From Octopus vulgaris (lineage: Eukaryota), in contig OX597823.1 in NCBI GenBank assembly GCA_951406725.2, positions 24,676,001 to 24,740,000 on the forward strand: a DNA stretch of 64,000 nucleotides, in the 5' to 3' direction. Both the position numbers and the translations under genes were made by a program. How positions within the stretch are numbered: position 1 is the stretch's first letter; the number at the start of each line of letters is the position of its first letter. The notes below the pieces were generated by a model. It had not been told where the DNA came from. It ran no database searches and saw only the letters and a program-made list of their open reading frames with translations. This document shows, piece by piece, positions 1 through 64,000 of this stretch.

Positions 1-654
1 CTGAAGCTCACTAATTGTCTACGTAAAGTAAACTGACTTGAACTGAGAATCAAACCCGAATCATTAACTCACACCATTCAATCCAGGGTCACTTTCTGCA
101 TCAAAAACTAATAGGAAAATGGCTACTTATTGAACCAAGTTGTGATGACTAATTAAAATTACACCCTCAACAGCTGGTAAAATCATTATGCTAATCATTT
201 TTTTTTGGTCATTAAATTCAGAAGAGAGAACCTCTTAAGATAATCACTTTTCTTTTTTCATCTCACTAAAAGGGTAATTTTGATGAAATAAATTTCCTAG
301 CTTGTTACATGAGGTTGTGAATGTCCACATTAACTTCTTAATATTTATTTACTTGGTGATGAATATGAGATAATTTTAGTTTTCCAAGACAAAACACTGC
401 AAAATCAGTTAAGAGATGGGCAATAATCTTCTCCATGACTAGTCATATTCAGTTACATTTTTTCACTTTCTGGGTTCAAATCCCATCTAAATGTACTTCA
501 TCTTTCATACTTCTGTGGTTGATAAAACAAGCATAAGTCAAGTACAATTTAATCAATTAGCTCCTATCTCAAACATTTGTACATCTTTCTATATTAGAAA
601 TTATTGATGTTGTTTTTGTTGTTTACATTTGTCTCAATCTTACTTTAATTCTAG

Positions 655-894
655 TTACTAAGATCTATTTTACGAGAGTAAAAGATGCAATTCTGGATGT
701 ACCTGGAAAAACTTTGTTGAGAAAAAAAAATGTGACAACAGAAGTCTGTGCAGATAAATGTTTGTCTGACAAAACTTGTTTATCATTTGAAATAACTAAA
801 GGAAGTGGAAAATGTTATTTATCAAGGGAGACTGCAGCTACCTCCAAGAAAATGAAAGCAGCCAAAGACAGGGATTACTACCAACGAGTAGATT
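655..894 (+). CDS. Exon A1, PAN/Apple-like domain type A
   Basis: ttctAG|TTACTAAG...GTAGATT|GTaatt; 240 nt; [14 protein letters not shown]...[16 protein letters not shown]...KCYLS...DYYQRVD, C-x3-C-x5-C-x-SF...C-x-L pattern. Confidence 0.9.
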
Positions 895-1121
895 GTAATT
901 ATTCTTTGTATTTCTCTTTTTCTGGAATTTGTGATTGCATTTGTACTTCATAGCTTATAGAAACCCATTTCTGTAAAGACATTGACAGGTTTAACTACTA
1001 GGACAGACAAGCACATTACAGAAATAAGTAATTTTAGTAAATATAAATGCTGTAAGGGCCTTTTCACACTGCATTTGTTTATCTTGAACACTTTTCTGTG
1101 TCATGTTTTCAATTGCTTATT

Positions 1122-1170
<49 letters not shown>

Positions 1171-4100
1171 AAGAAAATACTTGTTACTTTTCTTAAACAT
1201 ATTATTATTATTTTTTTTTTTCTTCTTTCAAATTTGCTTCCATTTCTTGCCGAGTGTCTTCCCGACCCCTAGGGCAAAGAAACTCATAGTATACATTGGT
1301 AGGCCATTAAACCAAACTAAATGGTTCGTTCATTTTTTTTTTTTAAAGTTAAATTAAAATACATGAGCAGCAACAGTTCTCACATCGACAATGCTCTTCT
1401 CAATATGTGTGATGTACCAGTTAAGACAATCTTTTGCACTTCTTGCAGGGATGGTAAGCCAGGGATCATTCTCATATAATTTTCGGTTCCCTTCTTGATC
1501 ATTCCTAGTGCTCCTACGATCACTGGTATTGTAACCGCCTTGAGATGCCACATTTTCTCAATTTCAATGAGTAGGTCTTTATATTTTCTGAGCTTGTCAA
1601 ACTCTTTTGCTGAGATATTATGATCACAGGGATGCTCATGTCGATCAATATGCAAACTTTATTGTTTTGGTCTTTCACAACAATATCTGGTTTATTGGCC
1701 TTGATGGTTCAGTCTGTATGTACTGGAAAGTCCCACAGAATGGTTACACTTTCTCCTTCAGTTACAGCCTCAGGGTGGTGATTATACCACTTGTCGGCAG
1801 TTTTGATATTGTAATGCCGACTTATTAGCCAGTGGAGATATTGGCCAACTCTGTCATGTCTTAATTTATACTCCACTGGTGCTAAGACTTTACATCCAGA
1901 GATTAGGTGGTCCACTGTTTCAATCATGTCGTTGCAGAATCGGCATTTTGGGTCTGCTCCATTTTTCATCACATTGGCCTGGTAGTTCCGGGTTAATAGG
2001 CTTTGATCTTGAGCAGCCAGGATGAAACCTTCGCTCTCTGCTTTTAGCCCTGAGCTCCGTAGCCACTGATGGGTTTGCTTCTGGTCAACATCAGCTTGTT
2101 TGCTGCGGGTCACATATTTGCCGTGCAGAGGTTTCTCCTCCCACCTATCAGCCAATTGCTCGTGCGCTTTTTTCATTGCCATCATTTTCACCTTCTTTGC
2201 AACAATAGTTGCCGTACTTCCCTCGGGTTGTTCAGTTTGGGTATCCTGCACGAGATCAATAGCAAATTTTTTGCTTTCATTTATGATAGAATGAAGCTTC
2301 TTTCGTCTCTCGTGATTTTCCACGAGCTTTAGCATCCAGTCATTCGATATTTCGAGATATTTGGCCAGTCCAATTGTGGTTGTTTTGTAAGCTAGTTCAA
2401 ATTGGATCAGGCCTCGACCTCCTTGGGCTCTGGGAAGGTAAAGGCGATCTACGTCTGCCTTTGGGTGGTGCATCCTATTACAACTCAGCAGCTTGCGTAT
2501 TTTCCTATCTATATTCTTTACTTCACTCATATTCCAGTTCAACACATTGTAGCTATAAGTAACAACTGGAACTGCTAAGAAATTTATAGCTAACACCTTG
2601 TTACGTGCATTTAGTTCAGATTTCAGGACTGCACGAACTCTCCTATAACATTCCTTCCTGATCTTCTCTTTCATGCTTGCTTGCTGAATACCAGAGCCTT
2701 CATTTATCCCTAAATATTTGTATGTTTGTTCTTGCTCAAGCTCTCTTATGACTGTGTCAACATCTAACACGACTGAATTTGTGGTCTTCACTTTCCCTTT
2801 TTGGAAAGTGGCCTTGGCACACTTCTCAAGTCCAAACTCCATCCCGATGTCATTGCTGAATGCTTTCACGGTGCGCAATAGGCCTTCAAGTTCATTATTG
2901 TCTTTACCATAAAGTTTTAAGTCATCCATATAAAATAGATGGCTTATTTTTTTATTGGCAATTTTATACCCATATCCTGTTCTGTTTAATTCACTTGTAA
3001 GGGGTATTAGGGCTATGCAGAATATTAAAGGTGAAAGTGAGTCACCTTGAAAAATTCCACAGTTGATGTTTATATTTTCTGAGGCAAGTACTCCATTAGA
3101 GTGGTATAATTGGAGATTCGTATTCCACAACGACATATTGTGCATCAGGAAGTTTGAAATCACAGGGGAAATTTTGAAGATGTCCAGCGATCTCAAGATC
3201 CATGGATGCGGTATACTGTCGAAGGCCTTTTTATAGTCAATCCATGCGGTGCTGAGATTTCTGCGCTTGTTGTGACAGTTCTCAAGGATCCTACGATTGA
3301 TTAACAGTTGATCTTTGCATCCATAAGAGCCTCGGCGGCACCCTTTTTGTTCAATGGGGAAAATATCGTTCTTCTCCATGAATGCATATGTTTTCTCCGC
3401 CAGGATAGATGTTAGGATTTTATATGTGGTGGATAGACAGGTTATAGGCCGATAGTTTTTTGGAAGGTTGGTTTCGTTATTCTTTGGGAGTAGGTAAGTA
3501 ATGCCACTTGCTAACCATTCAGGTGTTTTCTTTGGGTCTCTCATAATTCCATTGAGCAGCTGAACTAGCTTACCGTGTGCGCACGGGAGCGATGCGAGCC
3601 AGAAATTCGGCACCCTATCTTTACCGGGGGATTTCCAATTATGGGTCTTCGTGAGTGCCTTTCTTAGGTCTGCTATTGTGATGTCTTCCCATGCTTGTTG
3701 TTGTAAATTTTGGTAGGATCCTTCAGTTTGTATAATCCAGTCTGCATTTATGTTGTACCTCTTCTTGTCACTCCAAATCCTTTTCCAAAAGTTTTGAACT
3801 TCTTCCATGGGAGGGGGGTCTTTAACGGTTACTTTCTCCTTCCCTATTTCACTGTAGAATTTTTTGGCATTGGATGTGAACAGCTTATTTTGCTTGTAAA
3901 ACTTGTTTCTCTTCTCAAATCTTCGTATTCTTTGGGCTTTTGCTTGGACTTTTTGTTTCAGCGTTTCTTTTATTGATATCAGTTCTTCTCTTGGTGAGAT
4001 CCAAATTTTCTCTTCATCTTTCTTCTTGTTCTGGATCTTACATCATTTCCACATATTAGTTCATTTAATATTGATATTTCCCCTCTCATAAATTCAATCT

Positions 4101-4193
4101 CTTTTTCAATTTTACTTTTCCAGGTTTGATTTCTTCCCAGGTTTTGTTTTCTTTGTTTTTTCGGGGGCATACAGCTGGTTTCAATTGCCCTAG

Positions 4194-4241
<48 letters not shown>

Positions 4242-4264
4242 CATTATTATTATTATTATTATTA

Positions 4265-4326
<62 letters not shown>

Positions 4327-4801
4327 TAGTTTTATTTTTATTTTTATAGCGTGCTTTCACTTCACTACCGAGCGCAGCTCTGTGTGCCTTGGGTATGTGC
4401 TGTGATTTGTTGTGATGCTCTGATGGTTATTGTATGGAAAGTGTTCTGCGTAGGATGTGTGCAGTGCCTAGTAGTGCAATTTTCTGTATGTTATATGTGT
4501 TTGTAAGTCCTGGTGTTTTTGTTATGTATTTGTCTGAATATTTTTTTATCATGCCTAATGCACCTACTATGATAGGAATTGTTTCTGTTTTCAGATTCCA
4601 CATTCTAGTTACCTCTATTTCCAGGTCTTTGTATTTTGAGAGTTTCTCCATTTCTTTTAGAGACACGTTGTCATCTGCCGGTACTGATACATCAATTAGA
4701 AAGCATTTTTTTTCTTCATGATCTCTGACAACTATATCTGGTCTGTTGGCCTTAATTTCTCTATCTACTATATCTGGTCTGTTGGCCTTAATTTCTCTAT
4801 C

Positions 4802-4858
<57 letters not shown>

Positions 4859-5600
4859 ATAATAATAATAATAACAATATGGAAACTCACAGCTTATTTT
4901 GCTGGGTATGATGGAAAGTGTCAGCTGCTCACAGCCTGCAGACTAAGGTGATACTTGTTTACTGGTCATGCTTGAAGAACCCTGCAAAGAATTCTTGCAG
5001 TTCCAAGCAATACTGATTTTTGTAGGTGATCTTCTTTCACACTTGCACCAGTCTTTTTCAGCCATGTTAGTAGTTGAGTGCTGATACTTCCAAGTGCACC
5101 AATTATTATTGGTATCATGTCTGCTCTCTTCATTGACCACAATCTTTGTATTTCCATTATTATTACCTCTGCCTTAGTGAAGGCGGAGGTATTGTGTTCA
5201 ATTGTGTTTGTTTGTTTGTCCATGGACAAGATATCTCAAGAACCGCAGGGTGAATTCAGATGAAACTTTGTTTGACCTCACGACTGGCACAAACTGATTA
5301 GATTTTGGGATCAATCTGGTTCCAGACAAGGGTTCTGGATAATTTTTCCGGTTTTTTACTTAATTTTTGAGAGCAATCGGGTTCACTCAGCATATATACT
5401 CTTTCAAGTTTATGAACAGTGATAAGCCCACTTTTCTGTCCTGTTTTATCTGAAATCTTCAGGAACAGGAAAATGATGTATGCTCAAGCTTACTCAGAAT
5501 ACCCTGCTCTTTATTAACCAGAGCATGAACCTGTGGTCTCTGTCTTTTTAACTAAGCCATAGAAAAGAAAATTCTTACATATATGTCTACATATATATAC

Positions 5601-5681
<81 letters not shown>

Positions 5682-8226
5682 TAGTACCGCCTGATTGGCA
5701 CTCATGCCAGTAGAATGTTAAAAGCACATCTGAGCATAATCATCGTCAGGGCCATGAATTGCCTTCCGTTCCAGTGGCATGTAAAAAGCACCATTCAAGC
5801 ATGATCATTGCCAGCACCACCTTACCGGCACATGTGCTGGTGGCACGTGAAAAACAACATTCAAGCGCAATCGTTGCCAGTGCCACCGGACTGGCTTCCA
5901 TGCAGGTAGCACGTGAAAAACACCTTTTGAGTGTGGTTGTTGCCAGAACCGCCTGACTGGCCCTCGTGCCAGTGACATGTAAAAGCATCCACTACACTCT
6001 CTGAGTGGTTGATGTTAGGAAGGCCATCCAGCTATGGAAACTTTGCCAGATCAGATTGAGCCTGGTACAGCCTTCTGGCTCACAAGTCCTCAGTCAAACC
6101 ATCCAGTCCATAGAAAGCAGACGTTAAATGACAACGACGATGATGATATTTATTTATTCATGCACACATGTGTGTGTATGTATGTATGTGTGTGTTTGTG
6201 TGTACCTAAGTAATTTAGTATGTTTCTATGCATATTATATAGTTTGTTAGAAATTCCAGTAATGTTTTAGCCAAAAGTCAAACCTTTGTTCTTGAACTAA
6301 AAATTCCAAATACATACATACCTACGTACATACTTATGTATATGCACAAAAATATTTTCCTGTAATATGAACGAATCATATTGCCAAAAATATTTTGTTT
6401 TAACATTAACAACTCTTATTGCCAAAAATAAAACCACCAAGTTGGCAGAAACCTTAGGCCACTTACTTGCCTAAGCTTTATGTGCAAGCATCATACTGGC
6501 TGTCTCACCCAATCCTTCAGAATCATTGTGGATCCAATGACATAGTGACTGATGAGGGACCAGTTAGAGAAAAGATATTATGGGAAGGTAATAGATAACT
6601 TTTGAAAACAAAGCTGTTCTGTCCACAGGTCAGAAAGCACCACAGAATCTTTGTGATAATGTTGCCTGATTATAAGAAAAAAAAATACATTCAAATTTAT
6701 TCCCACTCATGGCTTCTGAAGTCTTTGCACTTGGCAAAAGTACATGCTACTTTGTTTGTTGCCGTTGAGAAGCTCACAAAGATCTGGGCAACTATCCTTA
6801 CACTTACAATCATCATCACCATCATCGTCCTTTTCATCATTTAAAACAAATTATGCAACAGATGCTATATAATATTTAATGTGTGTGAATATAAAATGCC
6901 TTTCTTGTTTTCTTTCATTTCTTCTTTATCTAGCTGATGATGATGTTTTAACATTTAAAAAAACTGCCATACCAGGGCATGATACATTTGATCAGATTGG
7001 AGGAATCAGTTTAAAGGAATGTGATCATGCTTGCCTTCAAATTCCAGGATGTAAATCTTATGAGTATCATGAAGCAAATAAATCCTGTATTCCATCTAAT
7101 GAGACTCTCCTGACTTATGACCTTAAACCCAACAAAGATGGATGGGATATATATATCATGAACCCAGGTCAGTGGAGTGTAATTCATTTAATTTTATGTG
7201 TGTTTGCATGCATGCGTCTACATATACCATATGTATTATATGTATGTTTATAATACACACACACCCACGCACACAGAGATACATATATACCTCAGTTCAA
7301 GGGAATACTCTAGCTTATGTAGATATGGCTTGTATATAACACTGAAAGGTAAAAATGATATACCAATAAAATTCATTAATCAATATATCACATTCACTTC
7401 ATTGTATATCAAAATTAATGGAGTAATTTTGTTAACATGACAAATGCTCCAGATTGAATAGCATTGTACATTGCACAATATGTTCTAAATGGAGGTGTAG
7501 TCAAATCCTATTTTATGGACTTAACCATGTTCTAAAATAAGTTGAAAGGTAAGCTACAATAAATCAGCATGAACTTTCTGGACAACCCAATGCAATGCAC
7601 TTAATGGAGAAATGCACTTCAGAACAGCACATATTTCTGAAGCAGAAAAATTCAAACTATAAGTGTAATTACATCATAAAATAATGATATAATATGCTTT
7701 ATCTTCAGGTATGACACCACTTAGATAAAATCAAATTCCACGTTGAGTATTGATGCAAATATTAAGTGTTTTATGAAATAACTACACTTATGATTTGAAT
7801 TTTTCTGCTTTGGTAATGTGCTGTATTTAACTGCATTTGTTCATTATTATTATTGATATGGCAGTTTGACCAAGGGAGCCCAACAGAGTAAGTAATTAGT
7901 TTAAAACTGGGTTCTGGGTTCAGTTTGTTACATGCATGTGTGTGTGTATGAGTGTCTGTGTATGAGCATATGTACACACACACACACATATATATATACA
8001 TTATCCAAAATTTAAAATAGTGGAACAGCTAATATGTAAGCTACATATGTTTCTTAAGAAGCTGAAGTTCATTACATAATTATTATGTACCAATGTCGTT
8101 ACTTATATAAATTGGAAAACATCACACTAGAGGTCCACTGCAATCTATCCTTAACATTTTTTAATAAGACTTTTATTACCTGAAAACACCCCATCTCATA
8201 TATATATATATATATATATGTATATG

Positions 8227-8285
<59 letters not shown>

Positions 8286-8935
8286 GCTCATACACACATA
8301 CTCTCATACACATACACTCATACACACACACACATACATGTAACAAACTGAACCCAGAAGCCGTTTTTAAACATTCCCCATAATGATAGCATTTTTTCTT
8401 TTCTTTTTGCATTCCTTTTCTTCCTACACTTTGACCCCTAACCACACCCACTTTGCCAATTATTTCAGTTCCACCTTACACCAAAACATTCATTGGTTGT
8501 TTAAACTTACTTTCTTCATTTTTTTTGGGGGGGGGTTATTATTTACTTTCCAATTTATTTGTAATTCCTCACAACAATGTAAACTTTAGTGAGGTAATTT
8601 CAGCCTGATGATTACCTACACTATGGAGAGTTTGTTATGTAATACTTATGTAATGGGCTTCAGCTGACTAAGAAACATATTACTTGTTCCACTCCTTTAA
8701 ATTTTGGATTATATTCACATTTTTAGCAGCAGTAGTGCTACCAGTGAGTCATACAGTTTATCAAACTTCCTTGTAAATTTGATATGGGAAAAAGTATATA
8801 ACTTATGATGCCAATAAATTGTTATTTTGCTTTATTGCATACTCTTCATGCTTGTTCTCTAAACTAGCAGCCTATTGTTTGAAGCCTACAAACTTCCTAC
8901 ACTCGGATCCCTGGATCATATTTACATTTCTCTGC

Positions 8936-8973
<38 letters not shown>

Positions 8974-11900
8974 TTATAATTATATATATATATATATGTG
9001 TATATATATACACAATTATAGATGCCAGCCTTTCACATGTCATTTCTTACACCTGGAAAAAGCACTGAGAAATAGCAAGATTGGTTGAGTACAAAATTGA
9101 TAGTATATAATAATTATAATTATCAATATATCATATAGAAAAAGTGATGGAATTTCAGAATAGATTGCTTACATAAGTTGGATTTTCTCCACTTGAACAG
9201 AAAGTTTTCAAATTTTTTTACCATGCGCTTCAAATGAAGTAGAGTAGCCTTTTATGAAAAAAGAATTTGAAGATCTATGATTTTTTTCCCACCTACCCCT
9301 CCCCAGAGACAAACTTTTCAAATTATTTTTGCCCTCTTTACTTAAAAATGATGGGGGAAAAAATTTTTTTATTTCAATAAAATGTTGAAATCTTATGAAA
9401 ATCCTTGATTTTGTAATGTTGAAACACAACAGCAATGACCATTATAATTCTTGCTCTGCTCCTTTCTGTTTTTCAACACTAAATGAAATATGATTATTTT
9501 TCAAGTTTTCCATTCAACATGAACAGCAAAAAAAGAGGGAATTTATAAAAAATGTTGTTTACTCTGTATTTATGAATTTGCTTTTGTGTATGTGTGTGTT
9601 CATGTTGTCTGTGTATGTGTGTTTATACATTCCAGGTTTAATTTTGAAATAATTTTCACCATTGCAACTTTCATATCTAAATTGTTCTTCAGTTATTTAA
9701 ATAGAGAAGTAGGTAATGTTGCAGAAATATAGCCACATTGATTTGAAGCAGGCATTGAGTGGGGCGTCATTTTCAGGTCTGTCTCTAAAACAAAAGGAAA
9801 AAAATAGCAATGCAGAGCCAAGAATCATATTTAGATGTTTTGAAGCAAAGAATAAAGTCGAATGTGAGAACACGTATTTCAATCACAGGAAAAGTGAATT
9901 TTACATAGTGCTAAAAAGACAAAAAAAAAAGAAAATGAAAAAGAATCTGTCACAAGGGCCATGGGAAGGTGGGTAGAGGGAAAGGGAAAATCCTAGATTT
10001 TCAAAATTTTTTTTATAAAAGCTTCCCCCCATCATTTTCAAGTGCATGGTAACAAAAAATTTGAAAAATCCTAATCAAAACAGAGAAAATCCATCTTATG
10101 TGGGCAGCCTATTCTGAAACTCCACTGATTAATTACTCTTGATTTCTCTTCTCAGTCAAATCTAAAAACTTAATTTTCTCTTTCTTTTTGAATCTCACAC
10201 ACTCCCCCTCTCTGTCAGTTGATTTATGTGTGTACAAGGGAATATATCTGTAGAAAAATTATAGATATATACCCAAGCATACATATATACATTGTTCTCC
10301 ATATTTCATATAAAGGATAATCACTTGTAGATCTACACAATTTATACAACCTCTCCTTTTCTCTCCCATCTCTCTGTCCATGCATAGGTACAGTTATTCA
10401 TAGATCTGTACAATTTTCCACAACTTCTCTGTCTTCTCTATCACTTTATCTCTCTATCTCTCTCTATAAGAGGAAACGGCCAACAATCACACTGAGGATG
10501 TCTCAAAACTGGGGGAGCACAGAATTGGAATTGTTTATTAGAGGCTATCAAATATCTGAAAGAAACAACCCAAATAATATAATAGCAATAGCACTAAAGA
10601 GCAATGTCTACACAATGACCACAGCTCAGTTTGAGTGAAATGAACAAGAGCTCATCTGCTCCTGTGTTCTCATCAGACCTCGCATTGACTTCCTTGATGC
10701 TACCTTTGAAAACAAACACAAAAGTATGACAAGGATAGAGACACTGATGTGAGTGAAAGATGTTCCCTTGGTTCTACAGACCCCCTATGAGTGAGAGACT
10801 TGCCAGAGAAGGAGAGACAAGCACAAGAATAGCTTGCATAAGATGCAGTTTTGCTTTGTGCTATGTTTCTGGTAAAACAATTGCTGAAATATTTAGCTAG
10901 CAGTAAACCCTTGTATTTAGCATTGATCTTCTTAGAGAAGGATTGATCAGAGTCACATGCTCTGTAATTTTATAGTCACTAAGCAAGCTAAGAATAGATA
11001 AATGTCTTATGAGGGCCATACATTTTTCGATAGTGTGCATTCTCTAGAGTGAGAGTTAGTGATAGATCCCACAATGCATTTGCAGTAATATTGTTGATAC
11101 CAACGTTTGAGATACTCTACTGGGTTGCAGAGGAGAAGACCTGGGATGAGGTGGTGAAGTATTACCTTCAAACTGAGGCAATGACTACTGACTGAGACCT
11201 TTGGAAATATGCTCTGCATGAGAAGACCCAGCAAGCCAAGTGAAACCATAACCTGTGGCCTATGCCAGGGGTGTAACCAGCCCACTTATGCATACCTTTC
11301 CTTCATTGGACACTAAACTCTGCTTGCAAAGACTTGTTGAGGCAAGTGAAATCGAAATCAAATTCGATGACTGGCATCTGTGCTAGTGGAGTGCTAAGAG
11401 CACCATCCGAGCATGATCGTTGCTATATCAGCTGACTGGCTTCCGTGTTGGTGGTGCGTAAAAAGCACCATTCGAGCGTGATCATTACCAGCATTACCTT
11501 ACTGGCACTTGTGCCAGTGGCATGTGAAAAAACATTCAAGTGAGGTCATAGCCAGTGCCGCTGAACTGGCTCCTGTGCAGGTAGCACGTAAAAAACACCA
11601 TTTGAGCATGGCCATTGTCAGTACAGCCTGACTGGCCCTTGTGCCAGTGGCATGTAAAAGCACACACTACACTCTCGGAGTGGTTGGCGTTAGGAAGGGC
11701 ATCAAGCTGTACAAACTCTGCCAGATCAGATTGGATCCTGGTGCAACCATCTGGTTTGCCAGTCCTCAGTCAAATCATCCAACCCATGCTAGCATAGAAA
11801 GTGGACGTTAAATGATGATATGTAAATCCTGATAACAACTAGAAAGTTCCACAAAACAGTGATACTGACAGGCTCTGTACAACAAGGCAAGACTTTTCTT

Positions 11901-14900
11901 AATTTCAAAATCTAAAAGTGTTTTTATCTCCATTCCAACATTGGAGCTTTGTATTTTTGTTAGATACCAGCTTCCTTCTTACAGAAAGTCTTCAAATAAT
12001 TAAAAATAGAAGAAAATTATACACATATATGTTTCTGTATGTGTGATCAAATTCCTTCCAATTGATTCACACAATGTTTTGTTTTAACATTGTCATAATC
12101 TCCTCATTTCCACCCTCCTCCTAAATTGCACACACCATTGATATCAATTTTTGTTTTCAATTCCAGCTAATGATAAAATAAACTGTGGACCACCAAGAGA
12201 CATTGCTGGTGCATCAAAATCCTGCACTTCCAGCAACTACAGAGATAAAGTGATCTACACATGTCCACTGGGAGAAAAACTAAAATCAAAATGTGAAAAG
12301 GACAGCAAATGGACTTCATTAGATTCTACCTGTAAAGGTAATGCAAATAGCTTCTCTCTCTTTTTATCTCTGTCTATGTAATTTTGTTTTATTTTTATGC
12401 TAAATGTTTTTGTCAGAGTAGGACTGGCTGACTCTATGGCAATTTCTGCAGTGATTATGGGGGGTGGGAGGGAGAACAGAAGCTATCCTCACTTCAAAGA
12501 CCTTCCCAAATACTTGCAATAGAGTGGACATCATTTATTCTACCCAAGGGCCAAGTATTAGATTGCATGATGGATTAAGTCTACCAATCAAGTAGGAAAA
12601 ATGTGGAAGTTTCTCCTTCCAGCAGGCTTCCACATAGCTTTCATCTACCAAATTTCATCCTTAGTTGTGGAGTAAATTTTTAACCACATAAGCAAGACTC
12701 CACTCAGGACCACAGAGTTGTGAACTAACCTTCTTAACCTCACACTCATACCCAAAGGATTCTATGTGTGTCTTCTCTTAATTTCTAACTTTTTCACTAG
12801 TACCATGCATCACCATCCAAAACTCTGTACAGCATAGTGCTGTAGGTCCTTCACCAGGATTCAGCAATCCACTGAAAGTCTTCTAATGCACTAATGATTT
12901 TTTCTATCCACCATTGTTAATTATTCTTTCTACCTTAGACTCAAGGCTTGAAATTTTACAGGAGAGACTAATCGATTACATCAACTCCAGTGTTTGATTG
13001 GTATTTCTTTTATTGACCCCAAGGAATGAAATACAAAGTCAACTTTGGCAGAATTTGATCTCAGAATGTAATGACAGATGAAATGCCGCTAAGCATTTTA
13101 CTTGCCAGGGACACATTTCTGCCATATCTCTACCTTAAATACAGCTAATAATAATAACAACAGTTTTTAATTTATTCACAAGGCCATGAGTTTCTGATGT
13201 CTTGAGTTTAGTTTTTACCACTATCAGGTAATAGCTCTCTAGACTTTCTTTATCTCATCTTAATCAAGCATCTATACATTCAGAATATCCTCCTCCACTG
13301 CTAATTAGTTCACCCATGTAACAGACACTTTTTACAACCTCAAGGGGGCTACCTGGAAAATCCAATTCCCATGTACCCTTAATGTTTATTATTCCTGCAC
13401 ATCTGCCACATATAAAGACAACTTTTCTGTTAACTTTCCAGTAACCTTCCACTGCACTTCTCATATGTCCATACGTTGCACTGAGTACTTCATGTGGAAT
13501 TCCTATCAACACTTTTCCTGCTTATTTAGCAAGGCACACACAAAATATACATTCACCATTGGTACCAATTTCTGTTTTCAATTTCAGCTTATAAAGACAT
13601 TGACTGTGGAAATCCAAAGGACATTGCTGGTGCAGAAAAGTCCTATGAAACCACCACCTATAAATCTGAAGTGACCTATACTTGCCCAGAGGGAGAAAAA
13701 CTAAAGTCAATATGTGAAAAGGACAACAAATGGTCTCCAATTGTGGAAACTTGTAAAGGTAACATATGCTTCTTCTTTCTTGTTCTCTCTGTCTATGTAA
13801 TTTTTTTGATGCACAAGGTTTAGTTGTGAAGTTAATTTTTAATCATCCAGAAATAACTCTACCTTGTACCTAATGTCTGACAAGAAAACTTACTATCTCC
13901 ATAGCTATACTACAGCTCATCTTGATAGATTTTCTCTTAACTTCTAGCAGGAAATTTCTCTACCATACTTTGTGCTATCATCCAGAACTCTGTAAATATA
14001 ATGTCTGAGTTTTTCTTTACTAAAATGTAGCAATCCCCTAATACAGACTTCTGATGCACTTGTTATCTTTCATTCAACTACCTATAATTATAATACTACT
14101 AATAACAATAATGGTTTCTGATTTAGGCACAAAGCAGTAGTTTTTAATGGATTGCATTTAGTCAAAACCATGAACACTGCTAATTGCCTGGCACATTGTT
14201 TTATTCATCCCCACAATATTGAAAGCCAAATTTGACCTTGGTTTAATCTGAACTGATGGCCAAAAGAGCCTGATTACTTATTGTAAAGTATTTCTTCTAA
14301 TACTCTAATTAGTGCTCATTATCATCATCATTTAACATCAATTTTCTATGCTGGCATGGGTTGGACAGTTTGACAGTGTCCAATTAACTGCAGAACTGCA
14401 TTAAACCCAATGTCATCTTTGACATGGTTTCCATCACTGGATTCCTTTCCTAACACTAACCACTTTAGAGTGTGTACTGGGTGCTTTTCCTTGGTACTAG
14501 TAAGGTCACCAATAACTTGCAACACAAAATAAAGAAAGGGAAACAAATATACCCGTCAGCTGAGTGGGAGTACATTTGAGAGAGTGAGAGGTAGATTTGT
14601 GCTGTGTGTTGAAGGTTAAGGTATGATAGAGTGACAAGCATAGGTGTCTTACTATGGAGAAGCTGCACAGCTACTCTATATTACGTGATGATGGGTAAGA
14701 GTAACTGGAAGAGACATAAAGTTGGTGATAGAAGGGTACTAGATCTTGCTCTCAAGGTAAAAGATGATGAATATAAGGGAGAATATTGATTGTGGGTGAA
14801 GAAAGAAGAAAAGGATGGGTAATTTCATAAGGATGTGGGAAGAGATTGGGCTAGAAGTGGGTGTTTTGAGTGATAAAAGAAGGTGAAGCTTTGATTACCG

Positions 14901-17900
14901 GTAAATATTGGTATGAAGAGAGAGGTGAGAAATAGAATTGACTCAGGAAGGAGGAAGTGACGAGTACAGTAGCAATGTCATATATTTGTTAGTAGATGAG
15001 AAAATAGGGAGGTGATATATAGAGTTTTAAAGTGGAGGGAGGTGAGAGTATGGTGAAATGTGAAAGTTATGGGTGTTAGAAGATCATCAGGGTGGGTATA
15101 GTGAGTGGGGAAACAAATGTGGGAGAAGGGGTCATTGAGAGTGTGTAGAGAACGATAATAGATAAGAGTGATGTTGAAGATGAGGTGTGGCAGATGTAAT
15201 ATGTAGCCTAGTGTGGAAGGAGAAACTACTGAAAGTACAGAGAGTGGGGTAATATATGGAAAGTAGTATGAACAGGGATGATAATGAAAGAGAGAGGGAT
15301 GTAACTGGTAGTGCCAGAGGTGAGGATGAAATATGTGCTGATTCTGCCCTCAAATGACTTCAGCAGCTGAGTAGTACCATGTACACATTGAATATAAAAA
15401 TGAGGATAATGTTACAATCTTCTTGAATGTAGAATAATCTCTGTCCAGAAACATTTCAAGAAACCTGCCATCAAAGATTACCTTGGACTCCAAAGATCAC
15501 TGTGTCCTCTCCAATTATTGTTCTCTGAGCTACAAATAATCCTCATCCACACTAACCATTTTTGCCACTCTCACATAATTTCCCTTGAAGATAGTAGCTT
15601 CCTCTCCATCCTCAAATTCTTTACAAGTGAAATACAAATGCAGTTGAGAGATTGACCAAAGAGTAAAATCATTGTAGTCTGACATTTCTACCTCATCCAC
15701 TACACAACCTCTTTTGCTACTAAACACAGAAATACTGCCTTCTCTGCCCAGATAAAGATAGGTGTGGTGCAATTATTCCACACATAACAACTGCTTTTTG
15801 ACATAACTTCACAGCACAGCAATGAGTGCATGTAAAATGATTTCATTTTACTATATGCATCTGAAAGAGGCCTGTCATAGCACTTCTGTGACTGTAGATC
15901 GTATTTTGAACCAGGAGGGCCCTTTGGTAGTACAGCAAAGCCAAGGTCTTCAAAAAGTTTCCCAATGTTATTCCCTGAGCAATAAGTCTTCCAAAACAAA
16001 CTTATCAATTCACTGTCATTGATGACCAAAGCAACCCTGAGGATGTCATTGCCTTATCCCACCATTAACTCTCAATAGATTGGAACATCCACCAATCCCA
16101 TTGCCTAGGTCAAGTTTAATCATGCAGACTGTATCTTCTGAAAATCTTTGGATTACACTAGATAATGTGAAATACCTTTTTTAAATATGGTTGAGAGTGA
16201 TTGATAGAGTTTTTGTTAATATTTATAACATATTAGGCATTCACATAGGGGTTCCACATTAAATGTCAAACTTTATATTAGAAGCTAACAAATCTGACAC
16301 AACTTATCCTCTGCTATAAACTGTTGCTTGGTTCAATGCCACCACAAGACACTTGAGGTGATCGTGGTGATGATGGTAAACAATAGTTGGTCACTGTTTA
16401 TATATTTATTACAATATCAAGCATTCATATTGACTCATAACTGCAGATATTGAACATAGACCACAGGAATCTCACAAATGTAGAAAGGAGAGTGGCTGCA
16501 AAATAACATTACATAACTGTTTCTATCATGATAATCTTATTAAAATATATAAGTACCATCTCATTATACTTAATTCTGTATGCCTTGTTTAGACACATAG
16601 CTAAATATATTTAGAGAAAAAAATGAGAGTGTGTGATTTCAAGGGCACTAACTCTTTCTATAAAATGAAGTAAATTGCACTGACAGTCAGTCAGATCATT
16701 GACTCGCATCACTTAATTCCTATTTGTAGTAAAAGGATACCTTTGGTAAAATACCTAGGGCCACTTCCTGCATGGAAAACAAATAACAAAGTGACTACCT
16801 ATTGAACCAAGATATGATTAATTAAAGATTCACTCTCAGTGTATGTGTGTAGGGGAGGAGATTAAAATTAGTAAAATATCTTATTTTGGTCATAAAATTC
16901 AGAAGGGAAAGCCTTGTAAAGATAATCACTTTTCTTTTTTTTCATCTCATTAAAAGTAAAATTTTGATGAATTAAAATTTCTTAGCTTGCTACGTTAAGT
17001 AGTGAGTGTGCATATTTACTACATAGTTATATGTTCACTGGATGGTGATGGAAGGAAAATGATTTTTGATTTCCCAGACAAACTTTTGCAAAATAGTAAA
17101 ATGGTGAGTTAAATCCTTTTACATTTTCAGTTCAAATCCAAATGACTATTATAATTCTGAGGTTGATAAAACAAGTACTGAAGTTGATTTATTTTCATTT
17201 ATATTCACTACTCAGTGTGTGGCTTTCTTTTTGAATTAGGAACCATTATCATTATTGTTACTATTAATAATAATTATAATAATTGTTGTTATTAAGGGTG
17301 ACAGATTGACAGAATCGTTTGAGCATCAGACAAAATGTGTTGTGTCATCTGTTCTGCCTCTTTAGCTTCAGAGTTCAAATGCTGCTGATATTAACTTTGC
17401 CCTCTCAGGATCAATAAGGTATGATACTGGTCAGGTGTAGAAGCCAATTTCATTGATCAGTTCCTACCTCAAAGTTTTGGCTTAATTTCTATGATGGAAA
17501 ATTATTGTTTTTGTTGTAGATGTTATTGCTTATTGGTTTAAATTCTCCTTTTTAATTGTAGATGCTCAGTTCCATTTTGTGAAAGTAAAAGATGCAGCTC
17601 TGTATGTATATGGGAAAGTAATGTTGAAGGAAAAAAATCTAACAGCAAATGCCTGTGCAGCAAAATGTTTGTCTGTCCCAATATGTTTATCATTTGAATT
17701 AGATAAAGAAATGGGAAAGTGTTCCTTATCAAGGCATGCTACAAGTTCCTCCAATAAAGTAAAGACAACCAAGGGCAGAGATTACTACCAACGAGTAAAC
17801 TGTAATTATTATTTGTATTTTATCATAGGAATTATCCCTCCTCTTCCTCTGAAATTTGTGATTCTATTTGAATTTCTTGGAATACTTATGGACAGCTATT

Positions 17901-20900
17901 ACTGTAAAGACATTGATAGGCTCATCTATAACACTAAACGTAGACATGTTCCTATAAAAGAAAAACAATATTAAGAACTATAAATACTCCTAAGACATTG
18001 TCGTACAGCATTTGTTCACCTTATGCATGTTTTCAGTTGTATTTTGTGTGTGTGTGTAAGAAAGGAAATTTTGTTTTTTTTTCTTAAACCCAAATAGTTG
18101 TAGTAGTGGTGGTGGTGGTAGTAGAGGCAGTGAGTGTGGATTTTCTTCATCTCTCTATGTTGACATGGCTTTGACAGTACAATGTCTCACCACTAGTTGT
18201 TGTCCTTCATAATCCATCATTCAAATTAACAGAAAAAGTAAAAAGTAATGCCAATGTATGTAGTTGTGTATATCCTATATTTTGTTATGAATTTTAGGGA
18301 TGGATGCCCTTCCTATCACCAACCATTACAACTCTTATGTGGTTATTGTTGTGCAAGAGATGAGCTGTGGAAAAAACTTATTGTTTCTTTCAGAGAGCCA
18401 CAGTCCTTAGTTAAACAAAGATCAGGACAGGATGCTTGGCATCTGAAATGTCAATACACTCTGCTGTCTCACAGCACTCAACGCTCAAATTGTGTGACGA
18501 TTGGAGATTCCATTTTGGTGTTCTATGGATGGACATTGCCAGTTCAAGATTAACTCTGTAGGTATGGATGTGCCATCAGCTGAGCCTATCACAGATGCAT
18601 GCAAAGTGAGAAACTGTTCTCTATGCACTTGTCTAGTGCCTGAGCTTTGCTGACAGTTGAGTCCATTATGATCTTCTCACTGCCTTCTTTTAATTGGAAA
18701 GAACAGGCAATTTTAACTCTGCTTGCTTTGGTGAAAATTTGTAACAAGCTGAACAAGATTCAAAGGGCTGAAGAGAGAATGTCTTCATCATCAGCCAAGC
18801 TCCCATCAACTTTTTCAAGTTTCACTTGTAAAAGATTTGTGTTGGGAGAGAAGTGCTATCTCCAAGAAAATTTGCAGACATGTGAATATGAGTGGCAAGC
18901 ATGGTCTGAATAAACAGGACAGCTTTGAGCTTGTAGATTGAGGACAGACGACTGGGACAGGGCACTTATCTTAGTGATAAGGTTGATTGTGGCATTGTGG
19001 GGTTTTCACAAGTAACCCTTAAAGATTTCCCTTGCTTTAGGGAAATTTGTCTTTGCTTGAAATTTTCAATTCTTTATTATTTTACATTTTATATGCACTT
19101 TTATAAAATTCTGTTTTTACTTCCTTCACTGTGCCATGTCCAATGTTCTTGTCTACTCATTGCGAATAAGAAAAAAAAAGATTATTACTATTATTTTCTT
19201 GCATGCATAGCTACCTGCAGCCTACAGTACCATGTTACCCATTCTTGTCATCTATCTAATACTTTCCTGATTATTCTGGCTGTGCCAAAGAGGCAAACCT
19301 TTTGTAACAGTTCTGCTGGGCACTCTATTCCAATTTCCTTTATATTCCTCTTCATGCCTTCTGATACTGTCCCTAAAGACCCAACAATAATTGGCACAAT
19401 CTTCACCGTCTTCATTTTCTGTAGCCAGGCTATTTCGTACTTTAGAGGGTTGTATTTTGATATTGGATATATAAATTAACAAAGCAAGAGGGAAGAAAGT
19501 ATATACATGATACACTACTATTACTATTACACAAGATAGATTCAAAGCTCTCAACCACAGCTCACAGTGAACTGCTTACCAGCTCAACTGCCAATTGCTC
19601 AGTTCTTTACTTTATAGCAATAAGTCTTTACTTTATAGCAATAAGTCTTTACTTTATAGCAATAAGTCAGTCCACCTTTAGTCACTTGGGGAATGGTTAA
19701 AATCCTTCCACAACATCTCACCTTTTTAGAATCAGTCTCTCCTATTTTCTCCCCTTTTGAGAATTGAACACTCCAAGTTTTAATATCTCTTATGCTTAGG
19801 GTCCACTTCCTGTGTTTCTGTTTTTATCTGTTTTCTGGTGCTAGAATGTATAGTATCAAATTATTTCACTGTTGCTACCTCAAACGTGTCATACAATACT
19901 TCCATGAGGATTTTATTTCACGTGACTGTTTTTTCCTTGAATCTTTTTTAAGTCGGTTAATGCTTTTTATTTTCAACATCTTTTCCTTTTACTAGAAATA
20001 TCATTCTTCCTTTTTTTTTATAATTACACCATCCTCCCAACTTTCTTTACCAATATATAAAGGTTTTAAGGAAAACTTTGTCACCTACTTGAAGTATTTT
20101 TTATTGTTTGCCATTTTTTAATTTTCACTCGGCATCAGCTTATCAAAAACAGAGCTGACCTTTCTAGCAAACATCAATTCTGCCAGTGACACTCCCAGCG
20201 GTGTATTTGGATTAGCTGTTACTTGGTACACTCTTAGAAATTGTTGAAGTACAAAACCATCCATCACTTCATTGTTCACTTTTTTCAATGCCCTCTTGAG
20301 AGTGTCAACAAATGCTCCACTTGTCCATTTGACCTAGGATGATAGAGTGGTGACATGTTTGATGACAAACATTTTACAAAATTTTCTGAACTCATCTGAC
20401 GTAAATTGAGTTCCATTATCAGACACAATGGTATCCAGAATACCATATCTGGAAAACAATTTGTGTAAAAAGCTTATTGTAACTGCAGATATTGGCTTTT
20501 TATATTTATGCACTTCTGGCCACTTTGAAAGACTGTCCACCACAGCAAAGTGATATGAACCCTTAAGTGCACTTGTGTAATCAACATGCAGTCTGGCCTA
20601 TGGAACACCTGTTTTTTGGCTATGGTTGCCATTTAGTTGTAGGGGCTTTTGCAGCTATGGCACACCTGCATGCATTCTCTGATTCTTCAATGTCATGGTT
20701 CATTGCTTTGCCAGTATACATAACTTCTCATTAATGATTTCATTCTCGAAATTTCTGAGTGACCAATATGAATTTACTTTAATAATCACTTTTGTAGTGT
20801 GGCTGGCACTATGACTCTTTATGCGTATATCAATACATTGTCACATATTGAGAAATGGTTCACATTTGTGTTGCATATTTTTTTCAAAATCAGTCTTGAT

Positions 20901-22378
20901 AGACAATCAGCGTCACCTAATCTCTTGGATGGTATATACTCCATCTTGAAATCATAGTTTAATGATATCATACCCCAACATTGCAACCTATTAGCAGTAT
21001 GGGTAGGGATTCCCTTCTTTGACCTACATTTTGATCATAATGGATGATGATTGATCTGTAGACGGAAACTTCTAGCATTTAAAAATCTATGAAAGATTTT
21101 CATGGCAAAAATAATCGCAGGAGCTTCTTTTTTGATTTGACTATAATTTTTCAATAAATCATCCATGAAGAGAAGATGGATGATTTAAAACTGTTTGCAA
21201 AAACAGAGACTCTCTCTGTTGGCTTTGTGCAGAACTACAGAAGTTGGGATCAAGGCCATAATGATTAGCAAAATTAAATGAAAATCTCCTCTTCTCATTC
21301 TTACCTCAGCTAAGTGCTGGTTGAAAACACATCTTTTCTGTAAAAAATGTGTTTTTCAACAAAGCATGCTGTTCTTGATTATTTCATGCTTGTCGAGTGT
21401 TTCCAGAGTCCATGTATGCAGCAGCATATCATAATCCTTTTTAAAACCCATCCAGGCCATGCAAAAATCTATTTGGTACCATTTGCAGTTCATCATTATG
21501 ATCTTGTCTATCAAATGGTGGTTCTCGGTGTCTTGGATCATTTCCAGCATACCTTTGCAGCTTAAATATTGGCACAACTTTTGCAAAGAATCTCAAGATT
21601 TTCTACAACTCTCTTAAATTTTGATTAGGGTAGCATTTTGTGGATCAATTCTTTGCTTATTACAAATTGTCCACTTACATGATTATGCATCTTATGCTTT
21701 TCAGTATTAAATATATTCTAGGAAGTACGTGTATGGTATGTGTGTGCATGCATGCATGTGTGTGTGTATTTGGATGAGTGGATGTGCATAAAATAAATGC
21801 CTTGTTTTCTATTTTGTTTCAGTCAATGAAGGGATTATTACGATGAAAACGATTGGCATACCAAGCAAGGCTACTTTAGCACAGCTGAACAATAAGACCT
21901 TAAAGGAATGTGAAAAGACTTGTCATAAATATATAGAATGTAACTCTTATCAGTACAATGCTGAAGATAAGTTGTGTGATCTGAGTAATGTGACTCAATT
22001 GAGTGATGAACTTAAGCCCACCAATGGAAACTGGGATATATACTTATCTAACCCAGGTCAGTAGAGTGTTTCTATTTCATTTATTTTGTGTGTGCCTTGT
22101 GTATATAAATATAAATGTATACTACATCACGCCTCTTTACCTCCTCCTCTTTATCAAAACTTTTTTATTCCTTCTTCTCCTTTGCTTAACAAACCCCACA
22201 AATTTTTTATATATAAAAAGGCCAAGAAATCTAACTTTAAACCACTTTTTGATAAATCCGATAATGGAAGAAAGTGTAAATTATATGTAAATAAAAAATA
22301 TATATAATCATCCAACATTCTGAGTACCTTATTATTCTAAATATTTGTGCATCATTTCAAAAACTCTCTCTCTCTCTT

Positions 22379-22417
<39 letters not shown>

Positions 22418-22674
22418 GCTTGAGAGGAAGATCCATCAAGCCAAGTAAAATCACATTCATGGCAGATACCAGTGTCACACAAATGGCACACATGCTGGTG
22501 GCACATAAAAGCTCCCATTACACACTCGGTGTGGTTAGTGTTAGGAAGGATATCCAGCTGTAGAAACAATGCCAAATCAGACTGGAGTCTGGTGCAGCCT
22601 TCCAGCGTGCCAGCTCTGGTCAAATCGTCCAATCCATGCCAGCATGAACAACAAACACTAAATGATGATGATGA

Positions 22675-22714
<40 letters not shown>

Positions 22715-23833
22715 TTAAATATGAGAGAGTTACCGCTGAGTGGTTAACTCTAGTGCTAAAAATAGCTCCTTTTTCTGGTATAACCACCAAAAGTTGTTTT
22801 CAATAAGAAATAACATTACATTCAACATAAGGAAAGTGAAATACAACGAAAAAAATAGATTAGGCCCGAACAATTGTTTCATTATTAATATAATATGCAA
22901 TTTTACTCACATATTTATCTATAAATCATCAGTGGAGGTTTGTCTTCGATACAATTTATTAGACCCTCATGAGCGTCAAATAACCATGCAGTTTAATCGA
23001 TTGCATTCATAGTTGTGATTCAGATTCCCCGCCAAAAGCATGGTAAGACTTAGTGGAAACGAATACTGCATATAATATTTACTGTAGCATCATTAAATTT
23101 ATAAATTTATAAATGAGGGTGAAAAATTAGATATTAATTTAATAATACCATCAGTTTAACACCAAGTGGCTTTTGGTGGCTATTCCAGAAAAAGGAGCTA
23201 TTTTTAGCACTAGAGTTAACCACTTAGCAGTAACTCTCTCATATTTAAGTATAAATTTGTATTGTCTCCCTGGTTTTTTATGTGCTAAGCCACTTGGTGT
23301 TAAACTGATGGTATTATTAAATCAATATCTAATTTTTCACCCTCATTTATAAATTGAATGATGCTGCAGTAAATATTGTATGCAGTATTCGTTTCCACTA
23401 AGTTTTACCATGCTTTTGACGGGGAATCTGAATCACAACTATGAATGCAATCGATTAAACCGCATGGGTATTTGACGTTCGTGAGGGTCTAATAAATTGT
23501 ATCGAAGACAAACCTCCACTGATGATTTATAGATAAATATGTGAGTAAAATTGCATATTATATTAATAATGAAACAATTGTTTGGGGTTAATCTATTTTT
23601 TCATTGTATTTCACTTTCCTTACGTTGAATGTAATGTTATTTGTTATTGGAAACAACTTTTGGTGGTTATACCAGAAAAAGGAGCTATTTTTAGCACTAG
23701 AGTTAACCACTCAGTGGTAACTCTCTCATATTTAAGTATAAATTTGTATTGTCTCCCTGGTTTTTTATGTGCTAAGCCACTTGGTGTTAAACTGATGGTA
23801 TTATTAAATTAATTTCTAATTTTTCACTCTCAT

Positions 23834-23868
<35 letters not shown>

Positions 23869-26800
23869 AACACAAGCATACATGTGCACACATGTGGATT
23901 GTGTTGTTTTATTCCATTTACAACTTGCATTTCTATTATGTTACAGTTGAAACAGACCAAAACTTTATCTTCTGTTGGATGCACATACAAATTAGCATAA
24001 AAAGACTAAGTAGATGATGTGAGCATACTTTTAGATGAAATTTGGGTTAATAAAGTGGTTAAGGTAGTCAGAGTGTGTTATAGGATACTTATGCGCAGAT
24101 TAGTTTTGCAAAGCAGTACAGCAACTGTACTACTTTGTTGTAGGAGAGAAGTGGGTTCAAATGGATGATGATACACTTGCACTTAGTGATTCTACAAAAT
24201 GGAAGTGCCACTAGGAAAGGCTGCAATATGTGGAGAATGCATGGGAGAAGGAAAGTCTTCCTAATTACTTTTGCCTATGCTCGTTACACGAGACTTCCAG
24301 ATGAAAAGAAATATCCACTTCATGACACTCTTTTGCAGACAACCTCAATAACAAATGACAGTGACCTTTTCTTTGGTGCTGGTAACTTCAATGGGCATGT
24401 TGAGCAGCATTTGGGTAACTTCCATACTGTGCAGAGAAGCTATTGAGTTGTTCCTGAAATGAGGAATCTACTGGACCTCTGTAATGAAAATGACCTTATG
24501 ATCTGCAACACAAACTTGTGGAAATGAGCCAGTCACCTGTTCACCTATCCACCTGGTGGCCATTCTATCCACATTGACTACTTTCTCACAAGAAAGTGGG
24601 TTAGATGATTGTTCATAAATGCAAAGATCTTACCAGGTGAAGAGTGCACTCCTCAATCTAGGTTGGTCATAAGTGACTCTAGATTGTGGGCCAGAATTAT
24701 TCCAAGAAGTAAACTTGTCTGAAAATGGAATAGTTAGAAGTTTAAGGACCATTTGAAATGTCAAAGATTTGGAGATGTTGTCATTGAAGCAGTTAACGGA
24801 AGGTTGGGGAGATTGACCTGTAACATAGAGGATTTCCATGATGAAGAGAGATGTTGCTCATCTGCTGTCAGTCAGCTAACTGGTTAAATCGCATGCTTCT
24901 CTTCTTGGGCAGAGAACTGCTTTTGGTATTAATACATGCCCACCCCTGATTGGCTGGAGTATACCATAGCACAACTGTGCTATGATGTGACAACTAAAAT
25001 AGCTTTTCTGACATGCTACAGATCCATAAACAAACAATTGAAGAGAGTAGAGAACAAACTGACTCCATTCTCTTCTTTAGAGCTAAACTAACTGGTTACA
25101 AGGGAGGTAATTTTATCAAAGTAGTTATTTGTAGAAACTAGGTTATTTGTCTTAAGTATGTATTTAGCTAGCTAGAGAGGTGGGTGGGAGGGGCTTACAG
25201 AGAAATGAACATTAACTTTCTTCATATTTGACCAAGAAAGAATTGAAATACCAATTCTTAAAATTGAAGTTTAAGGATCATTTGAAAAGTCAAAGATTTG
25301 GATATGTTCTAACTGTGGAGCATTTGACAAGAAGCATGTGGAGATAGTAACATATTATAGGAAGGATGACTGGAAGTTCCTGTGGGACAACTTATTGAGT
25401 GTCACAGACCAAATTTGTGGTTGGTGCAAGGTCCCAGTCAGGTTTAGGTGACAAGGTGGTAGAACAGTCCAGTAGACAGAGACATAAAAGTGAAGAAACC
25501 AGCCTTGAAGGACTGGAAGAGTGACTCTAGCAGAGAACTATGCCAGGTTGCCACAAGAAAAGCTAGGTAATTGGTATCTTTAGCTAGGGGAAAAGCAGAA
25601 ATGAAGAAGATTGCCAATGTTTTGTGGTATGAAGACCAACGACATGAGGTGTTCTGGAATACAAGACTGTGCCAAAGAAATTCTTGATGTTGCAGGAGAG
25701 GAGTATGTTCAGATGGATGATGGTATGCTTGAATTTAGTGATTCTACAAAAAAGAGGCATGGAAATGCCATATCATAGGCTGCTAAATGGGGAGAATGCT
25801 TGGGAGAAGTAGTCTTCACAGGAACTAGCTATCCAAATTGACAGTAATATAATAGATAAAGCAATTAAGGAGATGAAGACAGAAAGACCCTGGCCCATTA
25901 TGAATTACTGCCAAGATGTTAAAAATATCTAGCAGGGTGGTATGTAGTCGAGTTGCCTGTATAGTTAATCAGGTTTTCCATACCCAACAGGGTCATGCCC
26001 AACGATGTGGCAGCATCATAGTCAACTACTACAAATAGAAGTAATTACATAGATATCAAATTGCTGGACCAACTAATTAGGAAGAGAGTTAATGTAGATG
26101 AGATGCAGTTTGGTTTTGTACCAGAGAAAAGCACTTCTGGTGCTATCTTCGTAGCAACTGAAGGAGAAACTTTTAGTCAAAATAAACTTACATACTTGGC
26201 ACAGTCAATATGAGAAAGCCTTTGAAACTGGTTACTGATGACCTTCTTCTTATAGCTGAATCTCTAATAGATGTAGAGAAGTAATTTCAAGTGTGAAAAC
26301 AAGGACTTCAATCAAACGGACTGAGTTAATTTAGCAGAGACCAAAGTACTAGTAAGCAAGAAAGCAGACAGAATACTAATCCCTTTAGAGAGATAACCCT
26401 GCTGAATATGTAGAAAAGGTGTTCATAGAAATTCCATATGCTATATTAAGTGCCAGCTATGGATTGCAAGCTCTGGATGCATTGGAGATGCAGTGAAATT
26501 ACAGGAAGGTTAACAGGGAATACAGATTTTGTGTGTGGCTAATGTGCAGGCACAATGAACACTAAGAATGTACACGAAATAGACCTCCTCCAACGTCCAA
26601 GGGAATCTTTAGAGACAGTAGATAGTTTTCATTAGCTTAGTGAGCAAATTAGTAGTGGAGGAGGTTGCTCTGAAAACATGGAAGCTGGAATAAGAACCAG
26701 CTGGGCAAATTTCAGGGAGCTGTTACCTTTGTTGTTAACAGGACACTTCTTGTTACAAGAGTGCAAGATTGGTACATGATGCCTGTGTATGGATAGCTAT

Positions 26801-29800
26801 GCTACATGGCAATGAAACATGCCATGTAGCATAACTATGACTACAGATGACATACGAGGGCAAAATAAATGAAGCCAGCATGCTCTGCCACATGTGCAAT
26901 GTCAATGCACATATAGCATATGTCTTAAGAGAAGAACAAGGTTTAAAAGAGATCAGATATAATGTGTAAGAAAGAAGGCTGCGCTACTATGGTCATGTGA
27001 TGCATATGGCTAAGAACAGCTGCATAAAGAAGTACTGATTTCTAATTGTAGAGGAAACTTGTGGAAGAGGAAGACCCAGGAAGTTGTGAAAGTGTGGGAC
27101 AAAGTGGTGAGAAACAATGTTCTGATGTTGAAGAGATGACAAAGGACTGAGACATCTCAACATCCAAGACATCTGAAACATCGAAGATAACAGCAGTTGT
27201 GCATTTAACTGTACACATGAGTTATACTCTGTGTGTGTGTGTGTGCATAAATCAGGATTTATGAAGCATGTATACTGAACACCCTCCTCTATGGATCAGA
27301 GACTTGGACGCTATACACAAGACAAGAGAAGCTCAATGTCTTTCATCTGAGATGCCTATGCAAGTTCCTTGACATCACCTCTTAAGACAAAGTAAGCAAC
27401 ACAGAAGTCTTGAAACAGGCAGCATTTTCAAGCATGACAGCTATTCTGTGCAAAAGGAGACTAAGATGGCTTGAACTTGTGAAGCAGATGGATAACAAGA
27501 GAAAGGGAGGGAGGGAGGGATGTGTGTTTGTGTGTGTAGAAAAGGCAAAAGAAGAGAGGGATTTTTATACATTTTTTTCCAGCTAGCTAACAGATATTTC
27601 CAATAAAGTTGAAGAATCATAGTTCCCTAGTACAATAATCATATTTATAATGAAAAAGGAGATTAAAGAACCTGATAAAATACTTTACAAGAGTTTTCTG
27701 TGAAGTAAAATAAACCTAGCTAACGAAATTGTTCTCTGATGGATGTAACAATCCTGGTAATATATATTTTAACAAATCCTGGCCAGTCTAACTTGTAAAT
27801 CCAAAGTTTAGTCCCTCAGAAAAATTAGTGTGTAAGTATAGAGCATTATAGAAAAGGCATAAAAGCAATGGTAATGGATATGTACATAATTTATTCCAGC
27901 TAGCTTACACGTGTTTCTGATAAGACTGGATTTCAATTCTCTAATATAATAATCACACTTATTAATCACTCCATAATCAAACAATTGAAGAGTGTAGAGA
28001 ACAGACTGATTTCATTTCTTTTCTTCAGAGCTAAACTAACTGGTTGCAAGGGAGGAAATTTTTATCAAGTTATTAGCAGTAGGAACTAAGCCATTTGTCT
28101 TTATGTAATTAGCCAGCTAGAGGGAAGTAGGGAGGCTTACACTGGAAAAAGCATTAACGTTCTTCATATCTAACCAAGAAAGAATTGAAATACCAATTAC
28201 TATCAAATGCTTACTATCAAACTTTCACCCTCCTCCTGACATATATTGACCATTGATATTAATTTCTATTATCACTTCCAGTTATTACAAAAGTTAACTG
28301 CGGACCTCCAAAAGACATTGTTGGTACAAAGAAATCCTACACTAACACCACCTATAAATCTGAAGTGACCTACACATGTCCAGGAGGACAACAGTTGAAG
28401 TCAAAATGTAAAAATGACAATAAATGGACTCCAGTTGCATCCAGTTGCAAAGGTAATGTAAATAGGTTCTCTTCTGTTGTCTCTGTCTAGGTATTTTTGT
28501 TTAATTTTTTTTATTAAATATCTTTGTCAGATGAAGAATAACTGAATCCATGACAATTTCCATGGTATCTGTGGCTGGTTGAAGGGAGAGAGAAAACTAT
28601 TCTCAGAGAAGATAATGTCCTAACCTAAATCCATGCAACAGAGTGAACTTAATTAAAGCTACCCAAGATTCAGTTAATGGTATTAATTGTATTAATTTGG
28701 GTAATGGATTAAATCTGCCAAACAAGAGCAGCAAGTGAGGAAGTGTGTTGTCTCCAGCAGGCTTCTGCATAGTTTCCATCCACCAAATTTCATTCAGAAT
28801 ACTTAGTCTAGAAGCTGATTTTTAATCATGCAGTCATAAGCTATAAGTTCAGACAATACCACATTCTTGTTAAGTAAACCTCAGCTAACCTAGCAAATTT
28901 TTCTCTAAAATTCTAACTTCAGCTCTCTCACTCATACTTTGTTTCATCCTCTGAAACCCTGTGCAATACAATGCACTGAGTGTTTCTTTACAAGAATTCA
29001 GCAATCATCCAAAACTTCTGGTGCTCTAATGGTCTTTCATTCCACCATCCTAAATTACACTGAGACAAATAGTAATGGTTTCTGGTTTGGAAAAAAAAAT
29101 CAAACACATTTCAATAGAAAGGGTTTAGTCAATATCATGACCGTCAATACTTGATTGATATTTTATGTTATTGATCACCTACAAGAATAAAAGATAAAGT
29201 TAATATTGGCTGGATTTGAACTGAAAACATGAATAGATACCATAAATCATTTCTTTCAGTTTTCTATTTCATATTCATGTATACATTTAAAATAAAGATG
29301 AGAATGATGATGCAATTCTCTTGAATGTTGAAGGATCTTTATCTAAAACTAATTGGTGAACCCCTCCATCAAAGATCACCATGAATTCCAAGGACAAGTG
29401 TGCTCTCTAATTAATATTCTTTGAGATACAGCTTTATGCACTATGGAACCCATCCACTTTCATGTCACTTTCAGAATTTTCCCTACAGGAGAATATCTTC
29501 ATCCTCATCTTCTTTACAAGTGAAACTTTAAAAATATAGATTGGAGATTGACCAAAGGGAAGTCCCAATTGCCAGATCTTTCAACCCATCCATCACGCAA
29601 CCGCTTTTGTTATAACTAGCAGACAGAGGAAAAGGAACTTTTCTGCTCAGTTAAAGGAGGCTGTGGGGCAATCATAATGATGGGCTAGAATTGCAACCAT
29701 ATCATCTGTTGTGCACACAATAGCAGCAGTTTGACATAAAACTACCTGTGACAAATGCCTGGACATGAAATGAGTGCATGGAACAGCTCTCGTGGATAGC

Positions 29801-32800
29801 AGTTTCTGATGGCACATCCATGACTGTAGGTTTATCTTGTACCATTTCCAGGGACTTCAGGTAGTTGTCCATAGTATTATCTAACCAAAACAGTCGTTGA
29901 AACAATCTTACCAATTCATTCTCATCAGTGCCTAGAGTACCTTTGAGAATATTGGTACTCTTTCCCTTCCACTAATCTTCTATAGATTACTAGAATGTAA
30001 TACCTATTGACTGTATTGCTCAAGTCAGATTTGATCTGGTATACTTTGGATTACAATAATCTGACCTTCCCTCTTTTTAAGATTGTAGAATGTGATTGAG
30101 AGAGATTTAGTTAATATACCTAACATGTACATTCAATAGGAAGCTTCTACTGTGGTAGTCGACAGTAAATGTTGAACTTTTGACAGATCTTACACAGTTT
30201 ATCCTTTTGTACAATTTGATATCTGGTTCAACACAGCCACATGACCCTTTAGATGGTCATAGCAAGTGTAGTCGAGAATACATAGTCAATGATAAAGTAT
30301 TTATTACAGATGGAAAACTTTCACTTTGAGCCACAGATGCTCGGGCTGGGCATAGAGTACTTTAAGTTTAGGAGGGAGGGTGACCAGAGCATTTCATGAC
30401 CTCACTGTTTGTGCTATAACTAGCCTATTATTAAAAGATATAAGTACTACCTCATTGTAATCAATTATGTATTCATTGTTTAGGAACATGGCAAAATATA
30501 ATTAAAGAAAGCAATAAGTTTATGTGATATTCATCTCTTTCTCAAGGATGGTAACTTACTATGTAAAGTGAACTGACTTAGAATGAGAATCAAGCTCAGA
30601 TCATTGGCTCAAAACACTCCGTAAATATTTATAATAAAAGAACAACTTGGGAAAAATACTCGTGGTCACTTCCTGCATGGAAAACAAATAGTAAAGTGAC
30701 TACTTATTGCAGCAAAATATGATGAATTAAAACTTCACTGCCACCGGGTGGCAACATTTTTATGTTAATGACTTATTCTGGTCATAAAATTCAGAAGAGA
30801 GAACCCTGTGAAGATAATCACTTTTCTCTTTCATCTCATTTATAAGTATAATTTTGATAAATTCATGTTTCTTTGCTATATTAAGTTGTGAGTATCTACA
30901 TTTGCTGCAGATATATATTTATTCATTAGATTAGGATGAAAGTAAAATTTTTTTTATCCCAGTCAAAATATTTCAAAATCAGTAAAGTCTTGCCATGATT
31001 AGCTGATTTAGCTATATGCTTTTATATTCTGGGTTCAAATATCATCTGGATGTACTTTACCTTTCATACTTCTGAAGTTGATAAAACAAGCATTAATCAA
31101 GTACCAAGATAGATTTCTTCATATGTATCCTTGCTGCAGGATTTGTGGTTTTGTGTTTAAGTTTGGAAACTATTATCATAAACATTGGTAATATCAACAA
31201 TAATTATAATTATTCTTGTTAATGATGTATGGAAAGAATCAGACAAACTATGCTGGGTATTTATTCTGGATGTATAACTTCTGAGTTCAAATCCTGCTTA
31301 TGTAGGTCTGCCTTTCCAGGACCCATAAAATAAAATACCAGTCAAGTGTAAGGGCCAATTTAATCAATGAGCTCCTACCTCAAACTTTTCTCCATCTTTC
31401 TTCATTAGAAATTATTGATGTTGTTTTTGTTGTTTCTCTCAATCTTACTTTAATTCCAGTTTCTAAGATTAATTTTGTGAAAGTAGAAGGTACAATTCTT
31501 GATGTATCTGGAAAAACATTATGGAGTAAGAAAAATGTAACTGCAGATGCTTGTGCAGAAAAATGTTTGTCTAATGAAAATTGTTTATCATTTGAAATAA
31601 CAAAAAAAAGTAGAAAATGTTACTTATCAAAGAAAACTGCAGCTTCCACCAAGAACATAAAAGCAGCCAAAAGCAAAGATTACTACCAACGAATAAATCG
31701 TAATTATTCTTTGTTTCTATTTTCCAGTTTTTCTGAAATTTGTGATTACATTTCTATGTCATAATACAGCCTTTTCCAATAAAATATCCACTTATATATA
31801 CTTCATAACATATATATAGAATTGTTTCTCTAAAGACATTGACAATTCTAACTATAACCACAGACATAAACATGTTCCTGATAAAAGCAATTTTATGAAC
31901 TGGAAATATTGTTAGGGCATTCTTGAGAGGAAATCAGCTACTTTGCCTTCATGAGGCCCAATGTTCAAAGGTTGATTCTTTACGTGCCACTAGCTCAGGT
32001 GCACTTGGCTTGTCAGGTTCTCTCAAACACAGCACATTGCCAAAGGTCTTAGTCATCAGTTATTGCCTCTGTGAGGCTCAAAGTTCGATGATCAGCACTT
32101 CTTTACACAGCTGTCCTCGTCCATACACATCACATGATCATACTAGTGCAGTCATCTCTCTTGCACACATAACTGTGTCTCGCTATTACTATTTCTTGCA
32201 ACTATCTTTGGAAATCTACCATGCAAATCCTTCTCTTGCTAGTCAGATAATCTTACTACTTTTTCTTGGTTTTTAGCTTCATTTGGTTTTTTGGTTTCCG
32301 AAGCTCCCACTGTGACTCTAACAGCTCTTAATAAACTTTCTTCTCTATTACTTATGTCGGAGCTCTATCTACTCTAGCTAACTCCATGCAGTCCTCCACT
32401 GATATTAAACCCCTTCTCCCTTTCACCTTCCTTTCTAGATAAGTATAATGTTGCTGTTCCTGCTCCTGGGTAATGTCCTCCATTCATATTGAATTCCTCT
32501 CTAGTTCTTCTGTCTCGATTTGCTAATTCAAACTTTGTCCAATCTACAAAATCTGCTGAATATCTAAGTAACTATACTGCCCAAGTATTTACAGCCTTCA
32601 CTAAATTTAGGCCATTTAGTTTTGACTTCATTAACTTTGTCACCTTTCTGATGTATTCCTTCTCAATTTTCATTTTCATTTCTATAGTTAGTTCTCTGTC
32701 AGATTCTAATACTCCTAGGTACTTGTAACTCTCTCCTTTTTTCAACGAATTTAATATCTGGCCATTTGATGATAGGATGCCTTCACTGCTGACTACCTGT

Positions 32801-35096
32801 TTATTTTTTATGACTGATATTGTGCACTTATCTATGCCAAATACCATACCTATATGTTTGCTGAAGAGTCTTACAGTTCGTATTAAGGAATCTATTTCTA
32901 TTTTTACTAAAAAGCTTCAGTTCATCCATGTAGAGAAAATAGTTAATTTTTCCTTTACTGTCTCTAAACTGATTCCTTGCCTTTGCCTTCCTTAATACTA
33001 AACTGAGGGTGATTAAACATGACACAAATATTAAAGGGATTAATGAGTCTCCTTGGAAAATTCCTCTCTTACAATTAACTTTCCTTAAGGCTGTGTCCTC
33101 TGAGTAGACAACTACTTTCCATTTTTTATGCTATGCTAATTAGCTCTCACTTATGTTGTTTGCAATACTGAATATGCTCAAATATTCACTCATCCATGAG
33201 TGTGGAATTACATCATAGGCTTTGTTATGATATAGCCATGCTATTGATAAATTTTTCTTTTTAGATTTCACTTCTTTTAGAACTGTTTCAGCTGTGTATA
33301 GTAGATCATAGGATCCTCTAGCTTTCTTCCTGCAACATTTCTGTTCCCTTGGCAGTAAATTCTGGCTGTCAAGCTGCTCATAAATCCTTTCTGAAGGCAT
33401 TCCTGTGAACAGCTTCTGCTTTAATGGTAAGCAAGGGATTGATCTATAATTACTAGCTATATTGCCTTTGCTTTTGCCTTGAAGTACTTTACTCTCATCC
33501 AGTCTGGTATTACTCCTCCATTCAGGCAATCCTGAAGTTGTTTCCTCAGTCTGTTATGTAAGCTACTAAATTTCTTTAATCAGTTCCCCTGAACTAAATC
33601 TGGTCTTGGTCCCTTCCAATTTAGCATTCTTCCTAACACTTTACTCATTAATGCACTAGTTAGTCTTAGATCTGGTTGCTTCAAACTAACTACTTCTTCC
33701 CTTGCTTTTTTTAACCATGCTGGAATTATCAGTATGCTGGACAAAATGCTCAGTGACATTTCATCTATCTGAGTTCAAATTCTGCTGAGGCTGATTTTAC
33801 TGTTCATCCTTTTGGGGTAGATGAAATAAGTATCAGTTCAGTGCTGTAATCAATGTAAATGAACTATGACACACTCACACCAAAATTTCAGGTCTTGTGC
33901 CTTTACTATAAAGAATTATTATTATTACTATTACTATTATGTACTATGTTTAAACATTAGTTAATTATATAGAAATACTATGTAATCAGAATTTTAAATA
34001 AAACATTACAAAGCCATCATCATCATCATCACTTAATGTCTGTTGTTCGTGTTGGCATGGGTTGAACAGTTTGACTCCAGTCTGATTTGGCATAGTTTCT
34101 GTGGCTGGATGCCTTTGCTAATGCTGTCCACTCATTCACTATATTTGTTATACAGACAATTTATTATCAAAAGCACAGTCCATTCACAAAAATATTTTTC
34201 AAGTTGTACATGAATAATATGTACAACTTAAACAATGTAGTGAGCTTTCAAGTATGTCCCATGATATAATAGAATTCATATGAATTTTGAGATGAGTAAT
34301 TATGCAGAAATATATTTTTGTGGATGGACTGTGCCTTTGATAAATTGTCTGTATAATATGATGTCCATCTATCTTCTGCTGGTGTACTTTTCTTTAAGAT
34401 TAAATGGCAACACTTGACACATTGGTTGGCAGTCTATTGAACAGCATTTAGACCCTACAAAAGCACCCCATTAGAATAGGAATATACAAATGGATTATAT
34501 GCAACTTAAAGATTGAAAGAAGATTTCAAATGAGTCTTAAGATTTTCTACACTTACATGAATTCTGAGTTGTCATTTTGTGGATCAATTATTTGTTTATA
34601 ATACATTATCCACTTAAAACAAATTATGCACCAGATGTTGTTGAATATTTTATTTTTATTTGAGTATAAAATGCATTTCTTGTTTTCTTTTTTCTCTTTT
34701 TCCAGCTGAAGATGTTCATTTTACACTTAAAAGAACTGTCTTACCACATCAAAGTACATTTGAACGGATAAAAGATTCGAGTTTAAAGCAGTGCAATCAT
34801 GCTTGTCTTCAAACCCCAGGATGTACCTCTTATGAGTATAATGAAAAAAAAAACTTCTGTGATCGAAGTAACGTAACTCACTTGACTCATGACCTTAGAC
34901 CCGACAAAGGTGGATGGGATATTTATATCATTAACCCAGGTCAGTAGATGTTTTTTCATTTCATTTATTGTGTATCTATATGCATGTATGTGCATGTTCT
35001 TATGTATTCACATGTACATACGTGTGTGTGTACTATATATATATATACACACATACATATAGGTATATATGTCTATATATATATATCTCTGTTTGT

Positions 35097-35164
<68 letters not shown>

Positions 35165-35506
35165 CATTCAGTAGTTCATATATATAGTGTGTATGTAATT
35201 GTGTGTGTAAATGTGTATGAATCATTCAGTAGTACATATATCCAAAATAAAGGCACACTCTAAAAATTAGAGTTGTAATATTTAGAAGATAGTTTGTTAT
35301 GGTTGGTCAGAGAATGACAATTGGTTTTGCCCCTATAAAGTGCTTAGCTGTATATGCAACTTGTCAGACACAAATAGCCTGAAGCACATAACCTCTCTAC
35401 ATCTCGAGGGAGGAAAAAATATCATGCTCATTTGATTTATAAACAAAAAGATTCTGGAATGAAGCTCTACTGGCAAAACCTTGCACAGCATACCACAAGG
35501 TTTTTA

Positions 35507-35544
<38 letters not shown>

Positions 35545-38270
35545 AGGCACATTGAAATGTAGGTCTAACAAGATTGTAGAGATGCTTGAACGGAGGTGTG
35601 TTGATGTATGTTGCATCCAAAAGGTAAGGTGGAGAGGAGCTTCAGCCAGGTTCCTCACAGGTAAGACACATAGGTATAAAATCTTCTGGTAAGGTAACGG
35701 TGATGGAGTAGGTGGTGTGGGCATACTTCTTGCAGAGAAATGGGTGGATGAGGTCATAGAGATAGTCAAAGTGTGCGATAGAGTGCTTAAGCTCAGGCCA
35801 GTCTTGCAGAATAGTATAGCTACAATTATATCTACCTATGACTCACAAGCCAGCCAACCAAATGAACAGAAGTACTACTTTTATGATATTCTTTTGCAGG
35901 CTACCTCAAAGTCGAGTGACAATGATCACATTTTTGTGGCTGGGAATTTTGATAGGCACGTCGAACAGCAGCCTGGTATCTTCCATGGTGTTCATGGGGG
36001 ACATGGAATTGGTTTCCAAAAGAAAGAGAGTACAAAGCTACTGAAGTTCTGTAATGCAAATGACCTACTGATCTGCAACACCAACTTAAGGAAGCCAACC
36101 AGCCACCTGATAACCTATCAATCAGGTGACTCTGCTAGCCAGATCGATTTTATTCTCACCAGACAGCAGGATGCACGGTTGCTCTTAAATACAAAGACCC
36201 TCCCTACTGAAGAATGTACCTTCCAGCATAAACTAGTCATTAGCGACTTTAGATTCCAGACCAGAAGGATGCCAAGAAGCACACCAATCTGGAAAAGAAA
36301 GATTTGGAAGCTTAAGGGCCCTTCATATGCTCAGAGATTTAGGGACATCCTAATTGAGAAATTTGATGAGAGGGAGGAGGAGCTACAAACTTGAGACACA
36401 GAGGGCAACTAGGAATTCATGCAAGACCACTTGCTGAGTGCTACAGACCAAATCTGTGACTGGTGCAAAGTCCCTTCCAGACCTAGGGTAACATAGTGGT
36501 AGAACAATACTGTAGATAGGGCCATTAGAGCAAAGAAACAGGCCTGGAAGAGTGAGGGAAGCAGGTAACTGTATCAGATAGCCAGAAGGGAAACTAGGAG
36601 ACAGGTATATCTAGCCTGGAGAGAAGCAGAAAAGAAGTTTGCCTATGTTCAGTGTCATGAGGACCAAAGAACTGAATTATTTCAGATTGCAAGACAGTAT
36701 GTGAGAGAAGATTGTGATGTCATAGGAGAGAAATGTGTCTGCATGGATGAGGGTGCTCTTGCTTTTAATGATTCTGCAAAGAAAGAGGCTTTGACATTTC
36801 ATTATGAAAGACTACTGAACGTGGAAAATGAATGGGAGGAGGAGAGTTTGCCAGACTTTGACCCAGATGAGGAACCAGCTACCCAAATCAACAGAGAAAG
36901 CCTCTAGCCCATCGGGAATCATTGCTGAGATACTTGAAATATCTGGCAGTGTGGGTTATGGTCTAGTCACCCATATTGTTAATTAAGTGGTTCATGAAGG
37001 TGTCATACCCAATGACTAGTGTAGCAGCACCATAGCCAACTGCTACAAAGGTAAATGAGATGCCTTAGATAGAAATAATTACAGAGGTATCAAATTGTTG
37101 TTTCAGGGGATGAAAATTATGGAGAGAGTCGTAGCTCAACTAATTAGAGAGAGAGTTAGTCTAGATGAGATGCAGTTTGGTTTTGTGCCAGGAAGAAGCA
37201 CCACTGATGCTATATTTCTGGTAAGGCAACTACAGGAGAAATACCTAACCAAAGATAAACCTCTGTACTGGCTTTTGCTGATTTGGAGAAAGCTTTTGAC
37301 AGCATTCCTCGATCCCTTATCTGATGGTCAATGCAGAAACTAAGGATAGATGAGTGGTTGGTGAGAACTGTACAGGGACACTACCAGTAAGGTGAGGGGG
37401 AGTAACGGGTGCAGTGAAGAGTTCAGGGTACAAGGAGGGGTTCACCAAGGATCAGTACACAGCCCCCTCTTGTTCATCATAGTCCTTTAGGCAATAACAG
37501 AGTAATTCAAGACAGGCTGCCCCTGGGAACTCTTCTATACTGATGACCTTGCTCTTATAGCTGAACTAGAGAAGTTCCAGGCATCGAAGCAAGGTCTAGA
37601 ATCAAAGGACCTTAGAGTTAACCTAGCAAAAACCAAAGTTGTAGTAAGTAGGAAGGCAGATAAACCACAAATCCCTTCAGGTAGATAGGCCTGCTCAATC
37701 TGTAGAAAAGGTGTAGGTAGAAACTCCATAAGATGCACCCAGTGTAAGTTTTGGATGCAAGAAATCTTGAAATAAACTGAATAATGACATTACATGTGTG
37801 TGTGTATAATAGGTATTGGGATGCAAACACTATAAGTGCTAACACAAAACTCTCAGATCTTGAGCCACTCTGTTGCTTCTGCTAAATATATATATATTAT
37901 GTGTACACAAACATACACACACATATTAGTCAGAGCATGTCTGTGTTACTAAGAAGTTTGCAACCCAACAACATAGTTTTAGCTTTATTGTTATACTGTG
38001 CAGCATCAGTAAACAATGCCCTCCAGAGAACTTGCTACAAAGGCAAAATCGCATATATAGAATTCACACCAAAAACACAATATTGCGACAAACACAACAC
38101 CAAAGAAACATAACTTAGTTCATATTTCCATACAAATAAATGTACCTATCCCTAAAGGGAAAATCTTTATCCTGCTTAGAAAGCACTTTCTCCCAAATTT
38201 CAAATATTATACAATCTTCACGAAAGACTTCAAAATGAAGAAACCACTGCTTGAGGTGTATGTATATATG

Positions 38271-38304
<34 letters not shown>

Positions 38305-38308
38305 TGTA

Positions 38309-38346
<38 letters not shown>

Positions 38347-41300
38347 TGCATATGTATGCCTGAATATGAACCTGTTGTTACGTAAATGTCTCTCTCTTTC
38401 TCTTTCTATGTAAGTCTCATCATCATTTAATATGCATTGTCCATTCTGGCAAGGGCTGAACAGTGCAACCAGAGCTGGCAAACTGGAAACTGCACCAAAC
38501 CACAATCTGATTTGGCATGATTTCTATGGCTGGATGCCCTTCCTAACACTAATCACTTTACAGAGTGTGTTGGACACTTTTATGTGTCCCCAGACGGATG
38601 TTTTTATGTGACATTGCACAGGTGCTTTTAAGTGATGCCACACTGGCGCTTTGATATGATGCTGCATGGGTGGTTTTACATGGCATCACACAGGTGATTT
38701 TATGTGGAACCACCACAAGTGCTTTAAACTACCAGAAGGATCAGTCTTGACAATTCTGCTGTGGAGTATGGCAAGGTACCAGGTATCTCACTCCTTTGTC
38801 AACTCATCTGAAAGGTTCACCAGCCTGAGGTCATTCTTTAGTACTTCATCCCATATCTTCCTGTGTCTCCCACTTCCACATGTTCCATCTACTTTGAGAG
38901 ATTGGCACCTCTGTATGGAGCTGTCGGCATCCATCTGCATCACGTGACCAAACCAGCAGTCTTCTCTGTTGCACACAGCAACCAATTCCTCTTATGCCTA
39001 ACCTGTCTCTCAGGACCATAGCACTCTGTCAAACATGTACACTTACCTTATATATATATCCGAGTTAACAGTTCCTTAGTAGTTAAGGCAATTACAAGCA
39101 TGAAAACAGGGAAAGCCCCAGGCCCATCAGGAATTACTGCAGAGATGCTCAAAATATCTGGTAGTGTCGGCTATGGCATAGTCACCTGTATAGTTAACCA
39201 GGTGATACACGAAGGAGTCATACCCAATGACTGGTGTAGCAGCATAATAGTCAACTGCTACAAAGGTAAAGGTGACGCCCTAGATACAAATAACTACAGG
39301 GGCATCAAGCTGCTGGATCAGGTAATGAAGGTTAAGGAGAGGGTTATAGCCCAATTAATTAGAGAGAGAGTTAGCTTAGATGAGATGCAGTTTGGGTTCG
39401 TGCCAGGGAAAAGTACTACTGATGCTATATTCCTGGTAAGACAGCTGCAGGAGAAATACCTAGCCAAAGAAAAGCCCCTGTACCTGGCTTTTGTTGACAT
39501 GGAGAAAGCCTTTGACAGGGTCCCCCGATCCCTTATCTGGTGGTCAATGAGGAAACTAGGGATAGATGAATGGTTAGTGAGAGCTGTGCAAGCCATGTAC
39601 AGGAATGCCGTCAGTAAGGTGAGGGCTGGCAACGAGTACAGTGAAGAATTCAGGGTAGAGGTAGGGGTCCACCAAGGTTCAGTCCTCAGCCCTCTCCTAT
39701 TTATCATAGTCCTCCAGGCAATAACAGAGGAATTCAAGACAGGATGCCCCTGGAAGCTCCTCTATGCTGATGACCTTGCTCTAATTGCTGAGTCACTATC
39801 AGAACTGGAGGAGAAGTTTCAGGTGTGGAAACAACGATTAGAATCGAAGGGCCTTAGAATCAACCTAGCCAAAACCAAAGTCCTAATAAGTAGGAAGGTG
39901 GACCAATCACAAACGACTTCAGGTAGATGGCCCTGCTCAATCTGTAAAAAAGGTGTAGGTAGAAACTCTATAAGATGCACCAAGTGGAAGCTATGGACAC
40001 ATAAGAGGTGCAGCAATGTCAAAGGAAGGCTAACTAGGAAAATAGTTTTTGTCTGTGGCAGATGCTCACAAGCAATAAACACTGGAAATGTGCAGAGACC
40101 AACTTCTACCACGTTCCAGGGAGACAAACTAGAAGTAGTTGATAGCTTCCGCTACCTAGGTGACCAAGTCAGTAGCGGGGGTGGGTGTGCTGAAAGTGTA
40201 ACTGCTAGAGTAAGAATAGCCTGGGCAAAGTTTAGAGAGCTCTTACCCCTGCTGGTGACAAAAGGCCTCTCGCTCAGAGTAAAAGGCAGACTGTATGATG
40301 CATGTATACATACAGCCATGCTACATGGTAGTGAAACATGGGCCGTGACTGCTGAGGATATGTGTAAGCTCGCAAGAAATGAAGCCAGTATGCTCCGATG
40401 GATGTGTAATGTCAGTGTTCATAATCGACAGAGTGTAAGTACCTTGAGAGAAAAGTTGGACCTAAGAAGCATCAGTTGTGGTGTGCAAGAGAGACGTCTG
40501 CGCTGGTATGGTCATGTGACGAGAATGGCTGAAGATAGTTGTGTACAAAAGTGCTACACCCTAGCAGTTGAGGGAACCTGTGGAAGAGGTAGACCCAGGA
40601 AAACCTGGGACGAGGTGGTGAAGCACGACCTTCGAACTTTAGGTCTCACCAAGCAAATATAACTAGAGACCGAGACCTATGGAAGTATGCTGTACGTGAG
40701 AAGACCCGGCAAGACTAATGAGGCCATAACCCGTGGCCTCTACCTGGTATATAGCCACTCGACTTATACATACCTTTCCTTCTTGGGACACAAAACTCCA
40801 CTTGTGAAGACCCGTTGAGGCAAGTGAAAATCAAAAAATCAAAATCAAAATCAAATCAGATATCAGAAAGCAGAACCAAAATCGAAGTCGATCAACATCA
40901 ATGGAAATTGCGGCTGTGATACCAGTGCCGGTGACAAGTAAGCGAACCATCCGATTGTGGCCGTTGCCAGTGCCTCCCCGACTGGACTCCGTGCCTTCAT
41001 GTCCGTTGCCAGCCTCACCTGGCCCCCGTGCCGGTGGCACATAAAAGCACCACCCGTTCGTGGCCGTTGCCAGCCTCGCCTGACCTCCGTGCCGGTGGCA
41101 CGTAAAAAGCTCCATCCGTTCGTGGCCGTTGCCAGTGCCGCCCCGACTGGCCTCCATGCCGGTGGCACATAAAAGCACCATCCGTTCGTGTCTGTTGCCA
41201 GCCTCGCCTGGCCCCCGTGCCGATGGCACGTAAAAGCACCATCCGTTCGTGGCCGTTTGCCAGCACCGTCTGGCACCTGTGCGGGTGGCACGTAAAAAGC

Positions 41301-41449
41301 ACCCACTACACTCGCGGAGTGGTTGGCGTTAGGAAGGGCATCCAGCCATAGAAACACTGCCAGATCAGACTGGGCCTGATGCAGCCTTCAGGCTTCACAG
41401 ACCCTAGTTGAACCGTCCAACCCATGCTAACATGGAAAACGGACGCTAA

Positions 41450-41484
<35 letters not shown>

Positions 41485-41871
41485 ATATATACATATACTA
41501 TATATATATATATCATATATCAATATCTATAAATCTGAAATGCGAAAAGTTTGTTTGTCTGATTTTGGCATTGGAACGGGTTAAAGGGCACTAGATCCCG
41601 TTAGATTCGCTCCAAAATTGACAGGGACATGTAAAATGAATTGAGGATGTTAGTGTGCTAGGTTAGAAATCCCTATCTTAAAAGGTGTTGTTACTAGGGC
41701 AAAAAACGCACACCGCCTTCGCCAGCGCTGTCACTCTTTCTTCCACTGCCTCCCTCCCCACTTCTCTCTCTCTCTACGTCTGTCTGCATTCATAGAGAGT
41801 TTTATTATCGCCACCACCGACACACAATCATGAGAACAAATATTATGAATCAGATATTTATTGGGTTAATC

Positions 41872-41902
<31 letters not shown>

Positions 41903-41950
41903 TCTATATATAAATATGTATATATAGTGTATATATACAAAGTGTATATA

Positions 41951-41993
<43 letters not shown>

Positions 41994-44900
41994 AAGTTGT
42001 ATACCTTTGTATATATAATGCATACACACACACATATATATACAATGTGATTATATTTACATTTATATATTTAATGCGTATATATATATATACATATATA
42101 TATATATGTATATATATTATGTGTGCATTATGTGGTCGGTGGAGCTGAAATATGCACACCTATGTTAAAAGTGCTGGCGAGTTTGCATGGCAACTATTTT
42201 TTTCCTTGAATGAAAGGGGTGACCTCTAGGACAAAATTCCTCATCTTTTAAAATGTGGCCCGATTACACCCGAATGAAATCGGTTTATATTAACCAAACA
42301 AGTAAAACAATGAAAAACTATGCCATTTTAATCCCAAATAAGGTCAGGTATCTCTGTAGGTCTACTACATATTTGTGAAAAGGGCAGATGTTGTCTCACA
42401 AGAAGTTTTACAAGCAAAAGTGTTAGTAAATATGGTAGGTTCAGTTGAAAATTTGCACACCTATGTTAAAAGTCCTGGCGAGTTTGCATGGCAACTTTGA
42501 GTTTGCTCAATTGAAAGGTGTGGCCTCTAGGGCAAGAGTCCTCATCTTTAAAGTCTGGCCCGCATAGACCCTAATGAAATCGAGTTATAATACCGAAACG
42601 AATAAAACAATGATAAGCTATTTTAATCCGAACAAGATCGGGTTTCTCTGCTATCTATATTTATAAAAGAGGCTTTGCATCAAAATTGTGAGCGCGTTTT
42701 GCTACGTCAGAGGTTGGCGGCCACAGATCAAGCTGAAAATTGACACAGGCTTAGAAGGCATGATGAGGCAGAGAGTTGAGTTGGTTAAAACTCACCATCT
42801 GGAAAGATGCGGTTGCTATGGGGAGAAGATTCAAGGGAGCTCTAAGCCCCTCAAATTTGGCGCGATTGGCATCTAGCCCTATCTATAAAGTGAAAAAGGC
42901 GAACGTAGACACAAATTGGATTTTTATGTTAAAAGGGGTCTAAATGGGGCTGGAAGGGGATTCAAATTTATAGGAGGGGGTAACTTGAGGGGGGAAATTG
43001 AGTGAGAGACGTTTTGTAGTGCTATAGTAGTTGCTTTGATGTGAAAACTGGGATTTTATTGATTTTGGGGGACAATTGGCAGTCTAGATTGGACACCTTT
43101 TGCCCGATTTCTATCAAATTTTCAACATGGTAAAGTGGAAGCGGATTTGTAATTTTAACGCAGAAATCTAATTTTTTTATAAATGGCAGAGAGATAGATA
43201 GATAGAGAAAGATAAAGAGTAAGAGAAAGTCCGAGAGAAAGGAAGAGTAAGAGAGTGGGAAACAAAGAAACAAAGAGGGAGAATGTGGCGATAAGAAACA
43301 GAAAGTAACAACCACAACCTCACCCGTGCATAGAGCGGGTCACCTTAAGCTAGTCAATATCTATAAATCTGAAATGAGAAAGTTTGTTTGTTTGTCTGGT
43401 TTTGACATTGGAACGGGTAAAGGGCACTAGATCCCATCGAATTGACTCCAAAATTTACAGGGACATCTAAAATGAGGTGAGGACATGAGTGGGCTAAGTT
43501 AGAAATCCCTGTCTTAAAAGGTGTGGTTACTAGGGCAAAAAACGCTCACTTTGACAAGACTTCTCTCATTCTCTTATCTGCCTGTCTTCCTCCGTCTCTC
43601 TCTCTCCTTCCTCCCTTCCCATTACTTTCTCTCTATAATGACGTTTGACAGCGTCTACTATCTTTCCCCCGCCGCCTTCGACAACGCTGTCACTCTTTTC
43701 TCCACCGACTCCCTCTCTCTCTCTCTCTCTCTCTCACTCACTCTCTGTATGTCTGTCTGCATTCATAGAGAGTTTTATTATCGCCACCACCAACACACAA
43801 TCATGAGAACAAATATTGTGATTCAGATATTTATTGGGTTAATCTATATATGCGTGTGTGTGTGTGTCTGTATCTATATATAAATATGTATATATAATGT
43901 ATATATACAGTGTATATATTTGTATTTATATATATATATATCTAATTTGTATACATTTGTATATATAATGCGTACACACACATACATATATATATAATGC
44001 GAATATATATATTATGTGTGCATTATGTGGTCGGTTGAGCTGAAAATATGCACACCTATGTTAAAAGTGCTGGCGAGTTTGCATGGCAACTATTTTTTTC
44101 CTCAAATGAAAGGCATGACCTCTAGGACAAAATTCCTCATCTTTTAAAATGTGACCCGATTACACCCGAATGAAATCGGTTTATATTAACCAAACAAGTA
44201 AAACAATGAAAAATTATGCCATTTTAATCCCAAATAAGGTCAGGTATCTCTGTAGGTCTACTACATATTTGTGAAAAGGGCAGACGTTGTCTCACAAGCA
44301 GTTATACAAGCAAAAGTGTTAGTAAATATGGTAGGGTTCAGTTGAAAATTTGCACACCTATGTTAAAAGTCCTGGCGAGTTTGCATGGCAACTTTGAGTT
44401 TGCTCAATTGAAAGGTGTGGCCTCTAGGGCGAAATTTCTCATCTTTAAAGTGTAGCCCGCATAGACCCTAATGAAATTGAGTTATAATACCAAAATGAAT
44501 AAAACCATGATAAACTATTTTAATCCCGAGCAAGATCGGGTTTCTCTGCTATCTATATATATAAAAGAGGCTTTGTGTTAAAATTGTGTGAACATTTTGC
44601 TACGTCAGAGGTTGGCGGCCACACCGGGTGGTCACATCGAGCTGAAAATTGACACAGGCATAGAAGGCATGATGAGGCAGAGAGTTGAGTAGGTTAAAAC
44701 TCACCATCTGGAAAGATGCAGTTGCTATGGTGAGAAGATTCAAGGGGGCTCTAAACTCCTCCAGATTGGCATGATTGGCATCTAATCTTATCTATAAAAT
44801 GAAGTAAGCGAACGTAGACACAAATTGGATTTTTATGTAAAAAGGGGTCTAAATGGGGCTGGAAGGGGATTCAAATTTATAGGAGGGGGTAACTTGAGGG

Positions 44901-47807
44901 GGGAAATTGAGTGGGAGACGTTTTGTAGCGTTACAGTGGTTGCTTTGGTGTGAAAACTGGGATTTTATTGATTTTGGGGGACACTTAGTGGTCTAGATTG
45001 GACACCTTTTGCCCGATTTCAATCAAATTTTCAACATGGTAAAGTGGAAGCGGATTTGTAATTTTAACGCAGAAATCTAATTTTTTTATAAATGGCAGAG
45101 AGATAGATAGATAGAAAAAGATAAAGAGTAAGAGAAAGCGAGGGAAAGTCCGAAAGAAAGGAAGAGTAAGAGAGTGGGAAAATGAGAAAGGATAGAGAAA
45201 CAAAGAGGGAGAATGTGGCAATAAGAAACAGAAAGAAAGCAACAGAATGTAACAACCACAACCTCACCCACTCGTAGAGTGGGTCACCTTAAGCTAGTAT
45301 ATATATATAATGATGATGATGTGTGTTTCTGTGTGTTAGTATGCAAGTATTGATCCATCAGGGCTCAATTCTTACTCCCTTTTCTCTTTTTTGCTTTACT
45401 CATCTGTTTGTATATATGCATTTATATCTGCAGCCAGATTTCTTCATATTGATCCACTCAAAGTCTTTTATTGCAACATAAACATTTCCTCCCCTTTGTA
45501 ACTCATTCCCAAACATACATACAAGCACCATTTGTGTCAAATGTTTTTAACAATTCCAGCTCACCTCACAGTTAGCTGTGGGCCTCCTAAAGACATTGTT
45601 GGTGCTAAGAAGTTGTACAGAACCAACTCATATAAAGCTGAAGTGTCTTATATTTGTCCAAATGAAGAACTAATAAAGTCAACATGTGAAAAGGACAGTA
45701 AATGGACTCCAGTCCCATCTACTTGTAAAGGTAACATAAATAGTTTCCTACTTGTTGTCTCAGTTAATGTAATTTTGTTTTATCTTTATGTTAATGTCAT
45801 TGTCAGAGAAAGAAAGGCTAATTCCATGACAATTTCCATGATGCTTGTGGTTGGTGGGAAGGAGAAAGAACATTATCCTCTAATCAGAGACATCTCCAAA
45901 TGCTTGCAACAGAGTACACTTCATTAATACTACACAACGGACAGGGATGCTATTAAATTGGGCAATGGATTGTCTGCCAGGCAAGAGCTGGAAGTGTAGA
46001 AACTTGTCTCCTGTAGGCTTACTAATAGTTTTCATCCACAAGGATTAATTGTAAAAGGAGATTTTCAACTCAGACAAAATTCTACCCAATGCCACATTGT
46101 TGTTGAATTTGTTACCTCTACAATTATACTATATCTCATCTGATAGTTTTTCTCTTAATTTGTAATGTCTTGGTAGTTTTTCTCTTAATTTGTAACTTCT
46201 TGATAGATTTTTTCTTAATTTCTAGCTTAATTCTTTCTCATTTGTATTTTGAATCATCATCCAAAACTCAGTACAATATAATGCCCTGAGTATTAAAAGT
46301 TAGCAGTCTTCTGAAACTTTTGATGTTCTTGCTTTCTTCCAATCCACTGATGCAGTATCAGGCACTGACTCACATGGCTTCTGATCTTAACTGATTGGCA
46401 GTGTTATATATATATGTTTTGTCTTGGTATAAAAGGTGGGCTACAATAAATTTGCTGCTCAATACCACAGATGTGCTTATCAGTTACTAGACCATGACCA
46501 GTTGAGCATGTCCCTTAGTGGTTAACAATATTTGCATCTCTGATCATGAGTATTGGGGAAGCATCATAGCCATGTATTGAGAGTAATCCCTTGAGGCTTA
46601 AATAATTCACCTCTGGAAACATGGGTGTTTCATTCAACATCTTTAAACACTTTAAACAACCCTTATTCAGGATCCTTTTGCACAGGATAGGCTACTCAAC
46701 CTGAAGAAAATTCTAACTGGGTTCCACCTGCAAGGTCATGCACTGTTTATCTTGATATGAGGTCACAAGTCGTGCACAGTTGGTTGTGATGCCTGTGCTT
46801 GGTGTATCCTTATCAGATAGGTAATCATGATGGGTATATTGGGTTTCATATATTTGTACCCCAGTGCCATTTAGATTGCATACATTGTTCTGACTCTCTA
46901 ATTGATGCTCAGAGACCAGACATTATTGTAGTGGATAAGAGAGAAAGTAATCTAAGACCATAGATATTGGCATACTTGGAGATGCATGCATAGGTGACAA
47001 AGAGCTGGTAAAGTTGGAAAAATAGAAGTTTAAAAGACGAAATTGCAAGAATGTGAGCAATGAAGAGAGTAACTGTCATCTCAGGAGTTGTAGGAACACC
47101 CAGAACACTAAACAAACAAGATTGATGTACTTTGCCTCTTATACTACTAAAGTTGATAAAACAAACACTATTCATTCATTTCCATGTTTCATTCATTTTC
47201 ATGTATCCTCACAACAGAATCTGTGGCCTTGTGTTTACGTTAGGAAGCATTATCATTGATATTGTTCACATAATAATAATAGTACTTGGTATAATCATCA
47301 GACTGAAAGAGTTCTTGAGTTAGAAAAATGCAAGATTTTATGGAATTTTCCAATTCAAACAGATAAGAAGACAGAAATTAATAAACCTGACAATGATAGG
47401 CAAGGGAAAGTAAATTTGCTTACCGATGGATCCACCATGTCCCTTTGATTTCAGGATTGTAAAGAAAGATGAAAAATGTTTAAAATACAGTCCCTAAAAA
47501 TTTGAAGTCGTAAGAATTTGCAATATGGAAACAATAAAGATTGTGCCTGTAATAGTTGGTGCATTAAGGATATAGACAAATAGTTGAAATAGATTGGAAC
47601 AGAATATCCTGTAGAGCTTCTACAAAAAAGTTTGCCTCATAGGGACAGGAAAAATTAACAGAAGAGTTTTGAGCACTTGAAAGTTTATTGAAAGATTGTG
47701 AATACCTAACGTTACAGGTAGTACCCACTACCCACATAAATTCTACCAAGAATAAGACCAAACCTGAGTCAAGTCAAATAATAATAATAATAATAATAAT
47801 AAGGATG

Positions 47808-47846
<39 letters not shown>

Positions 47847-49424
47847 CAACATATACCACCTCATCAGCACAAAAGTGCAACAAAGGATACAATAGAAAAT
47901 TGCTTGAAGCTATCAGATGTCGAAAAATAATAGTGGTGATGAACATTACCATACCTCAGTTTATGAGAGATGAGAGTTTCTGAAGAAACTCTGGCTGTAA
48001 CAGCGAAAATGAAGCTGGACCTTTAAGGGAAGGCCTCTCGCTTGACAGTGGTTCAGTTAAGATGCAGACTGGCCACAGCTATTATCCTAATACAGCATCA
48101 GCAGATAATAGGGTAAGGTGGAGGAAGTGAACCAGCAAAGAAAACAGGATGGTGATGCAGTGCTACTTAGAAAGAAAAAACCTAAAAGAAGGAGCGTTAG
48201 AAAACAGATGCTAACACTTTGGTTAGAGAAGGATATGTTTAAAGAAACTGATCAGAGATTAGTTGATCAAGCTAATGCTATTAGGAGAAGAAATTGTATG
48301 ACAGAATTGGAGGTGGAAGAGATCACAAAAGAACAAGAAAAGGAAGACCAAGCAGGAGTAAAGACAAACAACATAAGAGATGCAGCTCAAACCAAAGAAC
48401 CTAAAGGAAAAAATAATAATAGAGCTACCAATAAGGAAGGGACAACTGGCATCAATGCCTTAAGTGGTGATTTAAGTGAGGAAGATCAGAATATTTTTAG
48501 ATGAGTTGCAGGAAGTAATGAATAAAGAAGTAAAAAAAAGATTGCCAGCATTAAAAGGCACCAACAGAAGGAAGCTGCTAGAAATAACTAGGAAAGTAGG
48601 TTCTGCTATCAGTAAGATAGATACTAAAAATGTAAGAAACATTAACTTATTGATCTATTTAGGAGGGGTAGTATTTACTAGAAGATTAGATATTACACAA
48701 GGAAAATTTTTAAAAGACCAAATGTGAAAAAAGAGATTACATTGTAAAGTGAAGACTTTAAGACAAGATCTGAGTAGAATAGAAGCCTGGAAAACAATCA
48801 AGTTAGGAAACACAAGATTAAAATCTTCTCCTGAGAAAAGAGAAAGGATTTGGGACAGTCATAGAAGAGTTGAAACAATGTATCATGGCAGTAGAAGGTA
48901 AGCTTTCCAGATGTCAGAAAAGAATAGATCAGTATCAACAGAATAGATTATTTGAGACAGACCAGAAGAGATTTTATAATCAAACAAATAGTGGAGAACG
49001 GAATACTGAAGATGAGAAACCTAATGCAGAAGCTAGAAATTTCTGGAGTAAAATTTGGGGTAAGTCAGTCACTCATAATGGAGATGTAGTATAATTAAAG
49101 AAAGTGAGGGAAGAAGTAGTGAGTGAGAAGCAGCCAGATCTAAGACTAATGCATTAATGAGTAAAGTGTTAGGAAAAATACCAAATTGGAAGGGTTCAAG
49201 ACCAGATTTAGTTCAAGGGTTCTGGCTACAGAAATTTAGCAGTTTACATGGGAGATTGTGGGAACAACTTCAGGATTGCCTGAATGGAGGAATAATACTA
49301 GATTGGATGACTAGAGGAAGAACAATACTCCTGATGAAAGATAAAAGCAAGGGTAATACAGAAGGGGATAGGTAGTCAAAAGCGAAGGCATCTAATTTCT
49401 AGATGACCAGACATTATAATCATT

Positions 49425-49459
<35 letters not shown>

Positions 49460-50363
49460 ATAAGTAGCTAGGAGTATTAGAATCTGACAGAATACTCTGT
49501 TCATATATTTATACTAATGCCTCAGTTTCTCATCATCTTTTCATTTTCATTTCCATTTTCATTTTAATTTCATTTTCTAATTTTTAAATTTGTTCTTTTT
49601 CTTTAAGATAGTTTTTTAATGTTTTTTTCTCATTTCATTTTTCATTCTTCATTTTTCAATTTCTCAATTTTTCATTTTGTCAGTTCTCCACGGTATTCTC
49701 TTCATTTCTCTATTCTACCATCTTTCACCCCTAGCCTTTGGTTTCCCCATCAATAAACCACTAAGTATCACCTCCTTCTTCTACTTGCTCATTCTTTCCT
49801 CCTAGCTCGGCTTTTCTTCTCTCAGCATAGCACCCTTTCTCACAATCTGACTATGGCATCACCCTGTCACATCTCTCTGTACTATATGTTAACTTTGTCC
49901 TTCCTGAGCTGATAAAATATTAATATAATACTAGTCATGTTTAGAAGCCAATTTCATTGACCAATTCTAACCCCAAATATTTGGTCTACTTTCTGTTAGA
50001 AACTAATATCATTGATATTGCTATTGTTGCTATTTTTCATTGGCCTAAATTTTATTTTAACTCTAGATTCTGAAACCCATTTTGTGAAAGTAAAAGATGC
50101 AGTTCTGGATGTATCTGGGAAAAGATTGTTGCACAAGAAAAATGTAACAGCAGATGCCTGTGCAAAACGATGTTTTTCTGATGAAAAGTGTTTATCATTT
50201 GAAATAATTAGAGAAGAAGGAAAATGTTACTTATCAAAGAAAACTGCAACTAAATCTAAGAAAATGAAATCAGACAAAAACAGAGATTACTACCAACGAA
50301 TACAATGTAATTATTCTTAGTATTTGTTTGTTGGATTCTATTTTCCTCTTTTTCTGAAATTTG

Positions 50364-50403
<40 letters not shown>

Positions 50404-52881
50404 CAATAACAATAATACTGATTTATACTCCTTAGAAGAAGCAAAAGTGGGAGAGTATCAAGAGGATCTGCTCTCAGAAAGTCAAGCAAATGGAAGTCTC
50501 CAGGAAAGGATAAAATTCCTAATATCTGGTTGAATGCCTCCCAGAGGGCTATGAACTGCTAACAAAACTTTACAATAATGTTTTGCAACAACCTAGTATG
50601 TTTCCCTCTTGGTTAGTTAATGGTGTTTCATTCCTACTTCCAAAAAGTGAAGAAACATATGAACCAAAAAACCATCGACCCATAACCTGCTTAACAACAA
50701 TGTATAAAATACAAACAACTGTCTTGACTGAATATACCTATCGTTTTTTAATAGAAAGTGGCATATTTTCTAATTGAGCAAAAAGGATGTAAATGTGGGT
50801 CCTATGGTTGTAAAGATCAGTTACTCATCAATAAGATGATCTTGAAAGATTGTCACAAACAACACAAAAACTTGTTGATTGCTTGGGTAGGCTATAAAAA
50901 AGCTTTTGATAGTCTACCACATTGCTGGATTAAGAAATGTTTGGAAATATGTATAAAATAGTACCTACTCTGCAAGATCATGGAGAACCACAATGACTTA
51001 GAACAGTGACAATGAATCTCTCAATATTGGCAATGTAAGACTTTCATGTGGCATTTTCCTGGGTGACTCCTCTTTTGTCTAGCCTTAATACCTTTCTCGA
51101 AATTGCACAATGATATACAATATGGCTATAAAATGTTTGATAAAAATATAAATCATCTCTTTTACATAAATGATTTAAAACTCTTTGCAAAAAATTACTA
51201 ACAACTACAAGGCTTATTAGAAATTGTTAAACAATTCAGTGATGACATCAGGATGCAATTTGGCCTCGATAAATGTGCAAAAGTTACCTTTATCAAAAGA
51301 AAAGTGACAGAAACATCCAATGTTAATCTTGACAAGCAGAATGTCATAAAGGAGGTAGAAACAGTGGAGAGCTATTTGAAGGTGATGGAATCAGGCATTC
51401 AATGATGAGGGGAAGGATCAGAAGAGAAAGTTATCAGAGAGTAAGAGCAATACTCAAGACAGAGCTGAATGCAAGAAATAGGATTGAAATGATCAATACT
51501 TTAGCCATACCAGTCCTGACTGGTCAGTTACTGAAATACATAATCTTGACAGAAAGATACAAAAATTGTTGACAATACATAGAATGCACCATCCTAAGGC
51601 AGATATAGAATGACTTTACCTGTCAAGAAAAGAGGGTGGCCCTGGACTTTTACAACTGTAATTAACAATGAAGATTGCAACAATTGGCCTAAACACCTAC
51701 CTGAAAAACTCAGATGACTGGATGTTAAAACTTGTCTCAAAACATGAAAGCAAGAAAGTATCATACTCAGTAATAAAATAAGCTAAGAAATATCTAAGTG
51801 AATTCCAAATACAACAAATCCCAGAATTAGATGTACTGGAAACAAGCACATAAAAAGCTAAGCGTATGAAAACCCATGCTAAAATTGCTACTATAGATAT
51901 ATTTCTGATAAACGACAAGAAAATCCTTTCAATGGCAAATAACCAAAGGGAGCTAATAATGCTGATGTTGACAAAGCCCTTACTCATCTATGGTTAGTGT
52001 CTTCTGGTTTAAGATCAGAAACAGAAGGGTTTATCATAGCAGCCCAAGATCAATGCCTACCTACAAGGAGCTACCAGACCAACATATTAAAGAATGGCAG
52101 TAGCCCAACATGTTGTGTATGTAACCAACAAAATGAAACCATTGATTATATTGTCTCTATGTGCAGTCTTCTTGCACCTACAGAGTATTTTAACTGACAT
52201 GGTAGAGCAGCACAATATATTCACTGGGTAATTTTCAAAAATCTGGACCTGCCCCATGATAAAAATTGGTGCTTGAAAATGATCACATCTCACTCCTCTA
52301 GAACTTCACCATTCAAACTGACAGAAAGATAGATGTAAATAGGCCAGACATTATAATGAAAGACTTCAAACAAAAATCCTGCCTCCTCATCGATATGACT
52401 GTCCTAATCAACATAAATGTATCTGTCAAGACCTACCAAAAACTGAGCAAGTATAAAGATCTTGAAATAGAAATTGGCAGAATGTGGAACCTCAAGACTA
52501 AAACAATACCTGTTGTCATAGGTGCCCTAGAAATGATATCAAAAGGGGCTGATTGCTACCTAGGTCAGATACTAGATAACCCCAGAATGGCAGAAATTCA
52601 AATGACTGTACTCATGGGAACTGCCCATATCCTACATAACATATTGTCTAAGTAATCTCAAAATTTAAAACAAACATAATTTTTATGTTTTCTTAAACAT
52701 TCTCCCGAACAATACTATGTGCAAAGCCAAATATATGACACCCTAGGCATAACACCAACTTGAACTTCTAACTTGTTGTCTCTTGAGGTCTCTGGATAAG
52801 ACTTGGAGTCAACTTGTACAAGTACAAAGCAAAAGTCAAACGTATAATAATAATAATAATAATAATAATATGATTATTATA

Positions 52882-52930
<49 letters not shown>

Positions 52931-54070
52931 GTTAAGCAGTGAACTGGCAGAGTTGTTAGCACACAGGAGAAAATTTTTAGTGGCATTTTGTGTCTTTATA
53001 TTTTGAGTTCAAATTCTGCTGAGGTCAACTTGACCTTACATCCTTTGGGTGTCATTGAAGTAAGTACCAGTTGAGCACCAGGGTTGATGTAATGAACAAT
53101 ACCTCTTCATCAAAAGTTCTTGTTTTGTACCTATAGTAGAAAGGATTGTTACTACTACCAGCAATTGACAATTTGAATAAAATATATTAAAAACCATCTG
53201 GTGCATTGTTTTATAAATGGAAAATATATTGTAAAAAATCAATCCATTCATAAAATTATTTTTTAGTGTAATACACGCCCGTAAAAATAAATGTGAATCC
53301 TTAGAATAGAGTAAATAAATGTGAAGTACATAATGTCATAAACAAAAACTCACCAGAATATTTCAGTTATAGACAATCCTTTTGTACATCCCTCTCCTGA
53401 CAGTCTTCTTTTGTTTTAGATTGAATGGCCATAACAACACTTGACATGCTTGAGAGATTATCAGCCCTACAAAATCACACCATTAGAGAAGACATGTTCA
53501 AACAAATATATAGCCTGCAGCCTGAGCACTGAGACAAGGTTCCACATAAGTCTGAAGACGGTCCACAGCTCACATACATTCTGATTAGGTTGCCATTTTG
53601 TGGATTAGTCATTTGTTTATAATAAATTGTCCAATTACAAAGTTATGCACCATATTCTTTACAAACGTGTGTATGTGATTGGGTGAGTGGATGAGTATAA
53701 AATATACTTCTTATTTTTTTCTTCTTTTCTAGCTGATGACCAGCCTGTTGTATTGAGAAACGTTAGCTTTCCAAAGCAGGTTACTTTGAAACAGCTTAAG
53801 GATACAATCTTAAAGGAGTGTAAGAAATCCTGCCATCAATATCCAGGATGTAATTCTTTTCAGTACAATAAGAAAGACAAGTTATGTGATCTGAGTAATG
53901 CGACTCATTTGACTAATGAACTTAAACCCAATGATGGAAGTTGGGATGTATTCATTATTAATCCAGGTCAGTAGAGTCCTTCCCCAGAAACAGCTCTCAA
54001 GTTAAGAAATTATACATTCTCACCCTAGTATTCTGTATTTTTAATACTCCATCTAAATTTCTCTCTCTCT

Positions 54071-54152
<82 letters not shown>

Positions 54153-55094
54153 CTCTGTATATATATATATATATAATCAAACATAAGCAACAAAAATAAC
54201 TTCGGTAATTTGGTACAATCATTTCACGCTACATCATTTTATTAAATACTGTAAGTATTACAACAGTTTTAAAATGTTGAGCAATCATCAGCCATTAATA
54301 GAGATTTCCCATTAATACATAATTTTCATATAAATTGATAACATTATAGAGAAGGAAGATATATAGACAAAGATATCGATTTAAATTTTAAGAACATTCA
54401 GGTAGTAGAGTTTAGCAACTGACTGAAGAATATTCAGAATATTCAGTTATTTTGAACTGCTAGAAGGTTGGGAAGAAGGATCAGTTGAAAGAAGACAAAA
54501 AAGATTTTCTATTTATAGAAATAGGGTTGAAATAGATGTCAGAAGTTCTTTATAAAGAAATTAAGGTAGAGAGGTAGTTGTAATGCTGTAGAGGCTGTAT
54601 ACTACTATTTGGCAAACAGATTTTGGTGTCCTCAGAGTATCTGAATGTTTTAAGTACCCCCACCCCATCCTTTCCTTTTTATATATGTAAAACATTCCCA
54701 CCAGATTCTTTCATTTCTATATCAAACTTTGTACAGAAAAGATTTGCAACATTTAGAAAGCTGGCAGTTTCTAAATTGCTGTGTTTTGCGCACATCAACA
54801 ATGACTGCATGTCTTTTCATTTATTGTTTTAACATTTTAGCTACCATGGAGTATCTGAAATAAATAAAAGTTTTTTAATTGCTTTGAAGAGAATAATATA
54901 CTGAAAATTAAGTGTCCTGGAATACTTTTTGTACCTTTATATAAAGCACATATATCAAGGTACTTTTGTACCTTTATATATATGCTTTCTCAAAATAATT
55001 TCACAGTATTATGGCATTCTTACAGAATGTCCATGTTAAATATGATGTACAGATTGCTATTCACTACTCATACTGCTTCTGTCACTAAAATATA

Positions 55095-55129
<35 letters not shown>

Positions 55130-58100
55130 ACGCACGTGCGCATGCGTGTGATTTGATGACATGCATGCCATTGCTTATCTTTATTATTTTGCACTCTCTG
55201 GCAGAATCGTTAGCGCGATGGACAAAATGCTTAGTGGTATTTTGCCCATTGGTACGTTCTGAGTTCATATTCCACTGAGGTCGTCTTTACCCTTCATCCT
55301 TTTGGAATCAATATAATAAGTACTGGTTAAACACTTGGGTCAATGTAATCAAGTCATTCCCTCCCTCCAAATTGCTGCCCTTTATTATTTTGCACTCCAA
55401 GGTTCTTGCAGTGGAGGTAGACTACACACTGAAGTACAAAATGGGAGGTAAACTACACTCTAAAGTGTAAATGGCCTGGTAGATGACATACTAAAATGGT
55501 ACCAAAGTCAAACTATGCCCACTGGATTACTTAACATTCATTTACCATGAAATAGTTATTATGTGTATCTTCTGAAATTCTTATAACCAGACATAGAACA
55601 CTTATTGCTCAGGTATTATTGGATAAGGATAAAAGATTACAGAACCCATCCTGTCTTCAGTGTCTCTGTCTTCCCCTCCTCGTCTCTCTCTCTCCCTCTC
55701 TCTCTCTCTCACACCTTGTTTTCTTATCTTTCTCTTTTTCTCTTTCACTTTGCCTCTCATATATATCTCTCTATCTCTAAGATTTATTTATTTATTTATC
55801 ACTTACTTTATCATTTTATATATATTTTTCTTTATATAGTTTTACTTTTTCATCCTTTTTATTATTGACCATTTAAGTTTTTTCTTTCATTCTTTTCTTC
55901 ATTACAATTCTACCTTCTCTTCCTTTTTTCTCTTTTCCTTTCCCTTTCTCTTCCTTTTTCTCTTTTCCTTTCCCTTTCTCTTCCTTTTTCTCTTTCCCTT
56001 TCTCTTGACTTTTTGTCTCTCCATTTCCCTATGACACTTGCTCTCTATCTACTCTCCTTTTCTAACTGTACACACAAGATATACTGTGTGTGTGTGTGTG
56101 TGTACTTATAGGTTTTGCCACCTATACAACTCCAAATGTTTGACCACCATAACATCATGCAACAAAGTGTTCCCCTTATGATCCTTTGTGATTAAGCATC
56201 CAGTTACTTGTGGAACATCCAATTCATGGTTTTCAAACAACCACAACAGTTAAGTGTACAAGGGGAACAAATGATATAAACTTGTATTTTGCCTGTGTTG
56301 CTCTGTATACCATAACCAATATTACTACTAAGTACAGTAGAAATCACACCACTATACTGGATATAAACTGGATGAAGATAATCTACATAGAGCTCTAAAC
56401 TCAACAGTAGCAGTTGTACATCTAACTGTACACACAAGACATACTCTGTGTGCACGTGTGTGTGTGTGTGTGTGTATACATGTAAATGTCTTCAGTTTGT
56501 TTCAGTCAATATCTTTTATTCTAAATTTCTCATTATCTCCTTGTTCTCACCCTCCTCCTAACATATTCGCAACTGATATCAGTTTCTCTTATCACTTCCA
56601 GCTCATGCAAAAGTTAACTGTGGACAACCAAAAGATGTTGCTGGTGCACTTAAATCCTATGATACTACTACCTATAAATCTGAAGTGAACTATACTTGTC
56701 AAGATGGAGAACAATTAAAGGCAGTATGCCAAAAGGACAAGAAATGGACTCCAGAAGTGTCTTGTAAAGGTATTGTAAATAGGTTTTCTCATTTGGACTC
56801 TGTCTTTGTTTTACTTTTGTGTTAAATGTCAATGTTAGAGAAATTCTGACAGATCTCCTCAAATTCTTCCATCAAAGAACAGAAAGTGTGTAAGTGTATT
56901 CCCTCTAGCAGGCTTCTGCTAGTTTCCATCCACCAAATTTCATCCACAAGCCTTAGTTATGAATCAAATTTTTAACCAGGCAGACAAAACTCCACCCACT
57001 TCCACATTGTTGTTAAGTAAATTTATTACTTCCAAACCTCAGCTCATCTTGTTTTTTTTCTTAATTTCTATCTTTCTTAAACATTGTGTCATCACCTGAA
57101 ACTCAATACAATGCATTGCACTAAATCCTTTTTACTAGAATTCAACAATAATCCAAAACGGATTTCTGATGCCCTAAATTATAATAATACAAATAATGAT
57201 AATGGTTTCTGATTTTTGGGGGGAAAAAAAACAAGAATTTTTTATAGGAGTTTAGTCAGTATCATCCATTCCATTATTTGACTGTTATTTTGTGTTATTT
57301 ATCCCCACAAGATTAACAGGTAAAGTTGACATTGGTTGGATTAGTAAAGCATTTCTTCCAATGCTCTAATTAGTACACATTTATGCATTTAATATAAAGA
57401 TAAGAATGATAATGTAATCCTTTTGAATGTAGAAGGATATCTGACTAGGATCATTTGAAGAACTCCACCATCATTCTGTACTCTAAGGACATGTACCCTT
57501 TCTAATAATTGTTCTCTGTTAGACAGGTTTATGCACTATGGACCCCAAACACTAACTATTTTTTTCACCTTCATATTACTTTCGATAATTTCCCTTGAAA
57601 AGAATATCACTTTTTCCATCCTTATCTTTTTTACAAGTAAAACTTTAAAAATACAGATTAGGGATTGACCAAAGAGAAAAGTTCCCATTGTTAGACTTTT
57701 CAACCTCATCCACCATGCAACCTCTTTTGCTATAGCTACCAGACAGAGGAAAACTATCTTCTTTACTCAGTTCAATGAGGACGGGGAGCAATCATCATGA
57801 TCGACTTGACTGACAGATTTGTTGTTGTTTAAAATAAATCTACAAATCAATAATGCCTGGACACTAAACAAGTGCATGTAAAATCAATTTCTTGTACTGT
57901 GCACATTTGATGTCACTTCTGAGACTAGATTTTATCTTGGACTAGTAGATCTCTTTGGTAGCATTACCAAGAACTCCAGGAAGTTGCTCATAGTATTCCC
58001 ATACCAAAATGAATTTTTAAAACAAACTTGCTACCTCGTTCACATCAAAGCTTAGAATATCCCTGAGAATATCAATGTTCTTTCCACTCCACTAATCTCA

Positions 58101-61100
58101 TGGATATTACTAGAGTGTAACACCCATCAATTCCGTTGCCCAGGTTAGGTTTCATCCAGCTTACTTGGGATTATATTAGATAATCAGGCCTTCACTTTTT
58201 GTGAGAGTAGTGTTACTGAGTATGATTTCATTGATATATCTAACATGTGTGTCCATTTAAAGGGCTTCCATGGTGACTGGACTGTGGTAAATGTTGAACT
58301 TAATATTGCAAGTTAACAGATCTGACACAGCTTTTTCCCAGGTACAATTTGTTCAGCACCACCAACTGACACTTCACATGGTCATCATGATGTTAGTGGA
58401 CAATATTTGATCCAGGGTTAATATATTTATTATAACAATAAAACACACATTGACGCACAGATGCTAGGGCTGGGCATAGACAACCTGAACCTCACAAGTG
58501 TAGGAAGGAAGGGTTGCATGAAGTTTTCATAACAGTAGTTCCTTCAGAAGAAAAGAAAATTACAATCTCATTGTAATTAATTATGTATTCATTACTCAAG
58601 CACAAAGCCAAACATAATTAGAAAAAGGAATGACTTTATGTGATATTTATGTCTTTCTGAAGTTTGCTAATTGTCTATGTAAAGTGAACTGACTTAAACT
58701 GAGAATCAAACCCAGATCATTGACTCACAACACTCTGTAAATATTTATACTAAAAGAACAACTAAGGAAGAATACTCAAGATCACTTTTTGCATGGAAAG
58801 CACATAAGAAAGTGGTTACTTCTAGAACCAAGTTGTTATGTCTAATTAAAATTACACCTTCAGTGGCTGAAGTAATATGTTAATGTAAGTAATATTATGT
58901 TAATGACTTATTCTGGTCATTAAATTCAGGAGAGACAACCTCATAGAATTAATCAGTTTTTCTTTATTTCACTGAAAGTATAATTCTAATGAATTAAAAT
59001 TTCTTAGCTACTTACATTAAGGTTTGAGTATCAACATTTACTACAAATTATATCTGTTCATTATAAATAATGAAAGTTAATTTATTTTAGTTTTCAAAGA
59101 CAAAACATCATAAAGTCAGTAATGTGATGGGTGATAATCCATGTGATAACTAACCACATTTATTCATTTCCTTTTACATTCCTGGTTCAAATCCCACTTG
59201 GTTATAATTCACCTTTCATATTTCTGAAGTTGATAAAACCAGCTCTATTCAACTACTGAGTTCCATTCGATTTCATGAGTCATTGCAGAATGCGTGAATT
59301 TATGTTTAAGTTAGAAACTGTTATCATAAATATTGGTAACATTAACAATAATTATAAATATTTGTGTTAGTGACAGATTAAGAGAATCATCAGAACATCA
59401 GAAAAAATGTGTTGTGGTATATGTTGTTTCTCTTTGACTTCTGAGTTCAGATCTGGCTGATGTCAAATTTGCTTTGTCAGGGCCAATAAAATAAAATACC
59501 AGTCAAATGTAGGCTCCAATTTTACTGATTAACTATTACTTTTGTCGTTCTTTCTACATTATAAATTAGAATTATTGTTGCTGTTGTTTCTATTCCTATA
59601 AATATTTCTTAAATTCCAGTTACTCGGAAATATTTTGTGAAAGTAAGAAGTGGAACTCTGGATGTACCTAAGAAATTGTTGTGGAATAAGGAAAATGTTA
59701 CAGTAGAAGACTGTTCAGCAAAATGCCTTTCTCAAAACAATTGTTTATCATTTGAAATAAATAAAGAAAATAGAAAATGTTACTTATCAAAGGAAACTGC
59801 AGCTACCTCCAAGAAAATAAAATCGGCCAAAGACAGAGATTACTACCAACGAGTAAAACGTAATTATTCTTTGTTCCTCTTTTTCTGAAATTTGTGATTC
59901 TATTTGTACTTCATAATATATAGATCTATATAATTAACCTCGATAGCATTCATAACAACTTGACAAAAGATTTTGTTAAAAACTTTGAAGCACTTGAATA
60001 ATTTTTCAGTTTGAAGCACAAAGGCTTTATTGTCACAGCTAAGGCAAATGCTTAAAGGCACAAGAGAAGAAAAGCCATTGATAGACTCTTGTGACAGGGG
60101 TACAACATGGCAACAAAACAAGAATTCAGTCATTGGAATGCCATGATGGCCATGTGTTACTAGATCACAAGCAAATATGAGTGGCTTTTCAGCAGCATTT
60201 TGCTCATGAGTGGCAAGTTGGGTCACGGAATGGATTTCAGTGCCCACCCCAAAACCCTGCTATGATGCACGGCAAGAAAAGTGCTGCATTTTTGAAACAA
60301 TAGGAACCACATTGATAATTTTTGCCTATAACTCTTCTGAATGCAAATTTCAAGATTCAACCCAACATGTTAGTCAAATTTTGGCACTTGCCCAATTGTC
60401 AGATGGGTGATGTGCAAACATGCATGATCACAAACATATCTATCCATGATAACCTCCATTTCATGTGATACATAACAGAAAGGATGGACAATAAAGCTTG
60501 TATGGATAGGGCCTTGATCAATTTAGATGAAACAAAAGCTTCTGAAAAGGTTGATAAATAATACCTGACTATTGTCCTCAAAACAGTGAGTTTCACTTCC
60601 AATTTTGCAAGTTGGATTACCATAATGTACAACAATACCTGCTTCATGGTTACAGTGAATGGCCACTAACAGGAACAATTCAGCATCACTCAGTATGTCA
60701 AGTTTGTTCTAGGAAGGACCATACTGTTCAACAGAGGTGGCTTGTTTCCTTCGACCATGCTCGCCACTCTTACCCATTTTTCAATAAATTTTCTGAGCAA
60801 CAGCACTTACCTCTCCACTTTCAATTTTCTTTTCAAGTGAAAATTGGAAAGGAGAACTTGGCCAAAGAGAAAGGTGTCTGTTTTCAGCCCTTTCAATCTG
60901 GTCTAAAACACAATCTATTTTTCTAAAGCCATCACACTAATAGAGCTTCTTTGATCTTCCTGGTTAAAGGAATATGGTGGGATGATTTTCACAATGGACT
61001 CAACTGATAGCTTAGGCTATCTTACATACAACAGCAGGTGTTCAAATCTTAACTCCACAAGCCAGTAATGCACAGGCAAATGACAAATGCATGCAGAACA

Positions 61101-63485
61101 GTTTCACCCCTTTGCATACAACAAGTTTGGCCAATGTCATTTCCATGGCTGTAGAATTCATCTGGAAGTGGCAATTCTCTCCTGGAAGCATTGCTTGGGT
61201 AGAGATTTCTGGAAATTATCCATGGAGCACCAGACTAAGAGTCCTCTGGAACAAACCAACCAGTATATTTTCTTTAACACTCAGAGTTTTTTTGACAATG
61301 TAGTCATTCTTGCTCTTCACAAATCACTGAAAGAACATCAATATGGAACTTCCAGTAACCATATTTCCTAACTGGAAGCAGACTGTAAGTGCTAGACAGC
61401 ATTCAGATGCCAAGCACCCTGTCTGTATCTTTCTTTGGTGCAGAAATGCATCTCTGTCAAAGTGATCTGTGAAAACACACATTTGACAAACGATGAAAAG
61501 GAATTGCTGGAAATGTTGCAGCTTTTGTGGGTGTCAAGCGCATCTTCAACCATGGCCTGCTTAGTCCACCTTTCAGTGAGTGTTGATATGAAATGGAGCA
61601 CCTGACTAGTGAAGCACATCACTTCTACAAAAAGTAGATGTTCCACTCCATTCAGAAAATGAGCTGGAGTAGGTGTGAAAGTCATGTGGTAACATATGAT
61701 GGGGTTGATGTAATTGTTTGCCACTTCTGCCCGACCTTTCAGGCTTAGCATTCTCTCATTTCTGGGAGATACTGGTTACCTTGCTCATCACCTCATCCCA
61801 GTTCTTCTCCACCTGGAGCTCTGGTCCAAATCAGACCCCAAGTAATTTAATCTGCCTGACCATCCATACCCACAAGGCTGTTGAACAGTATGGTCCTGCC
61901 TCCCCGGGAACTGAGCTGCACACATTGTGGCATTTTGCCCATCTTGATGTTCTGAGTTCAAATCATGCTGAAGTCAACTTTTCTTTTCATCCTTTAAGGA
62001 GTCAATATAATAAGTACCACCTGAGCACTCAGGTAAATGTAATCAACTAGCCCTCTCCTCACAAAATTTCAAGCTTTGTGCCAACAGTAGAAAGAATCCT
62101 TAAGGCAGCAAGCCAGCAGAATCATTAGCATACCAGACATAAAGCTTACTGGCATTTCATCCATCTTTATGTTTTGAATTTGAATTTCCCACACGGTTGA
62201 CTTTGCCTTTCATCTTTCAGCAGTCACTGAAATGAGTTGCAGTTGAGCACTGGGGTCAAAGAAACTGACTTACATCTCCTCCTCACAAAACTTCACATCT
62301 TGTGCCTATAGGAAAACGAATCATCATCATCATTACAGCATTATTACTCTTTCTAAGACAAAGAGCTGGCAGAATTATTAGCAAACCAAACAAAATGCTT
62401 AGTGCATTTCTTCTGGTTTTACATTCTGGGTTCAAATTCCTTTCAAATTACCTTTGCCTTTCATTATTTTGGATCAATAAAATGGATATCAGTTGATCAT
62501 TGGAGCCAGTGTAATTGACTGAGCCCCTAACTGAAAAGTTCAGTCCTTGTGCCTTTAGTGGAATGAATCTTTATTTTTAACACTAATATTATGTTGTATA
62601 TTTAAAACTTTAGATAATTATGTACGCCTTACAACTAAAATTTTGAAGACAATATTCGAAAGCCATTTGGTTCATTATTTTCTAAACAGACAATTTGATA
62701 TAAAAATACAATACACCCATGAAATTATTTTTCTGCATGAGATACCCTTCTCAGAATTAATGTACAATCTAGTATACCATGAGACACACATGGAACCTTG
62801 CCTCAGTTTTAAGTTGTAGATAATATATTTGTACACCCCTCTTCTGATGGTGTGCTTTTGTTTAAGATTAAATGACCATAAGGATACTTCACATGCTGGT
62901 TGATGATCTTTTGAATTATGTTAAGATTCTACAAAAGCACACTGTTAGATAGGAAGGCACAAATGGATTACATGCAACTTAAATTTTGAAGCAAGGTTTC
63001 AAATGTGTCTGAAGATGGTCTACATTCACATGAACTATGACTAAGTTGTCATTTTGTGGATCAATTATTTGTTTATAATACAGGTATGTCCAACCCATGC
63101 TTGCATGGAAAATGAACATTAAATGATTTCTGTGATGATGATGAGGATCACCATTTAAAACAAATTATGTGACAGATATTATATAGTATCTAATATGTGT
63201 GTGTGAATATAAAATGTCTTTTTTGTTTTCTTTCATTCCTTTTTTATCTAGCCGATGATGATGTTTTTACACTTAAAAGGACTACCATACCACTTCACGA
63301 TACATTTGGTCGGATTAATAGAGTCACTTTAAAGGAGTGTGAACGTGCTTGCCTTCAAATTCCAGGATGTAAATCATATGAGTATCATGAAAATAAAGAA
63401 TTCTGTAATCCATCTAATGAAACTCACCTGACTAATGACCTTAAACCTGACAAAGATGGATGGGATATATATATCATGAACCCAG
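655..63485 (+). CDS. Internal part of a large multi-exon gene encoding a repetitive extracellular-type protein (PAN-PAN-Sushi)n; 15 exons, 1074 codons in window, both ends outside window
   Basis: Three recurring exon classes of fixed length (240/234/171 nt) with polypyrimidine-AG acceptors and GT donors, all phase 1-1, conserved Cys patterns, no stops within exons or at junction codons. Confidence 0.88.
1200..4194 (-). mobile_element. 5'-truncated R4/Dong-like non-LTR retrotransposon (RT + CCHC + restriction-like endonuclease), fairly young but disabled
   Basis: 699-aa ORF 3808-1709 with [40 protein letters not shown]...H...C. In-frame TGA then KPDIVV, and a frameshift before the endonuclease C-terminus (1655-1380). 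A-rich/TAA 3' tail near 1200-1220. Confidence 0.92.
4195..4323. repeat. (ATT)n microsatellite
   Basis: About 43 near-perfect ATT units between two retroelements. Confidence 0.97.
4324..4802 (-). mobile_element. 3' fragment of a second R4/Dong-like family (RLE domain plus 3' UTR)
   Basis: RPDIVV...FLIDVSVP...[31 protein letters not shown]; (ATT)n on both sides; short tandem duplication at its 5' junction (about 4732-4800). Confidence 0.85.
4880..5230 (-). mobile_element. 3' fragment of a third R4/Dong-like family
   Basis: [23 protein letters not shown]...[17 protein letters not shown], following an (ATT)n/(TAA)n tract at about 4803-4875. Confidence 0.8.
5578..5682. repeat. (TA)n/(GATA)n compound microsatellite
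   Basis: Direct reading. Confidence 0.95.
5686..6147 (+). mobile_element. 3'-end copy of the RTE-like LINE (tandem-repeat UTR plus GAT tail)
   Basis: Repeated gtgccagtggcacgtaaaaagcacc units, then ctacactct...gagtggttg...ttaggaaggccatccagc and (GAT)n; homologous to 40950-41483. Confidence 0.8.
6934..7167 (+). CDS. Exon B1, PAN/Apple-like domain type B
   Basis: atctAG|CTGATGAT...AACCCAG|GTcagt; 234 nt; [20 protein letters not shown]...SC...GWDIY. Confidence 0.9.
9144..10127. mobile_element. Degenerate non-autonomous TIR element (MITE-like), about 1 kb
   Basis: 9144-9237 (tggaatttcagaatagattgcttacataagttggattttctc...ttaccatgcgcttcaaatga) is the reverse complement of 10030-10127; no ORF. Confidence 0.7.
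11130..11820 (+). mobile_element. 5'-truncated RTE-like LINE 3' end
   Basis: Starts at the ORF terminus motif (aagacctgggatgaggtggtgaag = KTWDEVVK) and is collinear with 40600-41460. Confidence 0.85.
12167..12337 (+). CDS. Exon C1, Sushi/CCP domain
   Basis: ttccAG|CTAATGAT...TGTAAAG|GTaatg; 171 nt; CGPPRDI...VIYTCPLG...CEKDSKW...TCK. Confidence 0.88.
13200..13530 (-). mobile_element. RTE-like LINE internal fragment
   Basis: [11 protein letters not shown]...[19 protein letters not shown] matches the PHD-like/post-RT part of ORF 39100-40662. Confidence 0.75.
13588..13758 (+). CDS. Exon C2, Sushi/CCP domain (absent from the supplied ORF track)
   Basis: tttcAG|CTTATAAA...TGTAAAG|GTaaca; 171 nt; [56 protein letters not shown]. 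Confidence 0.88.
15530..16130 (-). mobile_element. Ancient Tx1/L1-like LINE C-terminal remnant (homologous copies at about 29440-30050 and 57530-58170)
   Basis: Degenerate zinc-knuckle-like E.ILHAL..C and [12 protein letters not shown]; same collinear block in three C-to-A introns. Confidence 0.5.
17562..17801 (+). CDS. Exon A2, PAN/Apple-like domain type A'
   Basis: ttgtAG|ATGCTCAG...GTAAACT|GTaatt; 240 nt; [13 protein letters not shown]...[16 protein letters not shown]...KCSLS...DYYQRVN. Confidence 0.88.
18380..18930 (+). mobile_element. Degenerate Tx1/L1-like LINE 3' remnant
   Basis: Frames give TLPVQD*L...HRCMQSE / ETVLYALV*C (zinc-knuckle-like) and [10 protein letters not shown]. Confidence 0.45.
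19240..19460 (-). mobile_element. R4/Dong-like RLE fragment
   Basis: Minus frame reads [19 protein letters not shown]...[18 protein letters not shown]. Confidence 0.65.
19560..21150 (-). mobile_element. Degenerate Ty3/Gypsy LTR-retrotransposon pol remnant (RNase H + integrase) and 3' region
   Basis: [10 protein letters not shown]...[20 protein letters not shown] (integrase core), [19 protein letters not shown] (RNase H-like), [10 protein letters not shown]; many stops. Confidence 0.85.
21823..22056 (+). CDS. Exon B2, PAN/Apple-like domain type B'
   Basis: tttcAG|TCAATGAA...AACCCAG|GTcagt; 234 nt; [33 protein letters not shown]...WDIY. Confidence 0.9.
22420..22679 (+). mobile_element. Short RTE-LINE-related 3' element / SINE
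   Basis: gagaggaagatccatcaagccaagt...cactcggtgtggttagtgttaggaagg...(GAT)n, same tail as the LINE at 41300-41483. Confidence 0.75.
22711..23838. repeat. Foldback plus partial tandem repeat (about 490-bp unit), candidate non-autonomous Penelope-like/retrozyme element
   Basis: 22711-23171 is the reverse complement of about 23286-23740; 23172-23350 is directly repeated at 23661-23838; (TA)n on both flanks. Confidence 0.85.
23511..23589 (+). ncRNA. Candidate minimal type I hammerhead ribozyme
   Basis: cctcca-CTGATGA(23519)-extended stem II (ttat/ataa; aatatgtga/ttgcatatt)-GAAA(23571)-C-AATT-GTT-tgggg; stem I ctcca/tgggg; palindromic CAATTG stem III. An inverted copy lies at 22862-22940. Confidence 0.55.
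24030..27130 (+). mobile_element. Old, heavily decayed and rearranged RTE-like LINE (APE endonuclease + RT)
   Basis: [49 protein letters not shown] motifs with many stops; interrupted at about 24840-25265. Confidence 0.85.
27290..27500 (+). mobile_element. RTE (BovB-like) LINE C-terminal fragment, different family
   Basis: [12 protein letters not shown]...[17 protein letters not shown]. Confidence 0.55.
28282..28452 (+). CDS. Exon C3, Sushi/CCP domain (absent from the supplied ORF track)
   Basis: ttccAG|TTATTACA...TGCAAAG|GTaatg; 171 nt; [56 protein letters not shown]. Confidence 0.88.
31460..31699 (+). CDS. Exon A3, PAN/Apple-like domain type A
   Basis: ttccAG|TTTCTAAG...ATAAATC|GTaatt; 240 nt; [16 protein letters not shown]...KCYLS...DYYQRIN. 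Confidence 0.9.
32270..33720 (-). mobile_element. Degenerate R4/Dong-like RT fragment
   Basis: [54 protein letters not shown]; same family as 47850-49370. Confidence 0.85.
34149..34355. mobile_element. Small MITE-like element with about 45-bp terminal inverted repeats
   Basis: tatacagacaatttattatcaaaagcacagtccattcacaaaaatat ... atatttttgtggatggactgtgcctttgataaattgtctgtata. Confidence 0.7.
34706..34939 (+). CDS. Exon B3, PAN/Apple-like domain type B
   Basis: ttccAG|CTGAAGAT...AACCCAG|GTcagt; 234 nt; [20 protein letters not shown]...FCDRSNVT...GWDIY. Confidence 0.9.
35540..37750 (+). mobile_element. RTE-like LINE, APE endonuclease + RT, 3'-truncated, disabled
   Basis: VGTLK...[36 protein letters not shown], then [23 protein letters not shown]; stops and frameshifts. 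Confidence 0.92.
38420..39040 (-). mobile_element. RTE-like LINE 3' fragment in opposite orientation
   Basis: [12 protein letters not shown]...[15 protein letters not shown] followed by the reverse complement of the common 3' tail. Confidence 0.8.
39060..41483 (+). mobile_element. Young 5'-truncated RTE-like LINE: open 520-aa RT ORF, long 3' UTR, (GAT)n tail
   Basis: ORF 39100-40662 with [64 protein letters not shown]; inserted in a TA-rich site. Confidence 0.95.
40958..41302 (+). repeat. About 60-bp GC-rich tandem repeat (about 6 units) in the LINE 3' UTR
   Basis: Unit gtggccgttgccagcctcgcctggcccccgtgccggtggcacgtaaaagcaccatccgttc. Confidence 0.9.
41520..43353 (+). mobile_element. Non-autonomous Helitron-like element, copy 1
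   Basis: 5' TC, 3' CTAG, subterminal hairpin acccg...cgggt, no target-site duplication, internal about 300-bp duplication (42140/42445). Confidence 0.8.
43354..45297 (+). mobile_element. Non-autonomous Helitron-like element, copy 2 (head-to-tail)
   Basis: Junction CTAG|TCAATATCTATAAATC; hairpin acccactc-gta-gagtgggt; ends CTAG|T. Confidence 0.8.
45560..45730 (+). CDS. Exon C4, Sushi/CCP domain
   Basis: ttccAG|CTCACCTC...TGTAAAG|GTaaca; 171 nt; CGPPKDIVG...VSYICP...[15 protein letters not shown]. Confidence 0.88.
46137..46230. repeat. 30-bp tandem repeat x3
   Basis: tgatagtttttctcttaatttgtaa... repeated three times. Confidence 0.8.
47300..47700 (+). mobile_element. R4/Dong-like RLE 3' fragment
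   Basis: [20 protein letters not shown]...[12 protein letters not shown]...LQKSLP, followed by (TAA)n at about 47778-47845. Confidence 0.7.
47850..49370 (+). mobile_element. R4/Dong-like element, 5'/N-terminal part, decayed
   Basis: [65 protein letters not shown]. Confidence 0.85.
50067..50306 (+). CDS. Exon A4, PAN/Apple-like domain type A'
   Basis: ctctAG|ATTCTGAA...ATACAAT|GTaatt; 240 nt; [14 protein letters not shown]...[16 protein letters not shown]...KCYLS...DYYQRIQ. Confidence 0.9.
50417..52843 (+). mobile_element. R4/Dong-like non-LTR element (RT-CCHC-RLE), 5'-truncated, decayed, bracketed by (TAA)n
   Basis: [49 protein letters not shown]...LLIDMTV...KYKDLEIE; TAA tracts at 50364-50416 and 52844-52870. 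Confidence 0.92.
52935..53150 (+). mobile_element. tRNA-head-like SINE
   Basis: tggcagagttgttagca (A-box-like)...gagttcaaattc (B-box-like)...aagtaccagttgagcac; many related copies in the window. Confidence 0.7.
53733..53966 (+). CDS. Exon B4, PAN/Apple-like domain type B'
   Basis: ttctAG|CTGATGAC...AATCCAG|GTcagt; 234 nt; [33 protein letters not shown]...WDVF. Confidence 0.9.
54206..54298 (-). ncRNA. Second candidate (decayed) minimal hammerhead ribozyme
   Basis: Minus strand tgg-CTGATGA-t-tgct..catttta..actgt/acagt..taaaatg..agcg-t-GAAA-tgattg-TA-cca. Confidence 0.45.
55197..55379 (+). mobile_element. tRNA-head-like SINE between perfect 18-bp direct repeats
   Basis: ctttattattttgcactc at 55179-55196 and 55380-55397. 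Confidence 0.85.
56602..56769 (+). CDS. Exon C5, Sushi/CCP domain (168 nt, one codon shorter; absent from ORF track)
   Basis: ttccAG|CTCATGCA...TGTAAAG|GTattg; [55 protein letters not shown]. Confidence 0.88.
59620..59859 (+). CDS. Exon A5, PAN/Apple-like domain type A
   Basis: ttccAG|TTACTCGG...GTAAAAC|GTaatt; 240 nt; [16 protein letters not shown]...KCYLS...DYYQRVK. Confidence 0.9.
60270..61870. mobile_element. Tx1/L1-like LINE remnants in two orientations
   Basis: + strand [20 protein letters not shown]...F..NFASWI.IMY (about 60515-60630); - strand LLGVWFGP...NWDEV and [14 protein letters not shown] (about 61400-61850). Confidence 0.65.
61950..62570 (+). mobile_element. Cluster of three tRNA-head-like SINE copies
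   Basis: Three successive copies of the g(a/g)ttcaaat...actttgcctttcatc...agttgagcactgggg motif set. Confidence 0.7.
63252..63485 (+). CDS. Exon B5, PAN/Apple-like domain type B
   Basis: atctAG|CCGATGAT...AACCCAG|GTcagt; 234 nt; [20 protein letters not shown]...FCNPSNET...GWDIY. Confidence 0.9.
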
Positions 63486-64000
63486 GTCAGTGGAGTGTAT
63501 TCATTTAATTTTATGTGTGTCTGCATGCATGTACATGTCAGGTTGTCTGCATCTACATTTGCACATATGTATTATATGTATGTTTATAATACATACACAC
63601 ACACACACATGTACATCAGTTCAAGGGAATCCTGTAGCTTATGGTCAATAGCTTATTAGTATCTAGCATACATATGGCTTGTATAGAACACTCAATGCAA
63701 AAATAACAGAAGTCTGCATTTTTAAATGAAGTAAATGATGATTGCCTACTTATAGGTAATTCTGAACCCTTTTTTTAATGCTGATTTCAAATATGTTTTT
63801 AGTTTTTTCCTATCACATACATACATTTTACACAAATGGCTGCCAAAGTTATGATTTTTCTTGTCATTCATTCCCAGTTGTGGCAGACTTTTAGATAAAA
63901 GTATGATAAAATTAAGAGCACATCACTAGAACAGTAATAAAAAAGATATGAATTGTGTGTAAGCCTACATATTGACTAAATATATTTTTTTAATGCACTT

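Follow-up and report, generated by a model that had tools for sequence, protein, structure and literature searches.

The 64,000-nucleotide stretch of Octopus vulgaris DNA analyzed here (the window; positions 24,676,001-24,740,000 of contig C10 in assembly G000) carries a series of short exons that each encode a single PAN or Sushi domain, and it raises the question of whether these are part of one giant gene reaching well past the window and, if so, what kind of protein that gene might encode. An earlier note on this DNA had proposed that 15 such exons splice into a stop-free frame of 1,074 codons. All 15 were found in place on the forward strand (Table 1): five encode PAN domains of one class (PAN-A, or A), five encode PAN domains of a second (PAN-B, or B), and five encode Sushi domains (C). 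Each is preceded by AG and followed by GT, is divisible by three in length, and is of phase 1-1; together they sum to 3,222 nt without a stop, in the order ABCC ABC ABC ABC AB, with two Sushi exons in the first unit. The domain assignments likewise held: all 10 A and B exons score above the Pfam PAN_1 cut-off and four of the five C exons above that for Sushi, the fifth (45560..45730) reaching 20.1 against 20.7 bits. As a control for chance, the cysteine patterns of the two domains were counted over 825,891 bases, giving 212 PAN matches on the forward strand versus 1 on the reverse and 124 Sushi matches versus 0. Three of the Sushi exons (C2, C3, and C5) had been described as missing from the list of open reading frames, and none of these does contain a start-codon ORF longer than 50 aa.

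Table 1. Exons of the predicted giant gene, and transposon remnants in its introns, by position in the window
Feature	Position	Strand	Basis
PAN-A exon, unit 81	655..894	+	AG/GT ends, 240 nt; PAN_1 39.4 bits
PAN-B exon, unit 81	6934..7167	+	234 nt; PAN_1 33.8 bits
Sushi exon, unit 81, first of two, fifth cysteine present	12167..12337	+	171 nt; Sushi 27.0 bits
Sushi exon, unit 81, second	13588..13758	+	171 nt; Sushi 24.9 bits
PAN-A exon, unit 82	17562..17801	+	240 nt, Pfam and splice ends; skipped by public model P0010
PAN-B exon, unit 82	21823..22056	+	234 nt, Pfam and splice ends
Sushi exon, unit 82	28282..28452	+	171 nt, Pfam and splice ends
PAN-A exon, unit 83	31460..31699	+	240 nt, Pfam and splice ends
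PAN-B exon, unit 83	34706..34939	+	234 nt, Pfam and splice ends
Sushi exon, unit 83	45560..45730	+	171 nt; Sushi 20.1 bits, slightly below 20.7 cut-off
PAN-A exon, unit 84	50067..50306	+	240 nt; run X2 contig over 50094-50254, 0 differences
PAN-B exon, unit 84	53733..53966	+	234 nt, Pfam and splice ends
Sushi exon, unit 84 (C5)	56602..56769	+	168 nt; X2 record 21 joins exon to next PAN-A
PAN-A exon, unit 85 (A5)	59620..59859	+	240 nt; spliced join from Sushi exon
PAN-B exon, unit 85 (B5)	63252..63485	+	234 nt; X2 records 22 and 23 begin/end at borders
LINE reverse-transcriptase remnant, intronic, outside gene product	1712..4042	-	RVT_1 E 4.6e-30
LINE reverse-transcriptase remnant, intronic, outside gene product	39022..40659	+	RVT_1 E 1e-32

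The introns within the window are 1.25-10.6 kb long and do contain transposon sequence, as had been suggested, in the form of two LINE remnants (Table 1). They also hold a 472-bp inverted repeat (window 22701-23172 and 23287-23749; 93.6%) and a 1.7-kb direct repeat (41713-43366 and 43672-45310; 85%). The claim that the window opens on intron sequence resembling later introns was borne out (1-545 against 58657-59256, 85-405 against 16757-17094, and 87-545 against 30664-31104), as was its corollary that the array continues upstream: the nearest Sushi exon in that direction is at C10:24674085-24674252, and the window proves to hold 15 of 343 intact repeat exons, comprising units 81-85 of 105.

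To map the array, the genome was searched with one exon of each type, and the matched exons, their flanks, and both array ends were rescanned locally; the bases so examined, including the window, number 825,891 and cover 40.6% of the 1,640,556-base span, the remainder being intron between mapped exons. In the genome search, matches to A, B, and C numbered 107, 104, and 134, respectively; every one falls on the forward strand of C10, between 23.27 and 24.98 Mb, and lacks internal stops. The local rescan added two B exons. Three of the resulting 347 matches belong to a small neighboring gene and one is a broken A remnant, leaving an array of 105 A, 105 B, and 133 C exons in 105 units (73 ABC, 27 ABCC, 3 AB, and 2 ABCCC). 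Every one of these 343 exons has in-phase AG/GT ends, phase 1-1, a length divisible by three, four to five cysteines, and no stop; the acceptor reads AAG in five.

Several irregular copies were observed. A short, divergent PAN-B exon at C10:24093506 (201 nt, AAG acceptor) is trimmed further by public model P0007. The broken PAN-A remnant, at about C10:24195819-24196058, has no splice sites and precedes an intact A exon by 1.7 kb; it is the sole dead copy among the 347. At C10:24967597-24968421, one stop-free frame runs from an A exon through the 132-nt intron after it and into a B exon, such that intron retention would preserve the frame. Weak PAN matches on other contigs (4 and 6) were left out of the array count; those at C13:19921939-19981687, C13:76174065-76175093, C17:45997505-46000134, C6:48618695, and C18:43143200, some of them A/B pairs, likely represent other small PAN-pair genes, of which the four-PAN Argonauta protein P0041 may be a further example.

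The small tandem neighbor (C10:23269851-23294202) has nine coding exons and 465 codons encoding a leader-PAN-PAN-Sushi-GON protein, and it is 81-95% identical per exon to GON-Abd-1 of Abdopus, of which it is the ortholog; the public O. vulgaris model of this gene (CAI9728787.1) has merely 385 aa. Homology to the neighbor, and through it to GON-Abd-1, located the beginning of the giant gene: a 55-nt leader exon (C10:23,362,495-23,362,549) followed by a 30-nt micro-exon (23,363,457-23,363,486) upstream of unit 1. The giant's leader is 72% identical in DNA to the leader region of the neighbor, and the two genes agree in their phase-1 donor and in having a micro-exon of 30 nt. The leader is modestly hydrophobic (hydropathy 1.49 over 19 residues), and the signal peptide is predicted by homology. 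Downstream of the final A-B pair are four GON exons (C10:24990060-25003050) with a stop at 25,003,050, so that the giant ends PAN-PAN-GON with no Sushi domain preceding GON. Extension past the window, which the earlier note had recommended as a way to find signal-peptide and terminal exons, thus yields one leader and one terminal domain. The leader region and the first GON exon each occur twice in the genome, one pair bracketing the array and the other belonging to the small neighbor.

Joined in silico, the 349 exons form a frame of 73,059 nt with one stop, encoding 24,352 residues (2.745 MDa, pI 8.94, 13.9% lysine, 272 N-glycosylation sequons). This predicted product is approximately 23 times the coding length of the window, which contributes residues 18,422-19,495. 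No transmembrane segment was found in the 24,352-residue frame, the highest 19-residue hydropathy past the leader being 1.38. The predicted product of this one 1.64-Mb locus is a single secreted chain consisting of a signal peptide, 105 PAN-PAN-Sushi units, and a GON domain. That the array is one gene we consider very probable, and that the full-length product exists, probable. The proposal of a giant, modular, lineage-restricted secreted protein gene reaching past the window is in this respect supported by the genome.

Public annotation of O. vulgaris depicts the locus differently, as at least six consecutive models of 857-4,470 aa (CAI9728790-93, -95, and -96) named SVEP1-like, ADAMTS20-like, or hypothetical, which cover 257 of the 343 exons and within their spans skip 34, 23 of them A exons. 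These models imply an array of several genes, each beginning and ending in unrelated exons of its own that lie concealed in introns, and there is room for such exons in the 59% of the span outside the bases examined, where intron stretches reach 19 kb. However, all six models begin inside domains, the gap from one unit to the next never exceeds 19.4 kb, a genome search for leader and GON exons identified no second copy of either inside the array, and a spliced join (described below) spans a unit boundary. An array of separate genes is accordingly very unlikely.

Neither decay nor misassembly appears to explain the array. In a neutral simulation of 275 exons of modal length, approximately 182 were expected to lose a cysteine or gain a stop, compared with 0 observed, and dN/dS between paralogous exons, binned by protein identity, ranges from 0.42 to 0.73; a pseudogene array can be rejected on these grounds. 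Values near 0.7 among the more distant PAN pairs show loose constraint on surface residues. Assembly artefact is rejected because identity among domains is on average 58% for A and 46% for B and because their order is shared with O. bimaculoides. Seven models from that species map along the array at median identities of 82-88%; all seven domain strings equal the local order, and for 122 of 157 domains the best match lies where the diagonal predicts, although two models fit the diagonal poorly (7 of 24 and 5 of 10). The shared order indicates that the array is older than the split between these species.

Internal similarity records how the array may have grown. Mean domain identity rises at multiples of four units (lags 4, 8, and 12), with an excess at lag 4 of 0.065 for A and 0.123 for B that was reached in 0 of 1000 shuffles for either. 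A four-unit super-repeat makes up much of the array, shifting toward a lag of five in units 85-105. Introns preceding A exons are 64-69% alike across 2.5-3.2 kb (window 28711-31766 against 56862-59918, and 15372-17876 against 57371-59912), and likeness of this length points to duplication of whole units. Within units 49-84, PAN-B domains fall into two alternating subtypes, with identities of 0.66 at lag 4, 0.52 at lag 2, and 0.40-0.41 at odd lags. PAN-A pairs that are 99% identical occur in units 23/27 and 89/94, four or five units apart and with less similar neighbors, and probably reflect recent duplication or gene conversion. The gene would have originated from a small signal-PAN-PAN-Sushi-GON gene by repeated in-frame tandem duplication of its three phase-1 exons, with later duplication in four-unit blocks.

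Close sequence matches came from Octopus only, as eight and three array fragments in two protein searches; in the second, two of the five matches were true SVEP1 proteins (E 4e-4). The best 150 of 685 matches in a profile-free scan of 1.84 billion representative sequences included many GON proteins of 300-420 aa, along with further fragments from Octopus and proteins rich in Sushi domains. Of 30 proteins scanned for domains, several, including two from Patella, have PAN-GON or PAN-Sushi-GON structure, and one PAN-only protein is from Argonauta. No long form from squid or cuttlefish occurred among the protein relatives found. One unnamed 767-aa protein (P0071) combines a match to the VERL-type C-terminal domain family with Sushi repeats and GON, a hint that GON and Sushi modules may occur in egg-coat-like proteins.

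Spliced reads across the predicted junctions would bear directly on whether units are joined in one transcript. A query with exon A5 listed 24 sequencing runs, four with part of the exon and none on record as RNA, and four runs were mapped onto window positions 49,900-63,700. In run X2 (depth 5.3), a 319-base contig (record 21) matches 56,600-56,767 and then 59,618-59,768 with 0 differences; the two-base shift relative to the exon borders reflects an AG common to both sides, and the contig corresponds to the predicted Sushi-to-PAN-A splice, with no exon used in the intervening intron. This junction is the one that separates a single chain from many one-unit genes, and it was seen as a contig in one of the four runs. 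Two further X2 contigs (records 22 and 23) start and end where exon B5 does; one of them shows 10 differences and is possibly derived from a paralog. Depth in X2 falls to zero in five of 30 bins, all intronic, which the DNA-like run X1 covers. For runs X14 and X5, guessed to be RNA, the matches listed include no pieces of exons, which carries no weight as evidence. The call for spliced reads is hence answered at one junction, C5-A5, in a run not on record as RNA.

Symmetric exons throughout mean that shorter isoforms could easily be made, and the locus might be one gene that serves chiefly as an isoform generator, exon skipping yielding many shorter proteins, all signal-(units)-GON, that differ in length and in the surface available for binding, while the full chain remains rare. 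The phase 1-1 structure of 343 of 343 repeat exons is compatible with this, as are the donors of A and C exons, which fit the consensus less well than those of B (4.8 and 4.85 versus 5.9 of 7 positions), and the alternative splicing of Drosophila Dumpy described in passages of PMC2930355. The 34 exons skipped by public models could be read the same way, but these skips may be prediction errors; moreover, exons are interleaved A-B-C rather than clustered as alternatives, the single observed join connects neighbors, and long models of O. bimaculoides and O. sinensis follow the matching order over 57 and 36 domains. We regard a primarily isoform-generating role as rather unlikely.

Homologs of the small sibling carry the names GON-Abd and GON-Sep, which reportedly come from the venom-gland transcript survey of Ruder et al. 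in 2013, a study cited in PMC5554399. In the posterior salivary gland proteome of O. vulgaris (PMC7693380, Table S1, row 1238), a protein group containing R4G2C1 and A0A0L8GSV1 is represented by 18 peptides that cover 43%, and by this entry the neighbor's product is present in that gland. It could follow that the giant extends its sibling's role as a bulk posterior salivary gland secretion, a vehicle for saliva or venom that would make the fluid more viscous or would bear enzymes and toxins and present them to the prey. The link to the gland runs through the sibling alone, however, and duplication often shifts expression; none of the giant's accessions or motifs occurs in the examined part of the PMC7693380 supplement, which gives no peptide sequences. 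A salivary vehicle seems unlikely on this balance.

What the giant might do instead is suggested by the properties of its domains. Modeling of five window domains with AlphaFold, a check the earlier note had advised alongside an InterPro-type search, recovered confident individual folds (mean pLDDT 82.8) with weak overall packing (pTM 0.47); the best structural matches are the apple domains of factor XI and prekallikrein, MIC4, SML-2, and the HGF N domain, in agreement with the PAN scores, and the Sushi domain of a cuttlefish homolog structurally matches CCP modules. Net charge averages +7.4 in PAN-A, -0.6 in PAN-B, and +2.7 in Sushi domains and is at or above zero in 102 of 105 units; PAN-A is conserved and basic, with many conserved lysine and arginine columns, and PAN-B is variable and near neutral. 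The GON domain has no Foldseek match at E 0.001, a wider search being taken up by hits to the Sushi domain, and the resemblance of its N-terminal part to the collagen C-propeptide (profile E about 2e-6) is a lead only. Its region contains 12 cysteines in the giant, the last of them terminal in both species, and 10-11 in the small forms; the terminal cysteine may allow end linkage. A complex prediction for two copies of the P0003 GON region gave no answer either way (score 0.00, with the alignment unused).

Linkers between domains are just a few residues long, which is one argument against a polyprotein precursor that would be cut after secretion into about 105 small, lectin-like PAN-PAN-Sushi units. 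The units do resemble the N-terminal half of the free-standing small protein, and multi-apple parasite adhesins do undergo processing. No conserved dibasic or furin-type site exists at the junctions, though: KR or RR occurs at two of 342 exon junctions, RxxR at none, and neither dibasic pair at any of the 102 C-A junctions. A cleaved precursor is barely plausible.

We favor, with a probability of roughly 0.55, a secreted, polycationic, multivalent filament that would act in the extracellular matrix or in the secretion of a gland by cross-linking acidic glycans. The observations behind this reading are the exon set and its order, the open frame, the unique start and end, the order in a second species, and one splice at a unit boundary. 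The giant would be translated as one chain, uncut and unanchored, and at 3-4 nm per domain its beads-on-a-string length would be about 0.7-1.1 micrometre. Conserved, lysine-rich PAN-A domains would grip sulfated or sialylated polymers, PAN-B domains would supply ligand variety, Sushi domains would act as spacers, and the GON end could serve in folding, export, or end-to-end linkage; multi-point binding of acidic glycans would then produce a cross-linked secretion or matrix. With not quite even odds, we further propose that the array encodes a single 2.75-MDa, approximately micrometre-long secreted protein, longer than Dumpy and perhaps the largest protein known from the animal secretory pathway; a salivary-gland gene would have been expanded 105-fold to give this titin-like filament of super-repeats, the scaffold of an octopus-specific gel, glue, or matrix.

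If made at full length, the protein would be one of the largest that occur outside animal cells, with a 73-kb reading frame spread over 1.64 Mb and about 690 disulfides to fold and export. The locus would also capture the passage from a small gland protein to a giant filament within one lineage, with the unexpanded parent still adjoining and the duplication history recorded in super-repeats. Annotation as at least six misnamed fragments means that octopus expression and proteomics studies cannot have counted the giant properly. As a candidate structural component of octopus secretions or matrix it can be put to the test, and it provides a natural setting in which to study what GON domains do where no protease is attached.

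Titin, at about 34,000 aa, is longer than the giant. Dscam-type arrays consist of clusters of same-type alternative exons, one of which is used; here the types interleave A-B-C and a neighbor-to-neighbor join was seen, and a mutually exclusive array of that kind was rejected. SVEP1 has only Sushi domains in common with the giant, whose public fragments P0010 and P0011 have no vWA, HYR, pentraxin, or EGF domains in Pfam (as compared with the true SVEP1 proteins P0012 and P0013), and identity with SVEP1 was likewise rejected. The PAN/apple fold is common to factor XI, prekallikrein, Toxoplasma MIC4, Sarcocystis SML-2, and the N domain of HGF, of which the last binds heparin and SML-2 and MIC4 bind galactose; the giant differs in having 210 four-cysteine PAN domains in pairs split by Sushi, without protease or kringle, and its predicted match to the glycan-binding apple lectins is by fold alone.

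ADAMTS9, ADAMTS20, and GON-1 share a C-terminal GON domain with the giant (Pfam E 6.3e-33 in P0003), a domain reported to act in ER-to-Golgi transport (PMC3338439). Their metalloprotease, disintegrin, and TSP1 domains are absent from the giant's modeled exons, and PAN, Sushi, and GON are the sole real domains that Pfam finds in P0003. ADAMTS identity was therefore rejected; the modeled frame consists of leader, A, B, C, and GON exons, and the public "ADAMTS20-like" label derives from GON alone.

Dumpy of Drosophila, at about 23,000 aa and 2.5 MDa and with a repeated three-module unit in the portions of PMC2930355 and PMC8520396 that describe it, is a parallel in form: both are giant extracellular chains of more than 20,000 aa built of small disulfide modules in a repeated triad, the octopus giant being known as a gene model. 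Dumpy has an EGF-DPY-EGF unit, 78 exons, a ZP domain, and a membrane anchor, whereas the giant has PAN-PAN-Sushi, one domain per exon, 349 exons, a GON end, and no membrane anchor. With no shared domains, the resemblance is best treated as analogy rather than homology.

The earlier note recognized no characterized protein with a repeated PAN-PAN-CCP trimer. This stands for the giant, of which the open-access literature searched contains no description: PMC4280546, PMC7656900, PMC12607849, and bioRxiv 2026.04.09.716377 contain no GON or PAN passage, and the literature linking GON domains with PAN and mollusc, or with venom, appears to concern ADAMTS. It does not stand for the module, which is known as the N-terminal half of small cephalopod GON proteins. 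GON-Abd-1 (UniProt R4G2C1, Abdopus, 465 aa), GON-SepT-2 (R4G7D8, Sepioteuthis, 503 aa), and GON-Sep-2 (R4FJA6) have a leader, PAN-A, PAN-B, one to two Sushi domains, and GON in the same order as the giant, the squid GON-SepT-2 being leader-A-B-C-C-GON; across the GON exons, the giant and GON-Abd-1 share 48-72% identity. These proteins have a single unit in about 290-500 aa, as against 105 units in 24,352 aa. Judged from its exons, the giant corresponds to its 465-residue neighbor with the internal unit multiplied 105-fold and is, by apparent descent, a paralog or variant of the cephalopod PAN-PAN-Sushi-GON proteins rather than a typical member.

Follow-up and report, generated by a model that had tools for sequence, protein, structure and literature searches.

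What kind of element is a compact non-coding foldback in a predicted intron of an octopus-type gene, and could the hammerhead-ribozyme-like motif that it carries act on the transcript of that gene? The question arises from a 64-kb stretch of DNA (64,000 nucleotides, hereafter the window, to which all positions refer), in which an initial annotation, drawn from the letters of the sequence, had pointed to tandem and inverted copies of a unit with a hammerhead motif and had proposed an origin from Penelope-like elements (PLEs) or retrozymes. Here, the anatomy of the element and its surroundings, the motif, its predicted folding, the coding capacity and the ends of the element are considered in turn, before the possible origins are weighed and compared with known systems.

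Host gene and insertion site

The window carries a plus-strand gene with at least 16 PAN and Sushi exons in repeating order between 600 and 63490 (Pfam; tblastn exon map), the kin of which are uncharacterised Octopus bimaculoides proteins of 709-1730 aa. For the exon adjoining the element, all four protein relatives found come from O. bimaculoides, with a top identity of 73%, hence the host is taken to be an octopus or a close relative. The element appears to lie within an intron running from 22057 to about 28281, as suggested by GT/AG signals and by the lack of any exon-like tblastn match between 22100 and 28200. All 120 tblastn matches of the O. bimaculoides relative in the window are on the plus strand, which places the better of the two hammerhead copies (see below) on the sense strand of the host gene, as had been claimed for it. 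The element sits in a (TA)n tract behind an older, dispersed repeat with an (ATG)n tail, for which six further matches of 49-243 bp (71-84% identity) exist in the window; the copy at 41271-41512 likewise terminates in (ATG)n, followed by TA-rich sequence. An empty site was sought in the intron following the paralogous exon 53711-53971, which contains no copy of the element, and the two introns do not align past the exon.

Several other repeats were observed. A 61-bp tandem array (40996-41303, 4.9 copies) is found shortly upstream of one copy of the dispersed repeat flanking the element, and 66-bp tandems resembling this array are found at 5774-5922 and 11497-11663. The intron that holds the element also contains a direct repeat of 236 bp with 82% identity (25023-25256 and 27970-28198) and a decayed retroelement (24136-27082), within which lies an imperfect palindrome of 46 bp (26793-26838). 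The decayed retroelement is about 65-70% identical to reverse transcriptase (RT) elements at 39022-40662 and 35693-37343 (both plus strand), which comprise an RT frame of 546 codons with endonuclease-like pieces and which we take to be of RTE type. On the minus strand, an open frame of 777 codons (1709-4042; RVT_1, E 4.6e-30; weak zf-RVT match) and additional open pieces at 1380-1658 and 4427-4942 make up a fairly intact intronic non-LTR retrotransposon.

Anatomy of the element

The element combines a direct part with an inverted arm (Table 1). The direct part (23170-23838) measures 669 bp, or 1.37 copies of a 487-bp unit with a G+C content of 31% (measured on the permuted unit 23170-23656), and its first 182 bp repeat as 23657-23838 at a period of 487 with 8 substitutions in 182 columns, forming the partial tandem of a pseudo-LTR. 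Adjacent to it, head to head, stands the inverted, 5'-truncated copy, which differs from 23287-23740 by 18 substitutions over 463 columns, one 8-nt and one 1-nt indel, and the 3' end of which (in the sense of the hammerhead) points outward and terminates in TATA. The foldback is the strongest inverted repeat in the window, and no further copy of the element was found elsewhere in it. The one-sided extension past the inverted-arm match is 98 nt, against 30-40 for the usual Penelope-like tail. At each end, the outer four nucleotides (TATA) are common to the element and the microsatellite, so that the bounds 22711 and 23838 of the initial annotation are right, and its description of some 1.4 direct copies of a unit of roughly 490 bp, preceded by an inverted copy of about 460 bp inside (TA)n, agrees with the repeat structure found. 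In the direct copy, the unit junction is a 10-bp palindrome, and the inverted arm has, at about 23095-23115, an 8-nt duplication exactly at this junction, which could stem from slippage or from a target duplication.

Table 1. Features of the element and its immediate surroundings (window coordinates; a point marks features without strand).
Feature	Position	Strand	Basis
Upstream host exon, PAN/Apple domain	21823..22056	+	Pfam PAN_1, E 5.6e-9; AG/GT boundaries
Older dispersed SINE-like repeat ending in (ATG)n, outside the element	22484..22677	+	Matches in the window
Left (TA)n target tract	22677..22713	.	TRF, 18.5 copies
Inverted arm, 0.95 unit	22710..23172	-	Reverse complement of 23287-23740; about 96% identical
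Second hammerhead-like motif, predicted cut after 22869	22862..22941	-	Sequence; fold z-score -0.08
Head-to-head junction, 3-nt microhomology CTT common to both arms	23170..23172	.	Sequence
Upstream partial copy, 5'-truncated, pseudo-LTR-like, 182 bp	23170..23351	+	Direct repeat
114-nt foldback loop	23173..23286	+	Within upstream partial copy
One complete 487-bp unit, no ORF relic detected	23352..23838	+	Repeat alignment
Type I hammerhead-like motif	23510..23589	+	Sequence, descriptor, folding
One-sided 98-nt tail past the end of the inverted-arm match, between two likely priming sites	23741..23838	+	Sequence
Right (TA)n target tract, then (CA)n	23835..23858	.	Sequence

The hammerhead motif

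In the plus copy the core elements follow in the order CUGANGA, GAAA, UH, with CTGATGA at 23519-23525, GAAA at 23571-23574, CAATTG at 23575-23580 and T, T at 23581-23582, and cleavage is predicted after 23582, with GUU as the triplet. Three helices can pair, namely stem I (23511-23518 with 23583-23589, forming 5 bp without a gap or 7 bp if one U is bulged out), a long AU-rich hairpin as helix II (23526-23570, 45 nt between the core halves) and a helix III of 2 bp with a tetraloop, within the palindrome ACAAUUGU. The motif positions, the pairable stems I and II and the cut site given by the initial annotation all match. However, its likening of the motif to minimal type I hammerheads stands only in part: the motif is of type I with a palindromic helix III, but it is not loop-less, it has U·U instead of G10.1-C11.1, and its helix II is long. 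The U·U, a non-standard pair, occupies the first positions of helix II (10.1 and 11.1 in hammerhead numbering) in both copies; neither this pair nor the 45-nt distance between the core halves figures in the initial annotation.

The second copy of the motif (core 22932-22926) is on the minus strand, 587 bp away, so that the element has two motifs on opposite strands and one per strand. It is identical to the plus copy from the core to the cut site, but three differences just past the cut site break its stem I, making the plus copy the better one. At 23583, the closing base of stem I, the arms differ as CpG and TpG, and as CpG decay is common in the element, C may be ancestral there, in which case the closing A-U pair of the plus copy would be accidental. 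The other two differences in this 6-nt cluster likewise favour pairing in the plus copy, which suggests that the plus copy may be the one nearer to the ancestor. Across the motif (23482 to 23582), the arms are identical over 101 nt, a length that does not reach significance (longest run, P 0.07; with matched composition, 0.12).

How readily such a motif arises by chance was gauged by shuffling. Among 20,000 unit shuffles, 280 contained the bare core, 20 had a palindromic helix III in addition to it and none showed the complete hammerhead anatomy, and a literature-based descriptor matched none of 100,000 unit shuffles, both descriptors having been set after the motif had been seen; with a spacer limited to 30 nt, the literature-based descriptor misses the motif. 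The same descriptor also matches 50178-50209 on the plus strand, with no matches in 200 shuffles of the window. This candidate for a second hammerhead was rejected as chance, as it falls within a coding exon for PAN and the descriptor matches none of its four paralogous exons. Since such a false match occurs despite zero matches in the window shuffles, the shuffle figures overstate significance; chance is an unlikely source of the motif, although the true P value is less extreme than these zeros would imply. An Rfam search, proposed by the initial annotation as a check, returned no hammerhead for the whole window at the gathering score or for 22600-23950 and 23495-23610 at E up to 10; its only returns were microsatellite-driven miRNA matches and weak snoRNA matches.

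Predicted folding and predicted masking by the inverted arm

Taken by itself, helix II has a folding energy of -7.6 kcal/mol, which 18 of 2,000 shuffles reached, and the fold z-score is -2.09 for 91 nt and -0.60 for 111 nt; for a circular 487-nt monomer it is -2.15 (as stable in 3 of 100 shuffles). Closure of helix III in the monomer is slightly unfavourable (-14.0 kcal/mol, against -14.7 when open), and two molecules can form an 8-bp duplex through the palindrome at -6.4 kcal/mol. As there is one motif per strand, no dimer can form in cis. When the hammerhead fold is forced, the penalty relative to the minimum is 3.2 kcal/mol for the unit by itself and 110.7 kcal/mol for the whole element, and 79 of the 80 motif bases are paired with the inverted arm in the predicted fold, also for a transcript ending at 23600. 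Folding thus predicts that the ribozyme is sequestered at this locus, and because the inverted arm would pair with the motif, the latter is predicted to be inert here, which is in line with the earlier suggestion that the arm could pair with it and silence it.

Coding capacity

The sole frame of at least 90 codons inside the element is a start-less one of 90 aa (22740-23012), for which a word search of protein sequences gave no homologue candidate. No relevant Pfam match to a telomerase-like RT or a GIY-YIG domain was obtained in any of the six frames of the direct part, and a sub-threshold match to Alpha_E3_glycop (E 0.042; 14.4 bits against a cut-off of 25) was rejected as an ORF relic. The sequence-database searches covered two of the three plus-strand frames of the whole element: one frame had no match at E 0.001 among 1.84 billion representatives (phmmer), and the second, compared with short proteins, gave 47 candidates, none of them at E up to 1. 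A 79-aa frame compared with the ESM Atlas reached a best score of 0.75, which is uninformative, and two by-eye likenesses to the C-terminal motifs of PLE endonucleases were dropped for want of support in the protein searches. A 22-nt scan of bacterial and archaeal genomes hit one locus, in a Campylobacteraceae MAG, by a match of 23 nt only, which is put down to chance. By Pfam in the six frames of the direct part, and by database searches with two of the three whole-element frames, no coding relic was found, in keeping with the earlier statement that there is no ORF; a linked GIY-YIG or RT ORF, the search for which had been advised, was not found inside the element by Pfam or the protein searches either. 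The element itself is not an autonomous PLE. However, the unit has only 167 nt upstream of the hammerhead core, a length that is similar by eye to that of the non-coding 3' ends in the Hydra-clade consensus sequences inspected, so that a truncated autonomous element would likewise show no ORF, and the non-autonomous parent proposed by the initial annotation does not follow from the lack of one.

Ends, priming and age

On its sense strand the unit contains TATA four times and TATAAATT twice, at 23250 and 23348, each TATAAATT site lying 6-12 nt after one of the only two CTCAT of the unit. Both outer ends of the element fall on these only two TATAAATT sites. Given ends at TATA, hitting these two of the four sites by chance has a probability of about 1 in 8, and the placement is modest evidence for priming from (TA)n. 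Read in the sense of the motif, the element has a 3' end on either side, which is what target-primed reverse transcription demands; this geometry, by needing both outer ends as RNA 3' ends, picks the motif-carrying strand. For a Penelope element of anole, RT has been found to start at two internal sites, the stretch between them becoming the genomic tail, with the enzyme reported to start without homology to the target and with the ribozyme dispensable for insertion in vitro (PMC11167929); self-priming has been discussed for rotifer Penelopes (PMC3846280). By analogy with the anole element, two start sites may have been used here, with (TA)n pairing to UAUA. The template sequence beyond both priming sites reads AATT, which favours a continuous tandem or circular template. 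The 8-nt duplication where the units join, taken with the geometry of snap-back, speaks for assembly in the course of insertion.

In two segments that are present three times, the differences are private to single copies; at one CpG, two copies have decayed in opposite directions, and 6 of the 18 arm differences are of CpG type. The pattern is consistent with a single insertion that then decayed neutrally, by about 2% in each arm. With the repeat clock of O. vulgaris, in which a distance of 0.09 equals 25 million years (PMC13282606), the insertion would be roughly 5-6 million years old, a figure that depends on this borrowed rate.

Origin of the element

The element is best read, with a fair margin of doubt, as a Penelope-type retroinsertion, likely from a short non-coding RNA bearing a hammerhead-shaped motif, in which the motif is predicted to be inert by way of the inverted arm. 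The PLE pattern consists of a partial tandem, an adjacent 5' inverted truncated copy and a one-sided tail (PMC8557442; PMC3846280), and the architecture of the element matches it except in the length of its one-sided extension. The Penelope-like origin put forward at the outset thus gains support from the tandem with its 5'-adjacent inverted copy, the one-sided, if unusually long, extension, the (TA)n and the opposite-strand motifs about 590 bp apart.

In the proposed course, the GIY-YIG endonuclease of an autonomous PLE, most plausibly of the (TA)n-targeting Hydra clade, would nick the microsatellite, and the free (TA)n end would prime reverse transcription at UAUA, 256 nt downstream of the ribozyme cut site. 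Synthesis would proceed for 669 nt along a tandem or circular 487-nt template, and the inverted arm would arise either because the other UAUA, located 158 nt downstream of that cut, served as a further priming site, or by snap-back of the cDNA, the arms being joined through the 3-nt microhomology. Cleavage by the hammerhead in the parent RNA would be weak, most efficient in dimers formed via the ACAAUUGU palindrome, and would yield a unit-length linear or circular RNA. Since its insertion, the copy would have decayed by about 2% in each arm. Transcription of the host gene would produce the inverted arm first, and this arm would form a duplex of roughly 450 bp in the pre-mRNA, leaving the host message uncut and offering a plausible substrate for A-to-I editing.

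The alternative closest to this reading, which we consider rather unlikely, does without a separate non-autonomous family and sees in the element the 3' non-coding end of an autonomous PLE, truncated twice: 487 nt would have been copied, the RT would have jumped back to the 3' end and copied another 182 nt, and snap-back of the cDNA would have given the inverted arm. PLE insertions are mostly 5'-truncated (PMC8557442; preprint 10.64898/2026.07.22.740005), and the 167 nt before the core are similar, by eye, to the length from stop codon to hammerhead in the Hydra-clade consensus inspected. The unit junction would be the element's own 3' end, with the 8-nt duplication sitting exactly there like a target duplication, and the start of the inverted arm 114 nt from the 5' end of the direct part, with 3 nt of microhomology, is what snap-back predicts. 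However, two extra events are required, the AATT beyond both priming sites suggests a natural continuous sequence over the unit junction rather than an arbitrary join, and PLE termini commonly give rise to short tandem units with a hammerhead (preprint 10.64898/2026.07.22.740005). A foldback or MITE-like DNA element, or an inverted duplication made by repair at a fragile (TA)n, with a hammerhead shape by accident, would account for the 454-bp inverted arms with their 114-nt spacer, the TA at the left end and the microhomology at the junction, and would sit well with the lack of an Rfam match, the chance descriptor match in the window and a stem I closing pair that may be recent. It is nonetheless improbable, as the 98 nt after the right arm repeat the spacer directly, which a terminal-inverted-repeat element leaves unexplained, three copies are present with no source elsewhere in the window, and the odd features of the motif have counterparts in natural hammerheads of PLEs and retrozymes, its strand and its distance from the ends being those that retroposition predicts. 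A DIRS-like reading was also tried and rejected: the internal segment repeats the right extension directly, not in the complement that a DIRS structure would call for.

Two further readings give the motif a role in the host. The hammerhead might cut the pre-mRNA or intron, or the duplex might be a retained signal for editing or small RNAs, with editing able to free the ribozyme. A-to-I editing is extensive in cephalopods, and the sense strand carries the better motif, across which the two arms do not differ; but this identical run is not significant, sequestration of 79 of the 80 bases is predicted even in the transcript ending at 23600, the single motif per strand leaves no dimer in cis while helix III closure in the monomer is unfavourable, and the matching intron after the paralogous exon 53711-53971 is devoid of a copy, so that host function is very improbable. 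Finally, the motif, being sense, intronic, about 80 nt long, closed by a terminal stem and endowed with a UGAUGA box, might be taken for an intronic box C/D snoRNA, and three C/D snoRNAs are among the weak Rfam matches (E 1.1-4.3). However, the sole CTGA in 23510-23590 is at 23519, so that there is no box D, the scores are 17-20 bits against gathering scores of 43-55, and the motif is inside a recent repeat, which together leave this reading with next to no probability.

If the Penelope-type retroinsertion is accepted, it may, more tentatively, represent an undescribed cephalopod retrozyme family, with 487-nt circular RNAs, a U·U hammerhead, a helix II of about 17 bp and two CUCAU...UAUA priming signals, mobilised in trans by a Hydra-clade Penelope into (TA)n; this proposal is a possible one that may well fail. 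Such a family, if real, would directly test start-site choice and the formation of inverted arms by PLEs, and ends at a repeated TATA-containing signal are a natural read-out of PLE priming. A bolder extension of this proposal, much less likely and hardly to be expected, would have the ribozyme, released through A-to-I editing of the 450-bp duplex, cut the intron of the host gene. As Rfam and spacer-limited descriptors miss a motif with a long helix II and U·U, octopus elements of this kind are probably under-counted.

Comparison with Penelope-like elements and retrozymes

Hammerhead-bearing Penelope derivatives are common in animals, hence the class is not new, and hammerheads have already been reported in cephalopods, with 235 Rfam hammerhead loci in the giant squid (PMC6962438) and one motif in Hydra-1_Obim, a Hydra-clade family from Octopus bimaculoides (PMC8557442). 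For O. vulgaris, 31 recently active Penelope-like families have been described, in passages that do not mention ribozymes (PMC13282606), and no paper on an octopus retrozyme was found in literature listings from which subscription journals are largely absent.

Animal non-LTR retrozymes, for which a PLE origin has been proposed, share with the element a non-coding tandem unit that is rich in AT, measures a few hundred bp and contains a single type I hammerhead (PMC7229834; preprint 10.64898/2026.07.22.740005), and the 31% G+C of the octopus unit lies below the limit of 45-50% that is set for them. However, the unit of 487 bp is longer than the 170-400 nt of the RNAs studied, while falling within the preprint's range of 51-972 bp, and the element has a PLE-style inverted arm and 1.37 units with one sense hammerhead, whereas the preprint asks for two hammerheads in an active retrozyme. 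In the same preprint, 8 of 9 predicted Xenopus retrozymes tested did not cleave.

The minimal hammerheads of PLEs, described by Cervera and de la Peña (2014) in opposite-strand pairs 100-700 bp apart (PMC4209133) and treated as dimers in PMC6765202, have the same CUGANGA and GAAA core, palindromic helix III and opposite-strand arrangement. In contrast, the element is without the G10.1-C11.1 pair, called 'highly conserved' in most PLE hammerheads, and its helix II far exceeds their 7-8 bp (PMC4209133). Closer likenesses are found in the Hydra clade, for which the hammerhead table of Craig et al. (2021) has 26 rows, or 25 families by our count after one duplicate row was dropped (PMC8557442). 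Of these 25 families, 14 have a U following the first core half and another preceding GAAA, which makes the U·U of helix II, and 10 have U as the cut-site base; a (TA)n insertion is listed for 26 of 27 Hydra families; an attached inverted copy is given for one family (PMC8557442). The element thus shares with Hydra-clade PLEs the (TA)n, a type I hammerhead near the 3' end, the U·U, a short self-complementary helix III and a cut-site U that is frequent among them, but differs in its helix II region (45 nt, against 12-26), in its helix III palindrome (8 nt, against 9-10) and in having no RT/GIY-YIG ORF. The (TA)n target is common to Naiads as well, including the octopus Naiads Naiad_Ovul, Naiad_Obim and Naiad_Omin, and is hence not diagnostic of the Hydra clade, and the element is left without an assignment to any clade. 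Naiads are without canonical hammerheads; Naiad_Ovul is listed with a 'half core', in a class with halves 35-50 nt apart (PMC8557442), and by eye its nearest GAAA is 5' of CTGATGA. Hydra-1_Obim is without U·U (PMC8557442), and its 3' end has no visible similarity to the unit. Compared by eye and by exact words, the 3' ends of all four octopus consensus sequences (Hydra-1_Obim, Naiad_Obim, Naiad_Ovul and Naiad_Omin) look unrelated to the unit, and nine short unit words gave no match to cephalopod elements in the Craig supplement, seven being absent from it and two having single matches in other entries.

Experimental precedent is provided by the axolotl hammerhead HHR_Amex2, which combines U·U with a 2-bp helix III and a tetraloop, and of which 22% was cleaved in 1 h as a monomer, with better cleavage as a dimer (PMC7229834). 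Together with the 14 of 25 Hydra-clade families, this cleaving ribozyme indicates that U·U is a natural variant, one that is not exclusive to a single clade. The octopus motif appears closest to the Hydra-clade and axolotl Amex2 hammerheads, and its remaining oddity is the 45-nt helix II region.
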